Assembly (NCBI RefSeq): GCF_030686945.1
Contig: NW_027122708.1
Span: 5,610,248-5,674,247, forward strand
DNA from: Centruroides vittatus
Lineage: Eukaryota
Reading direction: 5' to 3'
Length of the DNA stretch: 64,000 nt
Under the pieces are notes generated by a model. The model made no database searches. It was given only the letters and a program-made list of their open reading frames with translations, and was not told the DNA's origin. The translations under genes were made by a program, and so were the position numbers. This document shows, in pieces, positions 1 to 64,000 of this stretch (positions are counted from its first letter, which is position 1; every line of letters begins with the position of its first letter).

Positions 1-3000
1 AGGAGTTTTATTTTAGTATTAAAACTTTATTATCAATTTTAATGAAGTCACGAGTTATTGGAATTTTTGAAAAAGTTGATAGAAAGATAATAATAAATAC
101 TAAAATATTTATAATATCGATTTATCATGAAAAATTATCGATAAATGCAATGATTATTTAAATTAAAATTTTATCCAAAGATATTATTTAATTTCTTCCA
201 AATACATATTTACAGAGGAAAGTTATTAAATAGAGAATAAGCCAAAGTTGGTCTTGATTTATAGCAGATTTGCTGAAGCGCGCATAAATTTAATTTATCA
301 CTAGCCATTAGATAACAAATGTTTTATTCTTGTAACTTTGGTAACGAATTTCATTAATTTTGTTACGGGCATTCAACTTTTCCTTATTTGTAAATATATG
401 GTATTATGAATTCGAAATGATTGAAAGTTATTCAAATGGATCTCAAGGTCAGGGGTTCACTAAAACCTAACATGAACTGAATACTTATACTACTAGGTAT
501 ATACCAAACGTGGAAAAAACCCTCATTTGATGCAAACTTAATCTTTTTAGCGATTGGTTTGCGCATGATTTTCCGATATTTCCTCATTAATCATTGTCGT
601 GATAACAACTGTTCATTTTTCTTCAGTCAGTACGTTTTCCCATAAGATAACATGTGATAATGATTCTGTCTCGAACCTTTAAAGATTTACATAAAGATGA
701 TCAAAATTCTAATAGAGTAAATAGATCGAGAAGATGTTTGGTTGATTATAATTATAAAATTTCTTAAGGAACCATCGTCTTTACAATTCATTAAAGATGC
801 AAAACAGAATGATTATGATTGACTGTATATTTTAATAATTAAAATTTTAAAATATCTTTGGATTGTAATAGGCCTATATGCCTTATTTTTCCTGATTTTG
901 CCCTCTGTAATTTGATTATAGAGGACTTTGAAAAAATTACAAACCATTTTAAGTATTCTTTTTATGAAAACTGATACTTATATTAATAAAATGGATTGGG
1001 AAATGATTATATACTGTATATGTGTTTCGAGTGTAAGCTTTGCACACAGACTAATTTCATTTGTTACTTGTCTTGGTATTCGTATTTAAAAACTAATCTG
1101 TCGTAAAGGTCTCATATACTTATACACTCATTGAGAAAAAAGTTACGTAGCCAAATTGTTCGATTGCTGCAAAACTCGGCATACAGCTATGTCTTAGACA
1201 GGTATGTAAATGATTACGGTTGTGGTCCGATTGCGTGCAAAGTAATGTCTTCAGAGTGCCTTAAAATCGTTACCCTATATCCTGTAAAAAGGTTCACAGG
1301 AGTTTACTGTGTGTCAGAATTTTCAGTGTACCTATTGTTTGGAGATCTTTGGACGACAGATTCGAAGATACATTGAAAATTGGCTTGGGAAACAATCTCG
1401 TTTGACAGTCGATCACCTCTAGGAATAATGCGAAGGATATTGACAGAATAGTGATACGTTCAGGAAATCCTGCACCCTCCTATTTCCCGAACGTTGCCTT
1501 CCAAAATTTTCTTAAATTAAAGTTCAGACATTGCTGCTAATAAACATAATGCTCGGCCACTCACGGTACGGAGAGATGTCTCCGTCACGTTGCTCCCTTG
1601 GCCTGCCCGGTCGTCCATTGAGTATTTGTGGGACTTGTAGATGGAATGCCAGTTTCGATTGTCTACGAGTATGAGGTAGGCTATCTAGAGCGACTGTTGC
1701 AGCATCTACCGGAAAATCTGCCACAGGACAGCATATGGTGCCTGAATGTCTTCATGCCCGACCGTATTGTTGTATAGGCCTATATCCAAGAAAAAGGAGG
1801 CTTTACAAGGTACTAAAGGTTTGTTTAAATTGTATAATTATTGCGTAGAAAATTGTAATCACTTATTACCATCGTCAACGCATTCGCACTTATAAAGTTT
1901 CATTCGATTTCAACGCTCCCTTCTTGGTGCGTAACTTTTTTGTCAATGAATCTTTTTATTTTGTTCATCATTACTTCATTCTAATAAGGTTTTGTGCCAA
2001 ATGACAATAAATTAACTTTAAATGTATATACAATATTCAAATTGGGAAACAAATAATTTTATTAATATTAATTCGTTTTTGATTTATAGTAAAAGATTTT
2101 TATTTACAGTAGGCCTATATAATTATTAAAAAGAGTGTAACTGTAGTTTAAAATTCGATATAATAAAATATAAATTCGTGCGTAGGAAAATGATTATTAT
2201 TAATAAATCAACTTAAAAAAATAAATCTTTATAATGGTTATTACAAAATTTTCATCTATTTTATATTTTATAACGTAATGACTAAGAAGTAAAATGATAC
2301 ATGAAATGTTTGAAGAAATGTAACGTTTAGCCCTGATTTTTATCATAATTTTTCATCTTATTTATTTAAAGTTTAACTTTATTAAGTCAATTTATTAGAA
2401 TGATTTATTGCTTTAATTAAAAAGCTAACGAAATTGATACTTATAAAAAGTAGTTAAAATAAAAATAAAAATTTAATGATTGTAAAAGTAATGAGAACAA
2501 TGTGCACTTACGTCTAAATTAATAGTTACGGACACAAACCAGAATGAAAATAGACTAATGAGTTCTTTCGCGTTTTAAACAAGATTTGATAATAATTATA
2601 CGGAAGGTGTAATTTCTCCAGCATTAACCAATTAATATTTTATAAAATCAGAAGGCGGCAAATGTGACATTCCACTCATTTATCTCGTCGAGTGTCATTT
2701 TTGTCGTCGTTCAATATTCAACTACATATTGATAAAGTATTGGTCGACAGAGAGAGAGGGTTAAAATAGATACCTCATAAATCTCTCTATCTTGTCATTT
2801 GACAATGTCCCAAGGGGGACGACCAAACGTCTCTTAAAATCCCGATCACGTTATTCTGGTCAGCACGTCATCCTTTTGCTTGGTTTAATCATTATCTTTT
2901 AATTATCATAAATTCAAGGATTGGTGCGTGTCTCTCAGTTTAATTTTGATTGGCTTTTACGAAAATGTATCTAAATTTAACCAAATTGCCATAAAATCAA

Positions 3001-4594
3001 AATGTTCGCGATTTTATTCTCTTTTATTCTTATTTTACTGTTAAAATATTTAATTGATATGTAAAAATTAAACATTGTGTGCCAATATCATCGAATTTTT
3101 TCAAATTCACAGAATTTTTCGAAGTCCATTGCTGAAACCTTGAACGGTTATCTTTGTCCTTCTGTAGATAATTACAGGTTTGGCAAGAAGGACGTTCGTA
3201 AAATTTCAAAGAATGAAAATTAAAAAGATATAAAGCCTACTAACGACTTGTAGCGTTAAAATATTTTATCAAAGAATAGACAAAGCACGTAATATGATTT
3301 GTTATAGTATTGATTATCTCATTGAAGATATTCTAAATTCCAATAGAATTTGTGTGTGCTTAAACTAACATTCATTATATTAAAAATATTTTCGATAAGT
3401 TTATTTGGCCTGAACATTAATCAATAGCTGTTTGAGATTGTTAATACATCCAAATCTTTATTTACTATAAAAATTGTGTTATATATTAATTTATTTTTGA
3501 AAAAAAAAATTAATAATCTACAAATAAATATATCCACTTGTCAACAAATGTATGTAAAAACTACAAAAATGAACGATTTAATTGTCAATTACCATAATTG
3601 TCCGTAGAAAAAAGTAACCTAAAATTATTTACTAAGTAGGCTATATAATTTTATCATGACTTCAAAATATAATGAACACTATTTTTCAAAATGCCGTTAT
3701 TATATCTAGATAAGAGATGGCAGCACTTTAGTAAAGGTCTCAATTTTATCACCGATCTCTTTTCTCCAACGAGAGATAAGAGATTTTCTTGATAATTATC
3801 AAATTTCTGGAATTTGAGCATGGCAGAAAGGAGAACACAAGAACCATTACAGTGTTTAAGCTGTTGCATCAATAGAGTAATTAGTGAAGGTAATATTTCA
3901 ATGATAAGACCGACTCCGCCCGATTTCTCTAAAAGAGACACGTGATGGTTAGTTATCCCGCATCCATCTAGAATACAAATTGGCGATTAACTTGCCAGTT
4001 CTAAAGATCTGTAGACTTTGTTAAACAAACAGTGCAACCGACCAATGAATTATGTAGAATGGCATGGATTATATTTATATTTAAACTGCCAAATGGAATT
4101 ATATACACTTATTTTTAAATATTTGCTTCAATTGGCATCGTGTAATAAAATTAAATATTTGTTTATATTACATATGCTAAGCTAAACGAAGTCATTATTC
4201 TTGGCTTTTACGCCAATGACGACAACTGCTTATTACTGTAGATTATCACTGGCTGTTTATCATTTTCTAGTGCGCGATACATGAAAGATATGGCCACGAG
4301 CTATGTCTAAAACATCCTCTTCTAGTTCTCACATTATCTACTACTAGGATGATAATTTGACACACTTTAAGGAGCCAAGACTTTCATTTATTTATGGCCC
4401 GATGGCTCATAAGTAGTAGACATACATTCTACTACATAAATCGTTTTTAAAGCATGCCGAAATTTATGGAATCTTTGGATATTTGCCCAATAATATAGTA
4501 GAATTCGGCAAAAAAATTTTTTTTTAAAATAGAATCATAAATCTTAAATAATTTTCTATAAACGTTTTATCCACACCTGACTCTTTTACAACAC

Positions 4595-4644
4595 TAGCAA
4601 TTATTGTAATAATAATAATATTATTATTATTACAATAATTGCTA
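4595..4644. repeat. Perfect 50-bp AT-rich palindrome.
   Basis: tagcaattattgtaataataataat|attattattattacaataattgcta: the left half is the exact reverse complement of the right half, verified base by base. Confidence 0.9.
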
Positions 4645-5424
4645 ATGTGGTAGATGTATTAGCGTCGATAACGAACAAAGTGGATATTTCTGGAGTTTTT
4701 CTAGAAATTGTGTTGACTACTGGAAAAATTAATTGCGATTTGCCACAAAATTAATTTAGCCAACTTTGTAAATCATATTAAGTGGATTTACAATTCACTC
4801 ATTTCTCATGCCAGTCAGAGATTTATGACACTTCATTAAGTTGTAAAGCACGTGGCAGTAGACTACGTAAGCAAGGGTGGAGCACATTATGGTATACAAT
4901 CGTTAGATACGAGTCTTGGATTACAAATGTAGAAGGATAATTGACTAGGAATTATAAAAAGTGAAATTAATCTTTACGAGCATTTTGAATGATTTTTGGG
5001 TAATATTTCATCTTTGTTAAAGTTATAATAAATCTCTTGATATAACTTTTAAGTTCATAAGTTTTTATTATACGAACGTAATGTAATCTTAAGAAAGTTT
5101 TATATATAAACCAAAATGATTGAGATAGAGATAAAGTACCAATTATTTTTAATTTGTTTATGTCCAAGTTCTTAAATTATCTTATTAACTTTAAACAAAC
5201 TACTTCCTAATTATGAAAGAAAACCTCGTAAGTAAGCATCGAATTGAATTTTAAAATATTTTCTATATTTCATAAGATTACATATATGATATATACGTAA
5301 TAGATAATACATTATTTACAGCAGGCTCGTTATTGGAAAAAAGGCACGAGCTATAGGAAGAGTTTCGAATAAGAGAACAATCCTGGCTTTGTCTTCCAGT
5401 CCTTCATCTCGACAGTGCGTTTTT

Positions 5425-5436
5425 TATAGGCCTATA
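5425..5436. repeat. Example instance of the dispersed palindromic motif TATAGGCCTATA.
   Basis: Exact TAGGCCTA cores start at 869, 1775, 2110, 5427, 10788, 11760, 21930, 29622 and 56175. Near variants are at 3640, 10757, 15493, 44820, 47432 and 53163. Confidence 0.6.
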
Positions 5437-5514
5437 TAAAAATACGTTCGTAAGTTGTGCAGTTCACTATCTGTAATTATGGCAAATTTCTCGATCAATC
5501 AATAAATGACACGC

Positions 5515-5837
5515 TCATATATCGTTCTTTAAAGTTTTGCTGTGGTTTTGGAATTTCTTGCACTTGCAAGATCGGACGACTCTTATCTTGTATGTCCTTC
5601 GATCACCCGAACGACAGATCAAATGAACTCGCTTATGACGGACTAAATCATTAACGCATCGCCATTCGGAGGAACGTGTCCGACTCCTCCTGCTGACCAG
5701 TTCTGTGTACCATGGAAGTTCCGCCACTGGAAGGCATATTCCGGCGCACACTACTTCGGTTACAGGCTTGATAGAGGTACAATATCCGTCCGATATGTAT
5801 TTCTTCGAGCGCAACTCCTTACAACCAAGCTGCACAT
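5515..5837 (-). CDS. sostdc1-like: Terminal coding exon of a sclerostin/SOSTDC1-like protein (DAN-family cystine-knot, secreted BMP/Wnt antagonist type).
   Basis: Minus-strand ORF reads VQLGCKELRSKKYISDGYCTSIKPVTEVVCAGICLP...SSEWRCVND...RTYKIRVVRSCKCKKFQNHS. It has the cystine-knot spacing C..C..CxGxC..C..C..CxC. From memory it aligns closely with vertebrate SOSTDC1/SOST (CRELRS.KYISDG.CTS, EWRCVND, RTYKI.VV..CKCK). The exon is preceded on the minus strand by tttatttttcag, and the 2 nt (at) after the AG complete a phase-1 split codon before the GTG-Val codon at 5835-5833. Stop TGA is at 5517-5515. Confidence 0.8.
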
Positions 5838-5914
5838 CTGAAAAATAAATAAAATTATTAAATTTTTTCTCTCAGAAATCTTGGTAAAACACCTGAAGAA
5901 CATAGAATCCTTAC

Positions 5915-5998
5915 AGGTGCTAGGCACGGTGGCCAGACGATCGGTGCCAGCGGCCACTGACCTATTTCTCAGCAGCAGCTGGGACCGACTCGACACAC
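5915..5998 (-). CDS. Candidate 84-nt internal exon of the SOSTDC1-like gene. It encodes ..VSSRSQLLLRNRSVAAGTDRLATVPST(Y).
   Basis: Minus-strand acceptor ...ctcgctctgcag|GT (AG at 6000-5999) and donor |gtaagg (5914-5909). The 77-nt intron 5838-5914 then joins in phase to the terminal exon (t + at = Tyr). The peptide has weak RN....G.DR resemblance to the region just N-terminal of the knot in SOSTDC1. No Met and no signal peptide are present, so a further 5' exon is still missing. Confidence 0.35.
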
Positions 5999-8900
5999 CT
6001 GCAGAGCGAGTGGCAGGCCAATGTCAGGTGAGAGAAAACATCGAGAGTCACGTCAATGTATCACACTTCCAGTCACGCGTGGGCGTCACTTTCCTCTCTG
6101 ACAATGCACCGTCCATCGAGATTTTCTCCTAATCCCAGTTAGGAGGAAAGATTATCTTCGCCATCGACGATCACTCAAAAAATAATTGATAGATTTTAAT
6201 ATAAGTAATTGCTTTTCATAGTAGAAATTTCCGAAGTAAAATAATAATCGAAAAAGACGTTTTAATAACATAACAAGATGCGAAAATTTAAGTGACCTTT
6301 GGCATTTATTAATGTAGCCGATGTGTCTTCTTTATAATGTCCTTGGCGCTGATTTGTTGTTGCTCTCGGAGATGAAAATGCCATCGTCCTGCCTGATGTT
6401 CGTGTAAATCCAAATGCTTAAAGACAAGTTAAACAAACACGACGTCGAGTATTTTCGTTAATGCATCTCTATTACAAGCATTTTCTTTTTAAAAATAGCT
6501 TATTTTATTGTCGCAGCTTAAACCAAACTAATCTATAATCAGACAATTTAAATAAACTTTTGTTTTTTTAAATAAACAAATGTATTTAAAAAAATTAATC
6601 AAATAACATAGGCTCATTTCTGAATTATCTTCATACTGTTACAAATTTCGGTATACAGTAGTAAGAATAAATCTTATAAATATTTAAATGACTTAAATAT
6701 AAATCTATATTCTATATTACTGTATTTAGGTTAATTATTATATTATGCGAGTGTTGATACTGGCTGTTATGACTGTAACAAGAATAGTTTATATAAACAA
6801 AACTCTAAGTTCTAACAACCAAATTTGAATGTAGATTATTATTGGAAAGATAATACATTTTTCTATATTAACAGTAAAAAGGTAATAATGCAAATATTGA
6901 ATTTAAATTAAATTAACTCGAATAAAAAAAGGTAAATTTTTTTGCGAATAAATAATACAACTGTAATTCTTTTTTAACAGTAAAGCTCTAAAAATATCAT
7001 TAGACCTATTGGATTTCTTGAAAAATTAAATTTAAAATTATAATTTTTATACAATTCTTTTTAAGCAATGAGAGTATATTGGGTACACGTCAAGGATAAA
7101 AAGGTTTTGTTTCCTCGATGTCTGGAGTGAAGTTTGGAAACTTCAACTCTGGCACATTGCCGAAGAATTCAGCCAAATGTCACCTTATGATTGGCTGCAA
7201 CCGAGCTGTCTCTTTCCTTCCGTCCAGAATGAATCGCAATTAAAAATATGTAATTATTACATCACAGGAAAACAAGTACATGTATCGATCTTCAAGTTTT
7301 TAAGGAATCAAACACATATGAGCGAATGGATTGCTCGCGGCTAAGTTATTATTTTATAGGTAATCAAAATTTTTCATCGCCTTAAATACATTAGACTAAG
7401 TCTTATTACAATGGGAAAATGTATAAAGATTATTTACGAGGGTCATCGTCGTATGTTTTCCTGACAAGATCGCAATTCATTTCAATAGTATTCTCTGACA
7501 TCCGAGGAAAACTCCATAAAACGGACAAGGAAAATACGTGACACGTTCGGAGATAAAATCCAATAAATGCCATTCCGACTGATTTATACGAAAGACATAA
7601 ATAACTATCTCATAAAAAGAGGAATTTGCTCTAACGTAGCAGACTTTATTTAACAATTAACTGATTCGGTGTGTAGAGAAAAAATAACAAAAAAATAAAA
7701 ACTTCCGTTGAAGCTGCTTTTGTTTGCCATCTCATTAGAAAGAGCGTTTTACTTCACAAAATCAGTCAAATGCGTTTTATTTAATAGAGTTTTAAGGCAT
7801 AGCAACGGATCGAGAAGCAGTCACGAGTTGGATGAGTATTAATCCCCACAGCTTTGATGGATGAGAGAGATAGAGGAAAGGCGAGGTAGATTAATGATGA
7901 AACGATAGCATCTATAACGCAGCACCTGCATTCTGCCAGATATACAATGAATGAAATAAACTGATGTTGTTCTCTTAATACAACAAGGTGCCTGACTCAT
8001 GAAGAGAATAATTTATGAATACTTCTATCAGATCCACGATCCCTTCATAAATAAAGTCATGTTTAAATGTAAGTCGATCGACATTGGTATGAGAATTTTA
8101 ATGAGTCATTTTAATTAGTATCACATATATGTTATGAAGAGTCTAAAACGTTCGAGACGTTATTTACCACATAGGCATGATGTTACGAACTTTATACTGT
8201 AGCCTTGCTTAATTAACGCGTTAACAAACGTAACTAAAATGATATTTCTCCCCTCTCTTATAAATGATGTATTCCAGCCAAATTTATTGCATTATATAAT
8301 AAAAAAAAATTAATTAAAATATACTATTGTAAATGCTTAATCACGTTATCTTAGATCTTATATAATCTATCCATTTTGTTAAAATTGTTATATTGGTAAA
8401 GCGTTTTAAAGCAATAATTTCGATGATATTCGAATGAATTTAAGTCTACTTGAGTTAGACCACGTGATCGATAATTGTTATTGAAAGCATTAAATTTTAA
8501 CAGCTTAAGGCAGGAAGGAAAGCAAAGCAAAAGACCGCATTCGTCATCATTATGCGTCACCAATCGGATTTTTAGTGCACCCATCGAACTTCTTTGAAAA
8601 TATTATCATGTTTAATAAGCTACTGGGTGGATGCATAAGATGGATGAGTACAGCCAACAGAAAACGGATGTTTCTGTATCGACATTCTTAAATCGTTTAA
8701 TAAATGAATATTTAATAATTTTTTGAGGGTTAAATAAACATGAGTGTTTATTAACAGTCGACGCAACTTGAGTAATGAAAATATTTCCTTACTGATATAA
8801 ATTAAACACTGGGCTAATTCTAATCGTTAACTTTAACTGAATTTTTCATTATTTATTATTTTATAAATTAGACGAAAAAAGTCTTTATTACAATTGATTA

Positions 8901-11900
8901 TTTTTAATCTAATACAAGTTTTCTGAAATTTTAATCAACCTTTTTCATCATTCAAACCGATTTTGAAGCAAGTTCTTAATGGTAATCCAATCAGGTTTTG
9001 TCCTTTCACATCTCGTCAACTTCGTAAAGATGAGGGCCTCTTTCTTAAAGCCGAAAATCTCCGAGAAAACTCGGAGATAATTTAGATCGGCACGATATTT
9101 TTGATATAAGCAATGGATACTAAGATCTATAATCAATGGGAAGATGTCTCCAAGAATAAAGTCGTAATTTTAAACGAGGCGCTTGTAAATTTTGAATTTT
9201 ACCTCCCCCCCGTGTTGATTGTTGCCGCGCCGCTTTCTCGACAATAGAAAAGGTAACCTGTTTCTGGACATGACGGAGGATAGTTTCTATTGTTCCCCGT
9301 CTCTCAATTATGCTGCAGTATGAAACACGTGCCTCCATCCATTGCTGGAGGTATACAACATTTACAACGTCCTTGAGAGGCTCACTCACTGATTGGGTCT
9401 GTTTTTTTCACGGGGGACAGTGCGTGACAGGGAAACACTAGAAAGAGCCTCTTATCTCGTATTGATTTTTTGAAGGAATAATTGTATCTATAGCTTATAC
9501 GTATGAGCGCTTTTGATAGCATATAATTTGGCACATAAAATCAATATTTATAGGAAGAAGCCCAACTCATTAGAAGCTAATATTAGCTTCATTATGTAAG
9601 GGAAAAAAAGTTATAAATGATTAGTTAAATATTTTGAGGGGTTCCTAATAAAATTAGCAACTCAACGAATCGTGAAGTTAAACTGAAATATTTCTGCCGT
9701 GACGGAAAAAGACACATCATAATTTCCTAAACGAAATAGCATTCAGGCAATATGCCCAATCTCGTTTATTGCTTAACACGGTTGCAAATGCGGTGTTAAT
9801 GTAAATTATACTGTTTTGAAAACAGTCAAACGAGTAGGCTAATATATCAGTATTATGTTTAGTAAATATAATTAAATATTAAATAGGAAAAATAATTGGA
9901 AAAAGTATCTCACCTTTCATGTTGTTAGTTGTTATATAGTAGTCATTCTCGAGAAAATATGCCGTCGAATTGGAAAAGTTGTGCATCAAGCGCAGATGAG
10001 TGGATCTGGACGGTTGTTTGAAGGCTTTGCTGAGCAGACAACCCAATTCGACGAGGAAGACCACTACAACGGACCATCTCAAACTAGACGAACCCATCAT
10101 CGTCTGTCTGGAGGCCAAATCTTCCGGCTAAACCTGTCTATTTATGTACCGAATGGAATAAGACATTTGGCAAACAATTCTCTCGCTCTCGTCCCCTCAC
10201 TCACTACACATCTACATCCGACGTCGAACCTACTTCCAACGGGCCAACCAATCGCAGTCCGCCTGTCATTCATATAGTGTTGTCGGGCAATCACGTGATC
10301 CGCGTTGTTTTATCGAGTCTCGAGCCTACAAATTTGACGTCATCCACATTACAAGTAACATATATTCTAATTATTTTATATATGTGAAAGCTTTTAAACG
10401 TGTTATTCTTCTATTAGCGCGCTGTCGTCATATATTATTTTTAAAAAATAAATAAGTAAACAATAAATATAAGTAACCTAATTAAGTAAATTTATTTTCC
10501 TTTTCACCAAAATCGAATAAAACTTCTACGAAATTTTGACCAGAATAAATGTTCTTTTTTAAATAGAATTTTAAAATAATTAACCTCAGTAAATAACAAA
10601 ATATAAATAAATAATTTATATAATAAAAATGTTTTAATTAAAACGTTTGTCAGTAAATAAAATGTCGCTCATATTATACGATACATTAAGCAAATAATAT
10701 CTTTATTGTATATAACTTACTATATATACATTATAATGTATTTATATTTTATATACTGTAGGCCTTTATATGTGGTCTTAAATACATTAGGCCTACTTAC
10801 TTTTCTGTCAGACTGTAGTATTTAAAAATATTACTTTTTTAAAAAATCAGTTTTAATATTTATTATGGTTATTTGTACGCCAGTTGCGCTAAAAAGAATT
10901 CCCCTAATACAAGATTTGAATCCAATCAGATAGTATTTGGTGGGTAATCCGGATCAGGGTGCATTCCTTTGCTCACCCACGATGGCCAACCAATTGCGAG
11001 TCGGATCCGGAATTAAACCTAAAATCTCATATTACTCGTTGCTGCTAGTGAAATAGTTTGTAATGCTAATGCCGTATTATAATAATTCTATTACAATTCG
11101 TTTATTTTATAAATTTTAATGATATAACTTATATCTGAATTCTACCCAATCTCTTCTGAAAAGAAAAGGCCATTTTAATCTTTTGTTGTAATTGTTAATC
11201 GTGAATAAAGTCCGGTTTTCTATTGGCTGTTTTCTCTTTTGTCCGTATAATTCCAGCAAAATATCAATCATGAGCGATTTGTTCCAAACTAAACTTTTGT
11301 GTGGAAGGTCTTCTAGCTTAATTAATCTTAACATCTTGCCAAATTTAAACTAGAAAAGCGAGTAACGCTAATTTACCGAGATACAATAGCATTACATGGC
11401 AAAGGGAAACTATTAATCAACGTAAGATACTAGGCAACGTCACCGTGCCAAGGCCTTCTACTCGAGATGATCTAAAATTCATGATATTGTGAAAGATTTC
11501 CATATTTTTAACCACAAAAATAACAGGAATTTTTCATTTTTCTCTCATTAACAGTCGCCAAACAATTAAATTTTTCAGTTAATTTAATACATTGCACCAT
11601 TATCCTTATCTGTTAATTAAGATTAATTGGGATGCTGATAGTTTTATGTGTCGAGCTTACATACATAAATAATCTAATCTTACTCATATTATATTATTAT
11701 TATTTAAATTTTCCGATAATAGCTCTTGTTTCGGCTCCTTTAAAATTTTGATAATGACGTAGGCCTAAATATATAAACATCTAACGCTAGTAATTTTATC
11801 TCTTAATTTTTTTTTGGTAGTGATGACTTTCGCTTCTAATTAAAAACACATTAGGATTGGTATAAAACCAAATTAGAAAAGAAAAAAAAGTTTAATTTTT

Positions 11901-12169
11901 GAAAATTTTATCGCTTTGATTATATACGAGGACTGTAAAATATAAATGAGTCGATAAAATTTGTTAATGATTTTACGTAGGCAACTCTTAAATATGATAA
12001 TGATTGTATGAGCGCGAGGATGAATTTTTCCTTATCATTTTAATGCTAATAAATTAAAACAGCGAGTTTATTTATAGTAACGATTACAAATTTATTAATA
12101 AATTGACGATTATAAATCAAATAATAGGCATTAGTCTGTAAAATAATTGTAAATTATTTCCTGGTTATC

Positions 12170-12470
12170 AGTTTTACATAAAATTCTTCCCGACTCTTTT
12201 TCTCTTCCAATTCTTCCGCCCTGTGTCCACTAAGAAGGCCTCTTTTACATACCCATCGTGGACTCGAGGGCCTTTTATTATGCACCCAGGCCAAAAATGG
12301 AGACAGCCGAGTAGTGAGGAGTGGGGCCCGACATATCCGGAGCTTATCTCCACTTATCTCCTGTAAAAAATTCCTGGGTGTTTCCAGCTCGCTCGGATTC
12401 GATTCCGGATCCCCAGAGTGGTAGGCTGGTGTCTTAACCACCTCTTGATTCAAAGATGTCAAGAAAGTGA
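12170..12470 (-). mobile_element. tRNA-derived SINE (family A).
   Basis: The minus-strand reading starts GAGGTGGTTAAGACACCAGCCTACCACTCTGGGGATCCGGAATCGAATCCGAGCGAGCTGG (tRNA-like, GGTTAAG and GAATCGAATCC boxes). A body follows containing ...AATAAAAGGCCCTCGAGTCCA...CTTAGTGGACACAGGG. The 102-aa ORF 12154-12462 lies entirely inside this element. Confidence 0.55.
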
Positions 12471-15400
12471 TTCGGACACATTAAAATACTTCTACCCAAT
12501 CTACAGAAATTTATATCTTCGAAATTCCATTTTTACGGCAAATAAAACGGGTTGAGTAATTTTGTACGTATGACTAAAGAATAATCGGGAAATTTAAATC
12601 AAATTTGAAATGATTCATAGCCGTTCTATCCCTGACCCGAAGGCCTAAATAAGTTGCAGAGGATCAACAAGTCAATAGCAAACAGCTTCTAGGTTAAACT
12701 TAAATATCAATTGGAACTAACGGGGGATCTTGTCATTTAATTCGTAGATAGTTTAACGAACTGGCTTATGCTCTGTTTATTACACAAATAATTATTCTTT
12801 AAGTTATTACTTAAAGCGAAATACGCTATTAATCGTAGAAAGATTTCCAATATTACGACACGAAATGATTTGTAACTTGTTCCATTTATCGCTGTTAGCT
12901 TAATTTTGAAATTTTTAACAAAGTAGAACAATAGAAGAATGTTTTATGCTGTAGAATAAATATGAAGATAGGTTAAGCGAGTAATCTTTGTATCGCAGAG
13001 GAAGTAGATTACTCACGTATACATGGATATGTATATGTGTCTATGTACTGTACACCTATGTATATGTATCACGTATGCACTCACGTATCCATGTATATGT
13101 AAATATCTGAAACGAGAAAAATAGTTAAACATGCCATAAATTTGTCACAGATATTTATTTGCACCGATGAACGTTTAATATTCAATGTTTGACTTGGGCA
13201 TAAACACTTTCTGAATCGTAAATTATTCGCTTTGTTGCTATGCAATTCAATCTCGGAAAAACTGGCCAACAGACAAATAAGATCAGAATGCAAAACAGAA
13301 ATTTATATTTAAACTTTGCAAATATAACTTATATATACATATATTTCTTTTCTTTTCTCGTAAATATGGTGCGAGCGCATCTCATAATAGAGTTTTGTTC
13401 TAGATAATAGAATGCTTAAGATGCTCATCACAAAAATTAGGAGTTATTCATTGAATTATTTGACAATTAATGCCCACAAAGAAAAATATACACTGTGTAT
13501 ATACATTTTTACAGTATGTCTATATCATTATACTGTTTTACTGTTACTTGATAAAACTAGATCGAAATCGAATATTTTTTTAAATAAAAAAGTATTATTA
13601 TATATATTAAAAATAAATATTAGATATAATATAAAAAATACAGTATATATTTAATCGATTAATTAAGTGCTTAAAATATTCTAATATTCTGGAATGAATC
13701 TTCGATCGTTATCAAACTAGTGAATTAAACATGTCAAGAATTTATATTTAAGATTATTTTCTTCTAAATATTATAAATTCTTGGGATTTTTTTATTATTA
13801 TTATAAATTGAATTCTTGTGTTATTACGTTAAGATTAAACGAATTGCGAATAATTTATAATGAAATTTTTGATCTAAAAAATATATTTTTGTAAAAGGTA
13901 TTGAGACAGAGATCATTGAGCTTAATGAAATAAATTATTCTACTTTGATACATCCCGATGGGATTTTACTTGAAAATAACGAGTTGCCATTAAATTTATT
14001 TGGAATGTTGAGGGAATATTTTTGTAGATTTGTTGAATTGTATGCAAAATATAACAACACACAAAATAATAATATCTCAATTGTTTGTTAATATAAAATC
14101 TGATATTTTCATCACTTTGGACTTTTGATAACCCAATTTATTCACTTCACTTATTCAAACGGTATTCAATAACAGATTATTAAAAGGAACAATGCACCAT
14201 AGAATCTAAATGTAGTCCTAAGCTATTATTTTATAGGAAAACTATCAAGAAATCAATAGCACATTACTTATTTATAAATATCAAATTATCAATTGAATCG
14301 ATGAAATTTATCGTTTTTACATTTTACTTTATTTTTAACTTAGCATTTTTAATAGGTTTGTTATTGAGAGAAAAAGATAGATCTTGTTATAAATTCCCTT
14401 GATCTATCTTAATTAAATTCTTTCACTGCCTTTATTCTTTGTCTAGAAAGGAAAACAGATTAGAAATGCACTATTATGTCAGCTCTTGCAATATCTAGTC
14501 TCCCATTTCTCTATAATTTAGTAGTAAATTAAAATTAAAAAGGAGGCAGTGTCTGTGGAAGTAGCCGAATAAGAAATAGACAGACAGAGATCATTGAGCT
14601 TAATGCAATAAATTATTCTACTTTGATACATCCTGATGAGATTTTACTTGAAAATAACGAGTTGCCATTAAATTTATTTGGAAATAAACTTTCTGGGTTT
14701 GAGCCTGTGGTAAAAATCGCATTCTCTTTGTTCATTTCTTTCATTGGGATTTATTCTATTGGATAATTACTCGTTTATCGTCTACCTATTTTTATTGCTG
14801 ACATAAACCGTGGAATTCTTTATCGTATGATTGATAGCATATGCATTAACTGTCAATTACTCAAACGGAATTACAGTTCTTTGCATACGTTTTTACTTTT
14901 GTCCCTTTGCAATGACAGATAATTGTCATTAAGGATTTACATTTAACAGAAGCCGAAAACGCTCAAATTTTTTTATCACCATTAAGGAATAATGTTACTA
15001 ATAGTTGGAACTGAAAAACAGTTGAAAATTTAATTTACGTTTGACGTCATTTTCTAATTTTACTTATCATTCGGCAACGAAGACGGGCGAAAAGAATCAG
15101 TAATAAAATTTTCGTTTATAATAAATACAGCGTGATGTCATAGGAAACGATTACCACTTTTTATGAATAGTTTTTTCGTTATTTTGCTGATCTAAAGGCA
15201 TTTATTTTGAAAAGGTTGAAAGTTGTTTCGCTTTCGATATCATCTAGTAATGCTCCACTGAAGTTAATCAATATAAAAAGCAATTTTCTCTTAAATTACA
15301 AAATAAATAAACATATATGTACAGCGTACTTGCAAGTTCGACGTAATTAAAATACGAGTTTTTTAATGGTTTCTACACTAAATTTGATTAAAACGTTGAA

Positions 15401-18400
15401 ATATTCGTAAAACATACCTTCTTATTTGCCTTCTGAATTATAATATATATAATTTCAGACACAATAACTTTTAATATATTATGTTTTTGAAGTAGGCCTG
15501 TAGATATTTAAAACAATTTATCAATTAAAAGTTTCCTGTCATTCAACCAAGGCAATGCATTATGTCTTACTATATCCTGAATTTTTTGAAAAGGTAAAAT
15601 TAAATTTTAAAACTAACCGTTTTCTGCTTGAATTTTTTATCTTAATAGTCCTACACGCAATTTATTAATTAAAGATATAAAATTGTACGCTTTGAAGAAA
15701 TTCGGGAAAGTACTGTACAGTAGTAAGACGTATTCTCACGGCTGAATTAAATGATAAAACATAAATAAAGTAAATATATCGTTTCCGAACTCTTAAATTT
15801 ATATACGTTTATTGAACTCAAAAATTCTGTAATATATTCAAACGTAAGCATATTTATGAAGATAAAAGACAACAAATAGATAGGCGTGTATACAGGCGGT
15901 TATTTGTAGTAAATTGTTATTCTAGTTCTGAATAAATAAACTTTATCTGGAACTGTAATCTATAACAAATCATTTCAATGTTAAGAAAAATTCCTGGAGT
16001 ACCTCCAATCACGGAGTAACACTCAATGGGAGGTAAAATTTTAACGAGCAAGCGGACCTCAACTCGTTCGGCTTTCCCGCTTACCTTGAATAAAAATACA
16101 ACTTTGCCAGTCAGGATAGTGGAAAATTTTTATCGATTCGTTTTAATTGTTAAACTCCCAAGCTATAAAACACTACAAAATGATGAAAAACACATTCTTT
16201 TAGGATGTCCTCGGAGTGTAGCATAAATTTACACACTTTGGATAAAGTACAAAATGGTCTAAAAGGCTAGTTTCTATTGAAAAAATGTGTTATTTATCGT
16301 CACGTATATTACCAATTACTGTTTTTCTTTCCGAAATAATAAAAGAATTAAATACAAAGAGGTAAACCGTCGAAAGGTCAAATCATGCTTTAAAAGTAGA
16401 TACTGCATCCGGTTGACGATAGTAACTGGAATAAGGCCGTCTAGCATCGGAGGTCGGAACCCCCCATTCAGGGTAAGGCCAGTGATCCATCATGTGACTG
16501 ACTGATAGACGTTACTGCGAACTTATCGTCATCTTCATCTCCTACGGATAGATGTTCCTACTGTTTGGTATACATAGAATGTGTAGATGAGATGCGAGAT
16601 TGACGTTGAAGGCAATCTTCATTAAATAGTTTTAATCAATGATTTTTTTTTTAAATTTATTTATCAATCTAGAAATGAAGTATTTTTGTGGGTAAATAAC
16701 TTGCGAGACAGGTTAAACAAAGGAATGTAGAGTGGCCCGCGAAAGCATTAAATAGTTTAAAACGGAACACGAGCTTAAATGACTAATCGTTTTGGCAGTT
16801 TTCACGAGATTATTAGACAAAAATCATGGGAATAAAGCGCATGTGGGCAGAATTACACTCGATACATCATGAAGCATGTGTTAAGTGGTTAATGAATGAC
16901 AAATATAAATATTAAACAGCTTGGGATATAACATTTGATTGACGCAAATTAAACATTTTAGTAAATCATTTCATTAATATATTAATGTTAACGAGATGAT
17001 TTATTTTGTCTAAAGCTTTCTAATTACGCGCCTACTTTATTAACATTCGGGATCCTAAATTCTGCTTGTTTAATTAAAAAATAATCGATTTAATTTCATA
17101 ATGATTTATGCTCGTTTCACATATCTATTATATTTTATGCCGCATCTTTTAAATAAACCCACTTAGCTTTCGTTAATGCTTACTGGCCTATTACGAAAAG
17201 AACTTTTCGCATAAACTATAATCACGTGACTGAAATGATTGCATCTTTCTCATTTAATCATGGCCGAAGGTAAATCGAGAGTATCATAAAAATATTTTTT
17301 TCTCGGTGCTTTCAGCATCCGGCTAAAAACGAAACAAATAACAATAGCTACAAAGCGGTGTCGAATGATTTGTTCTGGAGCATTTTCGCGGTAATTATAT
17401 GAATTTACGGCCGGAGATCTCAATCAGACGATGTAAGCATTTCTAAGGAGGACCGAAAAAAGCCGATGACGATCAATTTCGGTACATTTCTTATCAAAAT
17501 TTGGGTTCCAATCTGTTAAGGTGAGCAAAAAACTGTGCTTATCGTTGACAGTTGAATGTAACCGACACAAAGTATTACCTCATTTGGAGATTCTTTTGGT
17601 AGTTTTTATAGTCGATAGCTAGCTAAAGGCATTTCTATAGATAGAGCATCTACAAAGCATCCGCTAGAGGCTATTTCATCTCAAATTTCTATCGGGATCC
17701 TGCTTAATGTCACGAATTGTTAATCTACAAATACGATCTTGCTGGTATTCCGTGCATAAATTGTCAAATATTTGTTTGCAAATATTGTATCGGAATGGAT
17801 ACAAAAAATAAGTAGAATAAAATTCTTTCCATTTATATTTTTCACTTATAACGTGCGTGTTATATACCGTATAATACGCACGTTTTCCCGAAAAATACTG
17901 TCTGAAAATGGGGTACGTCTTATATGCCAATAGTAAGAATTGATTATTGTTTATAAATATACGCTAGTTAAATAGTTAAATTAATTATAGCATATACAAT
18001 ACGCTATAATTAATTTAAATGTATAAATTTGCATTAATGAAACTTTTTAATGTTAATTTTTTGTTACGAAAGACGAAGTGTAACTGATAGCATTAACAAT
18101 AGGAAACAAATTAATATGAACGGTATTAAAATCTATAAATCAACATATAATTAAGCTGATAATTTATTATTAAGAGTGAATAGCCTCATTTTTTAATAAT
18201 AATATTATTATTTATAAATTATCAGAAGGTAGTTTAATAATATTTATAATTTCGTCAGCTGGGTGCTAATAGATGAATGGATCAAATACTTTTTAGAATA
18301 AAGTAAGTAGTTCAGTGAGTTTCATTTCATGAAAACAGAAATTTGATTGATTAATATTATACTTATTTTAAAATTAACTTTGGAAATGAGGAAACGATGG

Positions 18401-21400
18401 TCATTATTGCTGGTGGACACTTTTAACAGGTTCTTCTACATTTCAGTCAGGTTCAAATTTAATTAAGACGTTTCCTAATGTTTGGCTCCAGGCTAAAATC
18501 GCATAAATTATCCGAGAGATTTAGCATTTTTTATCATTAAAACTTAATTTTTAATTTAAAATTCGGCATCGTCACCTTTCTAATCATTCCGAGTCACGAT
18601 ATTCTTGCCGTTAGTAACTGGAATTCGGAATGAAATTTGAAATTTTAAAAATTTGTTGACACGAAAATTGCAAAAATCTGTGTAATTTCGCCCGCCTGTT
18701 ATTCTAATAGTAATTAAAATAAAGTGGTGACGATATTCACGCAGGATTTTTACCATAGAAGCACGCCAAAAGAAGTATTTTCGTGTTTTCTGCTCACGAA
18801 GAGGCACGCAGAAACTTATTTCATGCATATATAACACGATCGCGTTGCCAATTATAATAGAAATCATCGATAAAACTGAAATTCTGAGATGTCATGGGAG
18901 GGAGCTAAGTACAAGAAGAGGTATCAAAGTCATGCGGGTAAACAGGGAGGCCTATCCATGACTGACATCTAAGTGGATTGTCGACGGACCTCCCCACTTC
19001 AGCTGTCTTCTAACGAAGGATAGAAGGCGGGCATGGAGTGAAGGTCACGTATAACCCGAAACTTCAATTAGCAGAAATTAATTAGAAAGAGGCGAAGTGA
19101 TATCCCAGGGTTGGAGCGAATGACGGCTTTTCAACCCACGCAGTAGCAGCTTTCTGTAGTCAAGTCATACTCAATTACTGTATCTTTATGCTCAGAATAA
19201 ATAAAAGCGTTTAACACGTTCTAATCGGTATATCGACCAATAAAACGTCATACAGTCACCGTGTGTTAAGCACACTCGTTACGATTCACTTCCTACGTCA
19301 ACTGGCAACGGTGAAAATAGAAAAACCATTAATAAATAAAATAAAGGGGAAAAAATAAGAAAATTTAATAGAATTATCGATATTTATTGAAAATTATGCT
19401 TCAAATTTTGTAAAAATAAATGGGATATTTAAGTAAGAATTTGCTGTTATACAATCGGTTGTGATGCAAGAAATAATGTTGCAAGAATCCAGAATTAAAA
19501 ATTCTTTAGAAAATTCCACTTGGCGTTTAAAGCTGGAGGGAAAGTGATTAGTACAAAGTAGAGCATTGTTTATCGTAGGAATTTCTATTATTATTTTGTT
19601 TTATTTTTTTGCTTTAACTAGCTCGTTTCAACGTAACTTACTAAGTGAATTATTAGTAACGCCAACCAATTCAACATAGCGTAACAACATTATTTGCAAA
19701 TTGGAATCTTTCAACAATGGAATTATATGTTTGATAGTTTAAACAGCTCGACAGTTTCTTTGATCAATTGTACTTCTTTCTAAATCATCATCGAATTTTC
19801 TTCTTTTTGTAACACGGATATTATTGTAAATATAATACGTAAATTATCGATAATTGTTTCCTTTAATATCACGATAAATTAAATTAAGTGAGCTAAAGGG
19901 CAAACTTTTATTTTTTAAATCCTTTGTTAGAAAATTTTATAAATACTGGGTCAGGATATGTTGTAAAAACATGCATAGATCTACAGGTTAATTAAGTGCT
20001 TATATAGGTCAGCGGTTACGAGCAAAACTGTGCTACCAATTTTTAATGAAATTGTTTAATTTTCACATCATTTATTGAAAACATTCTAAATTTCTCCCTT
20101 ATAACGATTATAGAAGAAGAGGAGCAAAAAGGTGAGACGGATGTTAAGATTTGAATCACTGCGTCGTGGTATTAAACAGAATCCCAGAAAAATATAATCT
20201 CTTATACGACTAAACACAGTCACATTTAGGGCTATATCGCAATTTAAATATGAAAATTAAAATAAAAGTAATCATAATATTAAAAGAAATTGCCCCAATA
20301 CGCTTATAAGACGGAAAAGAGTGGAGCCTATGGCAAAATGTTACTAATTTGTTTATTTTAATGCACAATATCATCATTTTCCTCAACACTTGCACAAGAA
20401 ACATGGACACTTTTCATAAGATTCATAATATGTAATACATGTATAATAATATAAGCACTCAACATTATGTTCACTCAAAATAGAGTTCATTACAATAAGA
20501 TAAGTAATATCAACATCATTTTCAAATGTTAACGAAATGATTTATTTAACATTCTTTGATCTCTTTAGCTGCTTTGAGGAAGTCTTTCTTATTGGCTATT
20601 GGGAAATCGGACATCCGAAGTTGCCCTGGTTTCCTAATAGCCAAATTGAAATGGTTCTTCTTTCCCCATCTTACCTCTAAGCGACAGAACCTATCTTGCC
20701 CCAAATGCTGTACTAATCAAATATGGCCGTTCCTCGTTATTTACTGAATTACAACGAAAATTTATATTATGTGTCCATTTATATTACATTATCAAATGCC
20801 GTTTACGTTTGGTATTTCAATATAATAGATATTTGTTTATTATTTATGACTAAATTTTAATTATAAGTTTATCTCTGTTATCATGATTTTACTTCATTTT
20901 ATAAGAATAAAAGTTCAAGCTACTCGACTTAACTCAGTACTGCGCATTTAGTATAATTTAACTCAGTGGTTCTGTGTCCACGGGCTACGAAATTCTAAAA
21001 TTACTTAAAAATGCTAATTTGAATATTATTTATATACATTACTTTTTATATAAAAAAGTGCAGACCTTCTCATCTCTGATGTGACGTGCCATTAGCTTAA
21101 GAAAAGGTCCAGAATCATTGGTTTAACTCCCGCATTGCCCGCGTTAGAGTATGGATCATTAAGATTCGAACCCTCGCCTTCTAATATAAAAGTAATAATC
21201 CATCTTAGTACTTTATAAATCCAGAAAACTTGTCAAAATATTTCTGATAAATATATATATATATATATGATTATTATTATTTATAACAAAACATAAAGCG
21301 ACCTACCTACCTTTAATTTAAGGATCCACGAGAACAATTCAATATTATATCTTGGATTAGTTTTAAACAATTCCGAGAAAGAGTTAAAAAATTAGGCAAT

Positions 21401-24400
21401 AGTCTATTGTTTAATTGTTTTTTTTTTTTTTTTTGCTCCACGTAGAATTTTTATATCAGGCGAATTGGTTTTAACGTTAACAATAAAACGTCCAGTTAGA
21501 CAATTTATGATCTAAGCGAACAAATACGGTCTGGAAAGTCTGTAGACAGCTTGTGTAAACCCACGTATCATGTATTGTTTGTAAATTCAATTGACATTAC
21601 AGTAATAAATCCTTTTGACGATAGTAATGAAATTCTTATTAGTCTTTTTATTGTGTCGATTAAATATATATCCCGGGGAGAAAGCTTTATCGTTTCTTTT
21701 TATCTTAAAAATAATAAATTTAGATTTGCACCTACACAATGGAGCATAATATTATATAAGTTTTATATTATGATTATTATTATTAATATTATATAATATT
21801 ATACTCTATTGTGTATGTAATGCAAAACTAAAAAGGCGAGAAAACTTAATTTATTTTTTTTAAGACAAGAAAATACGATAGAAGATTATCCCCAGGATGT
21901 ATACTACTGTATGTACAGTACTGTACATATAGGCCTATAATATTATCTATATTATAATAATATTAATTAATAATATTTATATTTATATTAAATACTTTTT
22001 TTAAAAAAAAAAATCACAAATTTCCGCTGTAATGCAAACAGAAAAGTGTAGTCTATTTCCTGTTTTCAATACATCAATGTGAATTAAAAAAAAAAAATAT
22101 TTTAAACGAATTCTGTCGCCATCTTATGGGAAATTTTGAAATTAAGTATAATTTTTTCTTTCCAAATGTTTTATGTAATTTGTGCGTGTTAAAACTAAAT
22201 TAATGTTTTTACATTTATAGTTTAAATGGCATTTGTGTGTTCTTTACGAAAAAAATAATAAATTTCAAATAAAATTTTAATTTATTTCTTTTATCGATTT
22301 CCTTAATATATGCATATAATTAAAGTCTTAAAGCGCTTTTATTTTAATAAGTTAAATATGTTTATTATATCATATATAACAGACGATTTAATATAATTGA
22401 ATTATTAATTATTTCATTAAGATTACAAAAATGTTGTAAATCTATGTCAGTATATATCAACATTATATAACTTCACCATTATTGTATAATTATATTATTG
22501 TGTTTGTTTAAATAACTGTTTTTATTATGTTAATAACGAAATAATATAAAACCAATGTATAAAAACGGTTAAATTTTAATAACCTAGTTAATGTTTTAAT
22601 AACACGAAAATTTACAAGTCAATTTTGTACAACCCCCTGCAACAGGGATAATCCCCTTTTTGTGAATAAAGATTATTATTATTATTATTATATAATTGAA
22701 TTATTTTTTGTAAATTTTAATTATTAACAATAGATGGCGACACGAAACAAACAGTGATATACATATATATACACCGTATATACATGTTTCATAGGAAATA
22801 TATATAAGAAATGAAATGAAAATATAAATATGATAAAGATAAAAACGGTTAAACTAAAAATATTTCGCTCAGCAAAGCGGAAAAACATTATTTTAGATGG
22901 TTTTCCGGACGAAAAAAGAAAAAAAAATGCATAAAAGCGATATGGAAACACGGAACGGGAGATTCGACTCGTTTAGTATAAGAGATATTCCATTTTCAGG
23001 CAATTTCACAAATAGCAAATATTCGCTAGATATAAAATAGCCTGTAAAATTGAATACGAGAATAAAAAAGAAAGAAAACTCACTTCCTATATACATTTCT
23101 CTTTAGTACGTGCCAGTTTCTAGCGACTTTACTATAATATCCAACCATAATCTATCGGAATTTTTTATGAAGAATAATAGCATATTCGATAAATACTTCA
23201 TACCTAAAATTCGTTTTAAGAAAATTGCTATTTATCTTTAACAAAAAGTAACATAAGGGGTGGGTCGAGAAATTCGATTTTGTATGGTAGCCGAAGCAAA
23301 CGCTTGTTTTATTTTATAAATTTGTCGAATTTTCTATTACAAAAAAAAATGCGTTATATTATAGAGAAATGATAATAAAATAGGAAATGGGACCAATTTT
23401 ATTTCCGATTTGTTGGAGTAGTTAGCGATAGCGGATAAAAGATAAAGACGAGTGTTGGCATTTTTATAAATTGAGTCCAAGTAGATGTCGACTCGACAAT
23501 ATTTCATTTTAGTTGTGAAAAGACGAGAGTCGGATGAAAAATGTCAAACGTTTAATAAAAACGGAAGAGAAGAGAAAGCCGAAACAATCACTCTCAGTTA
23601 GGACTGCATAAAGTTGGGAAGAATAACATTGTTTTGACAGCTGTCTCCACTTAAGATCCACCCCTCGACAGTGTAGAAGAGATTTGTTTTCGGCATTGGT
23701 TTATTGGTTTATTAACAATCTGCCGTTTTCAAAAGTCAACAAATCAATAACTCTGGCTTATCAATAGACAATCGGAGTTACTAATGAAAACTTTACATTT
23801 TCTGACATTTATTAGTAACGAACGAAACAAGCAATTTATTGTCACATTAACGAGCGCTTTTGATTTGTCACCTCTGAAGAGCCATTAGTTAGTTGTTGTA
23901 ATTGCAAATCCCAGTTTGTTGATATTTCTATTAGAATGTCGTTCCGCAACTATCGACGTTAATGAAACAATATAAAAGTTAATTTAGCTACACAAATGCC
24001 GTATGACGTTTATTGTTATGAGGTTTAATGACAAAGATTTAGGAGAGACAAAAATCGTTTCGATCGTGTGCAATTCGTACCATACAAAAGCAATTCATTT
24101 TTAGCAAAGATGGAGAATTTTTCCTCTATTCCAGGGAAAGATTTCTTTTTTTTTTTTTTCATAAATTGCCAATTTGAACCACAATCAAATCCAATTTCCT
24201 ATAAGCCACTAAAAACGTATGAGGTTTTCGGAGACGAGAATGGAAACAACCGAATATTTCCTGTTCCGTCTTTGTTTTTTCCCGACGTAAACTATTTAAA
24301 TTCAATTAAAATTCTGATTAGCTTTATGTCTAATAAAGTGACAAGGAATGACGTCAAAATTAATTTCGTTATCTTTCGCTACTTATCGATGAGATTTTGG

Positions 24401-27400
24401 AATTTCAATCATAAATCTCTAAGGAACTACAGAGTTTAAAATGATTTTGTCTTTTAGAAATTAATAAAAGTTATAATTTTAATATTTAAATTAATTATAA
24501 AAAGCTACTTTATAAAATTTTTTAATTGCGCGACCTTTGAATTCGGAAAAGAAAGGGGAAAAATATTTTTATTTAAAATTGGAACTAGAAAGTTGATAGA
24601 ATTTTTTCCAATAAAATATCATAAATAGATCTGCAGAATTTTTCTTAAAAGTAAGTATACCTGAAAGCGTTGTTATACGAGGGAAAGGTCTGTGTGAAGT
24701 TGCACTCCATACCTACAACACCCAATATAAGAAATTGCCAAACAAGACGAAAGAGGAACACTTCAAAGAAAACATCTCCACTCCGACGTTTTCAATATAG
24801 AAACTGCGATATTTTCATAAGTTCCTAAAAAAATCACAACCAGGGTGACAGCTGGATGCACCCAACACTTCCTATACTTCTTATCGATTGAAAACGAATA
24901 TCGAATATTCCTTTTGGCACAAAATGCGTTTCATTTATTGATTGCTCTGAAATTAATTTTTTCATCCAAACAATCGATCGATATTTATCCCCGAGTTTAA
25001 AAACTTTTATTGATAAACACGTAAAAGAATAAAAAATTAAAAAAAAACAAAATTAAATTCCGAATAAATCTTTGCTTTACCATCCATTTTTCTGCTATTT
25101 TTCTAGTTTTCCCCTTGAAAGAAATAATTCGAAACTAGCAGTTTACAAAGAAATATTTCGTTTTTGATAGGACATTAATGGAGCCATACAAAGAGGAAAC
25201 AAAGCTTGTGTTACCGGAAATGACGTCTATGATCATCCATCCTAGAACTCACTTCAAGTATGAATGGGTGGCGTCGTTACTGTCAACCCGAATACTTCCT
25301 GTCAAGAGCCGAGGAAAGACGAAAATCACGTGCAACTAACTCCCCCATCTTTGTTTTTTTGCTATTCAAAAATTTTTTAACGTTCGGCAAATGGAATGAT
25401 TCAGATTACGAAAGTAATTTCAACGAAGCCAACCGGAAAATAAGCTCGAATATTCAATAATTTTATTTCTTACAGATGTGAATTCAAAGATGTTCAAAAA
25501 ATCGAACTTGGTGTAGACTTATGTTTCTTATGTATTATTAATTTTTTAATACGAGTTTTAAAAAATGTAAGAAAATGATATTAATCGAATCGATTTAAGA
25601 AACGATAGTTCAACGCTAAATGAATGAAGGGGAGACAAGTTATACGGACAGACATAATGTAAAATGACACACACGATCGAGATTGGCAATAAGTCGTCAC
25701 TCTATTGGGAATTCTTCCATTAAAGCTGTCTTCTTTGGTAATTCTCTATTTCATATCAACACGAACATTTCAGGATTAATAAAATTCGATAACGAATTTA
25801 ATAACGTTACTTGAAAAAAAAAAAAAATAATATATATATATATTATATATATATATATTAATATTTATAATATTTTTTAAATATACATATATAGATATAG
25901 ATATATAGATGTTTAATTTAAAAGATTAAAAACGCTCTCGTGTAATTTAATCTTAAAATTAGCGACATTAAAGTAAACTAATATCAGTAATTTCTTTAAA
26001 TGCCGATTAATCTTCAAATAATCAACCCGAACGATTTATTTAGTTAAGGATTTTGCAAAACGTCACCACAGTTAGTCCATTAAAGCTATTATGTTGTCCC
26101 ATTATCACGGTGTGACGACAGAAACGAGTTTTTCATGGCGACGAATGACAAACGCCTTCTAAAAATACAAGGTAAAATTACACGAGTTTATTTGTTGTAG
26201 AGTACTGTACGTAGAAAAACGAATTCATCCCCCATCCGCGCTATTAATCACGCAACGCGTTACGTAAGTAAACGCGTGTCCAATTATTGATAATGGATTT
26301 GCTAAGTGTATTACTGTCCGAGATAGAGGATGGCTTGTCACTCCATGCAGATGTTAACTGGGTTCGAGATTGGGCGTAAAACGGGTAGCAGAGGGTTATT
26401 AATCAACCACGACATTCGCTGACAAGATTAAGGAGAGGATAAAAATAACCTTGTGAAGTAACAGGTTGATCTCGGTATCGATCTCAGTAAAATCAAATCG
26501 CTCATATTTCTTCCTATCGAAAACATATTAAGAGCATCTTCACTAAAGCTTATCCTTAGGGGGTCTACACTTTTTTCTTTCGAACTAAGGATCGACAAAT
26601 TGCAATTGTTCTGTTCAAACCAATCGTCTTCACTCATTTTTAATTTTACTCTCTCATCCCCAGCGGTAACAACTTTTATTCCGTTCAAAATTAATATCCT
26701 TCAACATTTATCACTATATAAAAAAGGAATTAACACTTCGAATCATTCGTATATAACTTCTATAAGCTACCGTATTTGCTGGCGTATAAACGTATTTCTA
26801 TTCTATTTTATTGAAAAATAAAGTACTGTAATTTGCATACAATTACTGTGTGAAACGTATTTAGCTGTTGGTGTTTGTACTCGAATATTCTTAGTATATT
26901 TGACAACAAACGACTATGAATTACCCAAATAAAAATATTTCATACATATTTTCCCGTGTTATACACCGGAAATACTGTATGTCTCGATATACAAACCGTA
27001 TAGCCCATATATATATTGTGTCTTTTTAAAGTTTTAGAAATCTTTCCCGCTTCTTCGCATTATTTATCCGCTATAAAAGAAATTTTTGAGAATATATATT
27101 TAAAAATTTCAATTTAATAAGAATAAATTTAGAATTTTGGAATAAACGACATGTCTTGTTGCGGAGTAATTTAATTCTACATTTTATTTCAATTTTTATT
27201 TCGGTTCTTAAATTAAATTAATTAGGAAAATTCAGGAATAAAAAATCTAATAAATTCTACTTAACTTCGTGTTAAAAATACATATTGCCGAAGACTACAC
27301 TAATCCGATGATATTTTCTATTTGACTAATAACCATTGCTTTATATACTGACTTAATTCTGGAAAAAAAGCAGAAACGTAATTACGGTACTACATTCATC

Positions 27401-27431
27401 TATATATATAATGTAATATGTATATTATAAT

Positions 27432-27432
<1 letters not shown>

Positions 27433-27457
<25 letters not shown>
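27433..27457. repeat. (TA)n microsatellite.
   Basis: An uninterrupted atatatat... run. Similar TA tracts occur at 21250-21268, 25819-25910, 33965-34010 and 52336-52360. Confidence 0.9.
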
Positions 27458-27462
<5 letters not shown>

Positions 27463-30400
27463 CATTATATTTAAATATATTGTAGTTTTTTCCGGAATAA
27501 TTTGTTTCAGATTTTTAAATTTCTTTATATTTTATGTGTATATTTCTATCACAGAGATAAGAAAAATATGAAAATCTCTTCAATAGCCAAATATACATTA
27601 GTTTATACAAACTTAAGAACAGTATTCTGTTCTTAATTAGTAATTTGGTATATTAATATAATTCAAAATCTAATCAATTTAAATTAAATTTTACTATTTT
27701 CATATCTCAGTCTTAATATAATAGTCTTGTTATATGTCTTGTATATTATTGACTGAAAAAAACCATAGGAAAAGTAGTAATTTTTTTCATATTTATTCCA
27801 AGAATTATTTATTTTAAAGTATTTATTTATATAAATTTAAATAAATTAGAGTGATTTTAATTTATTTTAATTCAATTTTCTACTTTTAAATAAAAAAATT
27901 ATTTTATTTGTGTAAAGCTCTTCTGTAATAATAAAAAAACTTAATATATTTATACAGATAAATATAAATATTGGATTTATATAGTTCATGTAGATAAATA
28001 TTTTAAAATATATACGTAATCATATAAATAAAAAAAATAATAATAATAATAATTTAAATTTACAATTTTTGTGATCACGTGTTTACAAAACTAATCTTGT
28101 TTTGTTTAAGTTACTTCTATCGGATTTCCTGAATTATTTTATATTAATATATTCTCTATGAGCCTAAATTTTCTTTCGTAAATTTCACATTGCGTGTCCA
28201 TCGATCCTTATGTATATTTACCAGAGCAGAATAAATAAACTATTTTTCCCTTTATCGGAATCCGTAGCTGGGAAATTTGTTTTTTTCTAACACAATTTTC
28301 ATAAATGAATGATTTTAATGTTGTTCTAAATACTGAATATGATTGATCTTAACTTATTTTCAACAGATACGTATCCATTGTGCTCTTTTCTACATTAATT
28401 AATTAACGATTTATCATTTAAGTCCGACAAATCGATAAATTATTTTCTTTTTATCAGATTAAAACATATCGATTGACCATAAATGTTTGTTTACAAAGAA
28501 AGCTGTAAGAACAAGAGCATTTCAAATTTATTTTTCATTCTTTTTAAATGGAAATTTCTTCCAGAAAATGGTGCCAATTGACTAAGTGCATAATGGTTTA
28601 TACGTAAGATGAATGAAGTTTAAAAATTCTATTAAAAACATAAAGAAAATACCTTATTGAACACCTTCAATCACATTTATTCGGTATAAAAAAATAAGAT
28701 GGTAAATATCCTATATAATTTTATATTATACAATAGAGATTCTTCATTTTTTAATGAAGATTATAAAATATTAATATTAAAATTAATTATAATTCAAAAC
28801 AAATTAATCTACTTTACTTAAAATTAAGTATTATTTACATATTACTTAATAAATTGTGCTAATTAATAGGATGAGAATTACTCAAATTTTAGTTTTGATT
28901 AGTGGCAAATACAATCTACTATCTTATATTATATTCTATAAAACCTATTATGTCACCTTATCTTAGCAAATTTTACGTCAAACCATTCTAGATTATTTTG
29001 AACGGGGACAAAGACATTTCAAGAGACTCGTGTGCGGAAAACCTTTTTATAAGATAAATGCATCTGGAAACACGTTTACTATTTTTATATTGCTGAGATC
29101 ATTGACGTTATGAAAGCGGTACAATTTTTCTTTCGTGCGATTCGTTTGTAGAATGCCATTGCATAAAATCGAGCTCGATTGTAGCTGAGTGTTAGTAATT
29201 ACACATTGACTTTGGAAAAGGTAATACAATATCAAAAATTTATCTTATTGTTTAAAATATATATTATTAGTTTAAATAAATATCGTTTATTTTTTATATT
29301 ATTATTCACAATTCTATATTCACCTAATTCAGTTGCACGCTGCCTAATATCTGTATTTATTATATAAACAGTTTAAGATTGCATATTACGAATACCGTTA
29401 CATTGTGCAAGTAGCACGAAATACATTAACGTCCTCAATACTAACGATTCAAAGACCCGGCTCTTTATCTTATTCTCCATTTCTAATTTTGTAATAAAAT
29501 AATATAAGCAGCGACGTAACTAAACCTCTGCACAACGGGGGTAACCCAGAGGTCTGGGGAGCCTGAGCCTGCATTAAAAAATTTGTGCATAGATTGATAT
29601 CTACAAACATATTAACATAATTAGGCCTAATTTTACATCTATGACAGGTCTAAACTTAAATAATTAGGTCTAATATAATTTTATTTTATTCCTCGATATA
29701 AATTTACTATTTTTATCGTATATATTTATTAATTTATCAACTAATGTAAAATTACATACAGAATATTTGATTATATTGATAAATGAAACAAAACTAGAGT
29801 TAATAATAATAATAATAACAACAACAACATAGTAATCTGTAATAACCCAAAATAAATTTAAAAGTAATCAAATACATATTTCAAGTTAAGAATAGGGGAA
29901 GAACAGTCCGTTTATTTATTATTTTATTGGAATACGAACAAATATACGAAGTGTACAGGGAATAAAGTGACCTAGAACCTGGAAAACTTTTCTAGGTTCC
30001 AGTAATTGAAATACTCATATCTTTCTATTACTACTACCGTTATATAGTTTTTCTTCAGTCCATTAGAATATTTTGCACTCTTCTAGATTTCGTCTTAACG
30101 ACATATCGGTAATGCCAGTTTAATGTATAATCACACAAAAAAAAAAATGATTTGTATAAGAAATAATTTTTTATGTGGAATTAAATATGGGAAAACCTAC
30201 AAAAGAAGGCCAACTCCACTTTGTGATCGTGCGCTTCTACGATGTAAAAAGCGTGAATTGTAAGTTTACAAAAGAAATTAGTTTTAACAATTTTCTTTCG
30301 CTAAAGTAGAGAATATTATGATTAAATGTCGAATGAATGGGAACTTTTGTTCTTCGTACTTAAAGACAATAATCTAATGACACGTGGTCCATCTCTCTTA

Positions 30401-33400
30401 TGTACTGTACGTTTCAAAAAAATGTACAGATGGTCAAATTAATATTTCGAATAAATTAGTGTACGATTGCTATTTAAAATAAGCATAAATAATTTTAGGT
30501 CTGTTAGATTAACAGAATAGAGTCAAGATGAAATGAAATTAAAGCATAAGCAAGTAGATATAGGCATCAAATTTCTCTACTAAATATGATTTTGCACTTT
30601 TCTTTATAGTGTATAAGGTATTTAGCATCAGTTACACATGTATACGTATTCGATTTAACAATTAAATTTTTCACAGAGCAATTATAATTGTTTAAATATT
30701 GAATAATTATTAGAATTATATTTTATTTATTGATTTGTAATAGCAAGATCTAAAAAAGTACAAATAGGGCGAGTATATTTAGAATGATGTAGGCTATATA
30801 CAAAAGGGGTGAAGGAATAGAACTGTTTATGGATAAAGTGGACGCGACTGACGTCACTGTGATAATTTTCTGTTATTGATTGTTATGATTATAGAAGTTT
30901 ACCCCAAATGGGGGCAAGTTGGAAAAAATATACTTTGTTGCTGAATATGTTGTATTTTCAATTCTTTGAATCTAGTCCTATTTTTATACTTTATTTATGT
31001 AAATTTTATCAAAGTGCATATAATTTTTTAAATGTTTGAAAATGAATTACACCAACTTATCCGTCTCTTTCTTATAAAAATTGGGAAGATTATAGATTTT
31101 CTGACTGAATAAATGACTATAATGGGCATATCAGCTATTTGTTGAAAGTTTTCTGCTTGTAAATATTTCGAAAATCTTAATTTATATATAAATTTAAGCT
31201 TGTAAAAGTATAAATATAATATCTAACTACATCTACAGGAACATGGAAACGTTTAACTTTAAATTAATTTTGTCGAAAAGTTTTAATTTCAATGAAATAT
31301 TTTGAAATATTTTACAATTCAATACTATATAAATAAATTTTTCAATATTATAATATAATTAAAATTTACTTAAATTCACTAAACAAAATAAATTTGATGA
31401 GGTTTTAAATAACTTTTCAAAAATCTTCTCTTATCTTAAAATAAAATATGCTTAATAATTATAAAACTGTGCGTAATAAATAAAAAGATTGCATTTTCTA
31501 TGCAATTTTTAAATATTTTTTTTTTTTGCTATATTTTATTATAAGCAAAGTCGAAACATTTCACATTAAAAACACTCTCACTGTTTACATCTTGATGATG
31601 GGACAAAACATAACAATAGCGAATATTTTCCATTAACCAATCGTCAAAGAGCAGAAAATTATCACAGTGACGTCAGTCGCGTCCACTTTATTTCATTTGA
31701 AACCGGAAATTGCTTGTCCCGAACCAAACGTTTCGACTGTTGCCAGCTCGTATTCGAATTTTCAAATTAGTGAGGTGGATGAGCTGGTTGCAGCTATTGG
31801 TCAAATCCTATCTGACATAATAAAATCACTTTCACTTCTTTTAAAGTTGATTTTATGCGCTTTCTCTCTTAAAATTCGATTATAGAAATAAATAATATAA
31901 ATAAATAGAATTCTGTTTTTTTTTTAAATTTCTGGTACGATTTTTTTTTTAAATCGGACTAAATAAAATTTTTTATTTCGATTTTTTTTTGTTTGCGCTT
32001 CTGAAAATAACCAGCGAAAGGAGATTGGCATCATCAAAATTCCACATTCGATTGGCTTTTCCTTCTCTTCCTCTTTATCTCCTGTTCATACTCGCTTTTT
32101 AGCATAATAAAATTACTGTAAACTACGAGAGAAATATTTTTCCTAGTGCAATATGGGATTGTTTCCTCCAGTTTCTATGTCAACGGAAATGGCAAGTTGT
32201 ATATATCTACCTGTAATATAAACAGGCACGACGTGAATATCAAAAGCAGTCATAAATTCGAGTTTGTCGAAATTTTTCATGAATTGTTGTAGGTGCTTCA
32301 ATATCTTCTCGTATTATTTGTATTTGTTTCATTGGAAGGATGATTAATAAAGTTTTATTCTTTAAAATTCGATATTAAAGCTGAATTTAATTTGATTAGA
32401 ATAACCATGGATAAAGTTTGAATGTTTTTTTTGGAAATATATTATTAAAATTTTAACTAAATAAAACTTTAATGTAGAAAAATTATATATTCTTAGATTT
32501 ATGATTAAGCATAATATTATAGCTCCATCTGAATTACAGCCTATTCTAATTCATTAGAAGAAACAGCCATAACTCTTACAGGCCATGTACAATATTCTTT
32601 ATTCTTAAGTAATAAGGTTGAAATATAAATTATTTTTGCCATTAAATATGGAAAAAAATCACATATGGGACACGAATAAATTTAAATAATTAATAAAATA
32701 TAAAAATCAAAGTATAAATTTATATTACATTTTAAAATTTTGCTTCATTTCTTAATGATTATAAATGTAATTTTTTTATTTTCTTGTTAAGAAAATTGTA
32801 TTGATATGCTACAGTGAAATAATGATGATTGAGATTTATGTTCTATGTTAAAAAAACCGATCAAATAATTTCGAAAATTCATTTATTTTCAAATGAATAT
32901 CTAATATTGAAACAAATTTGTGTAAAAAATATGATCTTTATTACTTTTAGAAATTTTCCAACTGTGTGCCATGTTTGAAGAAACAACAATAATAAATTAT
33001 GTAGTTATTAACATTATAATCCGCTTAAAATGTCTGCAAAAGTCCCGTAAAATTAAAATTTCACTTTTAAATTTCTTATTTAAAAGTAAGTCTATTGTAA
33101 AATTACAATAACTATTTAACTGTAAGCAATTAAAACTTTTAAAAAAATTTACGCCAGGAAGAATGGATTTTGTTAACAGAATAAGAGTGAATAGGCGCAT
33201 ATTTATTGTAGTAAAAGGCAAAATTAACAGCATTTAATTTAAACATTATAAAAAAATAAATCGGCTAAAGATAATTTATTCATTAAACGTCGAAACATTA
33301 ATCTTTTAAATCATACAGTTAGATAGATTCCGAGTATTTTACGAATATCTGAACAGTGCAAAAAAAGATTTATATATAATAGACATCCACGGCGATAAGA

Positions 33401-33639
33401 TTATGATATAGTCAACACAATAATAATCATAACTCTACATTATTATAATAAAATATTCCAAAAATAATCTAACCTCATTTGGTTAAGAATAAGTAAAACA
33501 ATATCCAGTCAGTGATAAAAGAGATTAATTTAGAAAGTCAAAGAATTTGAAGTAATTGCGGAAAACAAGTGTAAACAGAAAATTTATTGTCTTGAATGCA
33601 AATGAAAGAATTTCGATTTAAAAATATAGGTACAATTCT

Positions 33640-33960
33640 AGGTCCGAATGAGGAGGTTGGGACTTTAACAGAGCTGTAGAGCATACTGATAGGAACAAAA
33701 AAAGTCTAATAAACCATGGGTGTACAGACGACCCTTCCCGAAATACAGGCCCCCAAAATGACTATATGTGAACTTTTCGAGACCCTCAAAAATGGGGTAA
33801 AATTTAAAAGTGAAAATTTTCGCAAGTACAACTAAAATTTCTGTTTCGAACGCTTTTTGTTACAACTGACTAGAGACTCCTAATGACACACCGATATGCC
33901 ATTGAAGCATCAAAGACGTCCTCATATGTAAATTATAAACGAAACGCAACCGATCTTTTG
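33640..33960. repeat. Family-D interspersed repeat copy.
   Basis: cttttcgagaccctcaaaaatggggtaaaatttaaaagtgaaaattttcgc is shared with 46840-46870 (gttttgagaccccctgaacccaaaaatggagtaaaattccgc). Confidence 0.4.
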
Positions 33961-34465
33961 CAGTTTTTATATTATATATATATATACACACACATATATA
34001 TATGCATATAATTAATATTAGACAAAATAAGAAGCATTAGTAGTTTAAATGATTTTTTTTTAAATATTGTGGCACACCGATTGAGAACCACTGTGTATGT
34101 GTACGAAGCAATAAGAAAGCATCAATCAATGATAGGCTATAAAGCACTTAAATGTAAATAATTATAATAATTATTAATTTTTTAATTATTTTATAATTGA
34201 ATTACAAAGCCTCTTACAATTAACAATAATCAAAAGTAATTTATTAAATTCCTACTATTAGTTCACACTCTCCCTATATTTATATATCTTGTTCAAATTT
34301 TCAATCGTTAATAAAATACTTTTTATTCATCCACTCAAGTTCAAATACATTTTTTTTAAACTTGTAGTGGATGACACTTGATATTAATACAGATTTTTTC
34401 AAATATTAATTCATTAATTAAATTTAATTATTGGTTAATGTTACCTGTGGTATCGAAGATGACGA

Positions 34466-34722
34466 CGGGGAACTTTTTCCCTAGATACTAGACGGCGACG
34501 GGGAAATTTCTTTTCCTTACGTTCGAGATGGCCGTGTTTCCGGTAATCTCGAATCAGATTATCGAGTGATAATCTGGAAGCAGATTAACAATGGATAATC
34601 TCGAAGTAGAATACCGAGTGATCTAAACGTTAGGGGCGTACCCGTACTATCTGTCGCATTATGCAAATTAATAAATTTCCCCGTCGCTGTCTAGTATCTA
34701 GGGAAAAAATTTCCCTAGTAGG
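34466..34722. mobile_element. MITE/foldback-like element with ~32-bp terminal inverted repeats.
   Basis: TIR ccctagatactagacGgcgacggggaaatttc (34484-34515) pairs with gaaatttccccgtcgcTgtctagtatctaggg (34672-34703) at 1 mismatch. Each TIR contains the palindrome gggaaatttccc-like core. The interior has two ~30-bp direct repeats (ggtaatctcgaatcagattatcgagtgat / ggataatctcgaagtagaataccgagtgat). Confidence 0.5.
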
Positions 34723-34767
34723 AATTGACTTAAAAATTTTTTTTTAATATATTACTTGTTTAATTTA

Positions 34768-35095
34768 AAATATATGCTCTTCACCTCAAATTAGTACTGT
34801 AGTGTCTTACTCCTGTACATTATACTTTCCTGCTAGCAATAGCCTGTGCCGGTTATCTAACTGTTTTCCGGGAGAATTTTTGAATTGAAATAACGTGACT
34901 TTCGGTTTGTATCGGAATTTTATGTATAGATATATAGTTAATCGAGGCTATTGCCGATAAGGTTTCCATATATGATCTCGGATTTCATATATCTAACTCA
35001 GTTCTTGAGATTAAGGAAAGACAGACAAACAGACGGATGACTGGGAATTTATAGGTCTACAATTTTTTTCAAATTACAACCCAAAAATCGAACAC
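34768..35095 (+). mobile_element. Family-C interspersed element, copy 1 (plus orientation).
   Basis: ...cctgctagcaatagcctgtgccggttatctaactg...atagttaatcgaggc...aatttataggtctacaatttttttcaaattacaaccc is shared with 61.65-61.79 kb and 62.04-62.17 kb. Confidence 0.65.
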
Positions 35096-35477
35096 GATAC
35101 TTATAAATCTAACTTCAAAATCTAGATAATTATTAATCATCTTTACTTTTGAATGAAACAAACTATAAACGCGAAAAATCATTTCCTAGAAAAATTCGAT
35201 TTTGGTTTAGTTTATATTCATGTTTTCAGACGTCCAAACTCCATTTAAATGGAATTTGAAATAGTGCCAGAAGTATACATCAATCAAGCATTAGCCAAAC
35301 ATTAACTTATATTAATACTTTTATATCTACCAAATAAACAAATTCGCTAAGATATTCACATTCGGGCAATGACACGCGTTTAATTTTATAATGAATCAAT
35401 AGAATACAGTATTAGCTTTTTCTCCTCTCATATTTTTCCGACGTATTGCATTTATCTCTCGTGCGTAACATTTTATT

Positions 35478-35790
35478 GGGCTGCAATTTGAAAAACTTGT
35501 AGACCTATAAATTCCCACTGCCGTCCGTCCGTCTGACTGTCTTTCCTTAATCTCGAGAAATAAGTTACATAGATGAAATGCGAGACCAGATATGGTAATC
35601 TTAGGGGCTTGAAGCCCGGATGAACTATATACGAACTTTCGATACAAATCAAAAGTTACGTTATTCCAATTCAAAAACTTTTCCCGAAAGCTGTTAGATG
35701 ACCGGCACGACTTTATTGTTAAAGGAAAAGTACGATGTACAGGGGCAAGCCACTACTAATTTGAGGTGGAGAGCATATATATTCAGTTTG
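35478..35790 (-). mobile_element. Family-C element, copy 2, in inverted orientation relative to copy 1 (spacer ~380 bp).
   Basis: gctgcaatttgaaaaacttgtagacctataaattccca...ttaaggaaag...ccggcacgactttattg...gtggagagcatatat is the reverse complement of the 34768-35095 copy, checked segment by segment. Confidence 0.65.
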
Positions 35791-36039
35791 TTTGTTTATA
35801 TAGTGTCGTGTCTATTGCTATATTCGAAGATCATATGGGGGAATTTTATTAAATTCGCATTTAAAAATTTTTTTATCCGTTCAACTCTGCTCTCCCAAAT
35901 CCTGAGTGGTCCACTGCTACAGAATATAGACAAAATATTGTAAATTGAGTCAATTAATTTTAAACTGTGCTGTTAACTACTAATTTAAATCAGTAGCTTA
36001 AAATAAAATAAAAGCAGCAGAACTGGAATTGAAGAGGTG

Positions 36040-37800
36040 GATAATAAATTGGGGCCCACAGGCTGCTCGCTTTCTCTCGAAGTGCGTTATATCGAGTCAC
36101 CAGGGTAGAATATATCCGAGTACATAGACGTCCGCATCAGTGGCGTAACTAGCATGGGTGACACCCGGTGCAGATATCGTGGTGTCACCTTTTTAAACTC
36201 TTTTATAAAACACTGTTGAATTGTAATATCTTCGCACTCGAGCAACTTGAACGCTATATTGAATATGCGATGTCGCGACCTATGAGTTTAGATTTATAGA
36301 ATAAATCATAGTAAGATTTTCAGCTGGTGCGAGCTCTCGTGGCGTCTCCTCATAGCGAAGAAACTGTCATGGGAGGCGAGCCGTTGACCTTTTGTTTTTT
36401 ATTTTTTTTTTATTTTTTAGGTACAGGCCTACCGGGTGTCACCCCTACACGAGTGACACCCGGGGCGGGCCGCCCCCTCAGCTACGCCTCTGGTCCGCAT
36501 AGGGAAAAAACGGGCACTTTCCCCCCTCCCTGGGATCGAATAAAAGAATTCCACAAATTATAATTGTAAAGGTCATGACATGTAACCTTATACCCTCGAC
36601 CAGGACTATTCTATAATCTACTCGTGGGATAGGGGGGCGTGTACTAGCCGCTGGAGGTACGGGTGAACTTTTAGTGAAGCTTGATAATTCTGTTCTGAGT
36701 GAATTGAAAACCCATAAGAAGCCGAAATATGACAATTTTAAAGAAGTGGTTATTTGTGAATAGACTTTCCTTGATTTTAATTGTGTGTTTATTAATAATT
36801 GCTGGGATTGAGTCCAATCCAGGCCCTTTCCCTCGATCTCCACAACAAATACGTCAAGAAGATATGCAAAGAAGGGGACGAGGCAGACCTTGCAAGAATA
36901 AGCTTCAAGAAAAAGAAAGGCAATTGAGCGATACATCTAGTGAACATTATTATCAGTTAGAGGATGTTTTTAATAAAAATAGTCCTGGGACCTCGAGAGC
37001 TACGAAAATTTACGACTACTTCGAAACTTCAAGAGATCTAGGGCCACAAGTTCAGGAAGAGTCACAATTTACATTGAAAGCAATATACGAGCTAATTCAA
37101 GATAAGTTCTCTCTTCTTCATACTGAACTACAAGGAATTAGAGCAGAAGTCATTGCTTTGAAAGAAGAAAATAAATATTTGAATGGAGAATTGTCAAAAT
37201 TATCCCAAAAAGTAGAAGAATTAGAGGAAATATCTAATAAGAATTGCCAATTGAAAGGTATGTTAGAATTTGAAATAGACCAGCTAGCTAACGTGAGAAA
37301 TAATAATAACATTATAGTTTTAAACTTTCCGTTCAACTCGACCGATCATGTAAAAGAAATTAATCAGTTTATAAAAAAGGACTTGGGAATAATTAATAGT
37401 CACATAAAAGGAGTGGTTAGATTAACCAAAAGTGAAATCAATCCCATAGTGAAAATATTATTGGGGTCCGTATATGATAGGAATCTGATTATTAAAGAAT
37501 TCTGGAAAAAGAAAGGCGACTTCAATAATAAAGTGAAGGAAAAGATAATAGTTACTTCGGATTTATGCATGAGATCCAGAATGAGAAGAAAAAAATTATT
37601 GGCAATAATTAAAGAAGAAAAACACAATGGGAATAGAATTATTATAAAAGATGATTATTATATTAAAGACAACATAAAATATACATATGATATTAATCTA
37701 GATAAAGTAGTCCAATTGAATGATTTTTCGAGAAGAATTGATCGTCATCTTAGTTCTGATTATGGCTAGATAGAAGAAATAATAGTTAGTTTGAATGTTT
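36040..37800 (+). mobile_element. Truncated or solo non-LTR (L1-clade-like) element: GC-rich 5' region plus ORF1, with no ORF2/RT downstream.
   Basis: A GC-rich block, 36040-36720, rich in inverted repeats (GTGACACCCGG / CCGGGTGTCAC), lies immediately 5' of ORF1. The sequence after the ORF1 stop (37770-39700) is AT-rich and ORF-free. No RT or endonuclease ORF occurs anywhere in the window. Confidence 0.55.
36729..37769 (+). CDS. Non-LTR retrotransposon ORF1 protein of L1 type (Transposase_22-like). It has an N-terminal 2A-like peptide and an AT-hook.
   Basis: 346-aa ORF starting at a real ATG. Residues 21-33 LLIIAGIESNPGP (nt 36789-36827) resemble the viral 2A / retrotransposon 2A-like motif (LLKLAGDVESNPG|P). 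RRGRGRPCKNK (GRGRP at nt 36876-36890) is an AT-hook. A heptad coiled coil (LHTELQGIRAEVIALKEENKYLNGELSKLSQKVEELEE) is followed by an RRM-like plus C-terminal domain. That region aligns from memory to human L1 ORF1p: NIIVLNFPF ~ NLRLIGVPE, GVVRLTKSE ~ HIIVRFTKVE, KIIVTSDLCMRSRMRRKK..IIKEE....RIIIKD.YYIKDNIKY ~ IRLTADLSAETLQARREWGPIFNILKEKNFQPRISYPAKLSFISEGEIKYF. Confidence 0.85.
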   Translation: MTILKKWLFVNRLSLILIVCLLIIAGIESNPGPFPRSPQQIRQEDMQRRGRGRPCKNKLQEKERQLSDTSSEHYYQLEDVFNKNSPGTSRATKIYDYFETSRDLGPQVQEESQFTLKAIYELIQDKFSLLHTELQGIRAEVIALKEENKYLNGELSKLSQKVEELEEISNKNCQLKGMLEFEIDQLANVRNNNNIIVLNFPFNSTDHVKEINQFIKKDLGIINSHIKGVVRLTKSEINPIVKILLGSVYDRNLIIKEFWKKKGDFNNKVKEKIIVTSDLCMRSRMRRKKLLAIIKEEKHNGNRIIIKDDYYIKDNIKYTYDINLDKVVQLNDFSRRIDRHLSSDYG

Positions 37801-40800
37801 AAATGCTAAAACTATGGTAATAGAAAAATTGAAACAGATTTGGCCTACACTTATTCCTTATGATAATCATTATTAAAGTTTTTTCTAAGATAGAAGATCG
37901 AAAAAATATCAACTATTCCACCGAAGTCATTATATCAAGTACATAACTGATATATTTCTCCTGAATTCTGCCTATCTTAAGATTGTTCTAATCTGTCAAA
38001 ATCTTGTGTGGTATAATATAATTTCAGAACCTTATATAGCAACTGATATGTTTCAGAATTTTTTACCATTAAATTTCTCTACCTGGCTAAGATTTAATAA
38101 TAAGAAGATAATTCAATAATAATAATTATTATCTTGCAGTTGGTGCTATTCTAGATGTAGGGGTTTTTATCCCCCAAAAATTATAAGTGTCGTTTTATAG
38201 CAAGGCACTAGTGTTACGAAATAGATATAACCTCCGTGCGACAAACAAGATCAACAATGAAATACTAACTAAGCATTTTGTACGTGAAAAAATTATAATT
38301 TGATGATAATTTGTATAATTTAAAAAATTTTTTGTAGTTATGTAATGTGATATAATATATCAAATACATATGTTTGCAGTATTGCAAATATATATCAATG
38401 TTGAACAAATTAGATATTATTATAAGACGTCAATATTTTATAATTATTAAATAACAAAATCAACTATGTTGGTATCAACTGATTCTCCCCCTTGTAACAG
38501 GTATACCCTATTACAATAAACTTTACTTACTACTACTACTTACTCGTGGGATAGCCTTAAATATTTATCACATTTAAAATTAAGACTGATTACCTAATGG
38601 TACAAATAAAATATATATGGATTATTTTTACGAATTTTAATGACTAAGTAATTTTATTTAATTAAATCTATTATATTTATTATTTTTGAAAGCAATTGGC
38701 TTATACAGTAATAAAATTTATATAACTACAGTCTTAATTCTCATTTGGATTTTATTGATTGGCGCATATTTAAAATTTTGCACTAGTTTCATCATATTTA
38801 TTTTTAACCAATATAAAATTTAACTATTGTTTTATTTGACGGTGAGGCCGAGAGAAATATTTTTCTGGAAAATGTATGCCCTTCTTTTTATTCGTTACTT
38901 GAAAAAAATCATAAATATACCTTAGAAATTGTAGTAATTAATTAATTCCGCGGAATTAACGCTATTTATTTAGTTTTTATTACATTTAATTTATAAAGAA
39001 AAGTCAACTTTTAGCCTACTTGAATACGAAATTTTTAAGTTTGTATTTACTGTAATTGATTTCTGTGCATGGAGATTCTTACAACTTCATTCAATTCCAA
39101 ATATTTGGTCGAATGAAAACCATTTTTTACATTTTTATATAATATATTCGATTTTTGAAGTGATTTCTTTCTATGACGTTTTCTGTTTTTAAATAACTGA
39201 AATGCCTGTTATAAAATAGAAGAATAATTTTTCTATGAAATTCTGATATTTTTTTCCGACAACGAAGTAATAAGTGAAAAGACTTTGAAGCATTTACAAA
39301 CTGAAAAAAATACGAAAAGTTAAAGATTAGAAAACAGCTTATTTATTTATTTATTTTTATTTATAATAAACAATCAAATTTATTTTCTATTTTAGAAACC
39401 GAAAATTAAATATTTTAAAAAGCTATATTTTGTTTTTTAAAGTTAATATTCATTTGCTTGTTATTAAAAATAAAAAAAAAGTTTTATTAATAAACTTTCA
39501 TTATTTGTATAACTTTTTTTAAATCTAATTTTAAATATTTAAACTGTATCAAAGTTTGATATCGTTTTTAATAAAGCAGTTTGAATAGATTTACTCTATT
39601 TTGATGTTAAATGTTTCATAGTAATTCTCAAATTCACGTGCAGAATAGTCGAGAAACAGACTATTGTTAACGTCGATTTAATTATATTGATTTATTTGCT
39701 CAAACTTTATGAAAACGCAGAAAAAGAAAGAAAACGGCAGAAACCTTTTTTTTCCTTTATCACAAAGTACACATTTTTACAGAATCGGAAGTTTGCTTTT
39801 TCTTTTTACCGACAGAAAACTGACATTGTTAAGACTTCCGCTCGGAAACAGGAAATGTCGTATGCGGTCGTGTCTCGTTTTACGCATTATCGACGCCATT
39901 TCCTATCAATTTCCAATTGATTTTAGAAATTGTTATGAGATGCAGATATATAAATTTTGGTCTTTCAATAATGCACATACATTTTTATATTTCAATAACA
40001 TATATATAGATTTTCAAACACAAACAAGCATTAGAAATTATTGAGATACTTCCGTGGAATAGACTGATTGAGCTTAAAACAAGTTAATTTGTACCAGTTT
40101 TATGAGAAGGATAAGCAAATAGCATCCAAACATCACTTTACTAAACTCATTTTCCGTCTAAACAACACCAAGGATTACTTTCGTTAAGAGAAAGCGGAAT
40201 TACATTTGTCACAGAAACAAAATAACGTTAATTACATCGTCTAGTCTATGGAAGAACGAATCTCTTCTAATAATAGTCAATGCCCTAATTACGCTATCCT
40301 CATAGCTCTATATCAATAACAGATAACACAATTAACTTTAACTATTGAATACCACGTCCTAACTATATATATAGAACACGTGTTCTAACCCTTTCGTTAA
40401 CGTTAATTAAATAGGCTATTTTAATATCTACTTTGTGAAACTCGAATTAACTTAGGCGTTTCTTAAATATTAACATTGCAACAATTTTAGCGAAAAGTCT
40501 TTTCGTCGACTCGTTTTCAAAACGGAAACTATTTATGAAACTCGTTACAACGTCGAGATGATGCGCAAATTTATAAATTTATCTCGTGCGAAATCCCAAG
40601 AATGATTTTTATATGTTTATATAATGAACTCTCGAGATAAAGTGTTTGCTAAAAACAGAGACTATAAAGTTTTCGAGAGGGTTATAAAGTATTTTTATCC
40701 AGAAATAATTTTAAACTTGTTAACATGTCTTAGAAATTTGCTCAAAATTTCTGCACGTTTTACAATTAAGCCTACAGTTTTTTTTTATTTAATAATTAAT

Positions 40801-42280
40801 ATTCTTTTACCCGATTTACAATTATTCATTTTTGCAACAAAAAATTCGTTTATTATTTTTATTCTCCTCCTTAGCGTATTTCTAAACACCGACACTAGCA
40901 ATTTATAGCTTTAAAAATCACTCGGACAGTTCAAAAATCTATCAGCAAATTTCGGTTTTTTATTTGGTATTTCATTCATTTCAAGCAACGATCCGTTGTA
41001 TAACGTAGTCAAGAAACAAATTTGTCTAAGGTCCTAGCTGTTTAACTAGAGTCTAGTTTACTAGACTCTGCAGAATCCCACAACTTAAGGGGCCTTGGAG
41101 GTCTGAAGATCTCGCGCCGATTTGATATTTTAAAAAATTTCTATTTATATTTTTCAATTGTACAGTTACGCCACCGTAGGACACTATGTTCTAAGGAGAT
41201 CCTCAATTTTTTTAATTTTTTATTTAGGGTCCCGAGATTTACAATGCGCTTCTGTTTATGGGGGTGTTCTTCGAAACAATCGTATAACTTCATTGTGTTT
41301 TATTTGATAAATCTAATATTTAAATTATTTATTGCACTAATCTTATTTAGAACAGACAAATATTCGAGATTAACATTTGAATCTACTCGCATATAAATTT
41401 TCCATTGCAATATTATTCCTCAACTGTCTTTTATAAATAAAATTTATTGGATAATCAGCGACCATTAAAAAATAATTCAGCAATGAATAAGGTTAATTTG
41501 CGCATTAAACTTTATTCAGTTTGAAATATTCAATGATATAAATTAACTTTAAAATTAGTCTTATTATCGTCACGATAAATGCAATTTTTAGCTGCGTAAC
41601 TCGATAATTTAACGAAAATATTTGAAATTTAATACTTGAACGAGTCATGTTTAAATGAGTAAAGTTGTTTGTTTAATGGAGAGAAAAGACTATCTTTAAC
41701 TATTAAAAAATTTCATTTTCGTAACTAAATTTTGTAGATGATAATTATTTTTATTCAAAATAATCAGAAACCAAATTATCATCTACTCAGTTTATAATAA
41801 AATAAGCTATTAGAATAATTAAATTTTTTAGAAAGAAAATTTAACAACTCTAGGAAAAAAACTTGTAATTAGTAACTTCGTGTAATGAGGAGAACGCTGA
41901 AAACATTTTGAAAATGGCGTATGATTGGCAGCCAATCAAACGCCATTTTATTAGTCGCTAACTTAAGATTTTAGCTAAGAATACCGAATTCGATCCAAAA
42001 TATTAGCCACAGGCAAAAACGTAGAATGAATGGGAAAAAACTGGTTTAATTTACTTGAAAAAGTTTGTCAAGTTATCGAATTTTTATACTTAAACTGTGG
42101 TATATTTTAAATAAAATTAAATTCTGCTTCTCTTTATTTAAATCGATCAATGTTAAAATTGGTTTGGAACATTTATTTTATCCATTTTAATATATATAGT
42201 TGCTAATTTATTAAATATTAATGAAAAAAGTAGGAATGTAGTTTGAAAGTTTTGTATTATTTTGATGACCATAAACGTCT

Positions 42281-42412
42281 GGGGGAGGATCCGAGAATTT
42301 TTCACGGACGATCTGTGGAGGTCCCGACCCTCGCCCCCATTGTAAGCGTGAAATAAAAGGCCCTCTTAGTGTCCACAAGGCAGAAACAGGAAAAAATAAA
42401 ATAAAACAGAAT
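42281..42412 (+). mobile_element. Partial family-A SINE copy (body only).
   Basis: gaatttttcacgga...aataaaaggccctcttagtgtccacaagg matches the reverse complement of the 12.2-kb copy (ggaattttttacagga...aataaaaggccctcgagtcca...cttagtggacacaggg). Confidence 0.45.
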
Positions 42413-42599
42413 ACGAATGGACACAATGTATGTCCATATAAAATATCAATGTATAAATAAGCGCTAATTTCAACATTAAAGAAAAAAGTTGGACGGATTT
42501 CCAGGAATCCATAATGATTTGAAATTTATATAGCGAAATGCGTAGTTTAATTCTCTTAACGTGTAAAACCAAAAACTTGTAAAGTAAAATAATAAAAAA

Positions 42600-42965
42600 G
42601 GAGCGACAGGCAAAACGCATTTGCCAATCGAAAGTACAGTACAGTTCGAGTAACACGCGCCCTTTCTTACCGTCAGCGCCCTCTGTCAGGCGATAAGTCA
42701 ACGCGCGCTGTCCACCTCTCCTTTCTTCATCCGAACGTCAATCGTTGTAGCACGTGTTGTCTATGCTGTTGTGACGCAACTGACACCAGGTTTTTTTTTC
42801 TTTTTTGTCTGACGCAAAGCGCCCGTCGGGCTGCCAGTCCGTTGTTAGAAATTCAACTCTTTTTGTTTGTTAGCAAAATGATACAAATTGTAAATTGAAT
42901 CTCCTGTTCCGGCCACGGAATTTATCGAAGACGAGTGATTAACCCGCACAAACTTCTAACACAAG
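42600..42965 (+). promoter_or_regulatory. Putative promoter / 5'UTR region in front of the candidate first exon.
   Basis: A locally GC-rich, CpG-containing tract sits in otherwise AT-rich DNA. An Inr-like ACAGTTC is near 42644. A short uORF (atgatacaaattgtaaattga) lies at ~42887. The tract directly precedes the ATG with the GTGAGT donor. Confidence 0.25.
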
Positions 42966-42975
42966 ATGAATAAGA
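42966..42975 (+). CDS. Candidate first coding exon (ATG AAT AAG A|) with a consensus GTGAGT donor. It is proposed to splice to the GPCR exon at 53550.
   Basis: acaagATGAATAAGA|gtgagtgatg: the donor is at 42976-42981 and leaves 1 nt (phase 1). The GPCR acceptor at 53549/53550 is also phase 1 (A|GC = Ser). This gives [13 protein letters not shown]... with an N-x-S glycosylation site. A GC-rich 5'UTR-like tract lies upstream. Confidence 0.3.
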
Positions 42976-45900
42976 GTGAGTGATGCAGATTTTTTTCCGA
43001 AAAAATTCAAATTTATTCGATATTCGTTTATTTTAAAGAAAATTTCAATATGTGAAATAATTAAGCGCTTCTAAGTTTAATTAGATCTTTTCTCTTGTTC
43101 GATAGTTAAAAATAAAAGCAATTTCAAAATTCATTTTTTTTCCATTTTAGGATGATTATTTTTGTTTTGATTAAAGGGGGAAGAAGTTCTTCGCTGAAGG
43201 GATTGAAGTGTTATTTTTTTAGATAAGTCGAAGTCCTTTCGAAAGAAAAATTATGAAAAATTGAAATGAATTTAGTAGAAAATGTTAGAAAAATTAATTA
43301 AATTTCAATAAGTTTTCAATAAGACAGATTTTTGTCCCAAAATGAGAATAATTTCTATTTATTCAAGAAATGAAATGTATAACCTATCATTTTAAATTAA
43401 TTTCATTCAAATTATTCTGTACTTTATTAATATTTCTTAGTGAATAAATTCAAAAAAAGTAACGAAAAACTTAAACCTCGATAGCCTATATCACATCAAG
43501 GTTTAAGTTTGAAATGTGTTATTTAAAAGCGTATAAAGAATTTTTATATTATATTCCAATAAACTTACACAAGTTTTTCACACGTAAGTGATATTTTTTA
43601 AAATTTTCTTTTTCTATTAATTATTTAAATAAATCTTTCGCTATCCAAAATCAAACGAAACTTCTACAATTGATTAAGAAAAGGCAGCTAATTGTATTTA
43701 AATTTAATATTGTAATTTTCTTTTACAATTTTGCTCTCTCGACTCTTCAGAAATAAATTTACATACGAGCCACGTTCCACTTTTCGATTGAGACATTTAT
43801 GCCAATTATCGGATGTCTTTAATACATTTAAACGTATTTCTACTAACATTTATTAACTAGAGTTTGATAGTAGTATTATTTGATGCCTAATTAGTAATTA
43901 TTAAGTACATTTAGCGATACAAGACTCTCTTAACTTAACTGTTAAAAGACGCTAAACTTGCTAAACTTAAAGTTTATAACTTTTCTAAGCTTAGTAATTA
44001 TAGTAGTAATTTATAATGCAGCTATCATATAGTTTTTACAGTGCAAAATCATAATTCCCCCGATAGAAATTATGATATGATGCATTTTAGATGCGAATTA
44101 AACAATTGTTTGCAAGTATTTACAGCAGTAAGCGTTCGTTTGCATTTTTCTTACACGAAAAGTGATTAATAAAGCAAATTCAAATTATTCGTTATAATTC
44201 GTGTGTAGAAAAGAGCGATAAAAAGATGAAAGCATTACGGTTTTATTATCATAAATAATTGCTTTTTAATTAAAAGAATCACCATTCGTTGAAAACTGAT
44301 AGTAACGCGTTTTTTCCAGTTTTGCACATTGTTTTTTGATATTAAAGAATATTAGCGAAATTTACAATTCTTTATTTTAATTAATTTGTATTTAAATACA
44401 CACATATTTTTCAGATTTATTCAGGAATTAAGTAAAGAATCAGAGGTAAATCTTTTATGGAATAAAATGAAAATATTACTTATTTGCGCAAATTTCCTGA
44501 AAATGAGATAGAACACTTCTCAGTTTCGTGCTCTTCACTTGCAAATTTTGATTTTATCCGAGATCGAAGAAGGTAAATATTTTTATAACTAAAAGTTACT
44601 CGTATATACGGGAACTCTAAACACGCGTGTAACTTTTAGTTGTAAAAACAAATAAATTTTTAAAATGTTTAGCACAAAATAAAGAATAACTTATAATGTT
44701 ACTATGTAGAGAAATCATTAAAACGAACATTTTTAAAACATCGTAAATTCTCAAAACTTTACGTAATAATAAGCGGAAAGTATAAGCTATTCATTTAAAA
44801 AACACCAGCAAGTAGTAGGGCCTATATCGCCGTTTATTTTCGACTACTTCCTATGATACACTTGATATGAAATCATTCTGTAATACTATGTCAAGATTTT
44901 ATTTTTGGCTCCCTCTTTTTTCGAAAAAAGATATATAAAAACTAAATAACCGACCATTTCTATCGAAACTTTCACCAAAAAGTTACGGAATTGCCCCCCA
45001 CAGAGCCAAAATTTGAAAATGGAAATATAATACTGATCATGTTTTGATACTCCCATTTTAGGTTCCCCTTTGCGCCTATGCACCCGTTGAACCTGCCTAG
45101 TTACGGCAGGTTTCAAACGCCATTATCATCTAATAATTAATTATAGTTTATTAAAACGCTGTTAATTGTTTATAATCCGAAATTTATAAATCATTAGTTA
45201 ATGTTACCAGGTTAAGTTCTAGTCTGGAAATGTTTGGTATTGATTTGATAATTAATATCTTATTATTATATTTATAAAACCCCATTTGCAATGCTACAGC
45301 TCGATTTGATTTTAGAAATTTATTTTTTTTATCAGTTTAAGGATTCGTTGTTTGGAGTAGAAATGACTCCGAGGAGGAACAAAGAAGCCAAGCTCGCTCT
45401 TGCTATTTCATATGGTTTATAATAAGGCCAAAAGAAATTTTCCGCGTCTTGCATAGAGGTATAAATTGATTCAAATACGGTTTTAAAAGTAGAGAAACGC
45501 TTAATAAATAAAAATATACAAAAACAAAAGCACTTCCAGTCGATTAGATTTCTTCATTTACATAGATTCGAGAAGTTGAGAACGAAGGAAATTTCAATTT
45601 AAAATCCGAAATGTCTTCAACGATTTACAAAATTCTAGTGCAACGATTGATATTTATTTTGATGAATGAAAAAGTATACAAAAATTAAAGAATTAAGACA
45701 TTTTAATGTTAATGTCTTTAAAAAAAGACATACAAACAGGACGTTAAGAGAGGAAATTACAACGTAGAAATTAAGCGACATTTTAAATTTGTAAATGTAA
45801 TTTTATTGTTATATGAAACGTTAATAAAATTAATAAAAAATAACTTAATATTTTGAAAACATGAAACAAAAGATATTGTTATGTATCTTACGTACAGTAC

Positions 45901-46789
45901 AGTACGTAGAAAAGGCTGTCTAAAGTGTTGCTGGAACCATTCTGCCTGAAAGAACGGCTTTAGTTTATAAGAAATATCCAAATTAATTCTCCAAAAACGT
46001 TTGAAGAGAGCAGAGAAAATGCTTCATTTACAAAATAATTTACATTTAATATAGGCTTAATTGTAGGAAATCAAAAGGCATGGGAAAAGTGAGGAATAAA
46101 TAAAGTAGAAATTCAATGATAATGTAATATTGCTGTAGATAAATAACCTTTTAACTGCAAATATTTCGGAAAATATGCAATTATAAACTTTGGTAAAGAA
46201 TAAAAGTACAAACATCTTGAACGAATTTCGAATCATAATTTGAACAAATCCAATTTGTTCTTGTTTTTGCAAGAATATTTTACCTTCTTCTCGAACAACG
46301 TAACTAATTTATCGCAATATCAACTTTTACACAATACATTATGCAATACAATATTCATATTTAGAGTCGAGGATGCAACTCAAAATATATATTTTCATTG
46401 TTTAATGCTAACTGCGATGTTAAACATAGCTTTTCTTTTCTTTTCCTTATCATTGTTTGCCATTATATTCAAGATAATGTTAATTACAATGTTAAAAGCA
46501 TTACAAAAAGTTTTTAACAATTTAATTAACATTAAAATAATGACTTATTTTTAATTTTTAATTTGCTTTTTGCATTTATTGCTATTACATAGACCAAGAA
46601 ATATTACTTTGACTTTATGAAAACGGCCAGGAAATAGTTCGTTATTCAACATCAATCAATTAGCATAGAGCAGGAAAATCTACGGTAACATACGATTTTG
46701 TTTATATTTTTACCGAATAAATAATTATCTCGATTTCAGTTTTACTCTCCATGCTGTTACTTAAATAACACGGTAAAGTATTGGAATCG

Positions 46790-47100
46790 TGTCAAATTTG
46801 ATTCTCCGGGTTTTATGCAAACCTCCACGTTTTGAGACCCCCTGAACCCAAAAATGGAGTAAAATTCCGCGGATGTGTGTGTGTGTGTGTTTTTTTTTCA
46901 ATATCTCACAGTTAAGAAACAAAATTTGGCATAGTAATTTGTATATAAGGGACATTAATACTCCTAATTTTGGAGTACGGAACTCGAGGGGATGGAAACA
47001 GAGTGGAGTCGAACTTAATGAAAATTTTACTTGTTATTGGCATTTAGAATATTTTTAAAACTCGAGACGAGTTTTGAGGGTAGAGACTACCCTCAAAATT
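46790..47100. repeat. Family-D repeat copy. It contains (GT)8-T9 and two adjacent AGA-loop hairpins.
   Basis: It shares ...aatgaaaattttacttgttattggcatttag with 52250-52285 and the ttttgagacc block with 33.7 kb. The hairpins aaaactcg-aga-cgagtttt and ttttgagggtag-aga-ctaccctcaaaa lie at 47056-47098. Confidence 0.45.
46875..46899. repeat. (GT)8 followed by a T9 homopolymer.
   Basis: gtgtgtgtgtgtgtgttttttttt sits inside the family-D repeat. Confidence 0.9.
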
Positions 47101-48786
47101 AAACTTTTTTAAAATAATAATTAATAACATAAAAGTTATTTTTTAATATAATCTCATAACAGATAGCGCTACACACCATTTTAACTTTGTACTAATGTGT
47201 CTTAGTGTTTCTTAAACATAAATATTTTTCGTCGGGAAAGTTATATTAACTCGTTACTGGATCTTTTAGTTATAGTTTTATGTTTAACTCAATATATTAT
47301 TTATTATCATTTTCTTAATCGGCTGTTTTTTAATTTATAAACTATGTTTACTTCATTTCTTTAAAAATAATTATTTTAATTCTAAAACTTGGACAAGACT
47401 AAATTATTTGAAAGATAATTATGCCTAGTAAGCCTATATGGCACAAAAGCTCAAAAAGGTTTGCCCTTTGAGCCTGCGTGTCCTTGAGCAAGATTTTTTC
47501 ATAACGTAGTCTATTCATTTGTTACGTATGCTATAACAAACGAATAGACTGCGTTGTGTATATAGGAATGTAGGATAACACAATACAGTAGACTAAGCGG
47601 GAACAAAATAAATATTTGCTTTTTCTGGATTTGTTTTTTATTTGTTTAAACGCGAAGCTCCCAAAATTCTCAGCCTGGTAGAGAGGCAATTATTCTTCTC
47701 GAGCTATATTAGTGATATGTAAATACTAAGAGTTTTGTATCACTAAATAAGACAAGTGTTAGTCGAATGTAACAATAATTTTTTGTTTTTTAAATATTCA
47801 ACTATTTTTCTTACATCGAGAATTTTATTAATGTATTAAATCGTGTATCAGTGAATGTTATAATTAGTTGCTTTTCCTTCATTGTGCGATGAAAGTTTTC
47901 TTTTTCTCTCTCATAACACGGAAAGTTCAAAGAAAATTTTTATTTATATTTCCTTTTTGAATTATCTCGTGCCAATATATTGCACTTCCTGTACCTAAGT
48001 CTAAATATTAAATAAAACTATATTGAATTTTTCTTTCTAGAAACCTCTCATCTATTGATAAATTTCCTTTTAACAATTATCCGTACATACACAATTCTAA
48101 TAATGTACGTAAGTTTGTTCTGGAATAAGCTTTATGAACGAGAATACAAATAAAATTTTCAAAATATACTTTTAACCATTGAAGGAAAAACATAAAATTC
48201 TGATAATGTATAACTTTTCTTTTGATATATCGCTCTGACCCCATCAAGTGAAAAATTAGGTCTTACACTTTAATAAAACATGGAGTAATCTCTGTTATCA
48301 TTTTACAGAATTTTAAAGTTATAAGAGAAAAAAAACCGATAAAATATATATTTTTATTTTATATAACTTATTATTAATTGAAAGGGAAATTTTCCAAAAT
48401 GATTTTGAAATCAGTTTTTAGAACTGACCACAATAAATTTTTTAATTAATTATTATAAAAATATTTGCTAGATTAAAACGTATTAATAAAGTATAATATT
48501 TTACTTTATTTTTATTATAATTATTAATTTTTAAAAATCAAATTAAACAAAAAAAAAATACAAATAAATTTTAATATATTTTAAAAAACTAAAAAAAAAT
48601 TTCTTAGTCATATTTTACGAGATTGGGGAGGAGAATGGTGGGGTGGCCTCACCCACAACGTACTGTACACTCGTACACCATTACAGTGCATTTACACATA
48701 TCTTGATTAAATTCTGCATTTGGTTATGTTTATCGAGTTTCGAGTGGGAGAATGGAGGTGAAGCCAACCCTAGCAAACATTAAAGT

Positions 48787-49024
48787 TTGTTTGTTTGTTT
48801 AGTTAAGTTATGGCAACGCAACACTTGGACGATCTGCCTAGAGTAAATGCCTTCCGACAGGTCTTTTTAAGGTTAACTGGCCCCTATTCAGGCGTTACAG
48901 ACGCGAAGAAAACCCGGAAAACGCCACGTGGCCTGAAAACTCCAGACTGTCCTGGCGAGGCGCGAACCCATGACGGAACTCCCAGTGTTTAGGGAACGGA
49001 ACCGCTTGGCCACAGGTGGGCCGT
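48787..49024 (-). mobile_element. tRNA-derived SINE (family B) flanked by perfect 12-bp target-site duplications.
   Basis: The minus-strand reading begins with a tRNA-like head GGCCCACCTGTGGCCAAGCGGTT...GGGTTCGCGCC (A- and B-box-like). It ends in a (CAAA)n tail, seen as ttgtttgtttgttt on the plus strand. The direct repeat aaacattaaagt occurs at 48775-48786 and again at 49025-49036, immediately flanking the element. Confidence 0.8.
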
Positions 49025-49140
49025 AAACATTAAAGTGCATTGTCATCAGACTTATGTCCTAAAAGTTTTGGCCTTCTATCTTAATTAGCAGTAGTTGAAA
49101 TTTGAGTTGCAAGAATTGAGAACACGATATAAAGCGAATT

Positions 49141-49141
49141 A

Positions 49142-49169
<28 letters not shown>
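49141..49169. repeat. (AAT)9-10 microsatellite.
   Basis: aataataataataataataataataataa, read directly from the sequence. Confidence 0.95.
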
Positions 49170-49172
<3 letters not shown>

Positions 49173-52089
49173 CATTGCAGCCTCTTTAAAATGATGAAGA
49201 TATTCTTCATTTTAAAATGAGAAAATAGATTTTCACACATTTACAATAATATATACAGTATATATAGTAATATAGTAGTAATAATATTTTCACACAGATT
49301 AAACACACATTTACAGCAACGCGAACGCGTAACTTCTTTAATTATGCCATTTATATGCATATCTATATTTAGTTTGAAAATGTTTATTGGTTTCTTCGTC
49401 GATAGATTTATATCATTATAATTGAGTTATCTAAATACAGTTAATGGCTTTCGTTTATCCGCATCTATCCAATCACTTTACGTTAGTCAAAATAGAAAAG
49501 ATTAAAATGCTTATTTTTTATCATCCATTTATTATATTGAAATAAAATATCGTCCATTTAATTAATCTTTAAGGATAATCTGGATAAAATTTTCATTTAC
49601 AAAATGGAAAAGTGTGTCCGGAATGAAACTGAATTTTTAATTACAGATTTAAAAGCCATCGATGATTGTTAAAAATCGAATTAGCGGATCTAATCTGGCA
49701 ATTTTTGGAAGGTGAGTAAAATTCAAAACAGCAAACACACGCCATTTACAAAGTTTATTTCGGACAGAAATGTAACGGGGCAGGAAATTGGGTGACGTCA
49801 CAAGCGCTCTTGGTAATTATATCGCCTCTATAAATGTAAGCAACTTAGCAAAATTCGGCCAATCAGAAATATGATTGGATAGATTCAATACGAAAATCGG
49901 CATTATTAATTAAATTAAAACAAGTGCCTAATACATTTTTAATTGTCTTAAATCACTGAACAGATAGTAGCAAATTATTTAATTAGAAAGCTATATGTAA
50001 TCGTTATATATATTTTGCTCACCGTTCTTTAATAAAAAATAAATATAGTAATAATCAAATTTTTTGATTACCTGTTTTTATTCTAATGACAAAGATCATA
50101 AAAAGTAAAATGTTGGGCATATTTATAAGTATTGTATTATCATATGCATTATATACTGTATATGGTACATATAATACAGATTATAGATATGATAACACAA
50201 AAAAACCTGTAAACTATCAAAATGATTATCAAATTTTCTTGTTACCTTATAAATATGTAATGTAATAAACACGTATTTTTTATTCCGAGTAAAGGAATAG
50301 TCTATTTCCATAAAATTCCATAGTTTATGCATCAATAACTTTTATAAAATATTGTAGCTTAACAGTTATACAGTCCTAAAAACTTCGCTAAAATCAGAAG
50401 TAACATGCAAAAACCTGTGCAGATAAATACAATAGAAATTATATTACATAAAAAAATAAAAGATTAAAGAGGATTGTGACTACTCTGATGCACGGATTTT
50501 AATTTAATTAAATAACATCAAACAGAATTTAAAGTCAGGCAAATAAATTTCTAAGAAGAAAAAATAAATCTAGTTCTTCAAAGCACTAATCTTTGGAGGC
50601 AGAATTTAGAATTTTGTTAATTTTAAACAGAAAAAACAAAAGGAAGATTATATGCTCTTTTCCACGTTAATGACGGAGTCTAGAATCTATTTTTCCTCTA
50701 TTGAAAATTTGATAATCATTTTGATAGTTTACGGGGAGTTTTTTTATTTCGATTAATATTAGGCGTCTTGAATTTATTTAACTTAACAGAAGAATATGAA
50801 TGTAACATATTACTGATGGCTGTAATGAAGATGAAAGCCAGACACATAATGCACCTTCTTTAGATAAATAACAAAAGATACACAGAAAACTTGACCGCAA
50901 AGACAGCAAATGATCTAAACGCAAAACCCCTCAAAATATTCTGTTAAATTTGTGTTTTTCCCCCTAGTATAAACAAACTGTGTAGTTTTATGCGTATTTG
51001 TTTACTAAAGTACTTGTGTTTCTAAAAATGAAAACATACTTATACTTGAAGAATTAGTTGAAATACCAAATACTACAATACCATTGTAGTGTACTAGTAT
51101 AAAATACTATTAAAAATAATGGCATTTCATTACTTTGTTAGTATTGTGATCTTTTGGGTCATACAAAATATCATCGAAACAGATACGCACTAATTTATCT
51201 CATATTAAATCAGCCATGTTGAAATGATGTGGAAAAGCTATAGGCTTACTTTACATACATTTTTTTAAATAGAAAAAATTCGTTAAATTTTTATTTTTCG
51301 ATGAAACTATTAATAAATAATCATTTTTTATTAAGAATAAAGAGTTTTGCAATTTTGTATTTATACATAGATAAGAAGATATTAACTAAAAAAAAACTAT
51401 ATATAAAACGAAATTTATCTCAAACGAATTTCATTTTTGAAAAGATGTCTTAGAAATACTAATTTTTAGATATATAATTATGTATATGAACTTATGCATA
51501 TAAATAAATGTATATAAACAAGTCATTTGTCGTAGATTTATACATTGATGACTCCCTCATTTCATCATGATGACGAAATCTTCAATAGTAAATCTCGGAT
51601 CTCCTTTTTAATAGAATGAAATATATTTTGTTTCATATTTGTATTTATATTTTTGTTCGTTATTGTTATAATTATTCCACTCAAATAATTCCTATAACAA
51701 CGTCTAAAAAAATATATTTTCTATATCATTATCAATATTTATAATTGAAAATAAGATTTTTGAATTAACCAGAAAAGCTTTAATTAAAAGATCTCCGTGG
51801 ACCATTCAAAATTTTGTTTTTGAATAAAATACTGTGGCATGCCCTGAAATAACCTATCTTTTAGATGGGTCATTTCTATTATATCTATCATCATAGAGAT
51901 TTATATTTTAGTATTTATTATTAATTTTATTACTTCCTTTTACCTTCTCGGCTGTTAAAACAACAGAAGGAAAATATTGTAATCGGTTAAATTTTGACTC
52001 TTTGAATTTTTTGCATTTCTCGAATGTCTTAAGGTCTCCCGATTAAAAAAAAACGGAATTCTGTATGTGTCGGCTTGTATTTTGCTCTA

Positions 52090-52300
52090 TATCTGAGAAC
52101 TCCCTTGGGATACCTCAGAAAATTTTGATATTTGGCAGAAATAATTCTATATATGGCATTAATGCTATTACGTTTAGAAGGTTATAAATCAAGGGGAGGG
52201 GAGATAGGAGTAGTAGGAGGCATATCGTTAGTAATGTCAGATATAATGAAAATTTTACTCGTTATTGTCATTTACAGTTTTTTTTTAAAAAAACACCCCT
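52090..52300. repeat. Family-D repeat copy.
   Basis: gatataatgaaaattttactcgttattgtcatttacag matches 47018-47050 (gaacttaatgaaaattttacttgttattggcatttag). Confidence 0.4.
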
Positions 52301-53524
52301 TTCCAAAATAAGGCTTTTGCCTGTTATAATAATTATATATATATATATATAATATATAGAAAAATAAAAAAGCCATGCCAGGAAAGTCGTGCAAGAGCCC
52401 TTAATCTTTTAAATTAATAATTATAGTAATAAAAAAAAATAAAGTTTCAACTTATTAAAACATCATAGTGGATAATGGAACACTTTTTTCCATTATTTAA
52501 TTTAAAAATAATGGAATCTGATAATAATATTCAAAATGTAGGGATGAAATCGATTTCAAATTATCTCTGGGAGTAGTATGGTAATTTTAAGCTACGATTT
52601 CAAAATACCTCCTCAAAGAACTTATCATTTGTACCGGTACGTTCCATCAGAATAAAACATGGAGCGAATACATGTAAAATTCCGATCAATCAGCCCGCTT
52701 TTTCAGCCAGATTCTGATTGGAACTTGAGATTATGCCATATTGAGGACAATTATTGTCTCATCCATATTGGATAATGTCACTTTGTTTCATAATGTCTGC
52801 TCCAGTGTTGTAGAATACAAGGCCGTCGAGAGGGGAAGCGGGGATTTTTCTCCGGACTCTGAAAAAACTTAGGGGTCCATAGTGGCTCTTACCCCGTAAA
52901 TTAATATTATTTTTGATTAAAAAATATAATTGTTTAAGACTGATTTTTATTAATAAAGGAACTTTCTACATATTCGTTTAATTTGTTCAAAAAAGATATA
53001 ATAAAAAGGACCCGCTTTATCCCGTGGCCTGGTAGAGCATTAAACCCTGGTAAGATGATCCACCTCGAAACCTGGGACACTGAGAGATTAAGTTTTATTA
53101 TGGCAATAATCCTTAACAGATGGATTTACGTATACAATACATATGTAAATGACAATAAGTAGGGCCTAATTGGAGTGTGCCATGTAATACAATTAAAATT
53201 TTTGTGACTTTTTTATTTTTCAAGAGTTGAGGCTAGCTTTCAATATTGTGTTTCATTCAATACAGTTTTATTCAATAAAACGTACCACGAGTTGTAAGTA
53301 TAAAAGAAAAAAAAATTATCATTTTAGCTAAATCGGGAAGAACAACGCTCAGGATTTATTTGAAGACCGGGGTTTAATCAACGAAATTTGTATCTACTGA
53401 AGGCTTCGATTTATTATTTACAGCGATTAAACTCTCGGATTTCACGTTTCTTTATTTAACAAATTCTAAAATTTTAATAGTAGACTATAAATTTTTCTTA
53501 TTTTTAAATCTAAAACACGCTTTG

Positions 53525-55444
53525 ATGCTTAAAATTTGTTTTCTTTCAGGCGATATTACAGAGGAAGAGGATGTTACTAATCAAACTCTGACGTCTATGA
53601 TGACGTTCGACGTCATCAATCGTAGCGTATGGATTGTGGACGTAGAGTGGCAAACATCCAAAGATAATTCGACGTGGTGGACTACCTGGAACGAAAACAA
53701 TGATACCATTTATCTAAGCGTCACCAACTGTACCAATCAAAGCGAATCTTGTAATGGTACCAACATAGTGCCCGAGAGTCCTCCTTTCAACTTATGGCAG
53801 ACCATAGTTATTGCTGTTCTGATAGGAATATGCTCCCTCCTAACCATAGCGGGTAATATATTGGTTCTTTTGGCGTTTGTAGTGGAACGAACAATACGTC
53901 AACCCAGCAACTATTTCATTGCTTCTTTAGCCCTCTCCGATCTTTTTATTGGAATCATCTCCATGCCGTTTTACGCCGTATACGTATTAGTCGGAAGGTG
54001 GGATCTAGGTCCTATTACCTGCGACTTGTGGTTAGCAATCGATCATACCGTATGTCTGGTTTCCATCTACACTGTATTATTAATCACTATCGATAGATAT
54101 TGTTCGGTCAAGATCGCTACTAAGTATAGAGCCTGGAGAACCAATACCAAAGTGTGGTGGATGGTAATCACTACTTGGATTGTTCCGTTTTTAGTCTTTT
54201 TCATTACAGTTATGGGTTGGGAACATTTTATTGGTTATCGTGATTTAGCTCCCGGTGAATGTGCGGTGCAATTTCTTAAAGATCCCATCTTTAATACTTC
54301 TTTAATATTTGGATACTTTTATCTCACTCTCATTGTACTCTTCGTCCTTTACGCGGGAATATACAAAACGGCCAGCGACATGCAAAAGAGATCCGAAGCC
54401 AAACAGAAAAAAGTGCAATCTTTGGTCTCCATGAATAAAGAAAAATCAGAGGAGAAATCCGTTTTGACAACATCAAAATCGTTCGGCAAAGAAAAAAGAA
54501 AACTTGAATCAAACAATGTAACAAATTCGAATCAAAGAAACACAGATTCGACAGAAGGGCAAAATACAGAAAAAAAATTCGAGACGTCATTTACTGAAGA
54601 AAAGAAAGAAAATTCCGATCATTCGAGCAGCCCCGTTTTTGATTCTGACGAAGAAAATGCTGCCCCTCAAGCAAATAAAAAAGAAAAGCGAAAATCCGCA
54701 GGTAGATCGATAGAAAACTTAAAATCAATTCCTAAAATACAACCCATTCCTCCCCCTCCTCCCCTGCCTCCTCCTCAACCACTCTGTCAATCTTTAAGCA
54801 GATCGTCAAGAAATAACGAAGAGAGCAAAATAAAATTACTACGTGCAGAAATGGACGAGAGAAAATTTAAAGATAACGAAAGACCTGGTAATCTGAACGT
54901 GAGTTACGTAGATCAAGAATGCCCTTCGACGTACACACAACTGCCAACTCTCTTACATTTCGAAGGAGGAGAAGTAAAAGATATAAATGCATTACGTAAC
55001 TCGGGGGAAAGCATTAAAGCTCGAGACGAAATGCAACCCATTGTGGACCCCGAACGTTCGGCATTCTTAACGATTTCAAAAGAATTATCATCTTGTTCCA
55101 AAAAAGTATCTTCTCTTCGACAGAAATTTAAAAAAGGAAGAAGCAAACTAAAAGGAGAAAAAAGACAAAAGTCTAAATCAGAAAACAGAGCCAGAAAAGC
55201 TTTGAGAACAATATCATTTATTCTGGGAGCATTCGTGTTATGCTGGACTCCCTATCACATTTTAGCCGTTGTAGAAGGTTTCTGTTCTGTTTCGTCCGGC
55301 TGTGTCAACCATCATTTCTTTTATTTTACTTATTTTCTTTGTTACGCCAACAGCCCTATTAACCCATTCTGTTACGCATTGGCCAATCTACAGTTTAAGA
55401 AGACTTTTTATCGTATTTTAAGAGGCGATTTTCACAGAAAATAA
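53525..55444 (+). CDS. Class-A GPCR of muscarinic-acetylcholine / biogenic-amine type. At least nt 53550-55444 are coding.
   Basis: 640-aa continuous ORF. Helix motifs recalled from mAChR sequences: TM2 [24 protein letters not shown]3 [12 protein letters not shown]...IDRYCSV (Asp3.32 and DRY present), a ~240-aa Lys/Ser/Pro-rich third intracellular loop, TM6 [16 protein letters not shown]7 [20 protein letters not shown] (compare M2 NPACYALCNATFKKTF). N-glycosylation sites sit in the N-terminus. The first in-frame ATG is at 53525, but a strong acceptor tttgttttctttcag ends at 53549, so the true 5' end is probably spliced. Stop TAA is at 55442-55444. Confidence 0.9.
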
Positions 55445-55625
55445 AACCAATTAAGCGAATTAACATTTACCTACCGATAACAATTAGCTAAGAAACACGG
55501 AAAACTTTCTAGTGTTGCAATCTTTGAGATTTTAGCTGTAACGTCATCGCTTACGTAGTCATTTCTCCATTCTAAACTGTGATTGAAGAGTCAGATATAT
55601 ATATAAATATATATAAGTTAAGTAG

Positions 55626-55631
55626 AATAAA
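55626..55631 (+). promoter_or_regulatory. AATAAA polyadenylation signal candidate for the GPCR transcript.
   Basis: This is the first AATAAA, about 185 nt downstream of the GPCR stop, in an AT-rich 3' flank. Confidence 0.3.
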
Positions 55632-58428
55632 AGTTATAATTATTGTTTTATTGATGGTTAATTGACGCTTACATTAAAAAAAAAGATGCTTATAATTTAT
55701 CTCTCTAAGAAATTTCGTTCTGATTTTAATTTAATAAATTTAATTTTTTTAAAGGCTAACAATTGCTTGTTTGAATTTGATTATACTCATATTATGAAAA
55801 AATTCAAGTTTTAATTTGGGTTAATTACATACACTTTCCTATTTTAATCATACTTTTCATCAAATTATTCTTAAAAATAATGTAACAAATTTTTAAAATA
55901 TAGCTTCTCAAAAAATGTAAATTTAGAATTGTTGCTGAAAAATAATACATATTGAAATATCAATATAATTATAATTTTTATATTCCATTTTTCCAACAAA
56001 ATGTTTTTATATCCTAAAATGTGATTCAAAATTTTTTTCATTAAATTAATTAACGATAATAGCCTAATGTATAAATTTACGCATTTATTGTACCCTACAA
56101 AATGTATATTAAGCCTGATATACAGGAGGATCGTAATTAAAGCACCCATATTCAACGCCGTAATAAATTCTAAATAGGCCTATACAGTATATTTAGCAGT
56201 CCAAATGTAACCAAATCTGGTATATGGTAGCATTAATTACCATCAGCCAGTACAGTAATAAATTCGGGAAGACACAACAATAGCATTTCGAATAAACTTT
56301 CCGGTTACATTATTCATAACAGATGCAGCAGTTTAGATTTCACAATTATGCATATAAATTATTTCATTTAGAAAATTATTTCTATATTCCTTCTAATAAC
56401 TCAATGCCGTGACGTCTATTTTAAGCATTGATTTTTGTTGAGTAATGACCTTGATATTTTGAAATGTTTACTTTTACCATAAAAGATTTCTCAAATAAGT
56501 TACTTATAAAGTAAGCATATAATAAACCTAGACATTCCGAGCATCTTGTATAATTTTATATTTGCAATGCATTCCATACGCGAAAATATTCAAACTATTC
56601 AATATATGTGCTGATTGAAATTTCTCGTCAGGCCAGAGAATTTCAATAAAATAGTCCACATAATGTTTTATATATTCATTAACATATAACTTATTGACAA
56701 GACTGTCTTGTTTATAAAATCACGCTGCCGTCAACGGCTGCACACCTTAGAGGTATGAAGGAGTACATGTCAGGAGTTGCAATTTGGCACAGAGTATTTG
56801 GTGCCAAAATCATGCGCACATAAAAGTCAGACTTGTAGGTAGTCAAGGAACCAAGAACCGAGTCAAAATAAAATACAAAATGGCTACACACTTTCTACAA
56901 AAAGGCACTAGTGCGAGATTTGCGCATGCGTTGCTGGTTGGGAAGTTTGAAATGTGAATTTTGACAAACGAATCTTTGAAAAAAACCCATTTACCTGTCT
57001 CATGTTATTCCCGGCATATCTCTGGTCGCGACCTGCTGACCTTGACGGTTGACCCGAGATATCTCGTTTCAGCATCGGAACGTTTTTGAAACTAGATGGC
57101 GCTAGTCGTTATAAATTTTATATTATAAAACTAACTTCCAAAATATAATTTTTTCTTTTTACATTTATTAATATATACATTTTGTTTGTGCAAAATAATA
57201 AAATAATTTCGGACGATACAATAGCCACTGTTATTTTTTTTCAAAAACGGGAAATTTTCATTAGGCATAGACAGAAATTCACCCGAGGCGACACGCAACG
57301 GAGAGAAATTTCGACATTGGATAGGCTGATTTCACCGAAAATGCATCTTGGACGACCTCGTGGCCGGCGAAGTTTGAACGATCGCGCTCAAAACTAGCGA
57401 TACCAAAGAAGATTGGAGAATGAGAACGAGACCTGCCATGACATAGCTTGTCCCAAATACGGCACTCACGTTTTACTTGTTTTAAATATGGTCTATATAT
57501 TTTATTTGTAAATATGTCAATGATTTTCTTGTCCGAAATGATCACATATCACTAATTTTTTTAAGCCCTCGGCATGCTAATCCATTCCTTATACAGTATA
57601 TATTGACATGACTTTGTTGTTTATTTGTGAAATTTCATTAGGAAGTGGAGAGTGAATGTGCATCACTGTTATTGCTTGAAAACAATATTTTGTAAACAGC
57701 TATATGTCCCATGAATTAAAATTTAAAAACAGGCGTTTTTGGCAACCCTGTAAATGCAACAAAGACCAGCTCTGCTGTTTACTTTTTCGCAGGACAACTT
57801 CGAAATTCTCTAATTGACGTAATTTTATAAGAATCGTAATTTTACGTAATAATTTGAATAAAATCCTTCGTCCATATTAGCTAGTTGCAGGCTTTTCAAA
57901 TGAGAAAACTGAATATCACTTAGTGCATATGACGTGGTCAATATGGGTATTCTCAAATATATAAAGTATCCTTATTCATTTAAAATTATTTTACAAAATT
58001 ATTGTCGAATGGATTATTTTCCAAAATAATTATAGCACCGAACAGTTTTTCGCACAAGTCCAAGAGATAGACTATATAAAATGAAATCTTATTGGAACTT
58101 ACGTTATTTTTCTACGTTTTATCAAATGACAGAAGTTAAGACACCATAATTTAATTACTGTTTAATAAATATATAAAATTAACAGTTTTATAAATAAAAA
58201 AAATAAATAAACATAAGCTGAAATTTTTTAGTCTGATACTTATCAATGTAAATAAAAGAATCAGAGAATGTAACTTATCTTATTTTCTATTAAAATATAC
58301 AAAAATCCAAAAAATAATTATGCAATTTATAAAATTAATAAAAACAAAATGTCTCCTTAATAGCCTCAATGATTCGAGTACATTTGACGTGCGTCACAAC
58401 TAATACGACAGGGTTTGCAACTCGTCGG

Positions 58429-58938
58429 TCATAGAATTGTTATCGTTCCACAACACAGTGTACTGGGCGGGTCTGATGGCGCTCTGGATGCAGGCGTGGC
58501 AGCAGATGAAAAAATCGAATTCGATGGGGTGGACGATGTTCGTATCCGCGGTCGTGCCCGGGGATGTTCCGATGTTTTCCCACTCCGTCTTCCAAATTTT
58601 CCGATATGAAACGCGTGGTGTCGTTTTTCCACGGCGACAAAAGTGATGGGTGGTTCGTATATCTTCTGTTGGATTCGTTTAGGCGCAGGCATTACGTATC
58701 ATCGTCAATTCTTTGTTCACCGCTCTAGAAAATTGATCACTCAATCCGTCTCTGTAAAATATAATTTTTTCGGGTCTTTGTCCTCATGTGTTTCCATAGA
58801 ACGATAGTAATTAAGTCTTTCATTATGTCTTTCGTATCCTCGATGGTCTCCATTCTGTTCTTCTTGCCGTTCGTCTGCACGCTGACGGTTGTGGCTATCT
58901 ACTTGAATAATTGTCCAAACTTCCCACCAAAGCGGCAA
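58429..58938 (-). other. GC-rich segment carrying several overlapping ORFs; possible downstream exons of the RE-rich gene, or a transposon fragment.
   Basis: 58741-58938 (minus) encodes ...SHNRQRADERQEEQNGDHRGYERHNERLNYYRSMETHEDKDPKK, which continues the Arg/Glu/His-rich theme. 58400-58700 is about 50% GC and has open frames on both strands, as expected for GC-rich sequence. The frames are not colinear, so either an intron or a frameshift is required. Confidence 0.2.
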
Positions 58939-59057
58939 TCGACGATTTTATTTTTTTATTTTATTTCGTTTTCTTCGTTTTTATTATTTTTTAATTATTT
59001 TTAATTATTCTTAATCATTAATTTCAATTAAATTAAATTAACACGGTGAAGAAGGAG

Positions 59058-59630
59058 TTAATAATACAAATTGATGTTGATGTGTTCAGATAATAAATTA
59101 ATTTCAAAATAATGACGCCTTCCTTCTTGATGTCTTCCACTTTCTCTGCGTTCACTCTCTCTCTCTTCACGTTCTCTGTGTTCACTCTCTCTCTCTTCAC
59201 GTTCCCTGCGTTCATTCTCTCTCTCTTCACGTTCCCTGCGTGCATTCTCTCTCTCTTCACGTTCTCTGTGTTCATTCTCTCTCTCTTCACGTTCCCTGCG
59301 TTCATTCTCTCTCTCTTCACGTTCTCTGTGTTCATTCTCTCTCTCTTCACGTTCCCTGCGTTCACTCTCTCTCTCGTCACGTTCTCTGTGTTCATTTTCT
59401 CTCTCTTCACGTTCTCTGCGTTCACGCTCTCTTTGATTTTGATTATTTTCTCTTATCGTTCTTCTAATTTCTGCTTCTTCTTCTCTTTCTCTAATACGCC
59501 TTAATCGCATTCTTTCTCGATTCTTTCGTAGGCGTTCTTCTCTTTTTTGTTGTGTTTCGTTAGCACGCCTTTCTCGTTGTTTCACTCTATTTATTTCCCT
59601 TTCTCTTTCTCTTTTTTCTAAGATGTCCAT
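59058..59630 (-). CDS. Candidate Arg/Glu-rich repeat-protein ORF (190 aa). Its C-terminal half is encoded by the 30-bp minisatellite.
   Basis: ATG at 59630-59628 sits in an aaaaATGG context. The unique N-terminal 65 aa (MDILEKREREREINRVKQRERRANETQQKREERLRKNRERMRLRRIRE...) are already RE-rich before the tandem repeats begin. The RE-rich coding potential therefore extends beyond the repeats. Further RE/RD-rich ORF pieces continue downstream on the same strand (58938-58741). Confidence 0.35.
   Translation of the reverse strand: MDILEKREREREINRVKQRERRANETQQKREERLRKNRERMRLRRIREREEEAEIRRTIRENNQNQRERERREREERENEHRERDERESERREREERENEHREREERENERREREERENEHREREERENARREREERENERREREERESEHREREERESERRESGRHQEGRRHYFEINLLSEHININLYY
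59131..59440. repeat. 30-bp minisatellite, about 10 units (ttcactctctctctcttcacgttctctgtg and variants).
   Basis: A direct tandem periodicity of 30 nt is read off the sequence from 59151 onward, with unit variants ttcattctct.../gttccctgcg. On the minus strand every unit encodes a 10-aa E/R-rich repeat (REREERENEH type). Confidence 0.95.
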
Positions 59631-60129
59631 TTTTTCCTGTTAGTATTAATGAAATTTCACAATTGATTAGTATTGATAGTTTGGAATATTTTTTAAATCA
59701 AAAAGCTGTATCTAAGCAATTATAAGAATTATACTAAAATTTTAAATTTTACTACTAATACTAAAATAATACTAAAATTATAATTAATACTATAAATTTA
59801 GAACCTAAGCTTTATCAGTCTAAATACTGTAGAGTACATACTCGATAAAATATATTTATCTTTAATAGATTACATATTATAATCAATTTTAAGCCGATAA
59901 TTTTGTGACTAAGTTATTATTCTAATATTTATACCATACGTTTATATTAATAGAAATCCATGATGCAGTAAAACTCCATTATTTCGAAACTCAAGGGACC
60001 AAAAAACACGACTTCGAATTATCCGAACTTCTTTTCGAATTGAATTTTTTTGTAATTTTTGAATAAAATCATGACATTATCTATCTATATATATAATTGA
60101 GACGAGTTGATAATAATAACAATAATAAT

Positions 60130-61030
60130 CAGCGCAGAGCCCAAACGGTTAAGAGTTTAAAGTTGAAATTTGGTACACAGTTAGGGTACGTCACGAGAAA
60201 GCACGCTAAGAAGGGATTTTTCGAAATTCCTCCCCACGGGGGAGAGGGACAGGATTAAGTCTTAACACTTCAATCAACGATGGAAGTGTTACGTAACAAT
60301 GGAAGTGTTAAGAGAAAGCGACGAGCAAGACACAGATGCAGATTTTTCGAAATCGAACATATTTTTAGACCTATCTAAAAATTCTGTAATTAGTCTGGAA
60401 ACAGGGAGGACCCAATTCTTGCATTCTGTGAAAACGGGTAAGGTTGACTATAACGCAATAATCTTTATATTCGCTAAAACGGTTAGGAGTTGAAAGTTAA
60501 AATTTAGTACACAGTTAGGGTACCAGATTTAAGTACCAAAGTGTTAAGTAACAATGATAGTGTTAAGTAACAATGGAGAACGAGAGAAAGCGACGTGCAA
60601 GACGTACGGGCGCTGGAAAAAAAAAAGAAAAAAGAAAAAGAGTAATATGTTGGAACATATTCGATTTTCAAATTCGACCTTTCTTTAGAAAAACTTAATT
60701 CGTTAATGAAATTACACCTTTTTTGTGACTATAATGTAATAATCTTAATCTTCGCTATCGTTACTTTTGCCCGAGCAACGCCAGGCCTACCTGCTAGTCT
60801 ATATATATAAATAGGAATGTTTGGATGTTTGTTCGCTATAAAAAACTGTCGTTTAACCAATTGCTACGAAACTCGGCAGTTACGTTTATATAACGCTAAC
60901 TTAGATAATGTCGAAAATCCCACCCCAAAATATCTATTGGATTTCTGTAAATCAATTCATTTTTATCTCCATTCGATTTACTAGTTTACAGGCAGCGCCA
61001 CAGATGGCGCTGCCTGTAATTGAGCAAATG
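60130..61030 (+). repeat. Composite family-E repeat with a ~330-bp internal direct duplication and a strong terminal hairpin.
   Basis: aaacggttaagagtttaaagttgaaatttggtacacagttagggtac (60146) is repeated as aaacggttaggagttgaaagttaaaatttagtacacagttagggtac (60476). ...gtgttacgtaacaatggaagtgttaagagaaagcgacgagcaagac is repeated at 60536-60605. The tail taataatcttaatcttcgct...ttgcccgagcaacgccaggcctacctgctagtctatatat recurs at 63225-63300. The hairpin ttacaggcagcgcca-caga-tggcgctgcctgtaa lies at 60986-61019. Confidence 0.45.
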
Positions 61031-61394
61031 GAATGTTTGAATCGAATGTAAATCAGCAAATACATTTTCTTAAATTTAAATCGTAAGAAAATATTCTAAA
61101 ATACAGTTAATAATAAAGGAAAGGCGAAGAAAACCTTAAAAATAATTGTACTTTTAAAGTTCAGAGGTGTGCTGTTTTTTTATGAAATAAAGAAAACTCC
61201 CGTAAGTACGAATTCGTCTTATTTGACGTAGTTTTCTGGTAATGTTGTGGACTGCGTGGAATCGAAAGTGTTATCCTGTGAAAAATCTATAAAAATTTAA
61301 TTTTCCACATCTAACAACTCGAGTTTTTTTTTTCATTTCTAAATGATACTTTCTGAATTCTAATAAGCACCCTTCAGTAACAGAGTGCATAAAA

Positions 61395-61585
61395 CCACCA
61401 AACTCTGATAATTAGTCGGGGTTCGGGCATGGCGAGCGGGCTGGAGTTTTCGGATTTTCTTCAGGTTAGTAACACCTAAATAGAGTCCAGCTTCCCATAA
61501 AAGTCTTCCCGGGATGCATCTCCCTCGGCATATCGCACACGTGTCGCGTTGCCCTAACCAAATAAACCAAACTAATTCTAACGAG
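61395..61585 (+). mobile_element. SINE family B copy, 5'-truncated.
   Basis: gggttcgggcatggcgagcgggctggagttttcggattttcttcaggttagtaacacctaaatagagtccagcttcccataaaagtcttcccgggatgcatctccctcggcatatc...gcgttgccctaaccaaataaacc aligns to the 62.4-kb and 48.8-kb copies at roughly 75% identity. Confidence 0.6.
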
Positions 61586-61589
61586 CGAT

Positions 61590-62200
61590 TATTTATTGTG
61601 ACATCGTTACAATGCCGGGCTGCAACTTTTCGTCACAATGTTCTCAATTCCTTTAGTCCTGTACTTTATAGTTTTCCTGTTAGCAATAGAGTCGTGCCGG
61701 TTATCTATCTAACTCCGTTCAGGGAAAAATTTTGGATAGATGTAACGTGACTTCCTGTTTGCATCGTAAGTTCATATATAGTTAATCTGGGCTTCCAGCT
61801 CCCAGGGGCGGATCTACATAGGGACTAATAGGGCTTAAGCCCTGGGCCCCAAGTGTCAAGGGCCCACAAAAATTGAATTATTACTATAAATTTTTAATAC
61901 TTTTTCATTAACAATGAGCACTTATCGATATAGTGTCACTCAACACCATTTCATAAATAAATATATTTCAACTCTGATTTTTATGTTATTAAAAATGAAT
62001 TTTTTTAAACCGCAATTTAAAGAATCTTAATTGCTCCTAACCATATCTAGTCTCGACTTTCGTCTATTCTCGAGATTAAGAAAGGACGGACAGAAACACA
62101 GATAGACAAGAGATATCAGTCGGAATTTATAGGTCTACAATTTTTTCAAATTGCAGCCCGATAATTTATTTTATAAACGCGATATTTACGAGAACATACT
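61590..62200 (+). mobile_element. Family-C element, longer copy. It includes an extra ~240-bp internal segment relative to the 34.8-kb copies and abuts a family-B SINE.
   Basis: It shares both the head (tcctgtactttatagttttcctgttagcaatagagtcgtgccggttatcta...) and the tail (...gaatttataggtctacaattttttcaaattgcagccc) with the 34.8-kb copies. The internal segment gggcggatctacatagggactaatagggcttaagccctgggcc...(61805-62040) has no counterpart in them. Confidence 0.55.
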
Positions 62201-62435
62201 TACCTCAAAGTTTGTACAGTTTGTTGCAAAAATGTAAACACCTTATTATCACATAAAGGTAATTATTATCGCATTTTTACAAGAATTTTTTTTATTCAAA
62301 GAAATCATGTGAAGTCTTTCGGACGTTAAGGTTAACAACTTCGATCACGTGCGTATTAATAGTAGATCGGTATTAATTAGTAGTCGTTGATCATTCTGTC
62401 TTCCGGGAGGTCAACGACTTCTTTTGGCGAGCCCA

Positions 62436-62660
62436 CCAGTGACCAAACGGTCTTCGTACCCTGAACACTGGGCGTTCAGTCGTAGGTTCGCGCCTCGTTC
62501 TGACGGGATAGCCACGTGGAGTTTTCCGGATTTTCTCCACGTCTGTAATGCCTAAAGGCCAGTTTCTCTTAAAAAGACATCCCGGAAGGCATCCGCCCTA
62601 GGCAGATCACCCAAGCGTTGCGTTGCCATAACTTAACTAACAAACTACTTTTGGTCGAAT
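62436..62660 (+). mobile_element. SINE family B copy (tRNA-like head plus conserved body).
   Basis: It shares ggcgagcccacc..gggcgttcagtcgtaggttcgcgcc and the body ggagttttccggattttctcc..cgtctgtaatgcctaaaggccagtt..cttaaaaagac..cccgg.aggcatc..ccctaggcagatc.cccaagcgttgcgttgccataacttaactaa with the 48.8-kb copy in reverse complement. Confidence 0.65.
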
Positions 62661-63224
62661 TACTTCGACTTCCTTCTGCAACAGTCTCCTTCCGATCAGA
62701 AAGCGTTATGGTGGCATTCGAGTAGGAAAATTGTATAATACAAAGTTACAAAGAGCATAAATATGTTTTAAGTGGTTTTCGAGGGTGCCGAGCTTAAATA
62801 TATGATCCGTTTTTCGCGAAATTTGATTGGTTGGCAGATTACCATTTGATATTCGGCTGCGAATGGTACAGTTTCTTAGAGTTATCATTAGGAAAAAATA
62901 AATCAAAAATTTTTTTAAGATATATTTTCAATTGGAGTCAACTTGACCAATGAGATTGTACCATTTTGTACCGCCGAGTAGCGCGATAAACGTGACAATG
63001 GTAGGCTAAAATAACCAAACTCTTTATATAGTTTTCGTTTCAATGTTTGTTATATTATAGTGTTTGATTTATATAACTACAAAGATTTTCTTATGTAAGG
63101 GTTATTTATCGTCTACAAAAATTTTTTTAAATGTGTTAGATTGATCACTCGGTGCGATAAACCTTTGTAAATATAAATTAAATGCTATGATATAATATAA
63201 TAGAAGGATTAGAAGTACGAAATA

Positions 63225-63335
63225 ATCTAATAATCTTAACCTTTGTTGTTATTTTTTGCCCAGGCAACGCCGGGCTCATCTAGTCTTATATAATTTCACC
63301 CGTTAGCCTTGTTAACGATTAAAGCTAGGCGTACG
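63225..63335 (+). repeat. Family-E tail fragment.
   Basis: taataatcttaacctttgttgttattttttgcccaggcaacgccgggctcatctagtcttatataat is homologous to 60738-60800. Confidence 0.4.
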
Positions 63336-64000
63336 CATACTATCGTTAATACGCAGACGTGTATTTTGTATTTAATCGTCTTTGGAATTAGCGAAACAAT
63401 AGATTTTTGCGAAAAATGTCCAAAATAATTAAATGCAAAACAGATTTCTTCCATAACATATTAACAAATTTGTATAAAATACAAAGATAGTTCAAACACT
63501 GCAAAACTGGAATAAAGTATGTCATAAAAACGAAAACCTCTGAACCTCACAAGTGAAATTTCAGCATAGTTTAATGCAGAAAAAAACAAACGCTTTCGAT
63601 CTACATAAGAGATCTTCTTGAGGTTAATATGTTCCAAAATGGAATGCGAGGAAAGGAATATTTTAACATCATTTGAAAACTCTTAAATACATAAACATTG
63701 CATAAGTGTATATAAAATGATACAAAATAACAGAAATTCTGTAATACATAATAAAATGTAAGTACAAACGAGAATTTATAAAAACTTTTTAAGTAATTTT
63801 TTTATATCGACTGTTCTTGTTGGTATAAAGATTGCCAGGCATAAGATAATCGTTTTTCATCCCTAAAATTGGTGCAACAGCCCTTCTTTTCAGATTTGAA
63901 TATCTCGAGAGTTTCTAGTGTCCTGATTTAGATCGTTGTATAATGAAAGCTTTGTCTAGATAGGTTTGAACGTCGTTGTCTGTGGCGTACCTGGCTAGGA

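Follow-up and report, generated by a model that had tools for sequence, protein, structure and literature searches.

A recurrent palindromic 8-mer in a Centruroides locus as a probable excision footprint of a TA-integrating DNA transposon

Introduction

Which process places the same 8-bp perfect palindrome, TAGGCCTA, at dispersed positions of a scorpion locus? The window (the whole 64-kb stretch of Centruroides vittatus DNA analysed here) contains a sclerostin-domain gene, a muscarinic receptor ORF and remains of transposons. The first-pass annotation had offered a protein-binding or insulator site, a core-promoter-like element and a hotspot of a sequence-specific process as candidate explanations. 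In this report the copies are interpreted, with a probability of about 0.6, as scars left on excision by a cut-and-paste DNA transposon that targets TA, behaves like Tc1/mariner/pogo elements and has GG(C)...(G)CC ends.

Results

Recurrence of the palindrome

Exactly nine copies of TAGGCCTA are present in the window. They are listed here together with decayed copies, candidate variants and the associated transposon remnant.

869..876, no strand: TAGGCCTA; the orthologous C. sculpturatus site is a single TA, and the 6-bp indel GGCCTA/TAGGCC is polymorphic as a unit
1100..1960, plus strand: decayed Tc1-like transposon remnant with transposase C-terminus and TIR-like AAAAAAGTTACG arms
1775..1782, no strand: TAGGCCTA inside the C-terminal coding remnant of the Tc1-like transposase; common to C. 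sculpturatus
2110..2117, no strand: TAGGCCTA directly preceded by TACAG, the overlapping words forming TACAGTAGGCCTA; common to C. sculpturatus
3643..3648, no strand: empty TA site; C. sculpturatus has TACAGTA, a clean 5-bp indel of the canonical Tc1/Sleeping Beauty footprint type
5427..5434, no strand: TAGGCCTA inside the 12-mer TATAGGCCTATA; common to C. sculpturatus
10788..10795, no strand: TAGGCCTA, 0.7 kb upstream of the sclerostin-domain gene start; common to C. sculpturatus
11760..11767, no strand: TAGGCCTA; common to C. sculpturatus
15493..15500, no strand: decayed copy; the window has TAGGCCTG where C. sculpturatus has the exact TAGGCCTA
15646..15653, no strand: decayed copy; the window has TAGTCCTA where C. 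sculpturatus has the exact TAGGCCTA
21930..21937, no strand: TAGGCCTA inside TATAGGCCTATA, adjoining a TACTGTA/TACAGTA cluster at 21905-21925
29622..29629, no strand: TAGGCCTA in the context TTAGGCCTAA
44816..44824, no strand: TAGGGCCTA, a possible 5-nt variant footprint (GG + GCC)
53160..53168, no strand: TAGGGCCTA, a second possible 5-nt variant footprint
56175..56182, no strand: TAGGCCTA with TACAGTA immediately after it (56183), 0.7 kb 3' of the muscarinic receptor ORF

The recurrence is real and far above chance. Dinucleotide shuffling gives an expectation of 0.36 copies (100 shuffles, maximum 3), and Markov models of order 2 and 3 give 0.43 and 0.55 (p ~8e-9 for nine copies under order 3). 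Among the non-microsatellite 8-mers of the window TAGGCCTA is the most over-represented. The first-pass annotation had placed all nine copies at their exact starts and had rightly estimated well under one occurrence per 64 kb. It had given the 12-mer TATAGGCCTATA only at 5425-5436, but three copies are present (1773, 5425 and 21928). The one-off variants that it reported do exist, but several of their start positions were off: TAGGCTA starts at 3637, TAGGGCCTA at 44816 and 53160, TAAGCCTA at 47429 and TAGGCCTT at 10759, 29 nt upstream of the exact copy at 10788; the position of TAGGCCTG (15493) agrees.

With up to one mismatch allowed, 33 matches are found against 13 expected, and the one-mismatch variants are enriched about 2-fold. 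Of 28 TAGGCC half-sites, 18 stem from the nine palindromes, and outside the palindrome the half-site is at expectation (10.7). GGCC (74 occurrences) and AGGCCT (17 against 4.6 expected) are somewhat over-represented themselves. The two TAGGGCCTA matches (0.14 expected) may represent 5-nt variant footprints.

The copies are enriched regionally: six of the nine are within the first 12 kb of the window, and about nine sites are located in 16 kb around the sclerostin-domain gene. Two of these are 0.7–1.7 kb upstream of the ATG and one is in or near the 3'UTR (5427, 84 nt 3' of the stop codon; the gene is on the minus strand); the 4-kb intron contains no TAGGCCTA. No copy is present in two further C. 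sculpturatus loci with a combined length of 53 kb, and a Limulus locus has two in 22 kb against 0.11 expected.

The earlier statement that the copies lack extended flanking homology also holds. No TAGGCCTA site belongs to a within-window BLAST repeat, and in local alignments the ±80-nt flanks score like random TA-centred controls (means of 25.1 and 23.5). The look-alikes TAGGTCTA and TAGACCTA at 35052, 35500 and 62130 are members of one repeat family. Rfam and tRNA scans of the window gave no matches. An origin as Hi-C junction or adaptor artefact was discarded, as TAGGCCTA does not arise at any common restriction fill-in junction and an independent assembly contains most of the copies too.

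Orthologous sites in C. sculpturatus

The first 20 kb of the window were compared with C. sculpturatus scaffold KZ494450.1 (~96.5% identity), which gives eight comparable sites. One of these, at 869, is informative as an indel of TA versus motif. The window reads gtaaTAGGCCTAtatg and C. sculpturatus gtaa------TAtatg; in the longer context (gattgtaaTAGGCCTAtatgcc vs gattgtaa------TAtatgcc) the flanks are otherwise identical. The alignment contains three 6-bp indels, and the chance that one of them falls in register on a site is ~0.003. As seen in the two aligned genomes, the motif is gained or lost as a 6-bp unit at TA (GGCC + TA). The indel is unpolarised and could be a gain in the window lineage or a microhomology (TA...TA) deletion in C. 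sculpturatus; we infer a gain.

The remaining seven sites comprise five common to both Centruroides and two that differ by one substitution. Five of eight sites are thus intact in both genomes, whereas six are expected from 96.5% identity, and conservation does not exceed that of the flanks. The comparison, which is of low power, indicates that the sites decay at a roughly neutral rate. The 3'UTR copy at 5427 is absent from homologous transcripts of another scorpion, in which neighbouring UTR blocks are conserved; these transcripts are too diverged to call an empty TA at this site. Full-length insertions that are polymorphic between the two genomes did not appear in the 20-kb alignment.

A second over-represented word, TACWGTA

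TACWGTA occurs 37 times in the window (7.6 expected) and 16 times in each of the two other C. sculpturatus loci (5.9 and 5.6 expected). Its enrichment is 3–5 times across all Centruroides loci examined; spider and Limulus loci show none. The top non-microsatellite words of the forms TA-N3-TA and TA-N4-TA are TACWGTA and TAGGCCTA, followed by TAGGCTA/TAGCCTA (16 vs 6.6). In ATA[core]TAT contexts the top 3-nt core is CAG/CTG and the top 4-nt core of G and C only is GGCC.

Of the five five-base indels in the alignment, three fall on TACAGTA, among them one clean case of TA versus TACAGTA (window GGCTATA-----TAATTTT, C. sculpturatus GGCTATATACAGTAATTTT); the other two require an adjacent substitution or are ambiguous in register. 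TACAGTA and TACTGTA are the canonical footprints of Sleeping Beauty, and Tc1/mariner footprints in general consist of the first or last 2–4 transposon nucleotides flanked by TA (PMC6943129).

Flanking bases and target preference

The outward flanks of TAGGCCTA are enriched in T, A and T (0.61, 0.56 and 0.61, compared with 0.37, 0.39 and 0.37 around all TA); T at +1 has p = 0.03, a weak value at n = 9. Tc1/mariner elements prefer palindromic AT-repeat targets (PMC7913693). The flanks fit this preference (A-Y-A-TA-T-R-T) weakly, with nine sites. Beyond the core there is no terminal inverted repeat sequence, only the weak TAT flank. The three bases before GGCC are ATA at five sites, GTA at two and TTA at two. 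A PIF/Harbinger footprint was rejected, since its 3-bp TTA/TAA duplication would be compatible with only the latter two of nine sites.

Transposase remnant and candidate parent elements

The copy at 1775 has the peptide context ...FMPDRIVV*AYIQEKGGFTRY* with the spacing MP-x11-KGG, and the corresponding spacing in Tc1 and Sleeping Beauty transposases is MP/YP-x9-KG. Measured against this spacing, TAGGCCTA would add exactly two codons (TAG GCC) to the dead Tc1 transposase ORF. A PDB sequence search for homologues supporting this insertion returned chance matches only, a search of 1.8 billion proteins gave one short match, and the sampled loci contain no paralogous copy. The remnant at 1100–1960, which lies within the TAGGCCTA cluster, documents by its coding and TIR-like parts the former presence of TA-targeting Tc1-type elements at this locus. 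It is the one Tc1-like remnant noted for the parallel CAG class, and in C. sculpturatus the corresponding copy seems to begin with TAGTGCG behind a TA. In another scorpion, Tc1-IS630-Pogo elements form the main group of DNA transposons (PMC11126328).

A search of ~120 kb of Centruroides DNA revealed no element that ends in TA|GG(C)...(G)CC|TA. Pairs of TAGG...CCTA whose ends form inverted repeats were limited to a foldback element, which is unrelated, and to a perfect assembly palindrome of the C. sculpturatus sequence, and a list of all TAGGC/GCCTA half-sites revealed no shared TIR. A candidate parent end at 60785 (TAGGCCTGGCGTTGC...) was rejected because it is internal to a repeat whose homology continues past it, as was the enrichment of AGTTACG as one TIR family, which proved heterogeneous. 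The ends of Tc1/mariner/pogo elements usually start with CAG or NNAGG, not GGC.

Discussion

Formation of the scar

The anatomy of an excision footprint, two TA flanking two to four extra bases, is found in all nine copies (TA-GGCC-TA). At 869 a single-TA empty ortholog lies in identical flanks, and the two single-substitution decays are consistent, at low power, with neutral evolution after formation. In the proposed course of events, integration would duplicate TA. At excision the transposase would cut the non-transferred strands a few bases inside the element, and the donor site would be rejoined as TA, terminal transposon bases and TA. Ends of the type 5'-GG(C)...(G)CC-3' would give TA-GGCC-TA via annealed self-complementary GC/GGCC overhangs or, alternatively, by joining of 2+2 retained bases. 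Since GGCC is its own reverse complement, both ends would leave the same scar, which would explain why the exact 8-mer dominates. The scars would then be neutral and decay by point substitution. Repeated local hopping could have produced the clustering around the sclerostin-domain gene. The transposon as cause, the sequence of its ends and local hopping are parts of a model that is built on a small sample of nine sites and one informative indel.

Several points weigh against excision scars, among them the lack of a matching element in ~120 kb, the usual ends of Tc1/mariner/pogo elements, the possible deletion at 869, the two less clear TACAGTA indels and the small sample. With no full-length polymorphic insertion in the 20-kb alignment, footprints would be more numerous than resident elements, a situation that calls for excision-prone activity over a long time. 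In rice, only a minority of excisions leave clean footprints (PMC4423477). Regional clustering would also fit a homotypic cluster of binding sites near a developmental gene. Tentatively, and with somewhat less than even odds, a wider claim may be made: Centruroides carries, or recently carried, a previously undescribed TA-targeting cut-and-paste transposon with palindromic GGCC termini that hops locally and leaves a uniform 6-bp scar, and excision scars (TACWGTA genome-wide, TAGGCCTA regionally) are among the most over-represented short words of the genome. They would amount to a legible fossil record, with far more footprints than surviving elements.

Alternative explanations

A palindromic site for a dimeric DNA-binding protein (architectural, insulator or DRE/DREF-like), forming a putative homotypic cluster at the sclerostin-domain gene, is an unlikely origin of the copies, albeit the strongest competitor. 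The perfect 8–12 bp palindrome resembles TATCGATA-type elements, the exact core dominates over variants, sites stand upstream of the ATG and in or near the 3'UTR of a developmental gene, and the two Limulus copies would also fit. If this were correct, TAGGCCTA would represent a new palindromic element, restricted to the lineage and close to a BMP/Wnt-antagonist-like gene. However, conservation is no better than neutral (5/8), one site comes or goes as a clean TA-GGCC-TA unit, another lies in a dead transposase ORF, and the 3'UTR copy is missing in the other scorpion despite its conserved surroundings. Furthermore, the intron and the 53 kb of the two other loci lack the motif, and a literature search returned the word only in primers and unrelated sequences. 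At low power, the protein-binding, insulator and core-promoter proposals of the first-pass annotation find no support, given the near-neutral conservation, the missing 3'UTR copy in the other scorpion, the copy in the dead transposase and the absence from 53 kb. Its third proposal, a hotspot generated by a sequence-specific process, came closest: TAGGCCTA comes or goes as a 6-bp unit at TA, but it is neither itself a target site nor the termini of a MITE that is still in place.

Slightly less probable still is an origin from a TA-flanked MITE family that is very old and very short, or from elements whose interior was lost by ordinary deletion, with the TSD and the first bases of the ends surviving. 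The end product (TA, terminal bases, TA) would be identical, the window is rich in MITEs and TIR elements, and an excess of one-mismatch variants is what an ageing family would show. Random deletions, on the other hand, would not stop repeatedly at the same 2+2 bases; no copy keeps further TIR sequence, the flanks are unrelated, and 869 is a lineage-specific event within ~3.5% divergence that has no intermediate. A transposon-free micro-insertion of GGCCTA at TA, by repair of site-specific nuclease breaks or templated end joining, is improbable. The unit indel by itself shows only that 6 bp come and go together, and the parent transposon was not found (~120 kb), but we know of no process that adds a constant GGCC plus a TA duplication. 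The flanks fit a transposon target preference, and the parallel TACWGTA class is exactly a published transposon footprint (PMC6943129), both of which argue against such an insertion. Chance or a compositional artefact of an AT-rich genome, such as a general GGCC excess in TA context, is very improbable. The surplus of GGCC and AGGCCT and the lack of replication in two other loci would agree with it, but none of the 100 shuffles reaches nine copies, the Markov-3 probability is minute, half-sites outside the palindrome are at expectation, and the 6-bp indel between the orthologous sites matches the register of the motif exactly.

If the copies are indeed excision scars, a short dispersed palindrome that emerges from k-mer scans of a TE-rich animal genome need not be a regulatory word but can be the trace of a transposon, which calls for caution in motif discovery. 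Past cut-and-paste activity, vanished families included, would be measurable from counts of TA-X-TA words and of the unit indels that separate sister species. Scars seem to be more numerous than recognisable elements in Centruroides, and Tc1-type activity would then have been long-lasting and prone to excision.

Comparison with known systems

The DRE (TATCGATA) is bound by DREF/BEAF-32 in Drosophila promoters and insulators. Like TAGGCCTA it is a dispersed 8-bp perfect palindrome of the form TA-NNNN-TA and has no flanking homology. The DRE is promoter-proximal, genome-wide and conserved, whereas TAGGCCTA shows neither excess conservation nor genome-wide presence in the sample and behaves as a unit indel. 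PIF/Harbinger elements (Tourist, mPing) have GGCC... ends, which TAGGCCTA shares, but their TSD is TTA/TAA in place of the TA seen here. For Minos, a member of the Tc1 family, Arca et al. in 1997 reportedly described a 6-bp footprint of four terminal nucleotides plus TA. The net gain of 6 bp is the same as in the TAGGCCTA scar; Minos leaves two words, CGAG and CTCG, whereas the palindromic tetranucleotide of TAGGCCTA would leave one. For mPing, one study cited in PMC4423477 found excision to be mostly precise.

Between the two words of the window, TAGGCCTA has a regional and TACWGTA a genome-wide distribution, as far as a small sample indicates, and no element with matching ends was seen for TAGGCCTA. 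The closest parallel is the TAC(A/T)GTA footprint of Sleeping Beauty and Tc1-like elements, which has the same anatomy of a duplicated TA flanking terminal 2–4 bases after NHEJ repair (PMC6943129). The AT-palindrome target context is common to both. Sleeping Beauty and its relatives keep CAG/CTG (3 nt, net 5 bp), whereas TAGGCCTA keeps the self-complementary GGCC (4 nt, net 6 bp).

Abundance of the palindrome

An exact search finds nine copies of the 8-bp palindrome TAGGCCTA (TA-GGCC-TA) at 869, 1775, 2110, 5427, 10788, 11760, 21930, 29622 and 56175, as listed in the first-pass annotation; every match is the palindrome itself. The claimed enrichment is confirmed, since dinucleotide-preserving shuffles contain 0.36 copies on average and three at most. 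The expected number is 0.43 or 0.55 with Markov models of order 2 and 3, respectively, and TAGGCCTA is the top over-represented 8-mer of the window once simple repeats are set aside. AGGCCT occurs 17 times (4.6 expected). With up to one mismatch, 33 matches to TAGGCCTA are present compared with 13 expected, and thus the one-mismatch class by itself is about 2-fold enriched.

Some details of the earlier description needed correction. Several variant coordinates are shifted by a few bases and the 12-mer TATAGGCCTATA, reported as a single instance, occurs three times. Independence from repeat families holds for the nine exact sites, which lie outside the within-window BLAST repeats, but not for three TAGGTCTA look-alikes, which are members of one repeat family. 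Flanking homology is indeed absent: flanks of ±80 nt locally align no better than random TA-centred controls. The sole extension of the core is a weak TAT flank (outward frequencies T 0.61, A 0.56 and T 0.61, compared with 0.37–0.39 around all TA dinucleotides). This bias agrees with the preference for palindromic AT-repeat targets that has been reported for Tc1/mariner elements (PMC7913693).

About nine TAGGCCTA sites, two decayed ones included, are located in the first 16 kb and three in the other 48 kb. No copy of the palindrome occurs in 53 kb from two further C. sculpturatus loci (P about 0.02 if enrichment were equal). This strong clustering supports a regional process. In a Limulus polyphemus locus of 22 kb, which is a small sample, two copies are also found at a distance of 268 bp (2180–2189 and 2448–2457; 0.11 expected).

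Genes and repeats of the window

The following genes and transposons were identified:
53522–55444 (+), B-type (gar-2-like) muscarinic acetylcholine receptor; intronless 640-aa ORF with best matches in chelicerates
10100–9915 and 5838–5518 (−), two exons of a sclerostin-domain (DAN/cystine-knot) gene, identified by a sclerostin/DAN domain match; domain exon up to 5871
1100–1960 (+), decayed Tc1-like transposon with an internal deletion, comprising a transposase C-terminus and inverted arms with AAAAAAGTTACG
34762–35788, foldback-type element with arms of ~320 bp (79% identical); related pieces at 61653–61803 and 62117–62164

Over both exons, the sclerostin-domain gene is identical to C. sculpturatus XP_023230822.1 (169 of 169 residues). 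Site 5427 is 84 nt downstream of its stop codon; the motif is absent from the homologous 3'UTR in transcripts of another scorpion, in which neighbouring UTR blocks are kept. The best database matches of the muscarinic receptor are 51–67% identical (Limulus, a C. vittatus paralogue and ticks), and the gene seems to be missing from annotated Centruroides protein sets. An intact 346-aa ORF at 36729–37769 (+) contains a coiled-coil region with a weak Pfam match to the CENP-F leucine-zipper. Its sole homologues are three Centruroides proteins, and it may represent the ORF1 of a retroelement specific to this lineage.

Site 1775 is located inside what remains of the C-terminal part of a Tc1-like transposase (...FMPDRIVV*AYIQEKGGFTRY*). 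The spacing from MP to KGG is 11 residues there, the TAG GCC codons included, whereas we take it to be 9 residues in Tc1 and Sleeping Beauty. The C. sculpturatus copy of the element at 1100–1960 has 11 more bases at its 5' end, reading TA|TAGTGCG.

The foldback-type element bears TAGGTCTA/TAGACCTA, words that resemble TAGGCCTA with one mismatch. The CRE-like palindrome TGACGTCA occurs six times in the window (0.49 expected); an 860-bp element carries two copies in its 45-nt terminal inverted repeats (30833–30877 and 31647–31691) and four lie elsewhere, so its enrichment is TE-borne at least in part. The tandem repeat at 59033–59640, with long ORFs in several frames of both strands (RERENEHRE-type low-complexity translation), is the source of CTCTTCACGTTC and similar enriched words.

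Comparison with C. sculpturatus

A C. sculpturatus scaffold segment around the sclerostin-domain gene (L004, KZ494450.1) aligns in reverse orientation to positions 1–19992 and provides 20 kb of orthologous sequence. Identity is 93–94% with gaps counted and 96.5% over aligned columns; at the DNA level, the sclerostin-domain exons reach 98.4%. The window is accordingly closely related to the reference bark scorpion, or represents a diverged haplotype of it. Counting copies found in either sequence, there are eight TAGGCCTA sites. At 15493 (TAGGCCTG) and 15646 (TAGTCCTA), the window differs by a single substitution from the exact palindrome of C. sculpturatus. Site 869 differs by a clean 6-bp indel, with otherwise identical flanks (window gattgtaaTAGGCCTAtatgcc, C. 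sculpturatus gattgtaa------TAtatgcc). Therefore, the motif was gained or lost as TA ↔ TA-GGCC-TA. The alignment contains only three 6-bp indels, and the probability that one of them coincides in register with a copy of the motif by chance is ~0.003.

Five of the eight sites are intact in both sequences, in agreement with the fraction of 0.75 predicted for a neutral 8-mer at 96.5% identity. Conservation in a related species, proposed earlier as a check, thus gives no sign of constraint, at low power. A full-length transposon insertion polymorphism was not seen in the 20-kb alignment. Just beyond the window start, L004 21851–24017 is a ~2 kb perfect inverted duplication (20 of 20 matches at each tested offset), which could be a palindrome of very recent origin or an artefact of the assembly.

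Other TA-flanked words

A second TA-flanked word is enriched in the window:
TACWGTA, 37 sites, e.g. 1012, 2105, 13510, 21905–21925, 45893–45904 and 56183

Its 37 copies compare with 7.6 expected (5 times). L003 and L005, two unrelated loci of C. sculpturatus, contain 16 copies each, compared with 5.9 and 5.6 expected (about 2.8 times); in a spider locus and the Limulus locus, counts are at expectation. TACWGTA adjoins several copies of TAGGCCTA or its look-alike at 10759 (2105/2110, 10754/10759, 21905–21930 and 56175/56183). Three of the five 5-bp indels in the 20-kb alignment coincide with TACAGTA; one is a clean TA versus TACAGTA, one requires a neighbouring substitution and one is register-ambiguous.

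A ranking of all TA-N3-TA and TA-N4-TA words across 117 kb from Centruroides puts TACWGTA and TAGGCCTA first once microsatellites are set aside, followed by TAGGCTA/TAGCCTA (16 versus 6.6 expected). Within ATA[core]TAT, CAG/CTG ranks first among 3-nt cores and GGCC first among 4-nt cores of G+C only. The TA-N4-TA word TACAAGTA/TACTTGTA occurs 15 times in L003 and L005 (2.9 expected); it could represent an additional class of footprint or belong to a repeat. A subclass GTACWGTAC is found 10 times (0.16 expected; 13046, 15711, 21914, 21919, 26203, 30403, 42635, 45893, 45898 and 48661).

Origin of the palindrome

Most economically, TAGGCCTA copies are read as excision footprints of a TA-targeting cut-and-paste transposon with GG(C)...(G)CC ends, to which we assign a probability of roughly 0.6. 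In 3-nt GGC overhangs the self-complementary terminal GC would anneal, and fill-in would yield TAG-GC-CTA. Plain ligation of 4-nt GGCC overhangs, or 2+2 blunt joining, would give the identical word TA-GGCC-TA. As the reverse complement of GGCC is again GGCC, the two transposon ends would leave one and the same scar, which would account for the dominance of the exact palindrome. The TAGGCTA/TAGCCTA variants would arise from the same ends through a 3-nt overlap mismatched at its centre, and TAGGGCCTA (2 versus 0.14 expected in the window) by 2+3 joining. Once formed, the scars would decay neutrally. Local hopping of the parent transposon, a known trait of some Tc1/mariner elements, could account for the regional cluster.

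A search of about 120 kb did not find the parent element, and GGC-type ends are uncommon among Tc1/mariner/pogo elements. With no polymorphic full-length insertion observed, scars would have to outnumber elements; this would need excision rates far above substitution rates over long periods, which is possible. The indel at 869 could also be a TA-microhomology deletion instead of a gain, as the comparison is between two sequences. A binding site retains a low probability through the regional cluster close to a developmental gene. The interpretation in the first-pass annotation is supported in part: its sequence-specific process comes closest to the excision footprint, and its binding-site and promoter options are unsupported.

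Comparison with known footprints

The main value of the observation is a caution for motif discovery, with a hint that footprints in Centruroides are numerous enough to shape k-mer statistics. In another scorpion genome, the main DNA transposons are Tc1-IS630-Pogo elements (PMC11126328). Clean footprints account for the minority of excisions in rice (PMC4423477). Tc1/mariner footprints consist of the first or last 2–4 transposon nucleotides between TA flanks, and the canonical footprints of Sleeping Beauty are 5'-TACAGTA-3' and 5'-TACTGTA-3' (PMC6943129). In the window, TACWGTA shows a strong preference for a C at +1 and a G at −1 (0.33 versus 0.13), which does not match an AT-palindrome target context.

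What the first reader, a model, noticed from the sequence alone, without database searches (positions are those of the whole stretch)
5515..5998. Vertebrate-like SOSTDC1/sclerostin cystine-knot gene in an AT-rich invertebrate-type genome, with a conserved intron position
**Seen in sequence.** The minus-strand exon encodes an almost textbook DAN-family knot: CKELRSKKYISDGYCTSIKPVTEVVCAGICLP ... SSEWRCVND ... RTYKIRVVRSCKCKK. Compared with vertebrate SOSTDC1 as I recall it (VQVGCRELRSTKYISDGQCTSISPLKELVCAGECLP ... SQEWRCVND ... RTYKITVVTACKCKR), this is on the order of 55-60% identity across the domain. That is surprisingly high for a genome that is otherwise AT-rich, SINE-laden and single-exon-GPCR-bearing, i.e. 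invertebrate in style. The exon starts in phase 1 only 5 residues before the first knot cysteine. I recall SOST/SOSTDC1 exon 2 starting in a similar position.

**Inference.** A plausible 84-nt upstream exon (5915-5998) fits in phase. The signal-peptide exon is not found within the obvious flank.

**Why it matters.** Sclerostin-domain proteins are Wnt/BMP antagonists. Their presence and strong conservation outside vertebrates bears on the ancestry of the SOST/SOSTDC1 lineage.
Basis: partly seen in the sequence, partly recalled or inferred. Interest (0 to 1): 0.7.

Follow-up and report, generated by a model that had tools for sequence, protein, structure and literature searches.

The report
Scorpion sclerostin-family gene, already annotated
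The window holds an intact two-exon sclerostin/SOSTDC1-family gene of a Centruroides scorpion that is already annotated in RefSeq, and the family is already known across bilaterian animals, so the finding is real but ordinary.

Summary
Minus-strand exon 5837-5515 encodes a sclerostin-type cystine knot (Pfam Sclerostin 112-116 bits against DAN 44-47). It is 53% identical to gecko SOSTDC1 and 43% to human SOST.

The product is 100% identical to RefSeq XP_023230822.1, "sclerostin domain-containing protein 1-like" of Centruroides sculpturatus. The missing signal-peptide exon lies at 10100-9914, across a 4,076-nt phase-1 intron.

It is absent from the RefSeq model and from a spliced-transcript contig of a related scorpion, which joins exon 1 directly to exon 2.

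The intron position is conserved: phase 1, 5-6 codons before the first knot cysteine (9 in Priapulus), in gecko SOSTDC1, amphioxus, Saccoglossus, Lingula, Priapulus and both scorpion paralogues.

The gene is under purifying selection (8 synonymous and 0 non-synonymous differences; dN/dS 0.07).

Family members are already annotated in echinoderms, hemichordates, amphioxus, brachiopods, molluscs, annelids, priapulids, a horseshoe crab and a millipede, and are discussed in papers. So it is not novel.

One by-product: the LRP5/6-binding NXI motif of vertebrate SOST/SOSTDC1 is absent from all 102 other family members retrieved. These carry mostly LPWYA, with variants (LPWYT in this scorpion).

The parts
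10101..10218 (-). 5' UTR (minimum extent)
   Evidence: Related-scorpion transcript-like contig L009, nt 1-122, aligns to window 10218-10101 upstream of the ATG. GC 0.49 and 99% identical to C. sculpturatus.
9914..10100 (-). Exon 1 coding part (187 nt): Met1 to Lys62 plus the first base of Asp63. Holds the predicted signal peptide (about residues 1-26, window about 10100-10023) and two N-glycosylation sequons (NFS, NST).
   Evidence: tblastn of P0001 residues 1-62 at 100% identity. Donor AAAG|GTGAGA. AlphaFold helix 7-26 over the hydrophobic stretch.
5838..9913 (-). Single intron, 4,076 nt, phase 1, GT...AG
   Evidence: Exact reconstruction of the 169-aa protein from the two exons. The same phase and near-identical position occur in 6 other family genes from 5 phyla.
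5515..5837 (-). Exon 2 coding part (323 nt including the stop TGA at 5517-5515): the whole cystine-knot domain with 8 conserved cysteines (C68, C82, C93, C97, C123, C137, C153, C155) and a short C-terminal tail
5704..5712 (-). Codons Trp105-Tyr106-Thr107 in loop 2, at the position of the vertebrate Asn-x-Ile (NXI) LRP5/6-binding tripeptide
   Evidence: Alignments. The motif's role is described in PMC5008011.
5262..5514 (-). 3' UTR (minimum extent)
   Evidence: L009 nt 751-888 aligns to window 5396-5262 at 70% identity.
5911..6144 (-). NOT part of the mature transcript on present evidence.
   Evidence: GC 0.51-0.63 against 0.31 for the intron. In frame with plausible splice sites. Absent from the RefSeq model and from L009. 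The 234-nt perfect match to C. sculpturatus is only the 5th longest such run in 20 kb.

Best explanation
Window 10218-5262 (minus strand) is the complete, functional, two-exon gene for a secreted sclerostin/SOSTDC1-family cystine-knot protein of a Centruroides scorpion.

Shown:
- Exon 1 gives a hydrophobic N-terminal leader and a short glycosylatable linker.
- Exon 2 gives the whole knot domain, with 8 cysteines and two beta-hairpin fingers flanking a flexible loop 2.
- The product equals RefSeq XP_023230822.1.
- The gene descends vertically from a single bilaterian gene. It is a pro-orthologue of vertebrate SOST plus SOSTDC1, not a member of the SOSTDC1 clade itself.
- It keeps the ancestral phase-1 intron.

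Inferred mechanism: the protein is secreted and acts extracellularly as a stoichiometric binder and antagonist in morphogen signalling. The likely targets are BMP-type ligands (Dpp/Gbb orthologues) and/or the Wnt co-receptor LRP5/6 (Arrow), as vertebrate SOSTDC1/Wise does.

Loop 2 lacks the Asn-x-Ile tripeptide that vertebrate SOST/SOSTDC1 insert into the first LRP5/6 propeller. It carries the LPWY motif shared by most invertebrate members instead. Any LRP5/6 interaction must therefore use another contact, and BMP antagonism or another partner is at least as likely.
For: - Family: Pfam Sclerostin 112-116 bits (cut-off 27) against DAN 44-47. PDB sequence hits are sclerostin only. The AlphaFold model has pLDDT 93-97 in the fingers, and its top three Foldseek PDB hits are sclerostin 2k8p and 6l6r chains C and D, TM 0.71.
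- Identity and gene model: 100% match to XP_023230822.1. Both exons are found at 100% identity with canonical GT-AG sites.
- Transcript support: contig L009 (SRR3984642, 1,128 bp, uninterrupted 169-aa CDS) maps to exon 1 and exon 2 directly abutted, plus UTRs. A second such contig, L002, shows the same VKD|VQLGC junction.
- Function retained: 8 synonymous and 0 non-synonymous differences against C. sculpturatus (P about 6e-6). dN/dS is 0.07 against the related scorpion.
- Vertical descent: 20 kb is collinear with scaffold KZ494450.1 of C. sculpturatus. The nearest relatives are arthropod-group sequences. The vertebrate SOSTDC1 clade has 100% bootstrap and excludes it.
- Conserved intron.
- NXI present in 20 of 20 vertebrate-type members and 0 of 102 others. 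Role of NXI: PMC5008011.
Against: - No RNA-seq from this species was examined. The transcript evidence is from relatives whose species I could not identify.
- No signal-peptide predictor was available.
- No binding or signalling data exist for any arthropod member, so the mechanism is inferred by homology only.
- The loss of NXI weakens the Wnt/LRP6 part of that inference.
- The distance tree lacked SOST and outgroup DAN proteins, and its internal bootstraps are low (0.11-0.64).
Confidence: 0.88

Rival explanations
1. The gene has three coding exons. The 84-nt segment 5915-5998 is a constitutive or alternative cassette exon between the signal-peptide exon and the knot exon.
For: - The segment is open in the required phase and its length is a multiple of 3.
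- It has an AG acceptor after a pyrimidine-rich run and a GTAAGG donor.
- It is GC-rich (0.63) like the exons and identical in C. sculpturatus.
- Some relatives are annotated with isoforms (Tachypleus X2, Octopus X1, Saccoglossus X1).
Against: - It is absent from the RefSeq model and from transcript-like contigs L009 and L002.
- Inclusion would turn the K-D-V junction, shared with most arthropod-group relatives (G in the paralogue), into T-Y-V and insert 28 residues with no counterpart in any homologue.
- The perfect conservation is not exceptional, since 4 longer perfect runs lie in non-coding DNA.
- An open 28-codon frame in GC-rich DNA is expected about a quarter of the time.
- No cluster member or homologue carries the insertion.
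Confidence: 0.06
2. The exon is a dead or processed fragment (pseudogene) of a sclerostin-like gene.
For: The surrounding DNA is repeat- and AT-rich.
Against: - A complete ORF with signal-peptide exon, canonical splice sites and an intron (so not processed) is present.
- 8 synonymous and 0 non-synonymous substitutions; dN/dS 0.07.
- Transcript-like contigs exist in relatives.
- All 8 cysteines are intact.
Confidence: 0.02
3. The contig or exon is vertebrate contamination or a recent horizontal acquisition from a vertebrate.
Against: - The gene sits in 20 kb collinear with a 693-kb C. sculpturatus scaffold.
- The closest proteins are arthropod-group and other invertebrate sequences at 61-78%, against 49-57% for vertebrates.
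- It lacks the vertebrate-specific PNxI loop and has the invertebrate LPWY loop.
- It falls outside the 100%-supported vertebrate clade.
- A paralogue with the same intron lies on another scorpion scaffold.
Confidence: 0.01
4. It belongs to another DAN/CTCK subfamily (gremlin, NBL1, cerberus/DAND5, norrin, VWF-CTCK) and only resembles SOSTDC1 superficially.
For: The Pfam DAN and Cys_knot models also score above their cut-offs. Foldseek also lists VWF-CTCK, Grem2, PRDC and norrin.
Against: - The Sclerostin model scores about 70 bits higher than DAN.
- The only PDB sequence hits are sclerostin.
- Structural E-values are 1e-6 to 1e-7 for sclerostin against 2e-3 or worse for the rest.
- The family-specific intron position is shared.
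Confidence: 0.01

Closest known systems
RefSeq XP_023230822.1, sclerostin domain-containing protein 1-like [Centruroides sculpturatus] (scaffold KZ494450.1, assembly GCA_000671375.2)
   Same: Protein 100% identical over all 169 residues. Same two exons and the same splice sites.
   Different: The window DNA differs from that scaffold at about 5.7% of aligned columns, and dS is 0.075 in the CDS. The window therefore comes from another assembly, haplotype or sister species of Centruroides.
Vertebrate SOSTDC1 (Wise/USAG-1/ectodin)
   Same: - Same Pfam family.
- 53% identity over the knot, with 8 cysteines in register.
- Phase-1 intron one codon away from the scorpion position.
- N-terminal signal peptide with a similar ...A|FK... 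context (by eye).
- CKCK(K/R)(F/Y)xxxN-x-S end of the knot.
   Different: - Loop 2 is 3 residues shorter and lacks the LPNWI (NXI) LRP5/6-binding motif.
- The C-terminal basic tail is almost absent: 13 residues after CKCKK, against about 45.
- The scorpion gene is outside the vertebrate SOSTDC1 clade, so it predates the SOST/SOSTDC1 duplication (PMC3861057 for the duplication).
Vertebrate sclerostin (SOST; PDB 2K8P, 2KD3, 6L6R)
   Same: - Best structural and PDB-sequence match.
- Same 4-disulfide pattern.
- Two-exon gene (PMC8878747).
- From my own knowledge, not verified here: the human exon boundary at c.220 is phase 1, in the Asp codon of ETK|DVSEYSC.
   Different: Only 43% identity. The scorpion protein has no PNAIG motif and lacks the long disordered N- and C-terminal arms of SOST.
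Invertebrate sclerostin-family genes already described: Saccoglossus kowalevskii WISE/sclerostin (GU076111.1; PMC5786327), Lingula anatina sclerostin and spiralian orthologues (PMC13121700), amphioxus SOSTDC1 (bioRxiv 10.1101/794404)
   Same: - 52-67% identity in the alignment.
- Same phase-1 intron.
- Same LPW/F/D-Y loop-2 motif without NXI.
- Same two-part architecture.
   Different: The scorpion protein has a much shorter C-terminal tail. It also exists as two paralogues (P0001, P0003). I found no paper on chelicerate or other arthropod members.

Membership tests
Sclerostin/SOSTDC1 family (Pfam PF05463) | Scores above the curated gathering threshold of the family HMM and better than sister DAN/CTCK models | tested here: met
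   Whole protein scores 116.5 bits (cut-off 27), against DAN 46.8 and Cys_knot 26.4. Exon 2 alone scores 112.4 bits.
Sclerostin/SOSTDC1 family (Pfam PF05463) | Eight cysteines in the conserved spacing (three knot disulfides plus one finger-tip disulfide) | tested here: met
   C68, C82, C93, C97, C123, C137, C153 and C155 are invariant across 38 family members. They are in register with the SOST cysteines.
Sclerostin/SOSTDC1 family (Pfam PF05463) | Three-loop cystine-knot fold: two beta-hairpin fingers and a flexible loop 2 | tested here: met
   AlphaFold strands 69-94 and 119-159 have pLDDT 93-97, and loop 2 has pLDDT 54-59. Foldseek top hits are sclerostin 2k8p (E 9e-8) and 6l6r_C (TM 0.71).
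Sclerostin/SOSTDC1 family (Pfam PF05463) | Secreted: N-terminal signal peptide | tested here: inconclusive
   Residues 9-24, WSVVVVFLVELGCLLS, form a hydrophobic core after Arg8. They are predicted as helix 7-26. An ...KA|FK... context resembles the vertebrate ...LA|FK... site. No dedicated signal-peptide predictor was available.
Sclerostin/SOSTDC1 family (Pfam PF05463) | Gene structure: a phase-1 intron a few codons upstream of the first knot cysteine, with the knot on one exon | tested here: met
   Phase 1 in all seven genes. Distance to the first knot cysteine: scorpion 5 codons, paralogue 5, Gekko SOSTDC1 6, Lingula 6, Branchiostoma 6, Saccoglossus 6, Priapulus 9.
Vertebrate SOSTDC1 orthology group (as opposed to the pre-duplication SOST/SOSTDC1 lineage) | Falls inside the SOSTDC1 clade, after the vertebrate SOST/SOSTDC1 duplication | tested here: not met
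   In an NJ tree on 96 knot columns, vertebrate SOSTDC1 is monophyletic in 100 of 100 bootstraps and excludes the scorpion genes. These group with millipede and horseshoe-crab sequences. SOST itself was not in the tree, so formal pro-orthology to both remains inferred.
LRP5/6 E1-propeller-binding Wnt antagonists (SOST, SOSTDC1/Wise, DKK1 N-terminal peptide) | Asn-x-Ile (NXI) tripeptide at the tip of loop 2, required for binding the first LRP6 propeller (PMC5008011) | tested here: not met
   The scorpion reads LPWYT where vertebrates read LPNWI or LPNAI. PNxI occurs in 20 of 20 vertebrate-type members and 0 of 102 others.
LRP5/6 E1-propeller-binding Wnt antagonists (SOST, SOSTDC1/Wise, DKK1 N-terminal peptide) | Binds LRP5/6 (Arrow) and inhibits canonical Wnt signalling | not testable with these tools
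   Needs binding and reporter assays.
DAN-family BMP antagonists (PF03045) | Scores above the DAN-domain gathering threshold (superfamily membership) | tested here: met
   46.8 bits against a cut-off of 22.
DAN-family BMP antagonists (PF03045) | Binds BMP ligands and blocks receptor engagement | not testable with these tools
   Needs SPR or co-immunoprecipitation with Dpp/Gbb or BMP2/4/7, plus BRE reporter assays.

The most novel reading that the evidence does not exclude
The LRP5/6-binding NXI motif, and with it the sclerostin-type mechanism of Wnt antagonism, is a vertebrate innovation grafted onto an ancient bilaterian protein. The ancestral, strongly conserved loop-2 motif (LPWYAE[F/Y]xKVW; LPWYTELVSRR in this scorpion) would serve a different and still unidentified partner. 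Arthropods that kept the gene (chelicerates, myriapods) would then offer a system for finding the ancestral function. The evidence here is purely sequence-based: 0 of 102 non-vertebrate-type members have PNxI, against 20 of 20 vertebrate-type members. I could not establish whether this has already been noted in the literature.
Probability: 0.35. Interest if true: 0.45.

Novelty: already known. Interest (0 to 1): 0.15.

Why it matters
It matters little as a discovery. Sclerostin-family genes are already annotated in echinoderms, hemichordates, cephalochordates, brachiopods, molluscs, annelids, priapulids and non-insect arthropods, and some are cloned or catalogued in papers. So the family's pre-vertebrate ancestry is not an open question.

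What this check adds:
- A corrected gene model for the window: two exons, signal-peptide exon found, 84-nt exon rejected.
- A direct demonstration that the phase-1 intron is conserved across Bilateria.
- The observation that the vertebrate LRP5/6-binding NXI motif is missing from every non-vertebrate member sampled. This cautions against transferring the "Wnt antagonist via LRP5/6" annotation to invertebrate members.

Tried and rejected
1. Conservation as evidence for the 84-nt exon. The block 5911-6144 is 100% identical to C. sculpturatus, against about 95-96% for the intron, which at first looked significant. The differences between the two assemblies are strongly clustered, and four longer perfect runs (239-353 nt) lie in non-coding DNA. 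I rejected it as uninformative.
2. The plus-strand 83-aa ORF 5881-6132 over the same island has no Pfam family.
3. Rfam at gathering thresholds on the whole window gave 0 matches, so there is no known ncRNA in the intron.
4. A blastn search for copies of the island in the window and in the paralogue locus found only a 32-nt weak match. It is not a repeat and is not shared with the paralogue.
5. A literature search for the exact human SOST exon boundary (c.220+3A>T) found no paper with that string. PMC8878747 confirms only "two-exon gene" and IVS1+3A>T. I replaced this with a direct mapping of the Gekko SOSTDC1 intron.
6. A literature search for sclerostin in spiders, scorpions and other chelicerates returned nothing relevant.
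7. My first dN/dS run used an exon-2 start one base off (5838) and gave nonsense. It is corrected.
8. Contamination, pseudogene and other-DAN-subfamily readings were all rejected (see rival explanations).

Full report
**1. The observation**

The minus strand of 5835-5515 is an open frame reading VQLGCKELRSKKYISDGYCTSIKPVTEVVCAGICLPVAELPWYTELVSRRSRTRSSEWRCVNDLVRHKRVHLICRSGDRRTYKIRVVRSCKCKKFQNHSKTLKNDI*, preceded by tttttcag.

- It matches Pfam Sclerostin (PF05463) at 112.4 bits, E 3e-32. The generic DAN domain scores 44.3 bits and Cys_knot 28.3.
- Its only significant matches among PDB sequences are three sclerostin entries, E 7.5e-19 to 3e-17.
- The window is AT-rich throughout, with GC 0.24-0.36.

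Measured identity is 53% (59/111) to Gekko SOSTDC1 and 43% (40/94) to the human SOST knot.

**2. Whose gene it is**

The exon product is 100% identical to a 169-aa protein that NCBI names [quoted passage not shown], accession XP_023230822.1. That protein is encoded on the 693-kb scaffold KZ494450.1 of assembly GCA_000671375.2.

Window positions 4-19992 are collinear with that scaffold at about 94% DNA identity, differing at 5.7% of aligned columns. Within the CDS there are 8 synonymous and 0 non-synonymous differences, with dS 0.075. The window is therefore from a different assembly, haplotype or sister species of the scorpion genus Centruroides. It is not a vertebrate contaminant.

**3. The gene model**

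tblastn places residues 1-62 at 10100-9915 at 100% identity.

- The sequence shows ATG at 10100 and the donor AAAG|GTGAGA after 9914.
- The acceptor TTTTTCAG| lies before 5837.
- Joining 10100-9914 (187 nt) to 5837-5515 (323 nt) reproduces the 169-aa protein exactly.
- The intron is 4,076 nt, phase 1, and splits Asp63, five codons before the first knot cysteine C68.

Exon 1 encodes a hydrophobic leader (MMGSSSLRWSVVVVFLVELGCLLSKA|FK...), which the AlphaFold model predicts as helix 7-26. It also encodes a short linker with two N-glycosylation sequons. No dedicated signal-peptide predictor was available.

**4. Transcript and selection evidence**

The 90%-identity cluster of the protein contains two Logan-assembly members. 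One of them, P0122 (169 aa, 19 residue differences), is encoded without interruption on a 1,128-bp contig of run SRR3984642. That contig aligns to the window as follows:

| Contig L009 | Window | Feature |
|---|---|---|
| nt 1-312 | 10218-9911 | 5'UTR and exon 1 |
| nt 308-632 | 5839-5515 | exon 2 |
| nt 751-888 | 5396-5262 | 3'UTR |

It is thus a spliced mRNA of a related scorpion with exon 1 joined directly to exon 2. A more distant homologue, P0002 (78% identical over the knot), also lies uninterrupted on a 1,080-bp contig and shows the same ...VKD|VQLGC... junction. dN/dS between the window and L009 is 0.07 overall, 0.05 for the knot exon. The gene is expressed in relatives and under strong purifying selection, so it is not a dead fragment.

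**5. The proposed 84-nt exon (5915-5998)**

Points in its favour:
- It is in phase and open.
- It is flanked by a usable AG and a GTAAGG donor.
- It is GC-rich, 0.63.
- It is identical in C. sculpturatus.

Points against:
- That identity is not informative. The perfect run 5911-6144 (234 nt) is only the fifth longest in the 20-kb alignment, and runs of 353, 312, 272 and 239 nt lie in non-coding DNA.
- The segment is absent from the RefSeq model and from both transcript-like contigs.
- No homologue or cluster member carries a corresponding 28-residue insertion.
- Inclusion would replace the Asp that precedes VQLGC in this gene and in most arthropod-group relatives (Gly in the paralogue) with Tyr.

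I reject it as a constitutive exon. A rare alternative isoform cannot be excluded without RNA-seq from this species (about 6%).

**6. Intron conservation**

I fetched genomic loci for six other family members and solved their first coding junction by exact reconstruction. All have a phase-1 GT-AG intron just upstream of the knot:

| Gene | Codons before first knot Cys |
|---|---|
| Scorpion paralogue | 5 |
| Gekko SOSTDC1 | 6 |
| Lingula sclerostin | 6 |
| Branchiostoma SOSTDC1-like | 6 |
| Saccoglossus sclerostin | 6 |
| Priapulus | 9 |

For human SOST, the tools confirmed only that it is a two-exon gene with a known IVS1+3 splice mutation (PMC8878747). That the boundary is at c.220, which would be phase 1 in the Asp codon of ETK|DVSEYSC, is my own recollection.

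**7. Family membership and fold**

- The full protein scores 116.5 bits on Pfam Sclerostin.
- The eight cysteines are invariant over 38 members from many phyla.
- An AlphaFold model built on that alignment is confident in the two beta-fingers (pLDDT 93-97) and weak in loop 2 and the exon-1 linker.
- Its best PDB matches are sclerostin 2k8p (E 9e-8) and 6l6r chains C and D (TM 0.71 normalised to the target). VWF-CTCK, Grem2, PRDC and norrin follow at E of 2e-3 or worse.

**8. Distribution and what is known**

A profile search found 292 proteins at E of 1e-5 or better. Among the best 120, named members come from the following groups:
- crinoids, a brittle star, sea urchin, starfish and a sea cucumber;
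- hemichordates (Saccoglossus "sclerostin", Glandiceps);
- amphioxus ("SOSTDC1");
- Lingula ("sclerostin"), many molluscs and Capitella;
- Priapulus (two genes);
- the horseshoe crab Tachypleus, the millipede Chamberlinius, and Centruroides (two genes);
- vertebrate SOSTDC1.

In the literature:
- Darras et al. 2018 cloned WISE/sclerostin from Saccoglossus and showed its expression (PMC5786327).
- The 2026 Lingula genome paper lists sclerostin among the three DAN-family genes of spiralians (PMC13121700).
- Opazo et al. found an amphioxus SOSTDC1 (bioRxiv 10.1101/794404).
- Collette et al. attribute SOST and SOSTDC1 to an ancestral genome duplication (PMC3861057).

An NJ tree of 96 knot columns broadly follows the species tree. 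The scorpion genes group with millipede and horseshoe-crab sequences. Vertebrate SOSTDC1 is monophyletic in 100% of bootstraps, but internal supports are otherwise low. The scorpion gene is best described as a pro-orthologue of SOST plus SOSTDC1, and the name "SOSTDC1-like" simply reflects that SOSTDC1 is the more conservative vertebrate copy. I found no paper on chelicerate members, but the gene itself is in RefSeq. Novelty is therefore "already known".

**9. How it probably works**

Shown:
- A hydrophobic N-terminal leader consistent with a signal peptide.
- A sclerostin fold.
- Strong purifying selection.

Inferred by homology: a secreted extracellular binder that antagonises morphogen signalling.

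Vertebrate SOST and SOSTDC1 inhibit Wnt signalling by inserting an Asn-x-Ile tripeptide at the tip of loop 2 into the first propeller of LRP5/6 (PMC5008011). In the scorpion protein that position reads LPWYT. Across all 122 family sequences in hand, PNxI occurs in 20 that are named vertebrate SOSTDC1 or have a loop identical to vertebrate SOSTDC1. It occurs in none of the other 102, which read mostly WYA, WWA, WYT or WYS. The scorpion C-terminal tail is also very short.

The vertebrate LRP5/6-E1 binding mode is therefore unlikely here. BMP-ligand antagonism (the general DAN-family activity, retained by SOSTDC1) or another partner for the conserved LPWY loop is at least as likely. None of this can be tested with sequence tools.

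**10. Verdict**

This is a real, intact, expressed-type sclerostin-family gene of a scorpion.

- Corrections: two exons (10100-9914 and 5837-5515), not the 84-nt exon.
- The intron-position claim is confirmed.
- Interest is low. The only mildly novel by-product is the restriction of the NXI motif to vertebrate-type sequences.

Noticed in passing
window 53522-55444 (+): A 640-aa single-exon ORF is a rhodopsin-family GPCR (Pfam 7tm_1, E 2e-56). It has a DRY-type motif (IDRYCSV), an NPxxY-type motif (NPFCY) and a very long third intracellular loop, so it looks like an aminergic or muscarinic-type receptor. The subtype was not determined.
   Followed up: partly
window 36478-37769 (both strands): A 346-aa coiled-coil ORF (36729-37769, +) has no Pfam family above cut-off. 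It partly overlaps an antisense 152-aa ORF, in the locally most GC-rich 2-kb bin (0.357). It may be a retroelement ORF1-like remnant.
   Followed up: partly
window 59033-59630: Overlapping ORFs on both strands translate to short periodic repeats (RERE.../NVKRERMN...), which indicates a tandem-repeat tract. The 58-60 kb bin has strongly negative GC and AT skew.
   Followed up: no
window 5911-6144 (intron of the sclerostin-like gene): A unique GC-rich island (GC 0.51-0.63 against 0.31 for the intron) lies 74 nt upstream of exon 2 and contains a CRE-like TGACGTGA. It is perfectly identical to C. sculpturatus, not repeated in the window and absent from the paralogue's intron. It could be an intronic regulatory element, but the conservation is not statistically exceptional.
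   Followed up: yes
window 4-19992 vs L001 (C. sculpturatus KZ494450.1): The window differs from the i5k C. sculpturatus assembly at about 5.7% of aligned columns, in strongly clustered differences and indels. dS is 0.075 in the CDS. This suggests a different Centruroides species, population or haplotype rather than the same assembly.
   Followed up: partly
L003 8001-20437 (C. sculpturatus KZ494151.1): A second scorpion paralogue (P0003, 138 aa, 73% identical over the knot) has the same phase-1 intron, here 12 kb long. It lies about 5 kb downstream of a Patched/sterol-sensing-domain gene. Its loop 2 reads LFRYT. Whether the pair dates from the proposed arachnopulmonate genome duplication is unresolved, as bootstraps are low.
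   Followed up: partly
alignment of 122 family proteins (loop 2; window codons 5712-5704): The LRP5/6-binding PNxI motif is confined to vertebrate-type sequences (20 of 20) and absent from all 102 others. The others share LPW(Y/W)(A/T/S), followed in many members by E(F/Y)xKVW. Amphioxus has LPDYA and Saccoglossus LPFYS.
   Followed up: yes
named hits: Among the best 120 of 292 family hits, the named arthropods are only chelicerates (Centruroides, Tachypleus) and a millipede (Chamberlinius). No insect or crustacean name appears, which hints at loss in Pancrustacea. Hits 121-292 were not seen.
   Followed up: no
L009 about 909-1127 (3' end of the related-scorpion transcript contig): The 3' end of the transcript-like contig contains a tRNA-like stretch (...GAATTGAACCTGGACC...) with a called 72-aa gene on the opposite strand. 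It may be a tRNA-derived SINE in the 3'UTR or an assembly join. It does not align to the window.
   Followed up: no

Follow-up and report, generated by a model that had tools for sequence, protein, structure and literature searches.

A decayed inverted pair of interspersed elements in an apparent chelicerate, probably a single foldback-type insertion

Two copies of an interspersed element lying in opposite orientation a few hundred base pairs apart raise two questions, namely whether a transcript running through both would make a hairpin good enough to yield small RNAs, and whether the pair arrived by one insertion or by two. The pair considered here lies in an AT-rich stretch of 64 kb (∼30% GC), hereafter the window, and was flagged in a first-pass annotation as a candidate hairpin-RNA locus. 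Its basic description there is sound: two opposite-strand copies of one ∼320-bp element are present, with boundaries no more than 6 nt from those first drawn and a spacer of 382 bp (Table 1). The match between the two arms is far above chance (BLAST E ∼1e-62 to 1e-67; nhmmer E ∼1e-108), and the conserved termini of the two units face each other across the loop. Arm A, spacer and arm B together form a composite of ∼1.03 kb (34762-35788, 1027 nt). The spacer itself is unique, since a low-stringency BLAST search against the 64-kb window returned no significant match, and it matches no repeat, protein domain or RNA family. The locus is, we argue, a real yet ordinary decayed transposon-derived inverted repeat, probably the product of one foldback-type insertion.

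Table 1. Features of the inverted pair, of its solo relative and of the surrounding window (positions are those of the window).
Feature	Position	Strand	Basis or description
Left candidate target-site duplication, TGTTT	34757-34761	+	exact direct repeat at the edge of the composite
Arm A, family unit of ∼325 bp	34762-35090	+	repeat finding, BLAST, nhmmer; outer end AATTTAAAATATATGCTCTTCACC..., inner end the conserved terminus of the family, ...GGAATTTATAGGTCTACAATTTTTTTCAAATTACAACCCAAAAA
(GTCY)n-like microsatellite core of arm A	35015-35034	-	GTCTGTTTGTCTGTCTTTCC on the minus strand
Spacer or loop, 382 bp	35091-35472	unstranded	AT-rich (28% GC)
Arm B, second unit, inverted	35473-35788	-	repeat finding, BLAST, nhmmer; conserved terminus TTATTGGGCTGCAATTTGAAAAA (plus strand), pointing inward to arm A
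(GTCY)n microsatellite core of arm B	35523-35542	+	GTCCGTCCGTCTGACTGTCT
Right candidate target-site duplication, TGTTT	35789-35793	+	continues into a (GTTT)n-like stretch
Copy C, solo relative	61616-62160	+	∼270-bp body and conserved terminus in common with the arms
Left end of copy C	61595-61638		8-bp hairpin ATTGTGAC/GTCACAAT
Extra central block of copy C, ∼230 bp	61803-62032		begins CAGGGGCGGATCTACATAGGG, contains palindrome AGGGCTTAAGCCCT
Direct repeat GCTCC flanking that block	61798-61802, 62033-62037		
MITE-like foldback	34467-34715		inverted arms 34467-34512 / 34670-34715
346-aa ORF	36729-37769	+	central coiled coil
Perfect 40-nt inverted repeat	30833-30872 / 31652-31691		ATAAAGTGGACGCGACTGACGTCACTGTGATAATTTTCTG
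Inverted repeat of ∼40-43 nt	50199-50238 / 50703-50745		91% matching, bounding ∼550 bp
Direct repeats of 102 bp	13904-14005 / 14582-14683		97% identical, starts 678 bp apart
Another interspersed family, two copies	48793-49021 / 62431-62645	+ / -	77% identical
Muscarinic-acetylcholine-receptor-type GPCR ORF	53522-55444	+	intronless, 7tm_1, long third intracellular loop
Low-complexity repeat	59036-59640		overlapping ORFs on both strands

The element belongs to a non-coding, interspersed family with a (GTCY)n core that has three copies in the window, the two arms and the solo copy C. All three end at one point in a conserved terminus (...GGAATTTATAGGTCTACAA-TTTTTTCAAATTGCAGCCC(R)ATAA); this conserved end carries CGGGCTGCAATTT, and its 19-mer GGAATTTATAGGTCTACAA is invariant and is found in the window only at the three copies. 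Because copy C shares with the arms both its body and this exact inner terminus, each inner end of the pair is a canonical element end and not an arbitrary duplication breakpoint. Outside relatives were sought with the same 19-mer, and the 11 matching loci in JGI metagenome contigs and 185k prokaryotic genomes were set aside as chance, as they share a seed of 19-22 nt only.

The opposite ends of the copies are of two kinds. An A-type unit carries ATATATGCTCT at its outer end, and the arms have in common an outer module of ∼45 nt (ATATATGCTCTYCACCTCAAATTAGTA...) that is 91% identical between A and B, differs from the first ∼42 nt of copy C and cannot be aligned to them; neither this module nor any further family fragment was found elsewhere in the window. 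A 13-nt inverted repeat, CGGGCTGCAACTT / AAATTGCAGCCCG, frames copy C; it matches at 12/13 positions (0/200 shuffles did as well), and its exact 10-mer occurs nowhere else in the 64 kb. At the left end of copy C an 8-bp hairpin surrounds the inverted terminal motif CGGGCTGCAACTT and is reminiscent of the terminal hairpins of Helitron/HINE elements, whereas the outer ends of the arms form no convincing hairpin. The extra central block of copy C, which has no significant second copy in the window, represents either the variable centre of the family or an element nested in copy C that made a 5-bp duplication on insertion. Only ∼270 bp from copy C lies one of the two copies of the other interspersed family listed in Table 1.

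What kind of element this is can be narrowed by its ends and by its lack of coding capacity. Terminal inverted repeats, as in TIR transposons and MITEs, are present both in the composite (its ∼320-bp inverted arms) and in copy C (13 nt). No ORF in the arms has a Pfam match, and a 118-aa ORF across arm B has neither a Pfam match nor a counterpart in arm A. An origin as a SINE was considered and dropped because Rfam (E up to 10) found no structured-RNA family at the locus and ARAGORN found 0 tRNA genes and no tRNA-like head there; with no tRNA-, 5S- or 7SL-derived head, the unit also has no tail and no duplication of its own around each copy.

In layout the family resembles the DINE-1/HINE elements. 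Hallmarks of these elements, which lack an ORF, are subterminal inverted repeats of 13 bp (12-15 bp), the 5' copy adjoined by a partial inverted repeat, a 5' block with a GTCY-rich microsatellite, a variable centre, and a short stem-loop or palindrome close to the 3' end. They insert at TT or other T-rich targets without duplication (PMC2374699, PMC4067079); in a mite they have been reported as the HINE-Mo families (PMC4067079). Our family likewise consists of a non-coding unit with a GTCY-type microsatellite ∼50 nt from a conserved end bearing a 13-nt repeat motif, a partial inverted repeat (CAATTT/AAATTG) nested beside that terminal motif, a length-variable centre and T-rich flanks. In copy C the other end is made up of the inverted terminal motif and the adjacent hairpin, so that copy C, read on the minus strand, fits most of the hallmarks. 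The microsatellite is present in all three copies, and 7/9 of the window's matches to three GTCY units (at most 1 mismatch) fall within them, against 0.24 expected.

The likeness does not extend to the sequence. A DINE-1 profile made from the published consensus alignment matches only the microsatellite (E 0.026 / 0.33 / 11), that of arm B being the best match in the window (E=0.026) and that of arm A the second, and Smith-Waterman comparison with DINE-1 in the other orientation gave z of at most 2.6. No significant similarity to the conserved DINE-1 core of >90 bp was found; an apparent likeness to that core (GATCTC...GAGATTAAG) proved not significant against the published consensus and comes down to the microsatellite. 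The conserved motifs of the element are also absent from the supplementary sequences of the HINE paper. Further differences are that no inverted repeat, terminal or subterminal, exceeded the level of shuffles in arms A and B, and that the composite has a repeat like a target-site duplication (TSD), whereas rolling-circle elements make none. Both arms do have T-runs ahead of the conserved end, albeit in a genome of 70% AT, and no duplication was found around single units; nor was a Rep/helicase domain found among the window ORFs that were scanned. Since the profile reaches the microsatellite only and the HINE supplementary sequences contain none of the motifs, we call the family DINE-1/HINE-like in layout without assigning it to that group.

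The three copies are about equally far apart. Over 257 shared columns A and B are 78% identical, A and C 73.5%, and B and C 74.7%, and the relation is near star-like, with private differences of 25 in A, 22 in B and 34 in C. The arms had been called highly similar at first, and this is not so: BLAST aligns them at 77% identity with 18 gap columns, and global alignment, with gap runs collapsed, at 79.9% with 63 differences. The changes between them amount to 40 transitions, 24 transversions and 6 indel events, and the longest exact run, of 21 nt, is the sole one of at least 19 nt. Two tests of unevenness aimed at separating in-situ duplication from separate transposition are non-discriminating: the density of differences does not vary significantly from part to part of the arms (chi-square p=0.33), and the termini are conserved at 87% against 77.5% in the interior, which is a trend (Fisher p=0.08). 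A spread of 63 differences with no significant heterogeneity suggests neutral decay, and because the divergence between the arms is about the same as that to the solo copy, their pairing does not appear to have been maintained by compensation or gene conversion. Judged by these alignments, the arms have decayed to the degree expected of neutral DNA and show no sign of selection. After insertion each arm would have changed on its own and free of constraint, by substitution and by indel, to reach ∼9-10% private change.

Flanking duplications offer a more direct view of how the pair arrived. A loose search (30-nt flanks, 1 mismatch) stayed at chance level for every model. Under a strict abutting test, TGTTT flanks the A-spacer-B composite (P=0.002 from 3000 random placements with pre-set boundaries), and with 1-3 nt of boundary slack the flanking repeat becomes TTGTTT or TTGTTTA (P ∼0.009-0.011); this repeat was spotted by eye, post hoc, after the looser negative test, and with ∼4 models and 3 slack settings in play its corrected significance is roughly 0.01-0.04. 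The same test found no abutting direct repeat of at least 4 nt at arm A alone, at arm B alone or at copy C. As the flanking TGTTT is direct, it is not a part or an extension of the inverted arms. When the composite and one TGTTT are removed, the flanks join as ...cttgttt^gtttatatag, and the predicted empty site, free of the whole 1.03 kb, reads ...CTTGTTTGTTTATATAG. On its right side the composite borders low-complexity, (GTTT)n-like sequence. Its exact boundaries are soft, as only 5 of the 8 outermost nucleotides of the inverted repeat match.

The comparison of target sites arm by arm that the first-pass annotation proposed, as a way to decide between one event and two, thus showed no independent TSD on either arm and a direct repeat around the pair as a whole. 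If the unit were a rolling-circle element of the DINE-1/HINE type, no TSD would be expected for each unit, and the lack of one at the arms would then be uninformative. Of the two histories that had been left side by side, independent insertions or a single foldback-type transposition, the second nonetheless gains support, because the repeat frames the composite and neither arm by itself has one.

With modest confidence, then, we read the locus as a decayed, non-autonomous foldback-type (long-inverted-repeat) element of ∼1.03 kb that was inserted as one piece. The composite would have inserted once, generating a target-site duplication of 5-7 bp (TGTTT/TTGTTTA), and the element would be selfish or junk DNA with no demonstrable function for its host. 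This single insertion is favoured over two neighbouring ones by the flanking repeat, by the outer module private to the arms, by the higher identity of A to B (78%) than of either to C (74-75%), and by the placement of the copies, as an inverted pair this close is expected 1.8% of the time when 3 copies are placed randomly in 64 kb. The tendency of the termini to be better conserved than the interior (p=0.08) counts against it, being in the direction expected of separately transposed copies.

It is possible, though on balance doubtful, that two units of the same subfamily were inserted separately at neighbouring sites, either independently or by a local hop, and that TGTTT is a coincidence in AT-rich, microsatellite-like DNA. 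The unit does occur solo, as copy C, and the pair has a canonical terminus at each inner end, while the near-star relation of the copies and the trend to better-conserved termini fit such a history as well. The surroundings are a transposon cluster, with a MITE-like foldback ending 46 bp before the pair and a retroelement-like ORF starting ∼940 bp beyond it, and a HINE-like family would leave no TSD at each unit (PMC4067079). Two insertions would, however, leave a direct repeat that abuts the composite at P ∼0.002-0.01 as an accident, would rely on a placement that chance yields 1.8% of the time, and would have to bring together the only two bearers of the 45-nt outer module in the window.

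Improbable, and the least likely of the three origins, is that a lone insertion underwent a local segmental duplication in inverted orientation, for instance through template switching during replication, that took in the element and ∼45 nt of host flank: the homology of A and B does run ∼45 nt past what either shares with copy C, and the differences are spread uniformly (p=0.33), as for decay after duplication in situ, but such a duplication would need both of its inner breakpoints to lie no more than ∼3 nt from the canonical terminus, the mechanism makes no abutting direct repeat, and the outer module (40-45 nt) is about as long as the 5' segment of copy C (42 nt), which suggests an alternative element end and not host flank.

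A single foldback-type insertion invites comparison with foldback-type elements and long-TIR MITEs. These, too, lack coding capacity and combine long inverted arms and a short non-coding loop with a short direct repeat in the flanks, and they occur in multiple related copies, which here holds for the unit, the composite being known from one site. The arms of the classical Drosophila FB elements consist of tandem subrepeats, whereas TRF found no tandem array inside arm A or arm B.

A second comparison is with inverted Alu pairs (IRAlus), in which two ∼300-bp repeats lie in opposite orientation a few hundred base pairs apart and are ∼80% complementary. Such pairs result from two independent retrotranspositions, so that every copy has a target-site duplication and an A-tail to itself, and their transcription and editing are documented in primate transcripts. 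Like them, the present pair would form long imperfect dsRNA only if it lay inside a transcript, and may be regarded as a by-product of transposon accumulation; it differs in that no duplication or tail is detectable at either arm and the candidate duplication flanks the whole pair. In quality the predicted hairpin is comparable to that of an inverted Alu pair.

The candidate status of the locus had rested on the expectation that any read-through transcript would fold into a perfect dsRNA stem of ∼300 bp. The long hairpin is there, at least in prediction, and its perfection is not. The 1027-nt read-through RNA has a predicted minimum free energy (MFE) of -386.3 kcal/mol, compared with -199.4 +/- 8.6 across 40 dinucleotide shuffles (z ∼-22), -194 with arm B turned into a direct repeat and -636 with the arms idealised as perfect, so the hairpin is real, yet it is stabilised only ∼43% as much as a perfect stem would be. 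The arms are only 77-80% identical, with 6 indels among their differences, and the predicted stem is broken into 35 helices; the longest is 26 bp, including G:U pairs, and three measure 21-26 bp. In the fold 265/329 nucleotides of arm A pair with arm B (16 as G:U), but 21-nt windows are fully stacked in 10/309 cases and fully Watson-Crick in 1/309.

Hairpin RNA (hpRNA) loci are recognised by four criteria, namely a discrete primary transcript, siRNAs that depend on Dcr-2, derepression in dcr-2 mutants and full complementarity of the siRNAs to targets, and the young ones in Drosophila have near-perfect arms (PMC10317233). Our locus shares with them the architecture of an inverted repeat with a loop, and a transposable element (TE) origin of the arms has a precedent in hp-ODox2, whose arms derive from a BS2/Jockey element (PMC10317233). 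It differs from them in having arms of 78-80% identity. An inverted repeat able to form an extended duplex is present, if a poor one in the predicted fold; near-perfect arms giving perfect duplexes of ∼21 nt are not. The only candidate siRNA target in the window is copy C, whose longest exact matches to the arms (25 nt with A, 19 nt with B) both fall in the conserved terminus.

Whether the locus functions in this way is a matter separate from its origin, as such a function would be compatible with any of the histories weighed above. We consider it very improbable that a transcript over both arms is diced to endogenous siRNAs that silence the element family or some other target, since the long hairpin predicted well above chance, its three helices of 21-26 bp and the precedent of TE-derived arms are set against arms that show neither maintained pairing nor concerted evolution (A and B being barely closer to each other than to C), a single fully Watson-Crick window, no identifiable gene or domain within ∼10 kb as a supplier of the transcript and no Rfam match. 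The quality of the stem speaks against an efficient siRNA source, and a hairpin-RNA function is unsupported. Inside a longer transcript the RNA would, on the modelled fold, be a poor Dicer substrate at best and possibly an ADAR substrate. There is accordingly little expectation that a decayed foldback is still transcribed, in this chelicerate-grade arthropod, as an hpRNA-like source of endo-siRNAs or as a source for ADAR editing, and, within that slim prospect, small RNAs directed against its own (GTCY)n family would come from the surviving helices of 21-26 bp. If this were true, it would be a hairpin locus born of a TE outside the insects, in a lineage with no characterised hpRNAs.

The suggestion that the pair is also recombinogenic and fragile as DNA appears weak in the light of limits published for Alu inverted repeats. 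Instability of inverted repeats in duplex DNA drops ∼300-fold as the spacer grows from 12 bp to 100 bp and is abolished at 75% homology, and widely spaced, divergent repeats interact only inside long single-stranded regions (PMC10164571). With its 382-bp spacer and 78-80% identity, the locus should be near-inert in normal duplex DNA, and its fragility should be low.

Several other features of the window were noted. The adjoining MITE-like foldback noticed in the first pass is borne out, with inverted arms of 46 nt that are 91% complementary and hold a 33-nt-spaced subrepeat (AGAYGRCGACGGGGAANTTT), and with three 26-bp tandem units between them; no abutting TSD of at least 4 nt and no other copy in the window were found for it. 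The perfect 40-nt inverted repeat, its arms 780 bp apart and much better matched than those of the flagged pair, is a candidate young TIR element, though again no abutting duplication of at least 4 nt was found. The inverted repeat at 50199-50745 is probably a further MITE, and the two 102-bp direct repeats may have arisen by a recent tandem duplication or may bound a small LTR-like element.

A Pfam search of 20 ORFs within ∼10 kb of the locus yielded nothing beyond coiled-coil noise, which came from the 346-aa ORF that starts ∼940 bp past arm B. Near its N-terminus this ORF has a near-canonical 2A-like 'ribosome-skipping' motif (…LLIIAGIESNPGPFP…); its Pfam matches are limited to a sub-threshold coiled coil, and a PDB sequence search gave no match. 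The pattern of a 2A-like motif with a coiled coil is reported for ORF1 of some non-LTR retrotransposons. The one clear gene in the window is the muscarinic-type receptor, which comes closest to chelicerate receptors (from horseshoe crabs, a scorpion, ticks and mites), at only 51-67% identity, and so points to an arthropod host, probably a chelicerate. At 58-60 kb, where both the GC and the AT skew are locally strong, lies the low-complexity repeat, whose minus strand gives an E/R-rich reading ('REREERENE…').

Animal genomes contain many inverted transposon pairs and foldback-type MITEs, and one more such locus, itself old and decayed, matters little alone. It may serve as a worked example of how a test of flanking duplications can tell one insertion from two. 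The DINE-1/HINE-like layout of the family, with its GTCY microsatellite, 13-nt terminal motif and variable centre, may aid repeat annotators working on this apparent chelicerate. And if small-RNA data showed dicing, the locus would become a TE-derived source of hairpin RNA in a lineage whose hpRNAs are uncharacterised.

Follow-up and report, generated by a model that had tools for sequence, protein, structure and literature searches.

2A-like (StopGo) leaders on ORF1p-like proteins are already known from ticks and a limpet (PMC13405545, a 2026 preprint). In these systems the ORF1p is of the coiled-coil/RRM/CTD type; the 2A-like sequence comes before the coiled coil, and the helix ahead of it is hydrophobic and Leu-rich. 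This helical context was tied to skipping and to lower abundance, and about 70% of the ORF1p 2A-like sequences tested in that work lowered protein abundance instead of skipping cleanly. In Odon et al. 2013 (PMC3708506) almost all 2A-like sequences opened ORF2, in single-ORF elements, and there was one ORF1 case (L2A-1_NVe). Among viral 2A sequences, which are located inside polyproteins, AGIESNPGP is the C-terminus given for the 2A of infectious flacherie virus (IFV, Iflaviridae), with approximately 99% cleavage (PMC8623073), though in one study, and in one system, cleavage by a variant of the IFV 2A was poor (PMC3508920); picornavirus 2As ending in EGIEPNPGP and QGIESNPGP also exist (PMC11512398). 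When skipping fails, 2A-like N-termini can serve as signal sequences (PMC4981915). Two further systems carry an ORF1 but no ORF2: HAL1, a multi-copy mammalian family of the L1 clade with LINE termini and presumed mobilisation by the ORF2p of autonomous relatives (Bao and Jurka 2010, as cited in PMC4161310), and L1TD1, an ORF1-derived coding sequence which has lost the hallmarks of a transposable element and is syntenic across mammals (PMC4161310).

The locus analysed here lies in a 64-kb stretch of Centruroides vittatus DNA (the window). It shares with the tick and limpet systems the position of the 2A-like sequence ahead of the coiled coil and the hydrophobic helix before the motif, and with the tick systems a chelicerate host. 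It differs from them and from L2A-1_NVe in being a scorpion-type element, in the GxExNPGP form of the motif, in the AT-hook-like motif that comes next and, in this copy, in the lack of ORF2. A direct repeat of 14 nt, identical in its two copies (36619-36632 and 38541-38554), flanks a 1908-bp unit (36633-38540), which is probably a retrotransposed, non-autonomous copy of a scorpion-type LINE with both ends, a 14-bp target-site duplication (TSD) and ORF1 only, in the HAL1 arrangement; this ORF1-only structure is known from one copy. The features of the unit were as follows:

36619-36632, + strand: 5' copy of the TSD, TACTCGTGGGATAG, an exact 14-nt match to 38541-38554 which abuts the conserved 5' terminus
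36633-36728, + strand: element 5' terminus and short 5' UTR (GGGGGCGTGTACTAGCCGCTGGAGGTACGGGTGAACTTTT...), aligning with the 5' ends of the relatives L002, L003, L004 and L006
36729-37769, + strand: ORF1, 346 aa, intact (translation; Centruroides ORF1 homologues; profile and fold matches to L1 ORF1p)
36729-36827, + strand: 2A-like (StopGo) leader, residues 1-33, with the skip predicted between G32 (36822-36824) and P33 (36825-36827) (sequence, modelled helix and family conservation)
36870-36896, + strand: AT-hook-like basic motif RRGRGRPCK, residues 48-56 (sequence; K/RRGRGRPRK in relatives)
37074-37298, + strand: coiled-coil helix, residues 116-190 (a single long helix in AlphaFold2, pLDDT >90, aligning to the L1 ORF1p coiled coil)
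37308-37754, + strand: RRM-like domain and C-terminal domain (CTD), residues 194-342 (predicted secondary structure, profile and Foldseek)
37770-38400, + strand: non-coding spacer in place of ORF2, 631 nt (stop-rich; no similarity to ORF2 or the inter-ORF region)
38407-38523, + strand: conserved family 3' UTR end, with AATAAA at 38517-38522 (alignment to the L002 3' UTR)
38524-38540, + strand: 3' tail of short repeats (TTTACTTACTACTACTACT region, (TAC)n), read from the sequence (compare the (AAT)n tail of L003)
38541-38554, + strand: 3' copy of the TSD, TACTCGTGGGATAG, an exact repeat whose opening TACT extends the tail repeat

The 5' ends of L002, L003, L004 and L006 have the form GGG(G)CGCTG...G(T/C)GAACTTTT, and homology to L001 begins at 36643. 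The 10 nt GGGGGCGTGT were considered as an untemplated 5' addition; this was rejected, as the same G-rich start is kept in those four relatives. At the other end, Smith-Waterman alignment to the L002 3' UTR (12460-12570) gave a score of 63 against 31 +/- 5 for shuffled sequences (0 of 1000 reached 63, z ~6), the likeness being moderate (~65% identity, with gaps). The overlap of the tail and the TSD at TACT looks like the microhomology expected for target-primed reverse transcription. The repeat alone is not unique: matches of at least 14 nt were found at 15 of 2856 random anchors (~0.5%) in this AT-rich window.

The absence of ORF2 claimed in the preliminary description was borne out across the whole 64 kb, where tblastn with three family ORF2 proteins revealed no ORF2 similarity (best E = 0.07). 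The spacer contained 14-22 stop codons per ~210 codons in each frame (none in ORF1), and it showed no similarity to the family ORF2s or to the inter-ORF region, the scores for an ORF2 or inter-ORF remnant after the ORF1 stop codon being no better than those of shuffled sequences. The base composition of the spacer was uninformative, the L002 ORF2 being likewise without strong skew. No Rfam match was found between 34500 and 39500. Because the TSD, the family 5' terminus, ORF1, the spacer, the 3' UTR end, AATAAA and the tail are all present and ORF2 similarity is absent, the unit is an ORF2-less element copy. ORF1 without ORF2 within one insertion unit, termini in common with autonomous relatives, and a tail with a TSD are the features expected of a HAL1-like element. 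The copy is therefore either HAL1-like or internally deleted, and is not the 3'-truncated fragment that had been proposed: its 3' terminus is there, and it is the interior ORF2 that is missing. HAL1 itself, as cited in PMC4161310, differs in belonging to the L1 clade of mammals and in being multi-copy, whereas a single arthropod copy is at issue here.

The GC-rich region upstream of ORF1 (36020-36640), earlier regarded as belonging to the gene, is outside the element and its TSD. It is largely a hAT-like MITE, 36139-36492 being a MITE-like insertion that bears an 8-bp duplication of its own. This region was also tried as the 5' UTR/promoter of the element and was rejected, since it lies outside the TSD, is common to no relative and contains the MITE.

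The close homologues of the window ORF1 were all Centruroides (scorpion) proteins, and the best protein matches had 57-63% identity. An exact-protein look-up in a collection that excludes C. vittatus returned no record for the window ORF, P0002, P0004, P0005 or P0006. Among the relatives, L002 has both ORFs intact (ORF1, 332 aa; ORF2, 1152 aa) with 41 nt between them, L003 and L007 are built in the same way, and in the proteins P0004 and P0033 the ORF1 part leads into Exo_endo_phos and RVT_1 domains. Because intact relatives (L002, L003, L007 and P0033) have an APE+RT ORF2 right after ORF1, the family is one of bicistronic non-LTR retrotransposons; the same order holds in L001, but not in the window copy. 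The family RT matched R2 RT (E = 4.5e-25) slightly better than L1 ORF2p (E = 7e-17), so the element may lie outside the L1 clade. L004, considered as a second ORF1-only copy, was rejected: an assembly gap of Ns follows its ORF1.

ORF1 dN/dS was ~0.16 with respect to L002, with dS saturated; with respect to L001 the estimate is invalid past residue ~133, where L001 is frameshifted. ORF1 is under purifying selection between lineages. Active transposable elements should show a dN/dS below 1 from one lineage to another; such a ratio is uninformative on the window locus.

Translation confirmed the uninterrupted, ATG-started ORF of 346 aa reported at 36729-37769 (+), its stop codon lying within these coordinates. 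In the AlphaFold2 model of the protein (pLDDT 78), a first helix is followed by a disordered stretch and then by a long helix, the RRM and the CTD. The Transposase_22 match that the preliminary description had looked to was absent from the Pfam search of this single protein, which yielded coiled-coil noise only, all below the cut-off, and likewise no AT_hook. Because Pfam gave no Transposase_22, the L1-type assignment was made by family profile and structure model, and there the coiled coil, RRM and CTD described earlier found their support. The 21-member family profile had its best match in human LINE-1 ORF1p (2ykp/2yko, E = 2e-10; 2ldy, 1.4e-5), with its RRM/CTD part aligning to 2ykp and 2ldy; Foldseek ranks 1-9 with the model were occupied by L1 ORF1p only (E = 8.6e-7 to 2.1e-4), the RRM + CTD region matching 2yko, 2ykp, 2ykq, 2ldy and 2w7a. 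On this profile and fold evidence, ORF1 encodes a predicted ORF1p of the L1 structural type, made up of coiled coil, RRM and CTD. It has the domain order of human and mouse LINE-1 ORF1p (2ykp, 2yko, 2ldy, 2w7a), its best profile and fold match, but only 12-15% identity to them, and L1 ORF1p has neither a 2A leader nor an AT-hook.

The N-terminal 2A-like motif of the preliminary description was corroborated by sequence and by family conservation. Residues 1-33 of the protein are MTILKKWLFVNRLSLILIVCLLIIAGIESNPGP; the N-terminus reads MTILKKWLFVNRLSLILIVCLLIIAGIESNPG and then P, with RRGRGRPCK further on. N30-P31-G32-P33 provide the NPG/P of a 2A sequence, at positions kept across the aligned family, and the core motif G26-I-E-S-N-P-G-P33 is the non-canonical GxExNPGP, in which the canonical Asp is missing. 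The upstream context, considered over about 10-12 residues, is hydrophobic and Leu-rich (SLILIVCLLII at positions -19 to -9) like that in PMC13405545, and AlphaFold2 placed residues 2-24 in a helix. The motif [AG]G[IV]E[SPLQ]NPGP was present at the aligned position in eight relatives (P0004, P0005, P0006, P0007, P0009, P0011, P0012 and P0016), with GDIESNPGP in P0020, and was kept in ORF1s just 20-25% identical, bivalve members included. Decay of NPGP to NPES or NPSP was confined to frame-broken or chimeric copies (P0001/L001 and P0003). In leaderless sister subfamilies, ORF1 begins MQRSP.KRGRPP, two residues past the predicted skip site. Neither the 2A-like nor the AT-hook-like motif is a chance occurrence, because both are aligned in relatives of only 20-50% identity.

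The doubt previously cast on activity, on account of Gly in place of Asp, was overcautious: GxExNPGP forms a recognised class of non-canonical 2A sequences (PMC13405545), and the last nine residues are identical to those of the IFV 2A, the poor IFV variant notwithstanding. The IFV 2A differs upstream, where it is charged (TRAEIEDELIR) and the window leader strongly hydrophobic, and the window motif is located at the extreme N-terminus of its protein instead of inside a polyprotein. The sequence is compatible with skipping activity at G32-P33 that would depend on the upstream context. The preliminary description was imprecise in placing published 2A-like sequences on the ORF1s of several non-LTR elements: the cases of Odon et al. 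are mostly on ORF2, and the ORF1p cases in ticks and a limpet come from PMC13405545.

It is rather doubtful that no skipping occurs and that the N-terminal segment is a signal peptide, a membrane anchor or a pure translation attenuator, with NPGP retained for other reasons. In its favour, residues 1-26 are arranged like a signal sequence, with an n-region and an h-region, a role that 2A-like N-termini can take when skipping fails; most tested ORF1p leaders lowered abundance, and the IFV variant was poor. Against it, the whole GxExNPGP, beyond hydrophobicity, is retained over deep divergence and is lost in dead copies; the leaderless subfamilies begin at the post-skip position, and ER targeting would be of no obvious use to an RNA-coating ORF1p.

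Under the favoured reading, that of a StopGo-led ORF1p, translation of ORF1 would begin at M1, and the nascent hydrophobic helix (residues 2-24) together with GIESNPG/P would act as a StopGo/2A element in the ribosome exit tunnel. In some ribosomes the G32-P33 bond would be left unmade, freeing a 32-residue leader and giving ORF1p an N-terminal Pro33; the remaining ribosomes would read through, stall or give a reduced yield, so that the leader would also throttle ORF1p output. Mature ORF1p would then carry the AT-hook-like motif in a disordered N-terminal arm, followed by a trimerising coiled coil and by the RRM and CTD, which would coat the element RNA. The RNA of the window copy would move only in trans, by means of the ORF2p of a full-length relative, through the common 3' end.

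The canonical AT-hook reported after the 2A motif stood only in part. The motif is AT-hook-like, with the GRP core flanked by Arg/Lys (R-G-R-P) in the window RRGRGRPCK as in KRGRGRPRK of relatives, but Cys stands where the relatives have Arg, and the window segment was not detected by Pfam AT_hook (PF02178). Of the relatives, P0005 scored 18.7 bits (cut-off 17.4) and the L002/P0007 segment 16.4. Most family members have K/RRGRGRPRK or KRGRPP at the aligned position. On sequence grounds, minor-groove DNA binding by this motif and the RNA binding usual in ORF1p appear equally plausible, and its presence suggests an extra nucleic-acid contact within the disordered N-terminal arm. A conserved AT-hook-type motif just past the skip site was undescribed for ORF1p in the literature searched. 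The AT-hook and 2A leader both characterise the family, including active elements such as L002, and neither is an addition peculiar to this locus.

These data extend to scorpion-type LINEs the set of chelicerate and mollusc elements with StopGo/2A-led ORF1p, with the non-canonical GxExNPGP conserved throughout an ORF1 family, and offer a built-in natural comparison between leader-bearing subfamilies and those that start ORF1 at the post-skip position. It is possible, and proposed here tentatively, that the copy represents an arthropod counterpart of HAL1: an ORF1-only LINE lineage with a 2A-led, AT-hook-bearing ORF1p, parasitising the ORF2p of its relatives via the common 3' end. If so, the leaderless sisters starting at the post-skip residue would provide a natural test of why StopGo precedes ORF1p.

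As to the origin of the copy, we infer that ORF2 was absent already from the inserted RNA. Later loss of ORF2 from a full-length ORF1+ORF2 insertion by internal deletion or replacement, leaving a dead remnant with ORF1 open through youth alone, is unlikely. Such an event would leave the TSDs and both termini in place, a TSD that is perfect at 14/14 positions points to a young insertion, in which a 1-kb ORF can be open without selection, and no second ORF1-only copy was found among the sequences available, L004 being a case of an assembly gap. A simple deletion, however, fails to explain the 631 nt of stop-rich sequence without ORF2 or inter-ORF similarity beside an intact ORF1, and it must have taken all of ORF2 yet left the stop codon of ORF1 and the end of the 3' UTR untouched. 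Domestication as an L1TD1-like host gene, with a function such as nucleic-acid binding via the AT-hook and expression from the GC-rich region, is very improbable: the intact ORF, the purifying selection between lineages, the upstream GC-rich region and the precedent of L1TD1 (PMC4161310) speak for it, but the copy has kept all its hallmarks sharp, from the exact TSD and the conserved 5' terminus to the end of the 3' UTR and the tail of repeats, where L1TD1 has lost such hallmarks, the GC-rich region is outside the TSD and largely MITE, dN/dS between element lineages says nothing on this locus, and the AT-hook and leader belong to a family of active elements.

The window ORF1 is therefore probably not a domesticated gene, nor is it an orphan, as relatives with ORF2 immediately downstream exist and the copy retains its TSD, termini and tail; what had been observed in the preliminary description held, and its interpretation did so in part. 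The locus is a mobile-element copy and no new host gene, and in annotation it should be masked as such instead of being named as a novel gene. Save for one GPCR gene, whose best matches, in Limulus and C. vittatus, had only 51-67% identity, all other ORFs of at least 110 aa in the window (~30% GC) were shorter than this 346-aa ORF.

The feature at 36729-37769 (+) was real and had been correctly observed, and it is a copy of a transposable element. The frame translated without interruption into 346 aa, in a window of about 30% GC where the ORF survey found one longer ORF, a GPCR gene. The N-terminus read MTILKKWLFVNRLSLILIVCLLIIAGIESNPG followed by P, and the preliminary description was correct at the sequence level (346-aa ORF, NPG/P leader and RRGRGRPCK all present). 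Homology searches placed the close relatives only among Centruroides (bark scorpion) proteins (43-63% identity), and remoter ones (20-29% identity) in further Centruroides subfamilies and among bivalve proteins. A 21-member family profile had human LINE-1 ORF1p as its top match (2ykp/2yko, E = 2e-10; 2ldy, 1.4e-5), spanning the coiled-coil end, the RRM and the CTD start, and the AlphaFold2 model (mean pLDDT 78), used as Foldseek query against the PDB, had human L1 ORF1p as its best nine matches. The motif and the modelled layout, by ORF1 residue, were:

2-24: helix
25-115: disordered
48-56: RRGRGRPCK
116-190: single long helix
194-342: compact alpha/beta

Since profile, model and Foldseek all point to L1 ORF1p, the L1-type assignment holds for the predicted fold and architecture; with the window protein as lone query, Pfam gave no Transposase_22 match and only sub-threshold coiled-coil matches.

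The supposed “orphan gene” was contradicted by full-length relatives with ORF2 straight after ORF1, a finding that the preliminary description itself had named as refuting. In the C. sculpturatus locus L002, an intact 332-aa ORF1 (with MAGIEPNPGP and KRGRGRPRK) was followed after 41 nt by an intact 1152-aa APE+RT ORF2; loci L003 and L007 had the same layout, the decayed copy L001 kept the order ORF1, APE, RT, and in two C. vittatus gene models (P0004 and P0033) ORF1 continued into Exo_endo_phos and RVT_1 domains. The family RT fitted R2 slightly better than L1 ORF2p, so the clade is probably not L1 proper. Between the window and L002 ORF1s, dN/dS was about 0.16 at saturated dS; this mirrors constraint acting in lineages of active elements, and the proposed check is silent on domestication of the window locus. 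An orphan or domesticated gene was rejected in favour of a transposable-element copy.

By its sequence, L002 7836-12572 (KZ494901.1) seems to be full-length, intact and potentially active (conserved 5' terminus, ORF1, APE+RT ORF2, and 3' UTR with AATAAA), but the RefSeq annotation covers no more of it than a shortened ORF1 (P0007). Around the decayed L001 element (C. sculpturatus KZ494369.1), block 6979-10435 was duplicated at 99.9% identity in 13726-14560 and 18203-20824, by recent segmental duplication or assembly artefact. Loci L005/L006 held 3 or 4 near-identical ORF1 copies, about 6.6 kb apart on a single contig. The RefSeq C. vittatus models P0003 (“chromatin target of PRMT1 protein”) and P0002 splice ORF1-family fragments to predicted host genes, and are likely chimeric annotations to which unmasked TE copies gave rise.

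Searching the 64 kb window by tblastn with three family ORF2 proteins gave no ORF2 match. An exact 14-nt direct repeat, TACTCGTGGGATAG (36619-36632 and 38541-38554), lay precisely at both expected element junctions; among anchors drawn at random in the window, about 0.5% had an exact match of at least 14 nt. The upstream copy adjoined GGGGGCGTGTACTAGCC...GTGAACTTTT, alignable to the 5' ends of L002, L003, L004 and L006, copies from subfamilies with ORF1 proteins at only 23-45% identity. Just 5' of the downstream copy, a stretch aligned to the 3' UTR of intact L002 (Smith-Waterman 63 vs. 31 +/- 5 shuffled; 0 of 1000 shuffles as high), followed by AATAAA and a (TAC)n tail; the L003 end was comparable, with an (AAT)n tail. 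Because the repeat abuts a conserved 5' end and a family 3' end with tail, 36633-38540 (1908 bp) is an insertion made by target priming that has the element's two ends. The 631-nt spacer that runs from the ORF1 stop to the 3' UTR end had 14-22 stop codons in each frame and no similarity to the family ORF2 or inter-ORF region. The copy had been described as possibly 3'-truncated; the family 3' UTR end, AATAAA and tail are present and ORF2 is the missing piece, so that by sequence this is an ORF2-less copy with both termini kept.

ORF2 could have been deleted after insertion, but a clean deletion leaves the unrelated spacer beside a perfectly intact ORF1 unexplained. Absence of ORF2 already from the inserting RNA, as in HAL1, is favoured for this reason, and the window copy is possibly an arthropod HAL1-like unit.

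The window leader has the core GxExNPGP, which is the recognised non-canonical form of the core in functional 2A peptides (PMC13405545). The infectious flacherie virus 2A ends in AGIESNPGP and is listed at about 99% cleavage (PMC8623073), a variant of it cleaved poorly in one study (PMC3508920), and picornavirus 2As ending in EGIEPNPGP or QGIESNPGP exist (PMC11512398). The motif aligned at one and the same place in 14 or more diverged family members, bivalve ones included; the only copies in which it had degenerated (to NPES in L001/P0001, to NPSP in P0003) were broken or chimeric. In leaderless sister subfamilies (P0013, P0014; loci L006 6844-7001, L007 6800-7954 and L005), ORF1 started with MQRSP.KRGRPP, aligned two residues past the predicted skip site of leader-bearing subfamilies; upstream of this start, L007 had in-frame stops and L006 no NPGP. 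The helix before the window motif was hydrophobic and Leu-rich, a type linked in a 2026 screen to skipping and lowered protein abundance, with 70% of tested ORF1p leaders classed as “reduction” (PMC13405545); N-terminal 2A-likes may serve as signal sequences if skipping fails (PMC4981915). We infer a putative StopGo element, which would free ORF1p from the hydrophobic peptide and would also limit ORF1p output.

After the leader, K/RRGRGRPRK was kept in close subfamilies and KRGRPP in remoter ones. The Pfam AT_hook cut-off was exceeded by the segment of the related protein P0005 and approached by that of L002, while the window RRGRGRPCK did not pass; judged by sequence, the AT-hook-like motif is thus a family feature of active elements, slightly degraded in the window copy. 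The motif itself stood where it had been described, and “add-on” did not apply to it, since relatives conserve it.

The “own GC-rich upstream region” proved to lie outside the insertion:

36020-36640: GC-rich block, outside the TSD
36131-36138 and 36493-36500: exact 8-bp target-site duplication of the MITE, GTCCGCAT
36139-36492: hAT-like MITE, 354 bp, terminal inverted repeats CAGTGGCGTAACT / CAGAGGCGTAGCT

Compared with the relatives, the block was common to none, and with its position and the MITE within it this ruled it out as element promoter. Inside the MITE there were also a T-rich tract (36390-36418) and a perfect inverted repeat with 14-nt arms at 36156-36169 and 36431-36444.

In APE-type LINEs, 2A-likes were reported mostly at the ORF2 N-terminus, with a single ORF1 case (PMC3708506). 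As in the window ORF1, 2A-like leaders precede the coiled coil of ORF1p-like proteins from five ticks and a limpet (PMC13405545), and HAL1, cited in PMC4161310 as mammalian ORF1-only LINE derivatives, resembles the window copy in lacking ORF2. The conserved AT-hook motif (no link with ORF1p was found in the literature searched), the comparison that nature offers of subfamilies with and without the leader, and the possible arthropod HAL1-like unit go slightly beyond these systems.

Elsewhere in the window, a family of dispersed repeats some 300 bp long (34767-35087, 35473-35783, 61658-61802 and 62040-62187) stood as an inverted pair shortly before the 5' end of the LINE insertion and again near 62 kb. 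The family was also found in C. sculpturatus L001 3046-3461 (71-87% identity), which ties the window to scorpion genomes. An intronless 639-aa ORF at 53525-55444 (+) encoded a gar-2 / type-B muscarinic acetylcholine receptor, with Pfam 7tm_1 among the features of its matches; the best of these, in Limulus and Centruroides vittatus, reached only 51-67% identity, so that either the source is a chelicerate which the protein database lacks or the gene is an unannotated paralogue. At 59033-59630, a tandem-repeat coding-like region had overlapping ORFs on both strands, including a 190-aa minus-strand ORF rich in RERE/EERENEHRERE repeats, and the 58-60 kb bin showed strong negative GC and AT skew (-0.18 / -0.19).

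Follow-up and report, generated by a model that had tools for sequence, protein, structure and literature searches.

Organization of the locus

The window, that is, the whole stretch of DNA analyzed, comprises 64,000 nucleotides of the Centruroides vittatus genome (GCF_030686945.1, NW_027122708.1:5610248-5674247). Reading-frame translation of its plus strand gave an ORF at 53522..55444, with 640 codons when read from a TTG (631-640 depending on the start) and a TAA stop codon at 55442-55444. Most of it lies in a single feature:

53550..55444, plus strand: main exon, an uninterrupted ORF encoding the N-terminal ectodomain, TM1-TM7 and the stop

The ORF protein matched the Pfam family 7tm_1 (PF00001) with E = 1.5e-56 (192 bits, cut-off 30.5), and the match spans residues 102-609 and profile positions 1-260 of 260, thus taking in TM1-TM7. 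Motifs of TM2, TM3 (..IDRY), TM6 (CWTPYH) and TM7 were read straight from the translation. The class A GPCR motifs DRY (3.49-3.51, IDRY), CWxP (6.47-6.50, CWTP) and NPxxY (7.49-7.53, NPFCY), read in the translation and then aligned to M3, are intact, and the i3 loop is about 270 aa long. Neither the ORF nor its homology can be put down to chance, given the 7tm_1 match and the best homologue (E = 4e-185). The ORF at 53.5-55.4 kb encodes a class A (rhodopsin-like) GPCR.

Relationship to arthropod B-type muscarinic receptors

The best database matches of the window protein are chelicerate mAChRs named 'gar-2-like', and entries called type B from Drosophila and Tribolium match it at E ~1e-155. Among structures, the top 31 PDB matches are M1-M5 mAChRs (E 1e-65 to 1e-56), with H1 next. 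In its core the protein is 70-77% identical to chelicerate homologues and 65-69.5% identical to those of pancrustaceans and one millipede. The B-type pocket signature is present in all of the best 120 matches, including Drosophila and Tribolium type B, and the i3 motif SSSPxFDSD(E/D) and the C-terminal GD(F/L)H motif are shared by the window protein and the chelicerates, millipede and insects retrieved. Phylogenetic placement, suggested as a check in the initial annotation, put the protein inside the chelicerate B-type group, nested within the chelicerate clade, in a tree built without arthropod A-type or C-type sequences.

Like Ixodes mAChR-B (Ir-mAChR-B, 826 aa; PMC7524744, PMC13022164), the window protein has the same residues at all 17 pocket positions, including H3.33, C3.36, I5.43 and H6.52; its TM blocks are 62-78% identical to those of the Ixodes B-type homologues P0010 and P0014, and TM1-TM7 are encoded without introns. 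Further traits common to both are a long N-terminus, disordered and N-glycosylated, in which a W-Q pair (FNLWQ) precedes TM1, together with the motifs SSSPxFDSDEE in i3 and FKKTFYR(I/V)LRGD(F/L)H(R/K)(K/T) at the C-terminus. Unlike the tick receptor, the window protein has a shorter i3 loop (631-640 aa in total versus 826), its N-terminal and i3 sequences are unrelated apart from the motifs, and the sole in-frame ATG before its acceptor-like site sits in a putative intron.

Core identity to mAChR-B of Drosophila melanogaster and Tribolium castaneum (Collin et al. 2013; P0101, P0106, P0107) is about 68%, and the residues held in common are H6.52, C3.36, L3.37, F4.57, N5.39, L5.42, I5.43, Y5.46 and T5.50, together with the conserved i3 and C-terminal motifs. 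Positions 3.33 and 5.47 are both Tyr in the insect proteins but His3.33 and Phe5.47 in the window protein, as in other chelicerates; the insect N-terminus is also longer and includes a conserved segment containing Cys, which the window protein lacks. With vertebrate M1-M5 and arthropod A-type receptors the protein shares the class A aminergic fold, DRY, CWxP, NPxxY and the residues Asp3.32, Trp6.48, Tyr6.51, Tyr7.39, Cys7.42 and Tyr7.43, but its TM blocks are just 39-43% identical to those of mammalian M3. GAR-1 and GAR-2 of nematodes belong to the invertebrate-specific (B-type) clade according to PMC10731000, and the likeness to them is one of the 'gar-2-like' names of the closest matches and of cited papers, not of compared sequences.

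The initial annotation of a muscarinic-type receptor is right in homology but too broad, as matches, pocket and identity all indicate an arthropod B-type mAChR orthologue. The locus is very likely an intact orthologue of this type (gar-2-like) whose 5' intron ends at 53549. This assessment covers the B-type identity and the intron end together, and the individual start-codon models are graded separately below.

The orthosteric pocket

Two groups of codons carry the pocket residues of TM3 and TM6, both assigned by alignment to M3:

54041..54055, plus strand: TM3 pocket codons for Asp3.32, His3.33, Thr, Val and Cys3.36, matching H160 and C163 of Ixodes mAChR-B
55244..55258, plus strand: TM6 pocket codons for Trp6.48, Thr, Pro6.50, Tyr6.51 and His6.52

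His3.33 is the codon CAT at 54044-54046 and His6.52 the codon CAC at 55256-55258. The alignment upheld both assignments. The two histidines are real, but for this receptor class they are not unusual. Among the 120 best matches, H6.52, C3.36, L3.37, F4.57, N5.39, L5.42 and Y5.46 each occur in every one. H3.33 is found in 47/120, the named carriers being chelicerates and one millipede, and no named chelicerate homologue lacks it. Nor are these two the only changed positions: 10 of the 17 compared differ from M3 (3.33, 3.36, 3.37, 4.57, 5.39, 5.42, 5.43, 5.46, 5.50 and 6.52). Over the 17-position Ballesteros-Weinstein pocket, the window protein is identical to every chelicerate orthologue listed (tick, horseshoe-crab, scorpion, spider, mite), and all four substitutions that separate the tick B-type from M1/A-type receptors (H3.33, C3.36, I5.43, H6.52) are present.

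The amine-cage residues Asp3.32, Trp6.48, Tyr6.51, Tyr7.39 and Tyr7.43 are kept and, with Cys7.42, are unchanged relative to M3; Tyr3.33 of the A-type cage is replaced by His. An A-type (M1-M5-like) mAChR was rejected, as all nine of its site residues (Y3.33, S3.36, N3.37, W4.57, T5.39, T5.42, A5.43, A5.46, N6.52) are substituted. Judged from the sequences compared, His6.52 marks B-type homologues generally and His3.33 marks the chelicerate subset.

A pseudogene or retro-copy, for which neither expression nor splicing would be expected, might be suspected from a CDS confined to one exon and from surroundings rich in repeats and in AT, and a search for same-species transcript-derived sequence returned none. 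Against this reading, the ORF runs unbroken for over 630 codons in DNA of 30% GC, the class A and B-type motifs are all intact with pocket identity of 17/17, and a single-exon CDS is normal for chelicerate copies of this gene. Neither a poly(A) tract nor a target-site duplication was seen when the sequence at the ORF ends was read. We regard a pseudogene as extremely improbable.

The 5' end of the gene

The features bearing on the 5' intron and the start codon are as follows:

42601..42975, plus strand: GC-rich island (~50% GC versus ~25% in the flanks), candidate 5' exon and promoter region
42966..42975, plus strand: coding stretch of the proposed exon 1, ATG AAT AAG A (Met-Asn-Lys and the first base of Ser), A at -3
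42976..42981, plus strand: candidate donor GTGAGT, exon side AGA non-consensus, 7.4 bits
42976..53549, plus strand: candidate phase-1 intron of 10,574 nt, AT-rich, with a dispersed repeat and a pair of MITE-like inverted repeats inside it
43136..43150, plus strand: competing strong acceptor ttttttttccattttag, 175 nt past the 42976 donor
48600..49100, plus strand: second GC-rich island, a dispersed repeat with an inverted copy at 62431-62645 (77% identity)
53525..53527, plus strand: in-frame ATG upstream of the acceptor, T at -3, in the AT-rich polypyrimidine stretch of the putative intron
53535..53549, plus strand: splice acceptor tttgttttctttcag, closing the putative 5' intron at its 3' end, in phase 1 with respect to the ORF
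53571..53591, plus strand: out-of-frame ATG opening a 6-codon uORF ATGTTACTAATCAAACTCTGA, A at -3, ending 5 nt before ATG 53597
53597..53602, plus strand: in-frame ATGATG (MMTFDV...), between the acceptor (48 nt away) and TM1, fitting the orthologue architecture

The acceptor ends at 53549, 24 nt past the A of ATG 53525, and the exon begins at 53550. Sites of its grade number four within the window on both strands (128 kb), with 0.002-0.008 expected at the ORF 5' edge. Counted by hand, GC is ~0.24 before the site and ~0.40 after it. Six chelicerate loci were examined, and each has an acceptor-like site ahead of its start ATG, at a distance of 3-139 nt: 16 nt in Parasteatoda, 19 in Ornithodoros, ~63 in Tachypleus, ~72 in Limulus, ~139 in Dinothrombium and 3 in Cordylochernes. 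Distances refer to the annotated ATG, except that for the pseudoscorpion the first main-exon ATG was taken. The strong acceptor claimed at the ORF edge is thus backed both by its rarity in the window and by the six loci, and it is very probably used.

As to gene structure, the window gene is unbroken from TM1 to the stop, and the acceptor at its 5' edge has acceptor-like counterparts in the six orthologue loci. In Limulus, Tachypleus, Ornithodoros and Dinothrombium one exon carries the whole CDS without a break, ATG included; in Parasteatoda the start ATG shares an exon with TM1-TM4; and the cloned Ixodes B-type ORF is reported to be intron-less (PMC7524744). Orthologues begin translation inside the big exon, at a place whose equivalent here is ATG 53597. 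ATG 53525 had been called the only one in frame. It is the sole one upstream of the acceptor, but 53597 and 53600 are also in frame. Because that sole upstream ATG lies in the putative intron, a separate mini-exon may hold the start codon.

The proposed donor, the island, the join of phase 1 to phase 1 and the resulting Ser codon were all located as claimed. ATGAATAAGA/GTGAGT is found at 42966-42981, and in-silico splicing of 42975 to 53550 gives MNKSDITEEE... in frame, with A/GC as the Ser codon. The island at 42601..42975 is unique in the window, where no second copy was found, and its GC drops sharply at 42976; Rfam and tRNA searches of the island gave no match. A sclerostin-like neighbor gene does not need this island. 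Within it, donor 42976 is the best (7.4 bits; next 4.0), as scored with an approximate PWM drawn from general knowledge and not trained on the species. With the same matrix, 38 upstream GT sites on the plus strand of the window reach this score or exceed it, and there are eight other mini-exons combining an ATG and phase 1 with donors equal to or better than 42976. The candidate exon of the second GC-rich island, ATG 48970 with donor 49016, has a better score and was discounted because that island is a dispersed repeat. Two short uORF ATGs (42763 and 42878) lie inside the 42601..42975 island upstream of ATG 42966, and splicing to acceptor 43150 would make ATG 42966 itself a 4-codon uORF (MNKR*).

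A long 5' intron would end at 53549, with the island at 42601-42975 as the best candidate for the upstream exon. If the island is spliced straight to 53550, ATG 42966 would be in frame and give MNKS-DITEEE.... The donor exon at 42966-42975 is only moderately supported, and a 3-codon first exon is no more than plausible. The splice model stands on its acceptor side, statistically and comparatively, and the case for the 3-codon exon is its place at the end of the unique GC island. Against it are an ordinary donor score, rival junctions and start codons, and orthologue ORFs that are intron-less at their 5' end. The splice junction and start codon are what we infer from these observations, and translation may start at ATG 42966, a placement we make tentatively. 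Use of another upstream exon seems rather unlikely.

Alternatively, one or more non-coding upstream exons could precede the intron ending at 53549, with translation starting at ATG 53597 to give 615 aa. This is possible, though slightly less likely than a start at ATG 42966, which would then be absent from a mature mRNA joined to 53550 or serve only as a uORF. The ATG lies in the big exon, shortly after the acceptor-like site, in all six chelicerate loci; ATG 53597 follows the acceptor at a distance within their range; the cloned Ixodes ORF is without introns; and acceptor 43150 would close the 42966 frame. However, the uORF at 53571, with its A at -3, should depress initiation at 53597, which itself has T at -3, and the reading frame is open right from the acceptor. 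Moreover, if the 42.6-kb island is the splice partner, its in-frame ATG would come first. An unspliced transcript with no 5' coding intron, starting at ATG 53525 (639 aa) beside a coincidental acceptor-like motif, would agree with that ATG being in frame and the first of the ORF, and with the intron-less orthologue ORFs. This we consider unlikely, given that the polypyrimidine-CAG/G motif is so rare in the window, that the 25 nt from ATG to acceptor are intron-like in GC compared with the sequence just after, that the ATG has T at -3, and that the orthologue loci all have an acceptor-like site shortly before the start.

Expected ligand and pharmacology

The 2026 study of Ixodes mAChR-B names the changes Y→H at 3.33, S→C at 3.36, A→I at 5.43 and N→H at 6.52, which relative to Hs-M1 are Y106H, S109C, A193I and N382H, corresponding to H160, C163, I247 and H765 of Ir-mAChR-B (PMC13022164). 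We found H160, C163 and I247 at those numbers in the Ixodes homologues P0010 and P0014. ACh activates Ir-mAChR-B (EC50 0.68 uM), as does muscarine (6.6 uM), and swapping the four residues alters its sensitivity to atropine, methacholine and oxotremorine; A-types keep the M1 atropine site in full (PMC13022164). PMC7203735, drawing on Collin 2013 and Ren 2015, describes the B-type as ACh-activated, 1000-fold less muscarine-sensitive and atropine-insensitive. Activation by ACh combined with little or no response to classical antagonists, atropine and QNB among them, is known for the orthologues of Drosophila, Tribolium and Ixodes. B-type orthologues thus differ among themselves, the tick receptor responding to micromolar muscarine and the insect receptor being ~1000-fold less sensitive.

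The initial annotation had suggested that the receptor may not be a conventional acetylcholine receptor. Both histidines are already on record in Ixodes mAChR-B, where they were mutated and tested, so this holds only in the sense of the known non-classical B-type pharmacology, and ACh activates the tick receptor. A stronger reading, in which His3.33 and His6.52 would mean a ligand other than ACh, such as another amine, could draw on the 10 of 17 pocket positions unlike M3 and on histamine H1 and 5-HT1 receptors as the next-best structural relatives. We judge it very improbable. The identical pocket in Ixodes mAChR-B answers to sub-micromolar ACh, and also to muscarine (PMC13022164); insect B-types, which also have His6.52, are ACh receptors (PMC7203735, citing Collin 2013 and Ren 2015); and Asp3.32, Trp6.48, Tyr6.51, Tyr7.39, Cys7.42 and Tyr7.43 are kept.

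The window gene is an ordinary copy of a known class, and its pocket histidines are a known, tested signature of that class. Ligand and pharmacology are extrapolated here from the tick and insect orthologues, and by that analogy ACh is the expected ligand. It would bind through Asp3.32 and the aromatic residues Trp6.48, Tyr6.51, Tyr7.39 and Tyr7.43, while the class pocket (His3.33, Cys3.36, Leu3.37, Phe4.57, Asn5.39, Leu5.42, Ile5.43, Tyr5.46, His6.52) would confer B-type pharmacology. The scorpion receptor is thus predicted to be activated by ACh and to respond weakly or not at all to atropine-like antagonists and several classical muscarinic agonists.

Identity of the receptor

The window has a GC content of about 30% and is clearly eukaryotic. 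The receptor is encoded on its forward strand.

53522-55444 (+), receptor ORF, 640 codons counted from TTG, with an in-frame ATG at 53525

The motifs of TM2, TM3 with IDRY, CWTPYH in TM6, and TM7 were all present, and intracellular loop 3 spans about 270 residues. The product matched Pfam 7tm_1 (E = 1.5e-56), and among solved structures it came closest to the human M1-M5 muscarinic receptors (E ~1e-65), with histamine H1 and 5-HT1 receptors next. When the protein was searched against a collection of 5.8 billion proteins, the best matches were chelicerate sequences named 'muscarinic receptor gar-2-like' or 'M2-like' (Limulus, Tachypleus, Centruroides, ticks, mites, spiders), with E values down to 4e-185, and the same list included Drosophila and Tribolium proteins named 'muscarinic acetylcholine receptor type B'. 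The initial annotation had recognized a muscarinic-type receptor, and these matches bear that identity out. No near-identical match was found in the collection, and the non-conserved N-terminus alone (103 aa), searched for same-species or transcript-derived fragments, returned zero matches.

Over 388 well-aligned core columns, identity was 70-77% to chelicerate proteins and 65-69.5% to insect, crustacean and millipede proteins, whereas identity to the A-type receptor M3 over the TM block was only 39-43%. A neighbour-joining tree placed the protein within the chelicerate group, weakly beside pseudoscorpion and scorpion sequences, and the loop 3 motif and juxtamembrane segment typical of the class were both found. 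Judged from these comparisons, the receptor is an arthropod B-type mAChR of the chelicerate kind that has the same pocket residues as orthologues already characterised.

The ligand pocket

Ballesteros-Weinstein numbers were anchored on an alignment with M3, and 17 pocket positions were taken from an alignment with 120 homologues.

54044-54046 (+), codon of His3.33 in TM3; Phe5.47 lies in the FGYFY segment of TM5

M3 residues are kept at seven of the 17 positions (D3.32, F5.47, W6.48, Y6.51, Y7.39, C7.42 and Y7.43) and changed at ten (Y3.33H, S3.36C, N3.37L, W4.57F, T5.39N, T5.42L, A5.43I, A5.46Y, P5.50T and N6.52H). This signature is the same at 17/17 positions in every chelicerate orthologue listed, and all 120 homologues carry His6.52, Cys3.36, Leu3.37, Phe4.57, Asn5.39, Leu5.42 and Tyr5.46. 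The TM5 proline is missing from all B-types in the alignment, with Thr5.50 in 118 of the 120.

His3.33 was present in 47/120 homologues, the named ones being chelicerates and one millipede. It occurs mostly with Phe5.47, while pancrustaceans have Tyr3.33 with Tyr5.47; the pairings numbered 43 for His3.33/Phe5.47, 70 for Tyr3.33/Tyr5.47 and 7 mixed. From the alignment, positions 3.33 and 5.47 are possibly a co-evolving pair that divides chelicerate from pancrustacean B-type pockets.

Two pocket histidines had been described as unusual, with the suggestion that the protein might not be a conventional acetylcholine receptor. His3.33 and His6.52 are real, but they are a family signature and not an oddity, since they recur in homologues and are already covered in the literature on Ixodes and insect B-types. 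In Ixodes ricinus mAChR-B, the differences from the human M1 atropine site are Y106H, S109C, A193I and N382H, corresponding to tick H160, C163, I247 and H765 (PMC13022164, Nat Commun 2026); the Ixodes homologues in our alignment have H160, C163 and I247 at exactly the published numbers. The tick receptor is activated by acetylcholine (EC50 0.68 uM) and muscarine (6.6 uM), is not activated by methacholine or oxotremorine, and four-residue swaps between A and B types alter atropine and agonist sensitivity (PMC13022164). As a receptor with those substitutions responds to acetylcholine, the stronger reading, that the protein might not be an acetylcholine receptor, is unsupported. The weaker claim of non-classical pharmacology is true but already known.

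A probable intron ahead of the main exon

A strong splice acceptor had been proposed immediately upstream of the main exon (53550-55444).

Ends at 53549 (+), polypyrimidine acceptor tttgttttctttcag, read from sequence

Only four places in the 64-kb window, all on the plus strand, have 11 or more pyrimidines in 12 and then YAG/G; for the brief stretch at the ORF's 5' edge, 0.002-0.008 such sites would be expected. By our own count, the 25 nt ahead of the site have a GC content of about 0.24, and the sequence just past it about 0.40. An acceptor-like site also shortly precedes the annotated ATG (in the pseudoscorpion, the first ATG of the main exon) in all six chelicerate loci examined.

Distance from the acceptor-like site to the ATG in chelicerate orthologues
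Parasteatoda, 16 nt
Ornithodoros, 19 nt
Tachypleus, about 63 nt
Limulus, about 72 nt
Dinothrombium, about 139 nt
Cordylochernes, 3 nt

Because these sites precede the ATG in all six loci, a 5' intron ending just ahead of the big exon seems to be conserved in this gene. The acceptor proposal stands on this recurrence, the rarity of such sites and the GC step, and the site at 53549 is very probably in use.

Choice of the start codon

The ORF, motifs, acceptor, donor and in-frame MNKS junction of the initial annotation were all found in the window. Its model starts translation in a 3-codon exon far upstream.

42601-42975 (+), GC-rich island, ~50% GC against ~25% around it, unique within the window
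42966-42981 (+), candidate first exon and donor, ATGAATAAGA/GTGAGT, read from sequence

Joining 42975 to 53550 gives an in-frame MNKSDITEEE..., the ATG at 42966 has A at -3, and the GC content of the island collapses exactly at GTGAGT, its best donor. Against these points, the donor at 42976 is unexceptional: it scores 7.4 bits on an approximate donor matrix with a non-consensus exon side (AGA), a value equalled or exceeded by 38 GT sites upstream on the plus strand, 11 of them at 42-53.5 kb. Eight other mini-exons combining an ATG with a phase-1 donor have donors that are equal or better, and chance alone would, on a back-of-envelope estimate from base composition, produce roughly one such candidate every 10 kb. 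A rival acceptor at 43150, among the window's four strongest, lies 175 nt past the donor; its use would yield MNKR-stop and reduce ATG 42966 to a uORF. Short uORF ATGs at 42763 and 42878 precede it within the island.

Orthologue starts inside the big exon also weigh against the upstream start. The CDS is one uninterrupted exon in Limulus, Tachypleus, Ornithodoros and Dinothrombium, a cloned Ixodes ORF is described as intron-less (PMC7524744), and the Parasteatoda ATG lies in the exon that encodes TM1-TM4. The ATG at 53525 had been taken as the sole in-frame ATG; it is the only one upstream of the acceptor, but two more, at 53597 and 53600 (MMTFDV...), lie 48 nt past the acceptor and before TM1. 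Counting in turn against a start at ATG 53597, and so for the upstream exon, is an out-of-frame ATG at 53571 (A at -3), whose 6-codon uORF stops 5 nt short of it. We tentatively favour translation from 42966, a start at 53597 after a non-coding leader is nearly as likely, another upstream exon is unlikely, and an unspliced start at 53525 is quite improbable. The 3-codon exon is thus plausible but unproven. Whichever model is right, the difference is confined to the N-terminal 4-24 residues, part of an extracellular tail that is disordered and not conserved. For automatic annotation the locus carries a warning, as an ORF-only call would start at an ATG that is probably intronic.

Two other first-exon assignments were ruled out. 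An alternative exon at 48970-49015 has a better donor (11.4 bits) and lies in the only other GC-rich island upstream (48.6-49.0 kb), but this sequence is a dispersed repeat, present again in inverted orientation at 62431-62645. The 42.6-kb island is not needed as first exon of the nearby sclerostin-like gene, for which an acceptor at ~5838 and a signal-peptide-like exon near 10.1 kb are already available. Comparison of the island with the 10 kb upstream of the Parasteatoda and Limulus orthologues gave low-complexity matches only, a comparison that is uninformative at that divergence, and Rfam and tRNA scans of the window, island included, gave no match. A minus-strand donor-like site inside the island at 42670 (CTGACG/GTAAGAAA, 9.4 bits) could reflect a divergent transcript from the same promoter region, or chance.

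Two orthologous loci differ in structure. The Parasteatoda tepidariorum gene has a single long intron (10693-53663 in the numbering of the spider locus, ~43 kb) that splits the coding region near residue 216-231; as the window gene and those of horseshoe crabs, ticks and mites lack it, it is a lineage-specific gain (or a loss elsewhere). In the pseudoscorpion Cordylochernes scorpioides, a second B-type-like copy (3235-5301 in the numbering of that locus) separates the annotated first exon from the main exon (7499-9418), which suggests a tandem paralogue and a chimeric annotation. With this copy between the exons and a main-exon ATG 3 nt past the acceptor, the pseudoscorpion model was distrusted as a precedent for a short first coding exon.

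Other features of the window

5515-5835 (-), sclerostin/DAN cystine-knot domain exon, Pfam Sclerostin E = 4e-32, strong acceptor just upstream at ~5838
near 9880-10100 (-), signal-peptide-like first exon (MMGSSSLRWSVVVVFLVELGCLLS...) of the sclerostin-like gene, a likely upstream exon ~4 kb from the domain exon
30833-30877 / 31647-31691, terminal-inverted-repeat pair, 96% complementary
34953-35037 / 35524-35608, terminal-inverted-repeat pair, 82% complementary
36729-37769 (+), 346-aa coiled-coil ORF in a locally GC-richer block at 36-38 kb, overlapped by an antisense ORF at 36478-36936 (-)
48793-49021 (+) and 62431-62645 (-), GC-rich dispersed repeat, two copies ~77-86% identical, one within the proposed intron
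50199-50238 / 50703-50742, terminal-inverted-repeat pair, 90% complementary
59078-59492 (-), tandem 15/30-nt repeat array, 16 registers, in ORF 59058-59630 (-)

The sclerostin-domain locus is a SOST-like gene in an arthropod genome and a neighbour of the receptor. For the coiled-coil ORF no Pfam family passed the cut-off, and it may be the remnant of a retroelement ORF1-like sequence. No Pfam match was obtained for the ORF at 59058-59630, which is highly Arg/Glu-rich (RERE...ENEH repeats) with several frames open. The dispersed repeat showed no tRNA or Rfam similarity; its consensus-like donor (CCACAG/GTGGGC) and ATG mimic a coding mini-exon. The three inverted-repeat pairs, spaced 0.5-0.8 kb, one inside the proposed intron, look like MITE-type DNA transposons.

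Proposed function and significance

By orthology, the protein would act in neurons as an acetylcholine receptor coupled to G proteins. Asp3.32 and the retained aromatics Trp6.48, Tyr6.51, Tyr7.39 and Tyr7.43 would hold the quaternary amine of acetylcholine, and the B-type substitutions would reshape the remaining pocket and so make it a poor site for classical muscarinic antagonists and for several synthetic agonists; a model of this pocket already exists from the tick study. A passage of PMC7203735 citing Collin et al. 2013 and Ren et al. 2015 describes insect B-types as activated by acetylcholine, 1000-fold less sensitive to muscarine, unaffected by atropine and other classical antagonists, and coupled to Gi/o. 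Coupling reported for the tick receptor is Gq/11, with cAMP effects that vary with concentration, and deuterostomes are without B-type mAChRs (PMC13022164).

It is highly improbable that the chelicerate pair of His3.33 and His6.52 (insects have Tyr3.33) confers an undescribed property, such as proton or metal sensitivity of acetylcholine signalling or an additional endogenous ligand, or underlies the tick-insect difference in muscarine sensitivity. More modestly, the lineage may have recruited the 3-codon upstream coding exon, which would give the receptor an extra N-glycosylation sequon (MNKS), whereas its orthologues are translated from one exon only.

The finding has little importance beyond annotation. 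An apparent muscarinic receptor with an aberrant pocket is a standard chelicerate B-type mAChR, so that a new ligand class is not needed. Identity at all 17 pocket positions in one more chelicerate sequence underlines how strongly this pocket is conserved, in a receptor family of applied interest as an arthropod-specific target for acaricides and insecticides.
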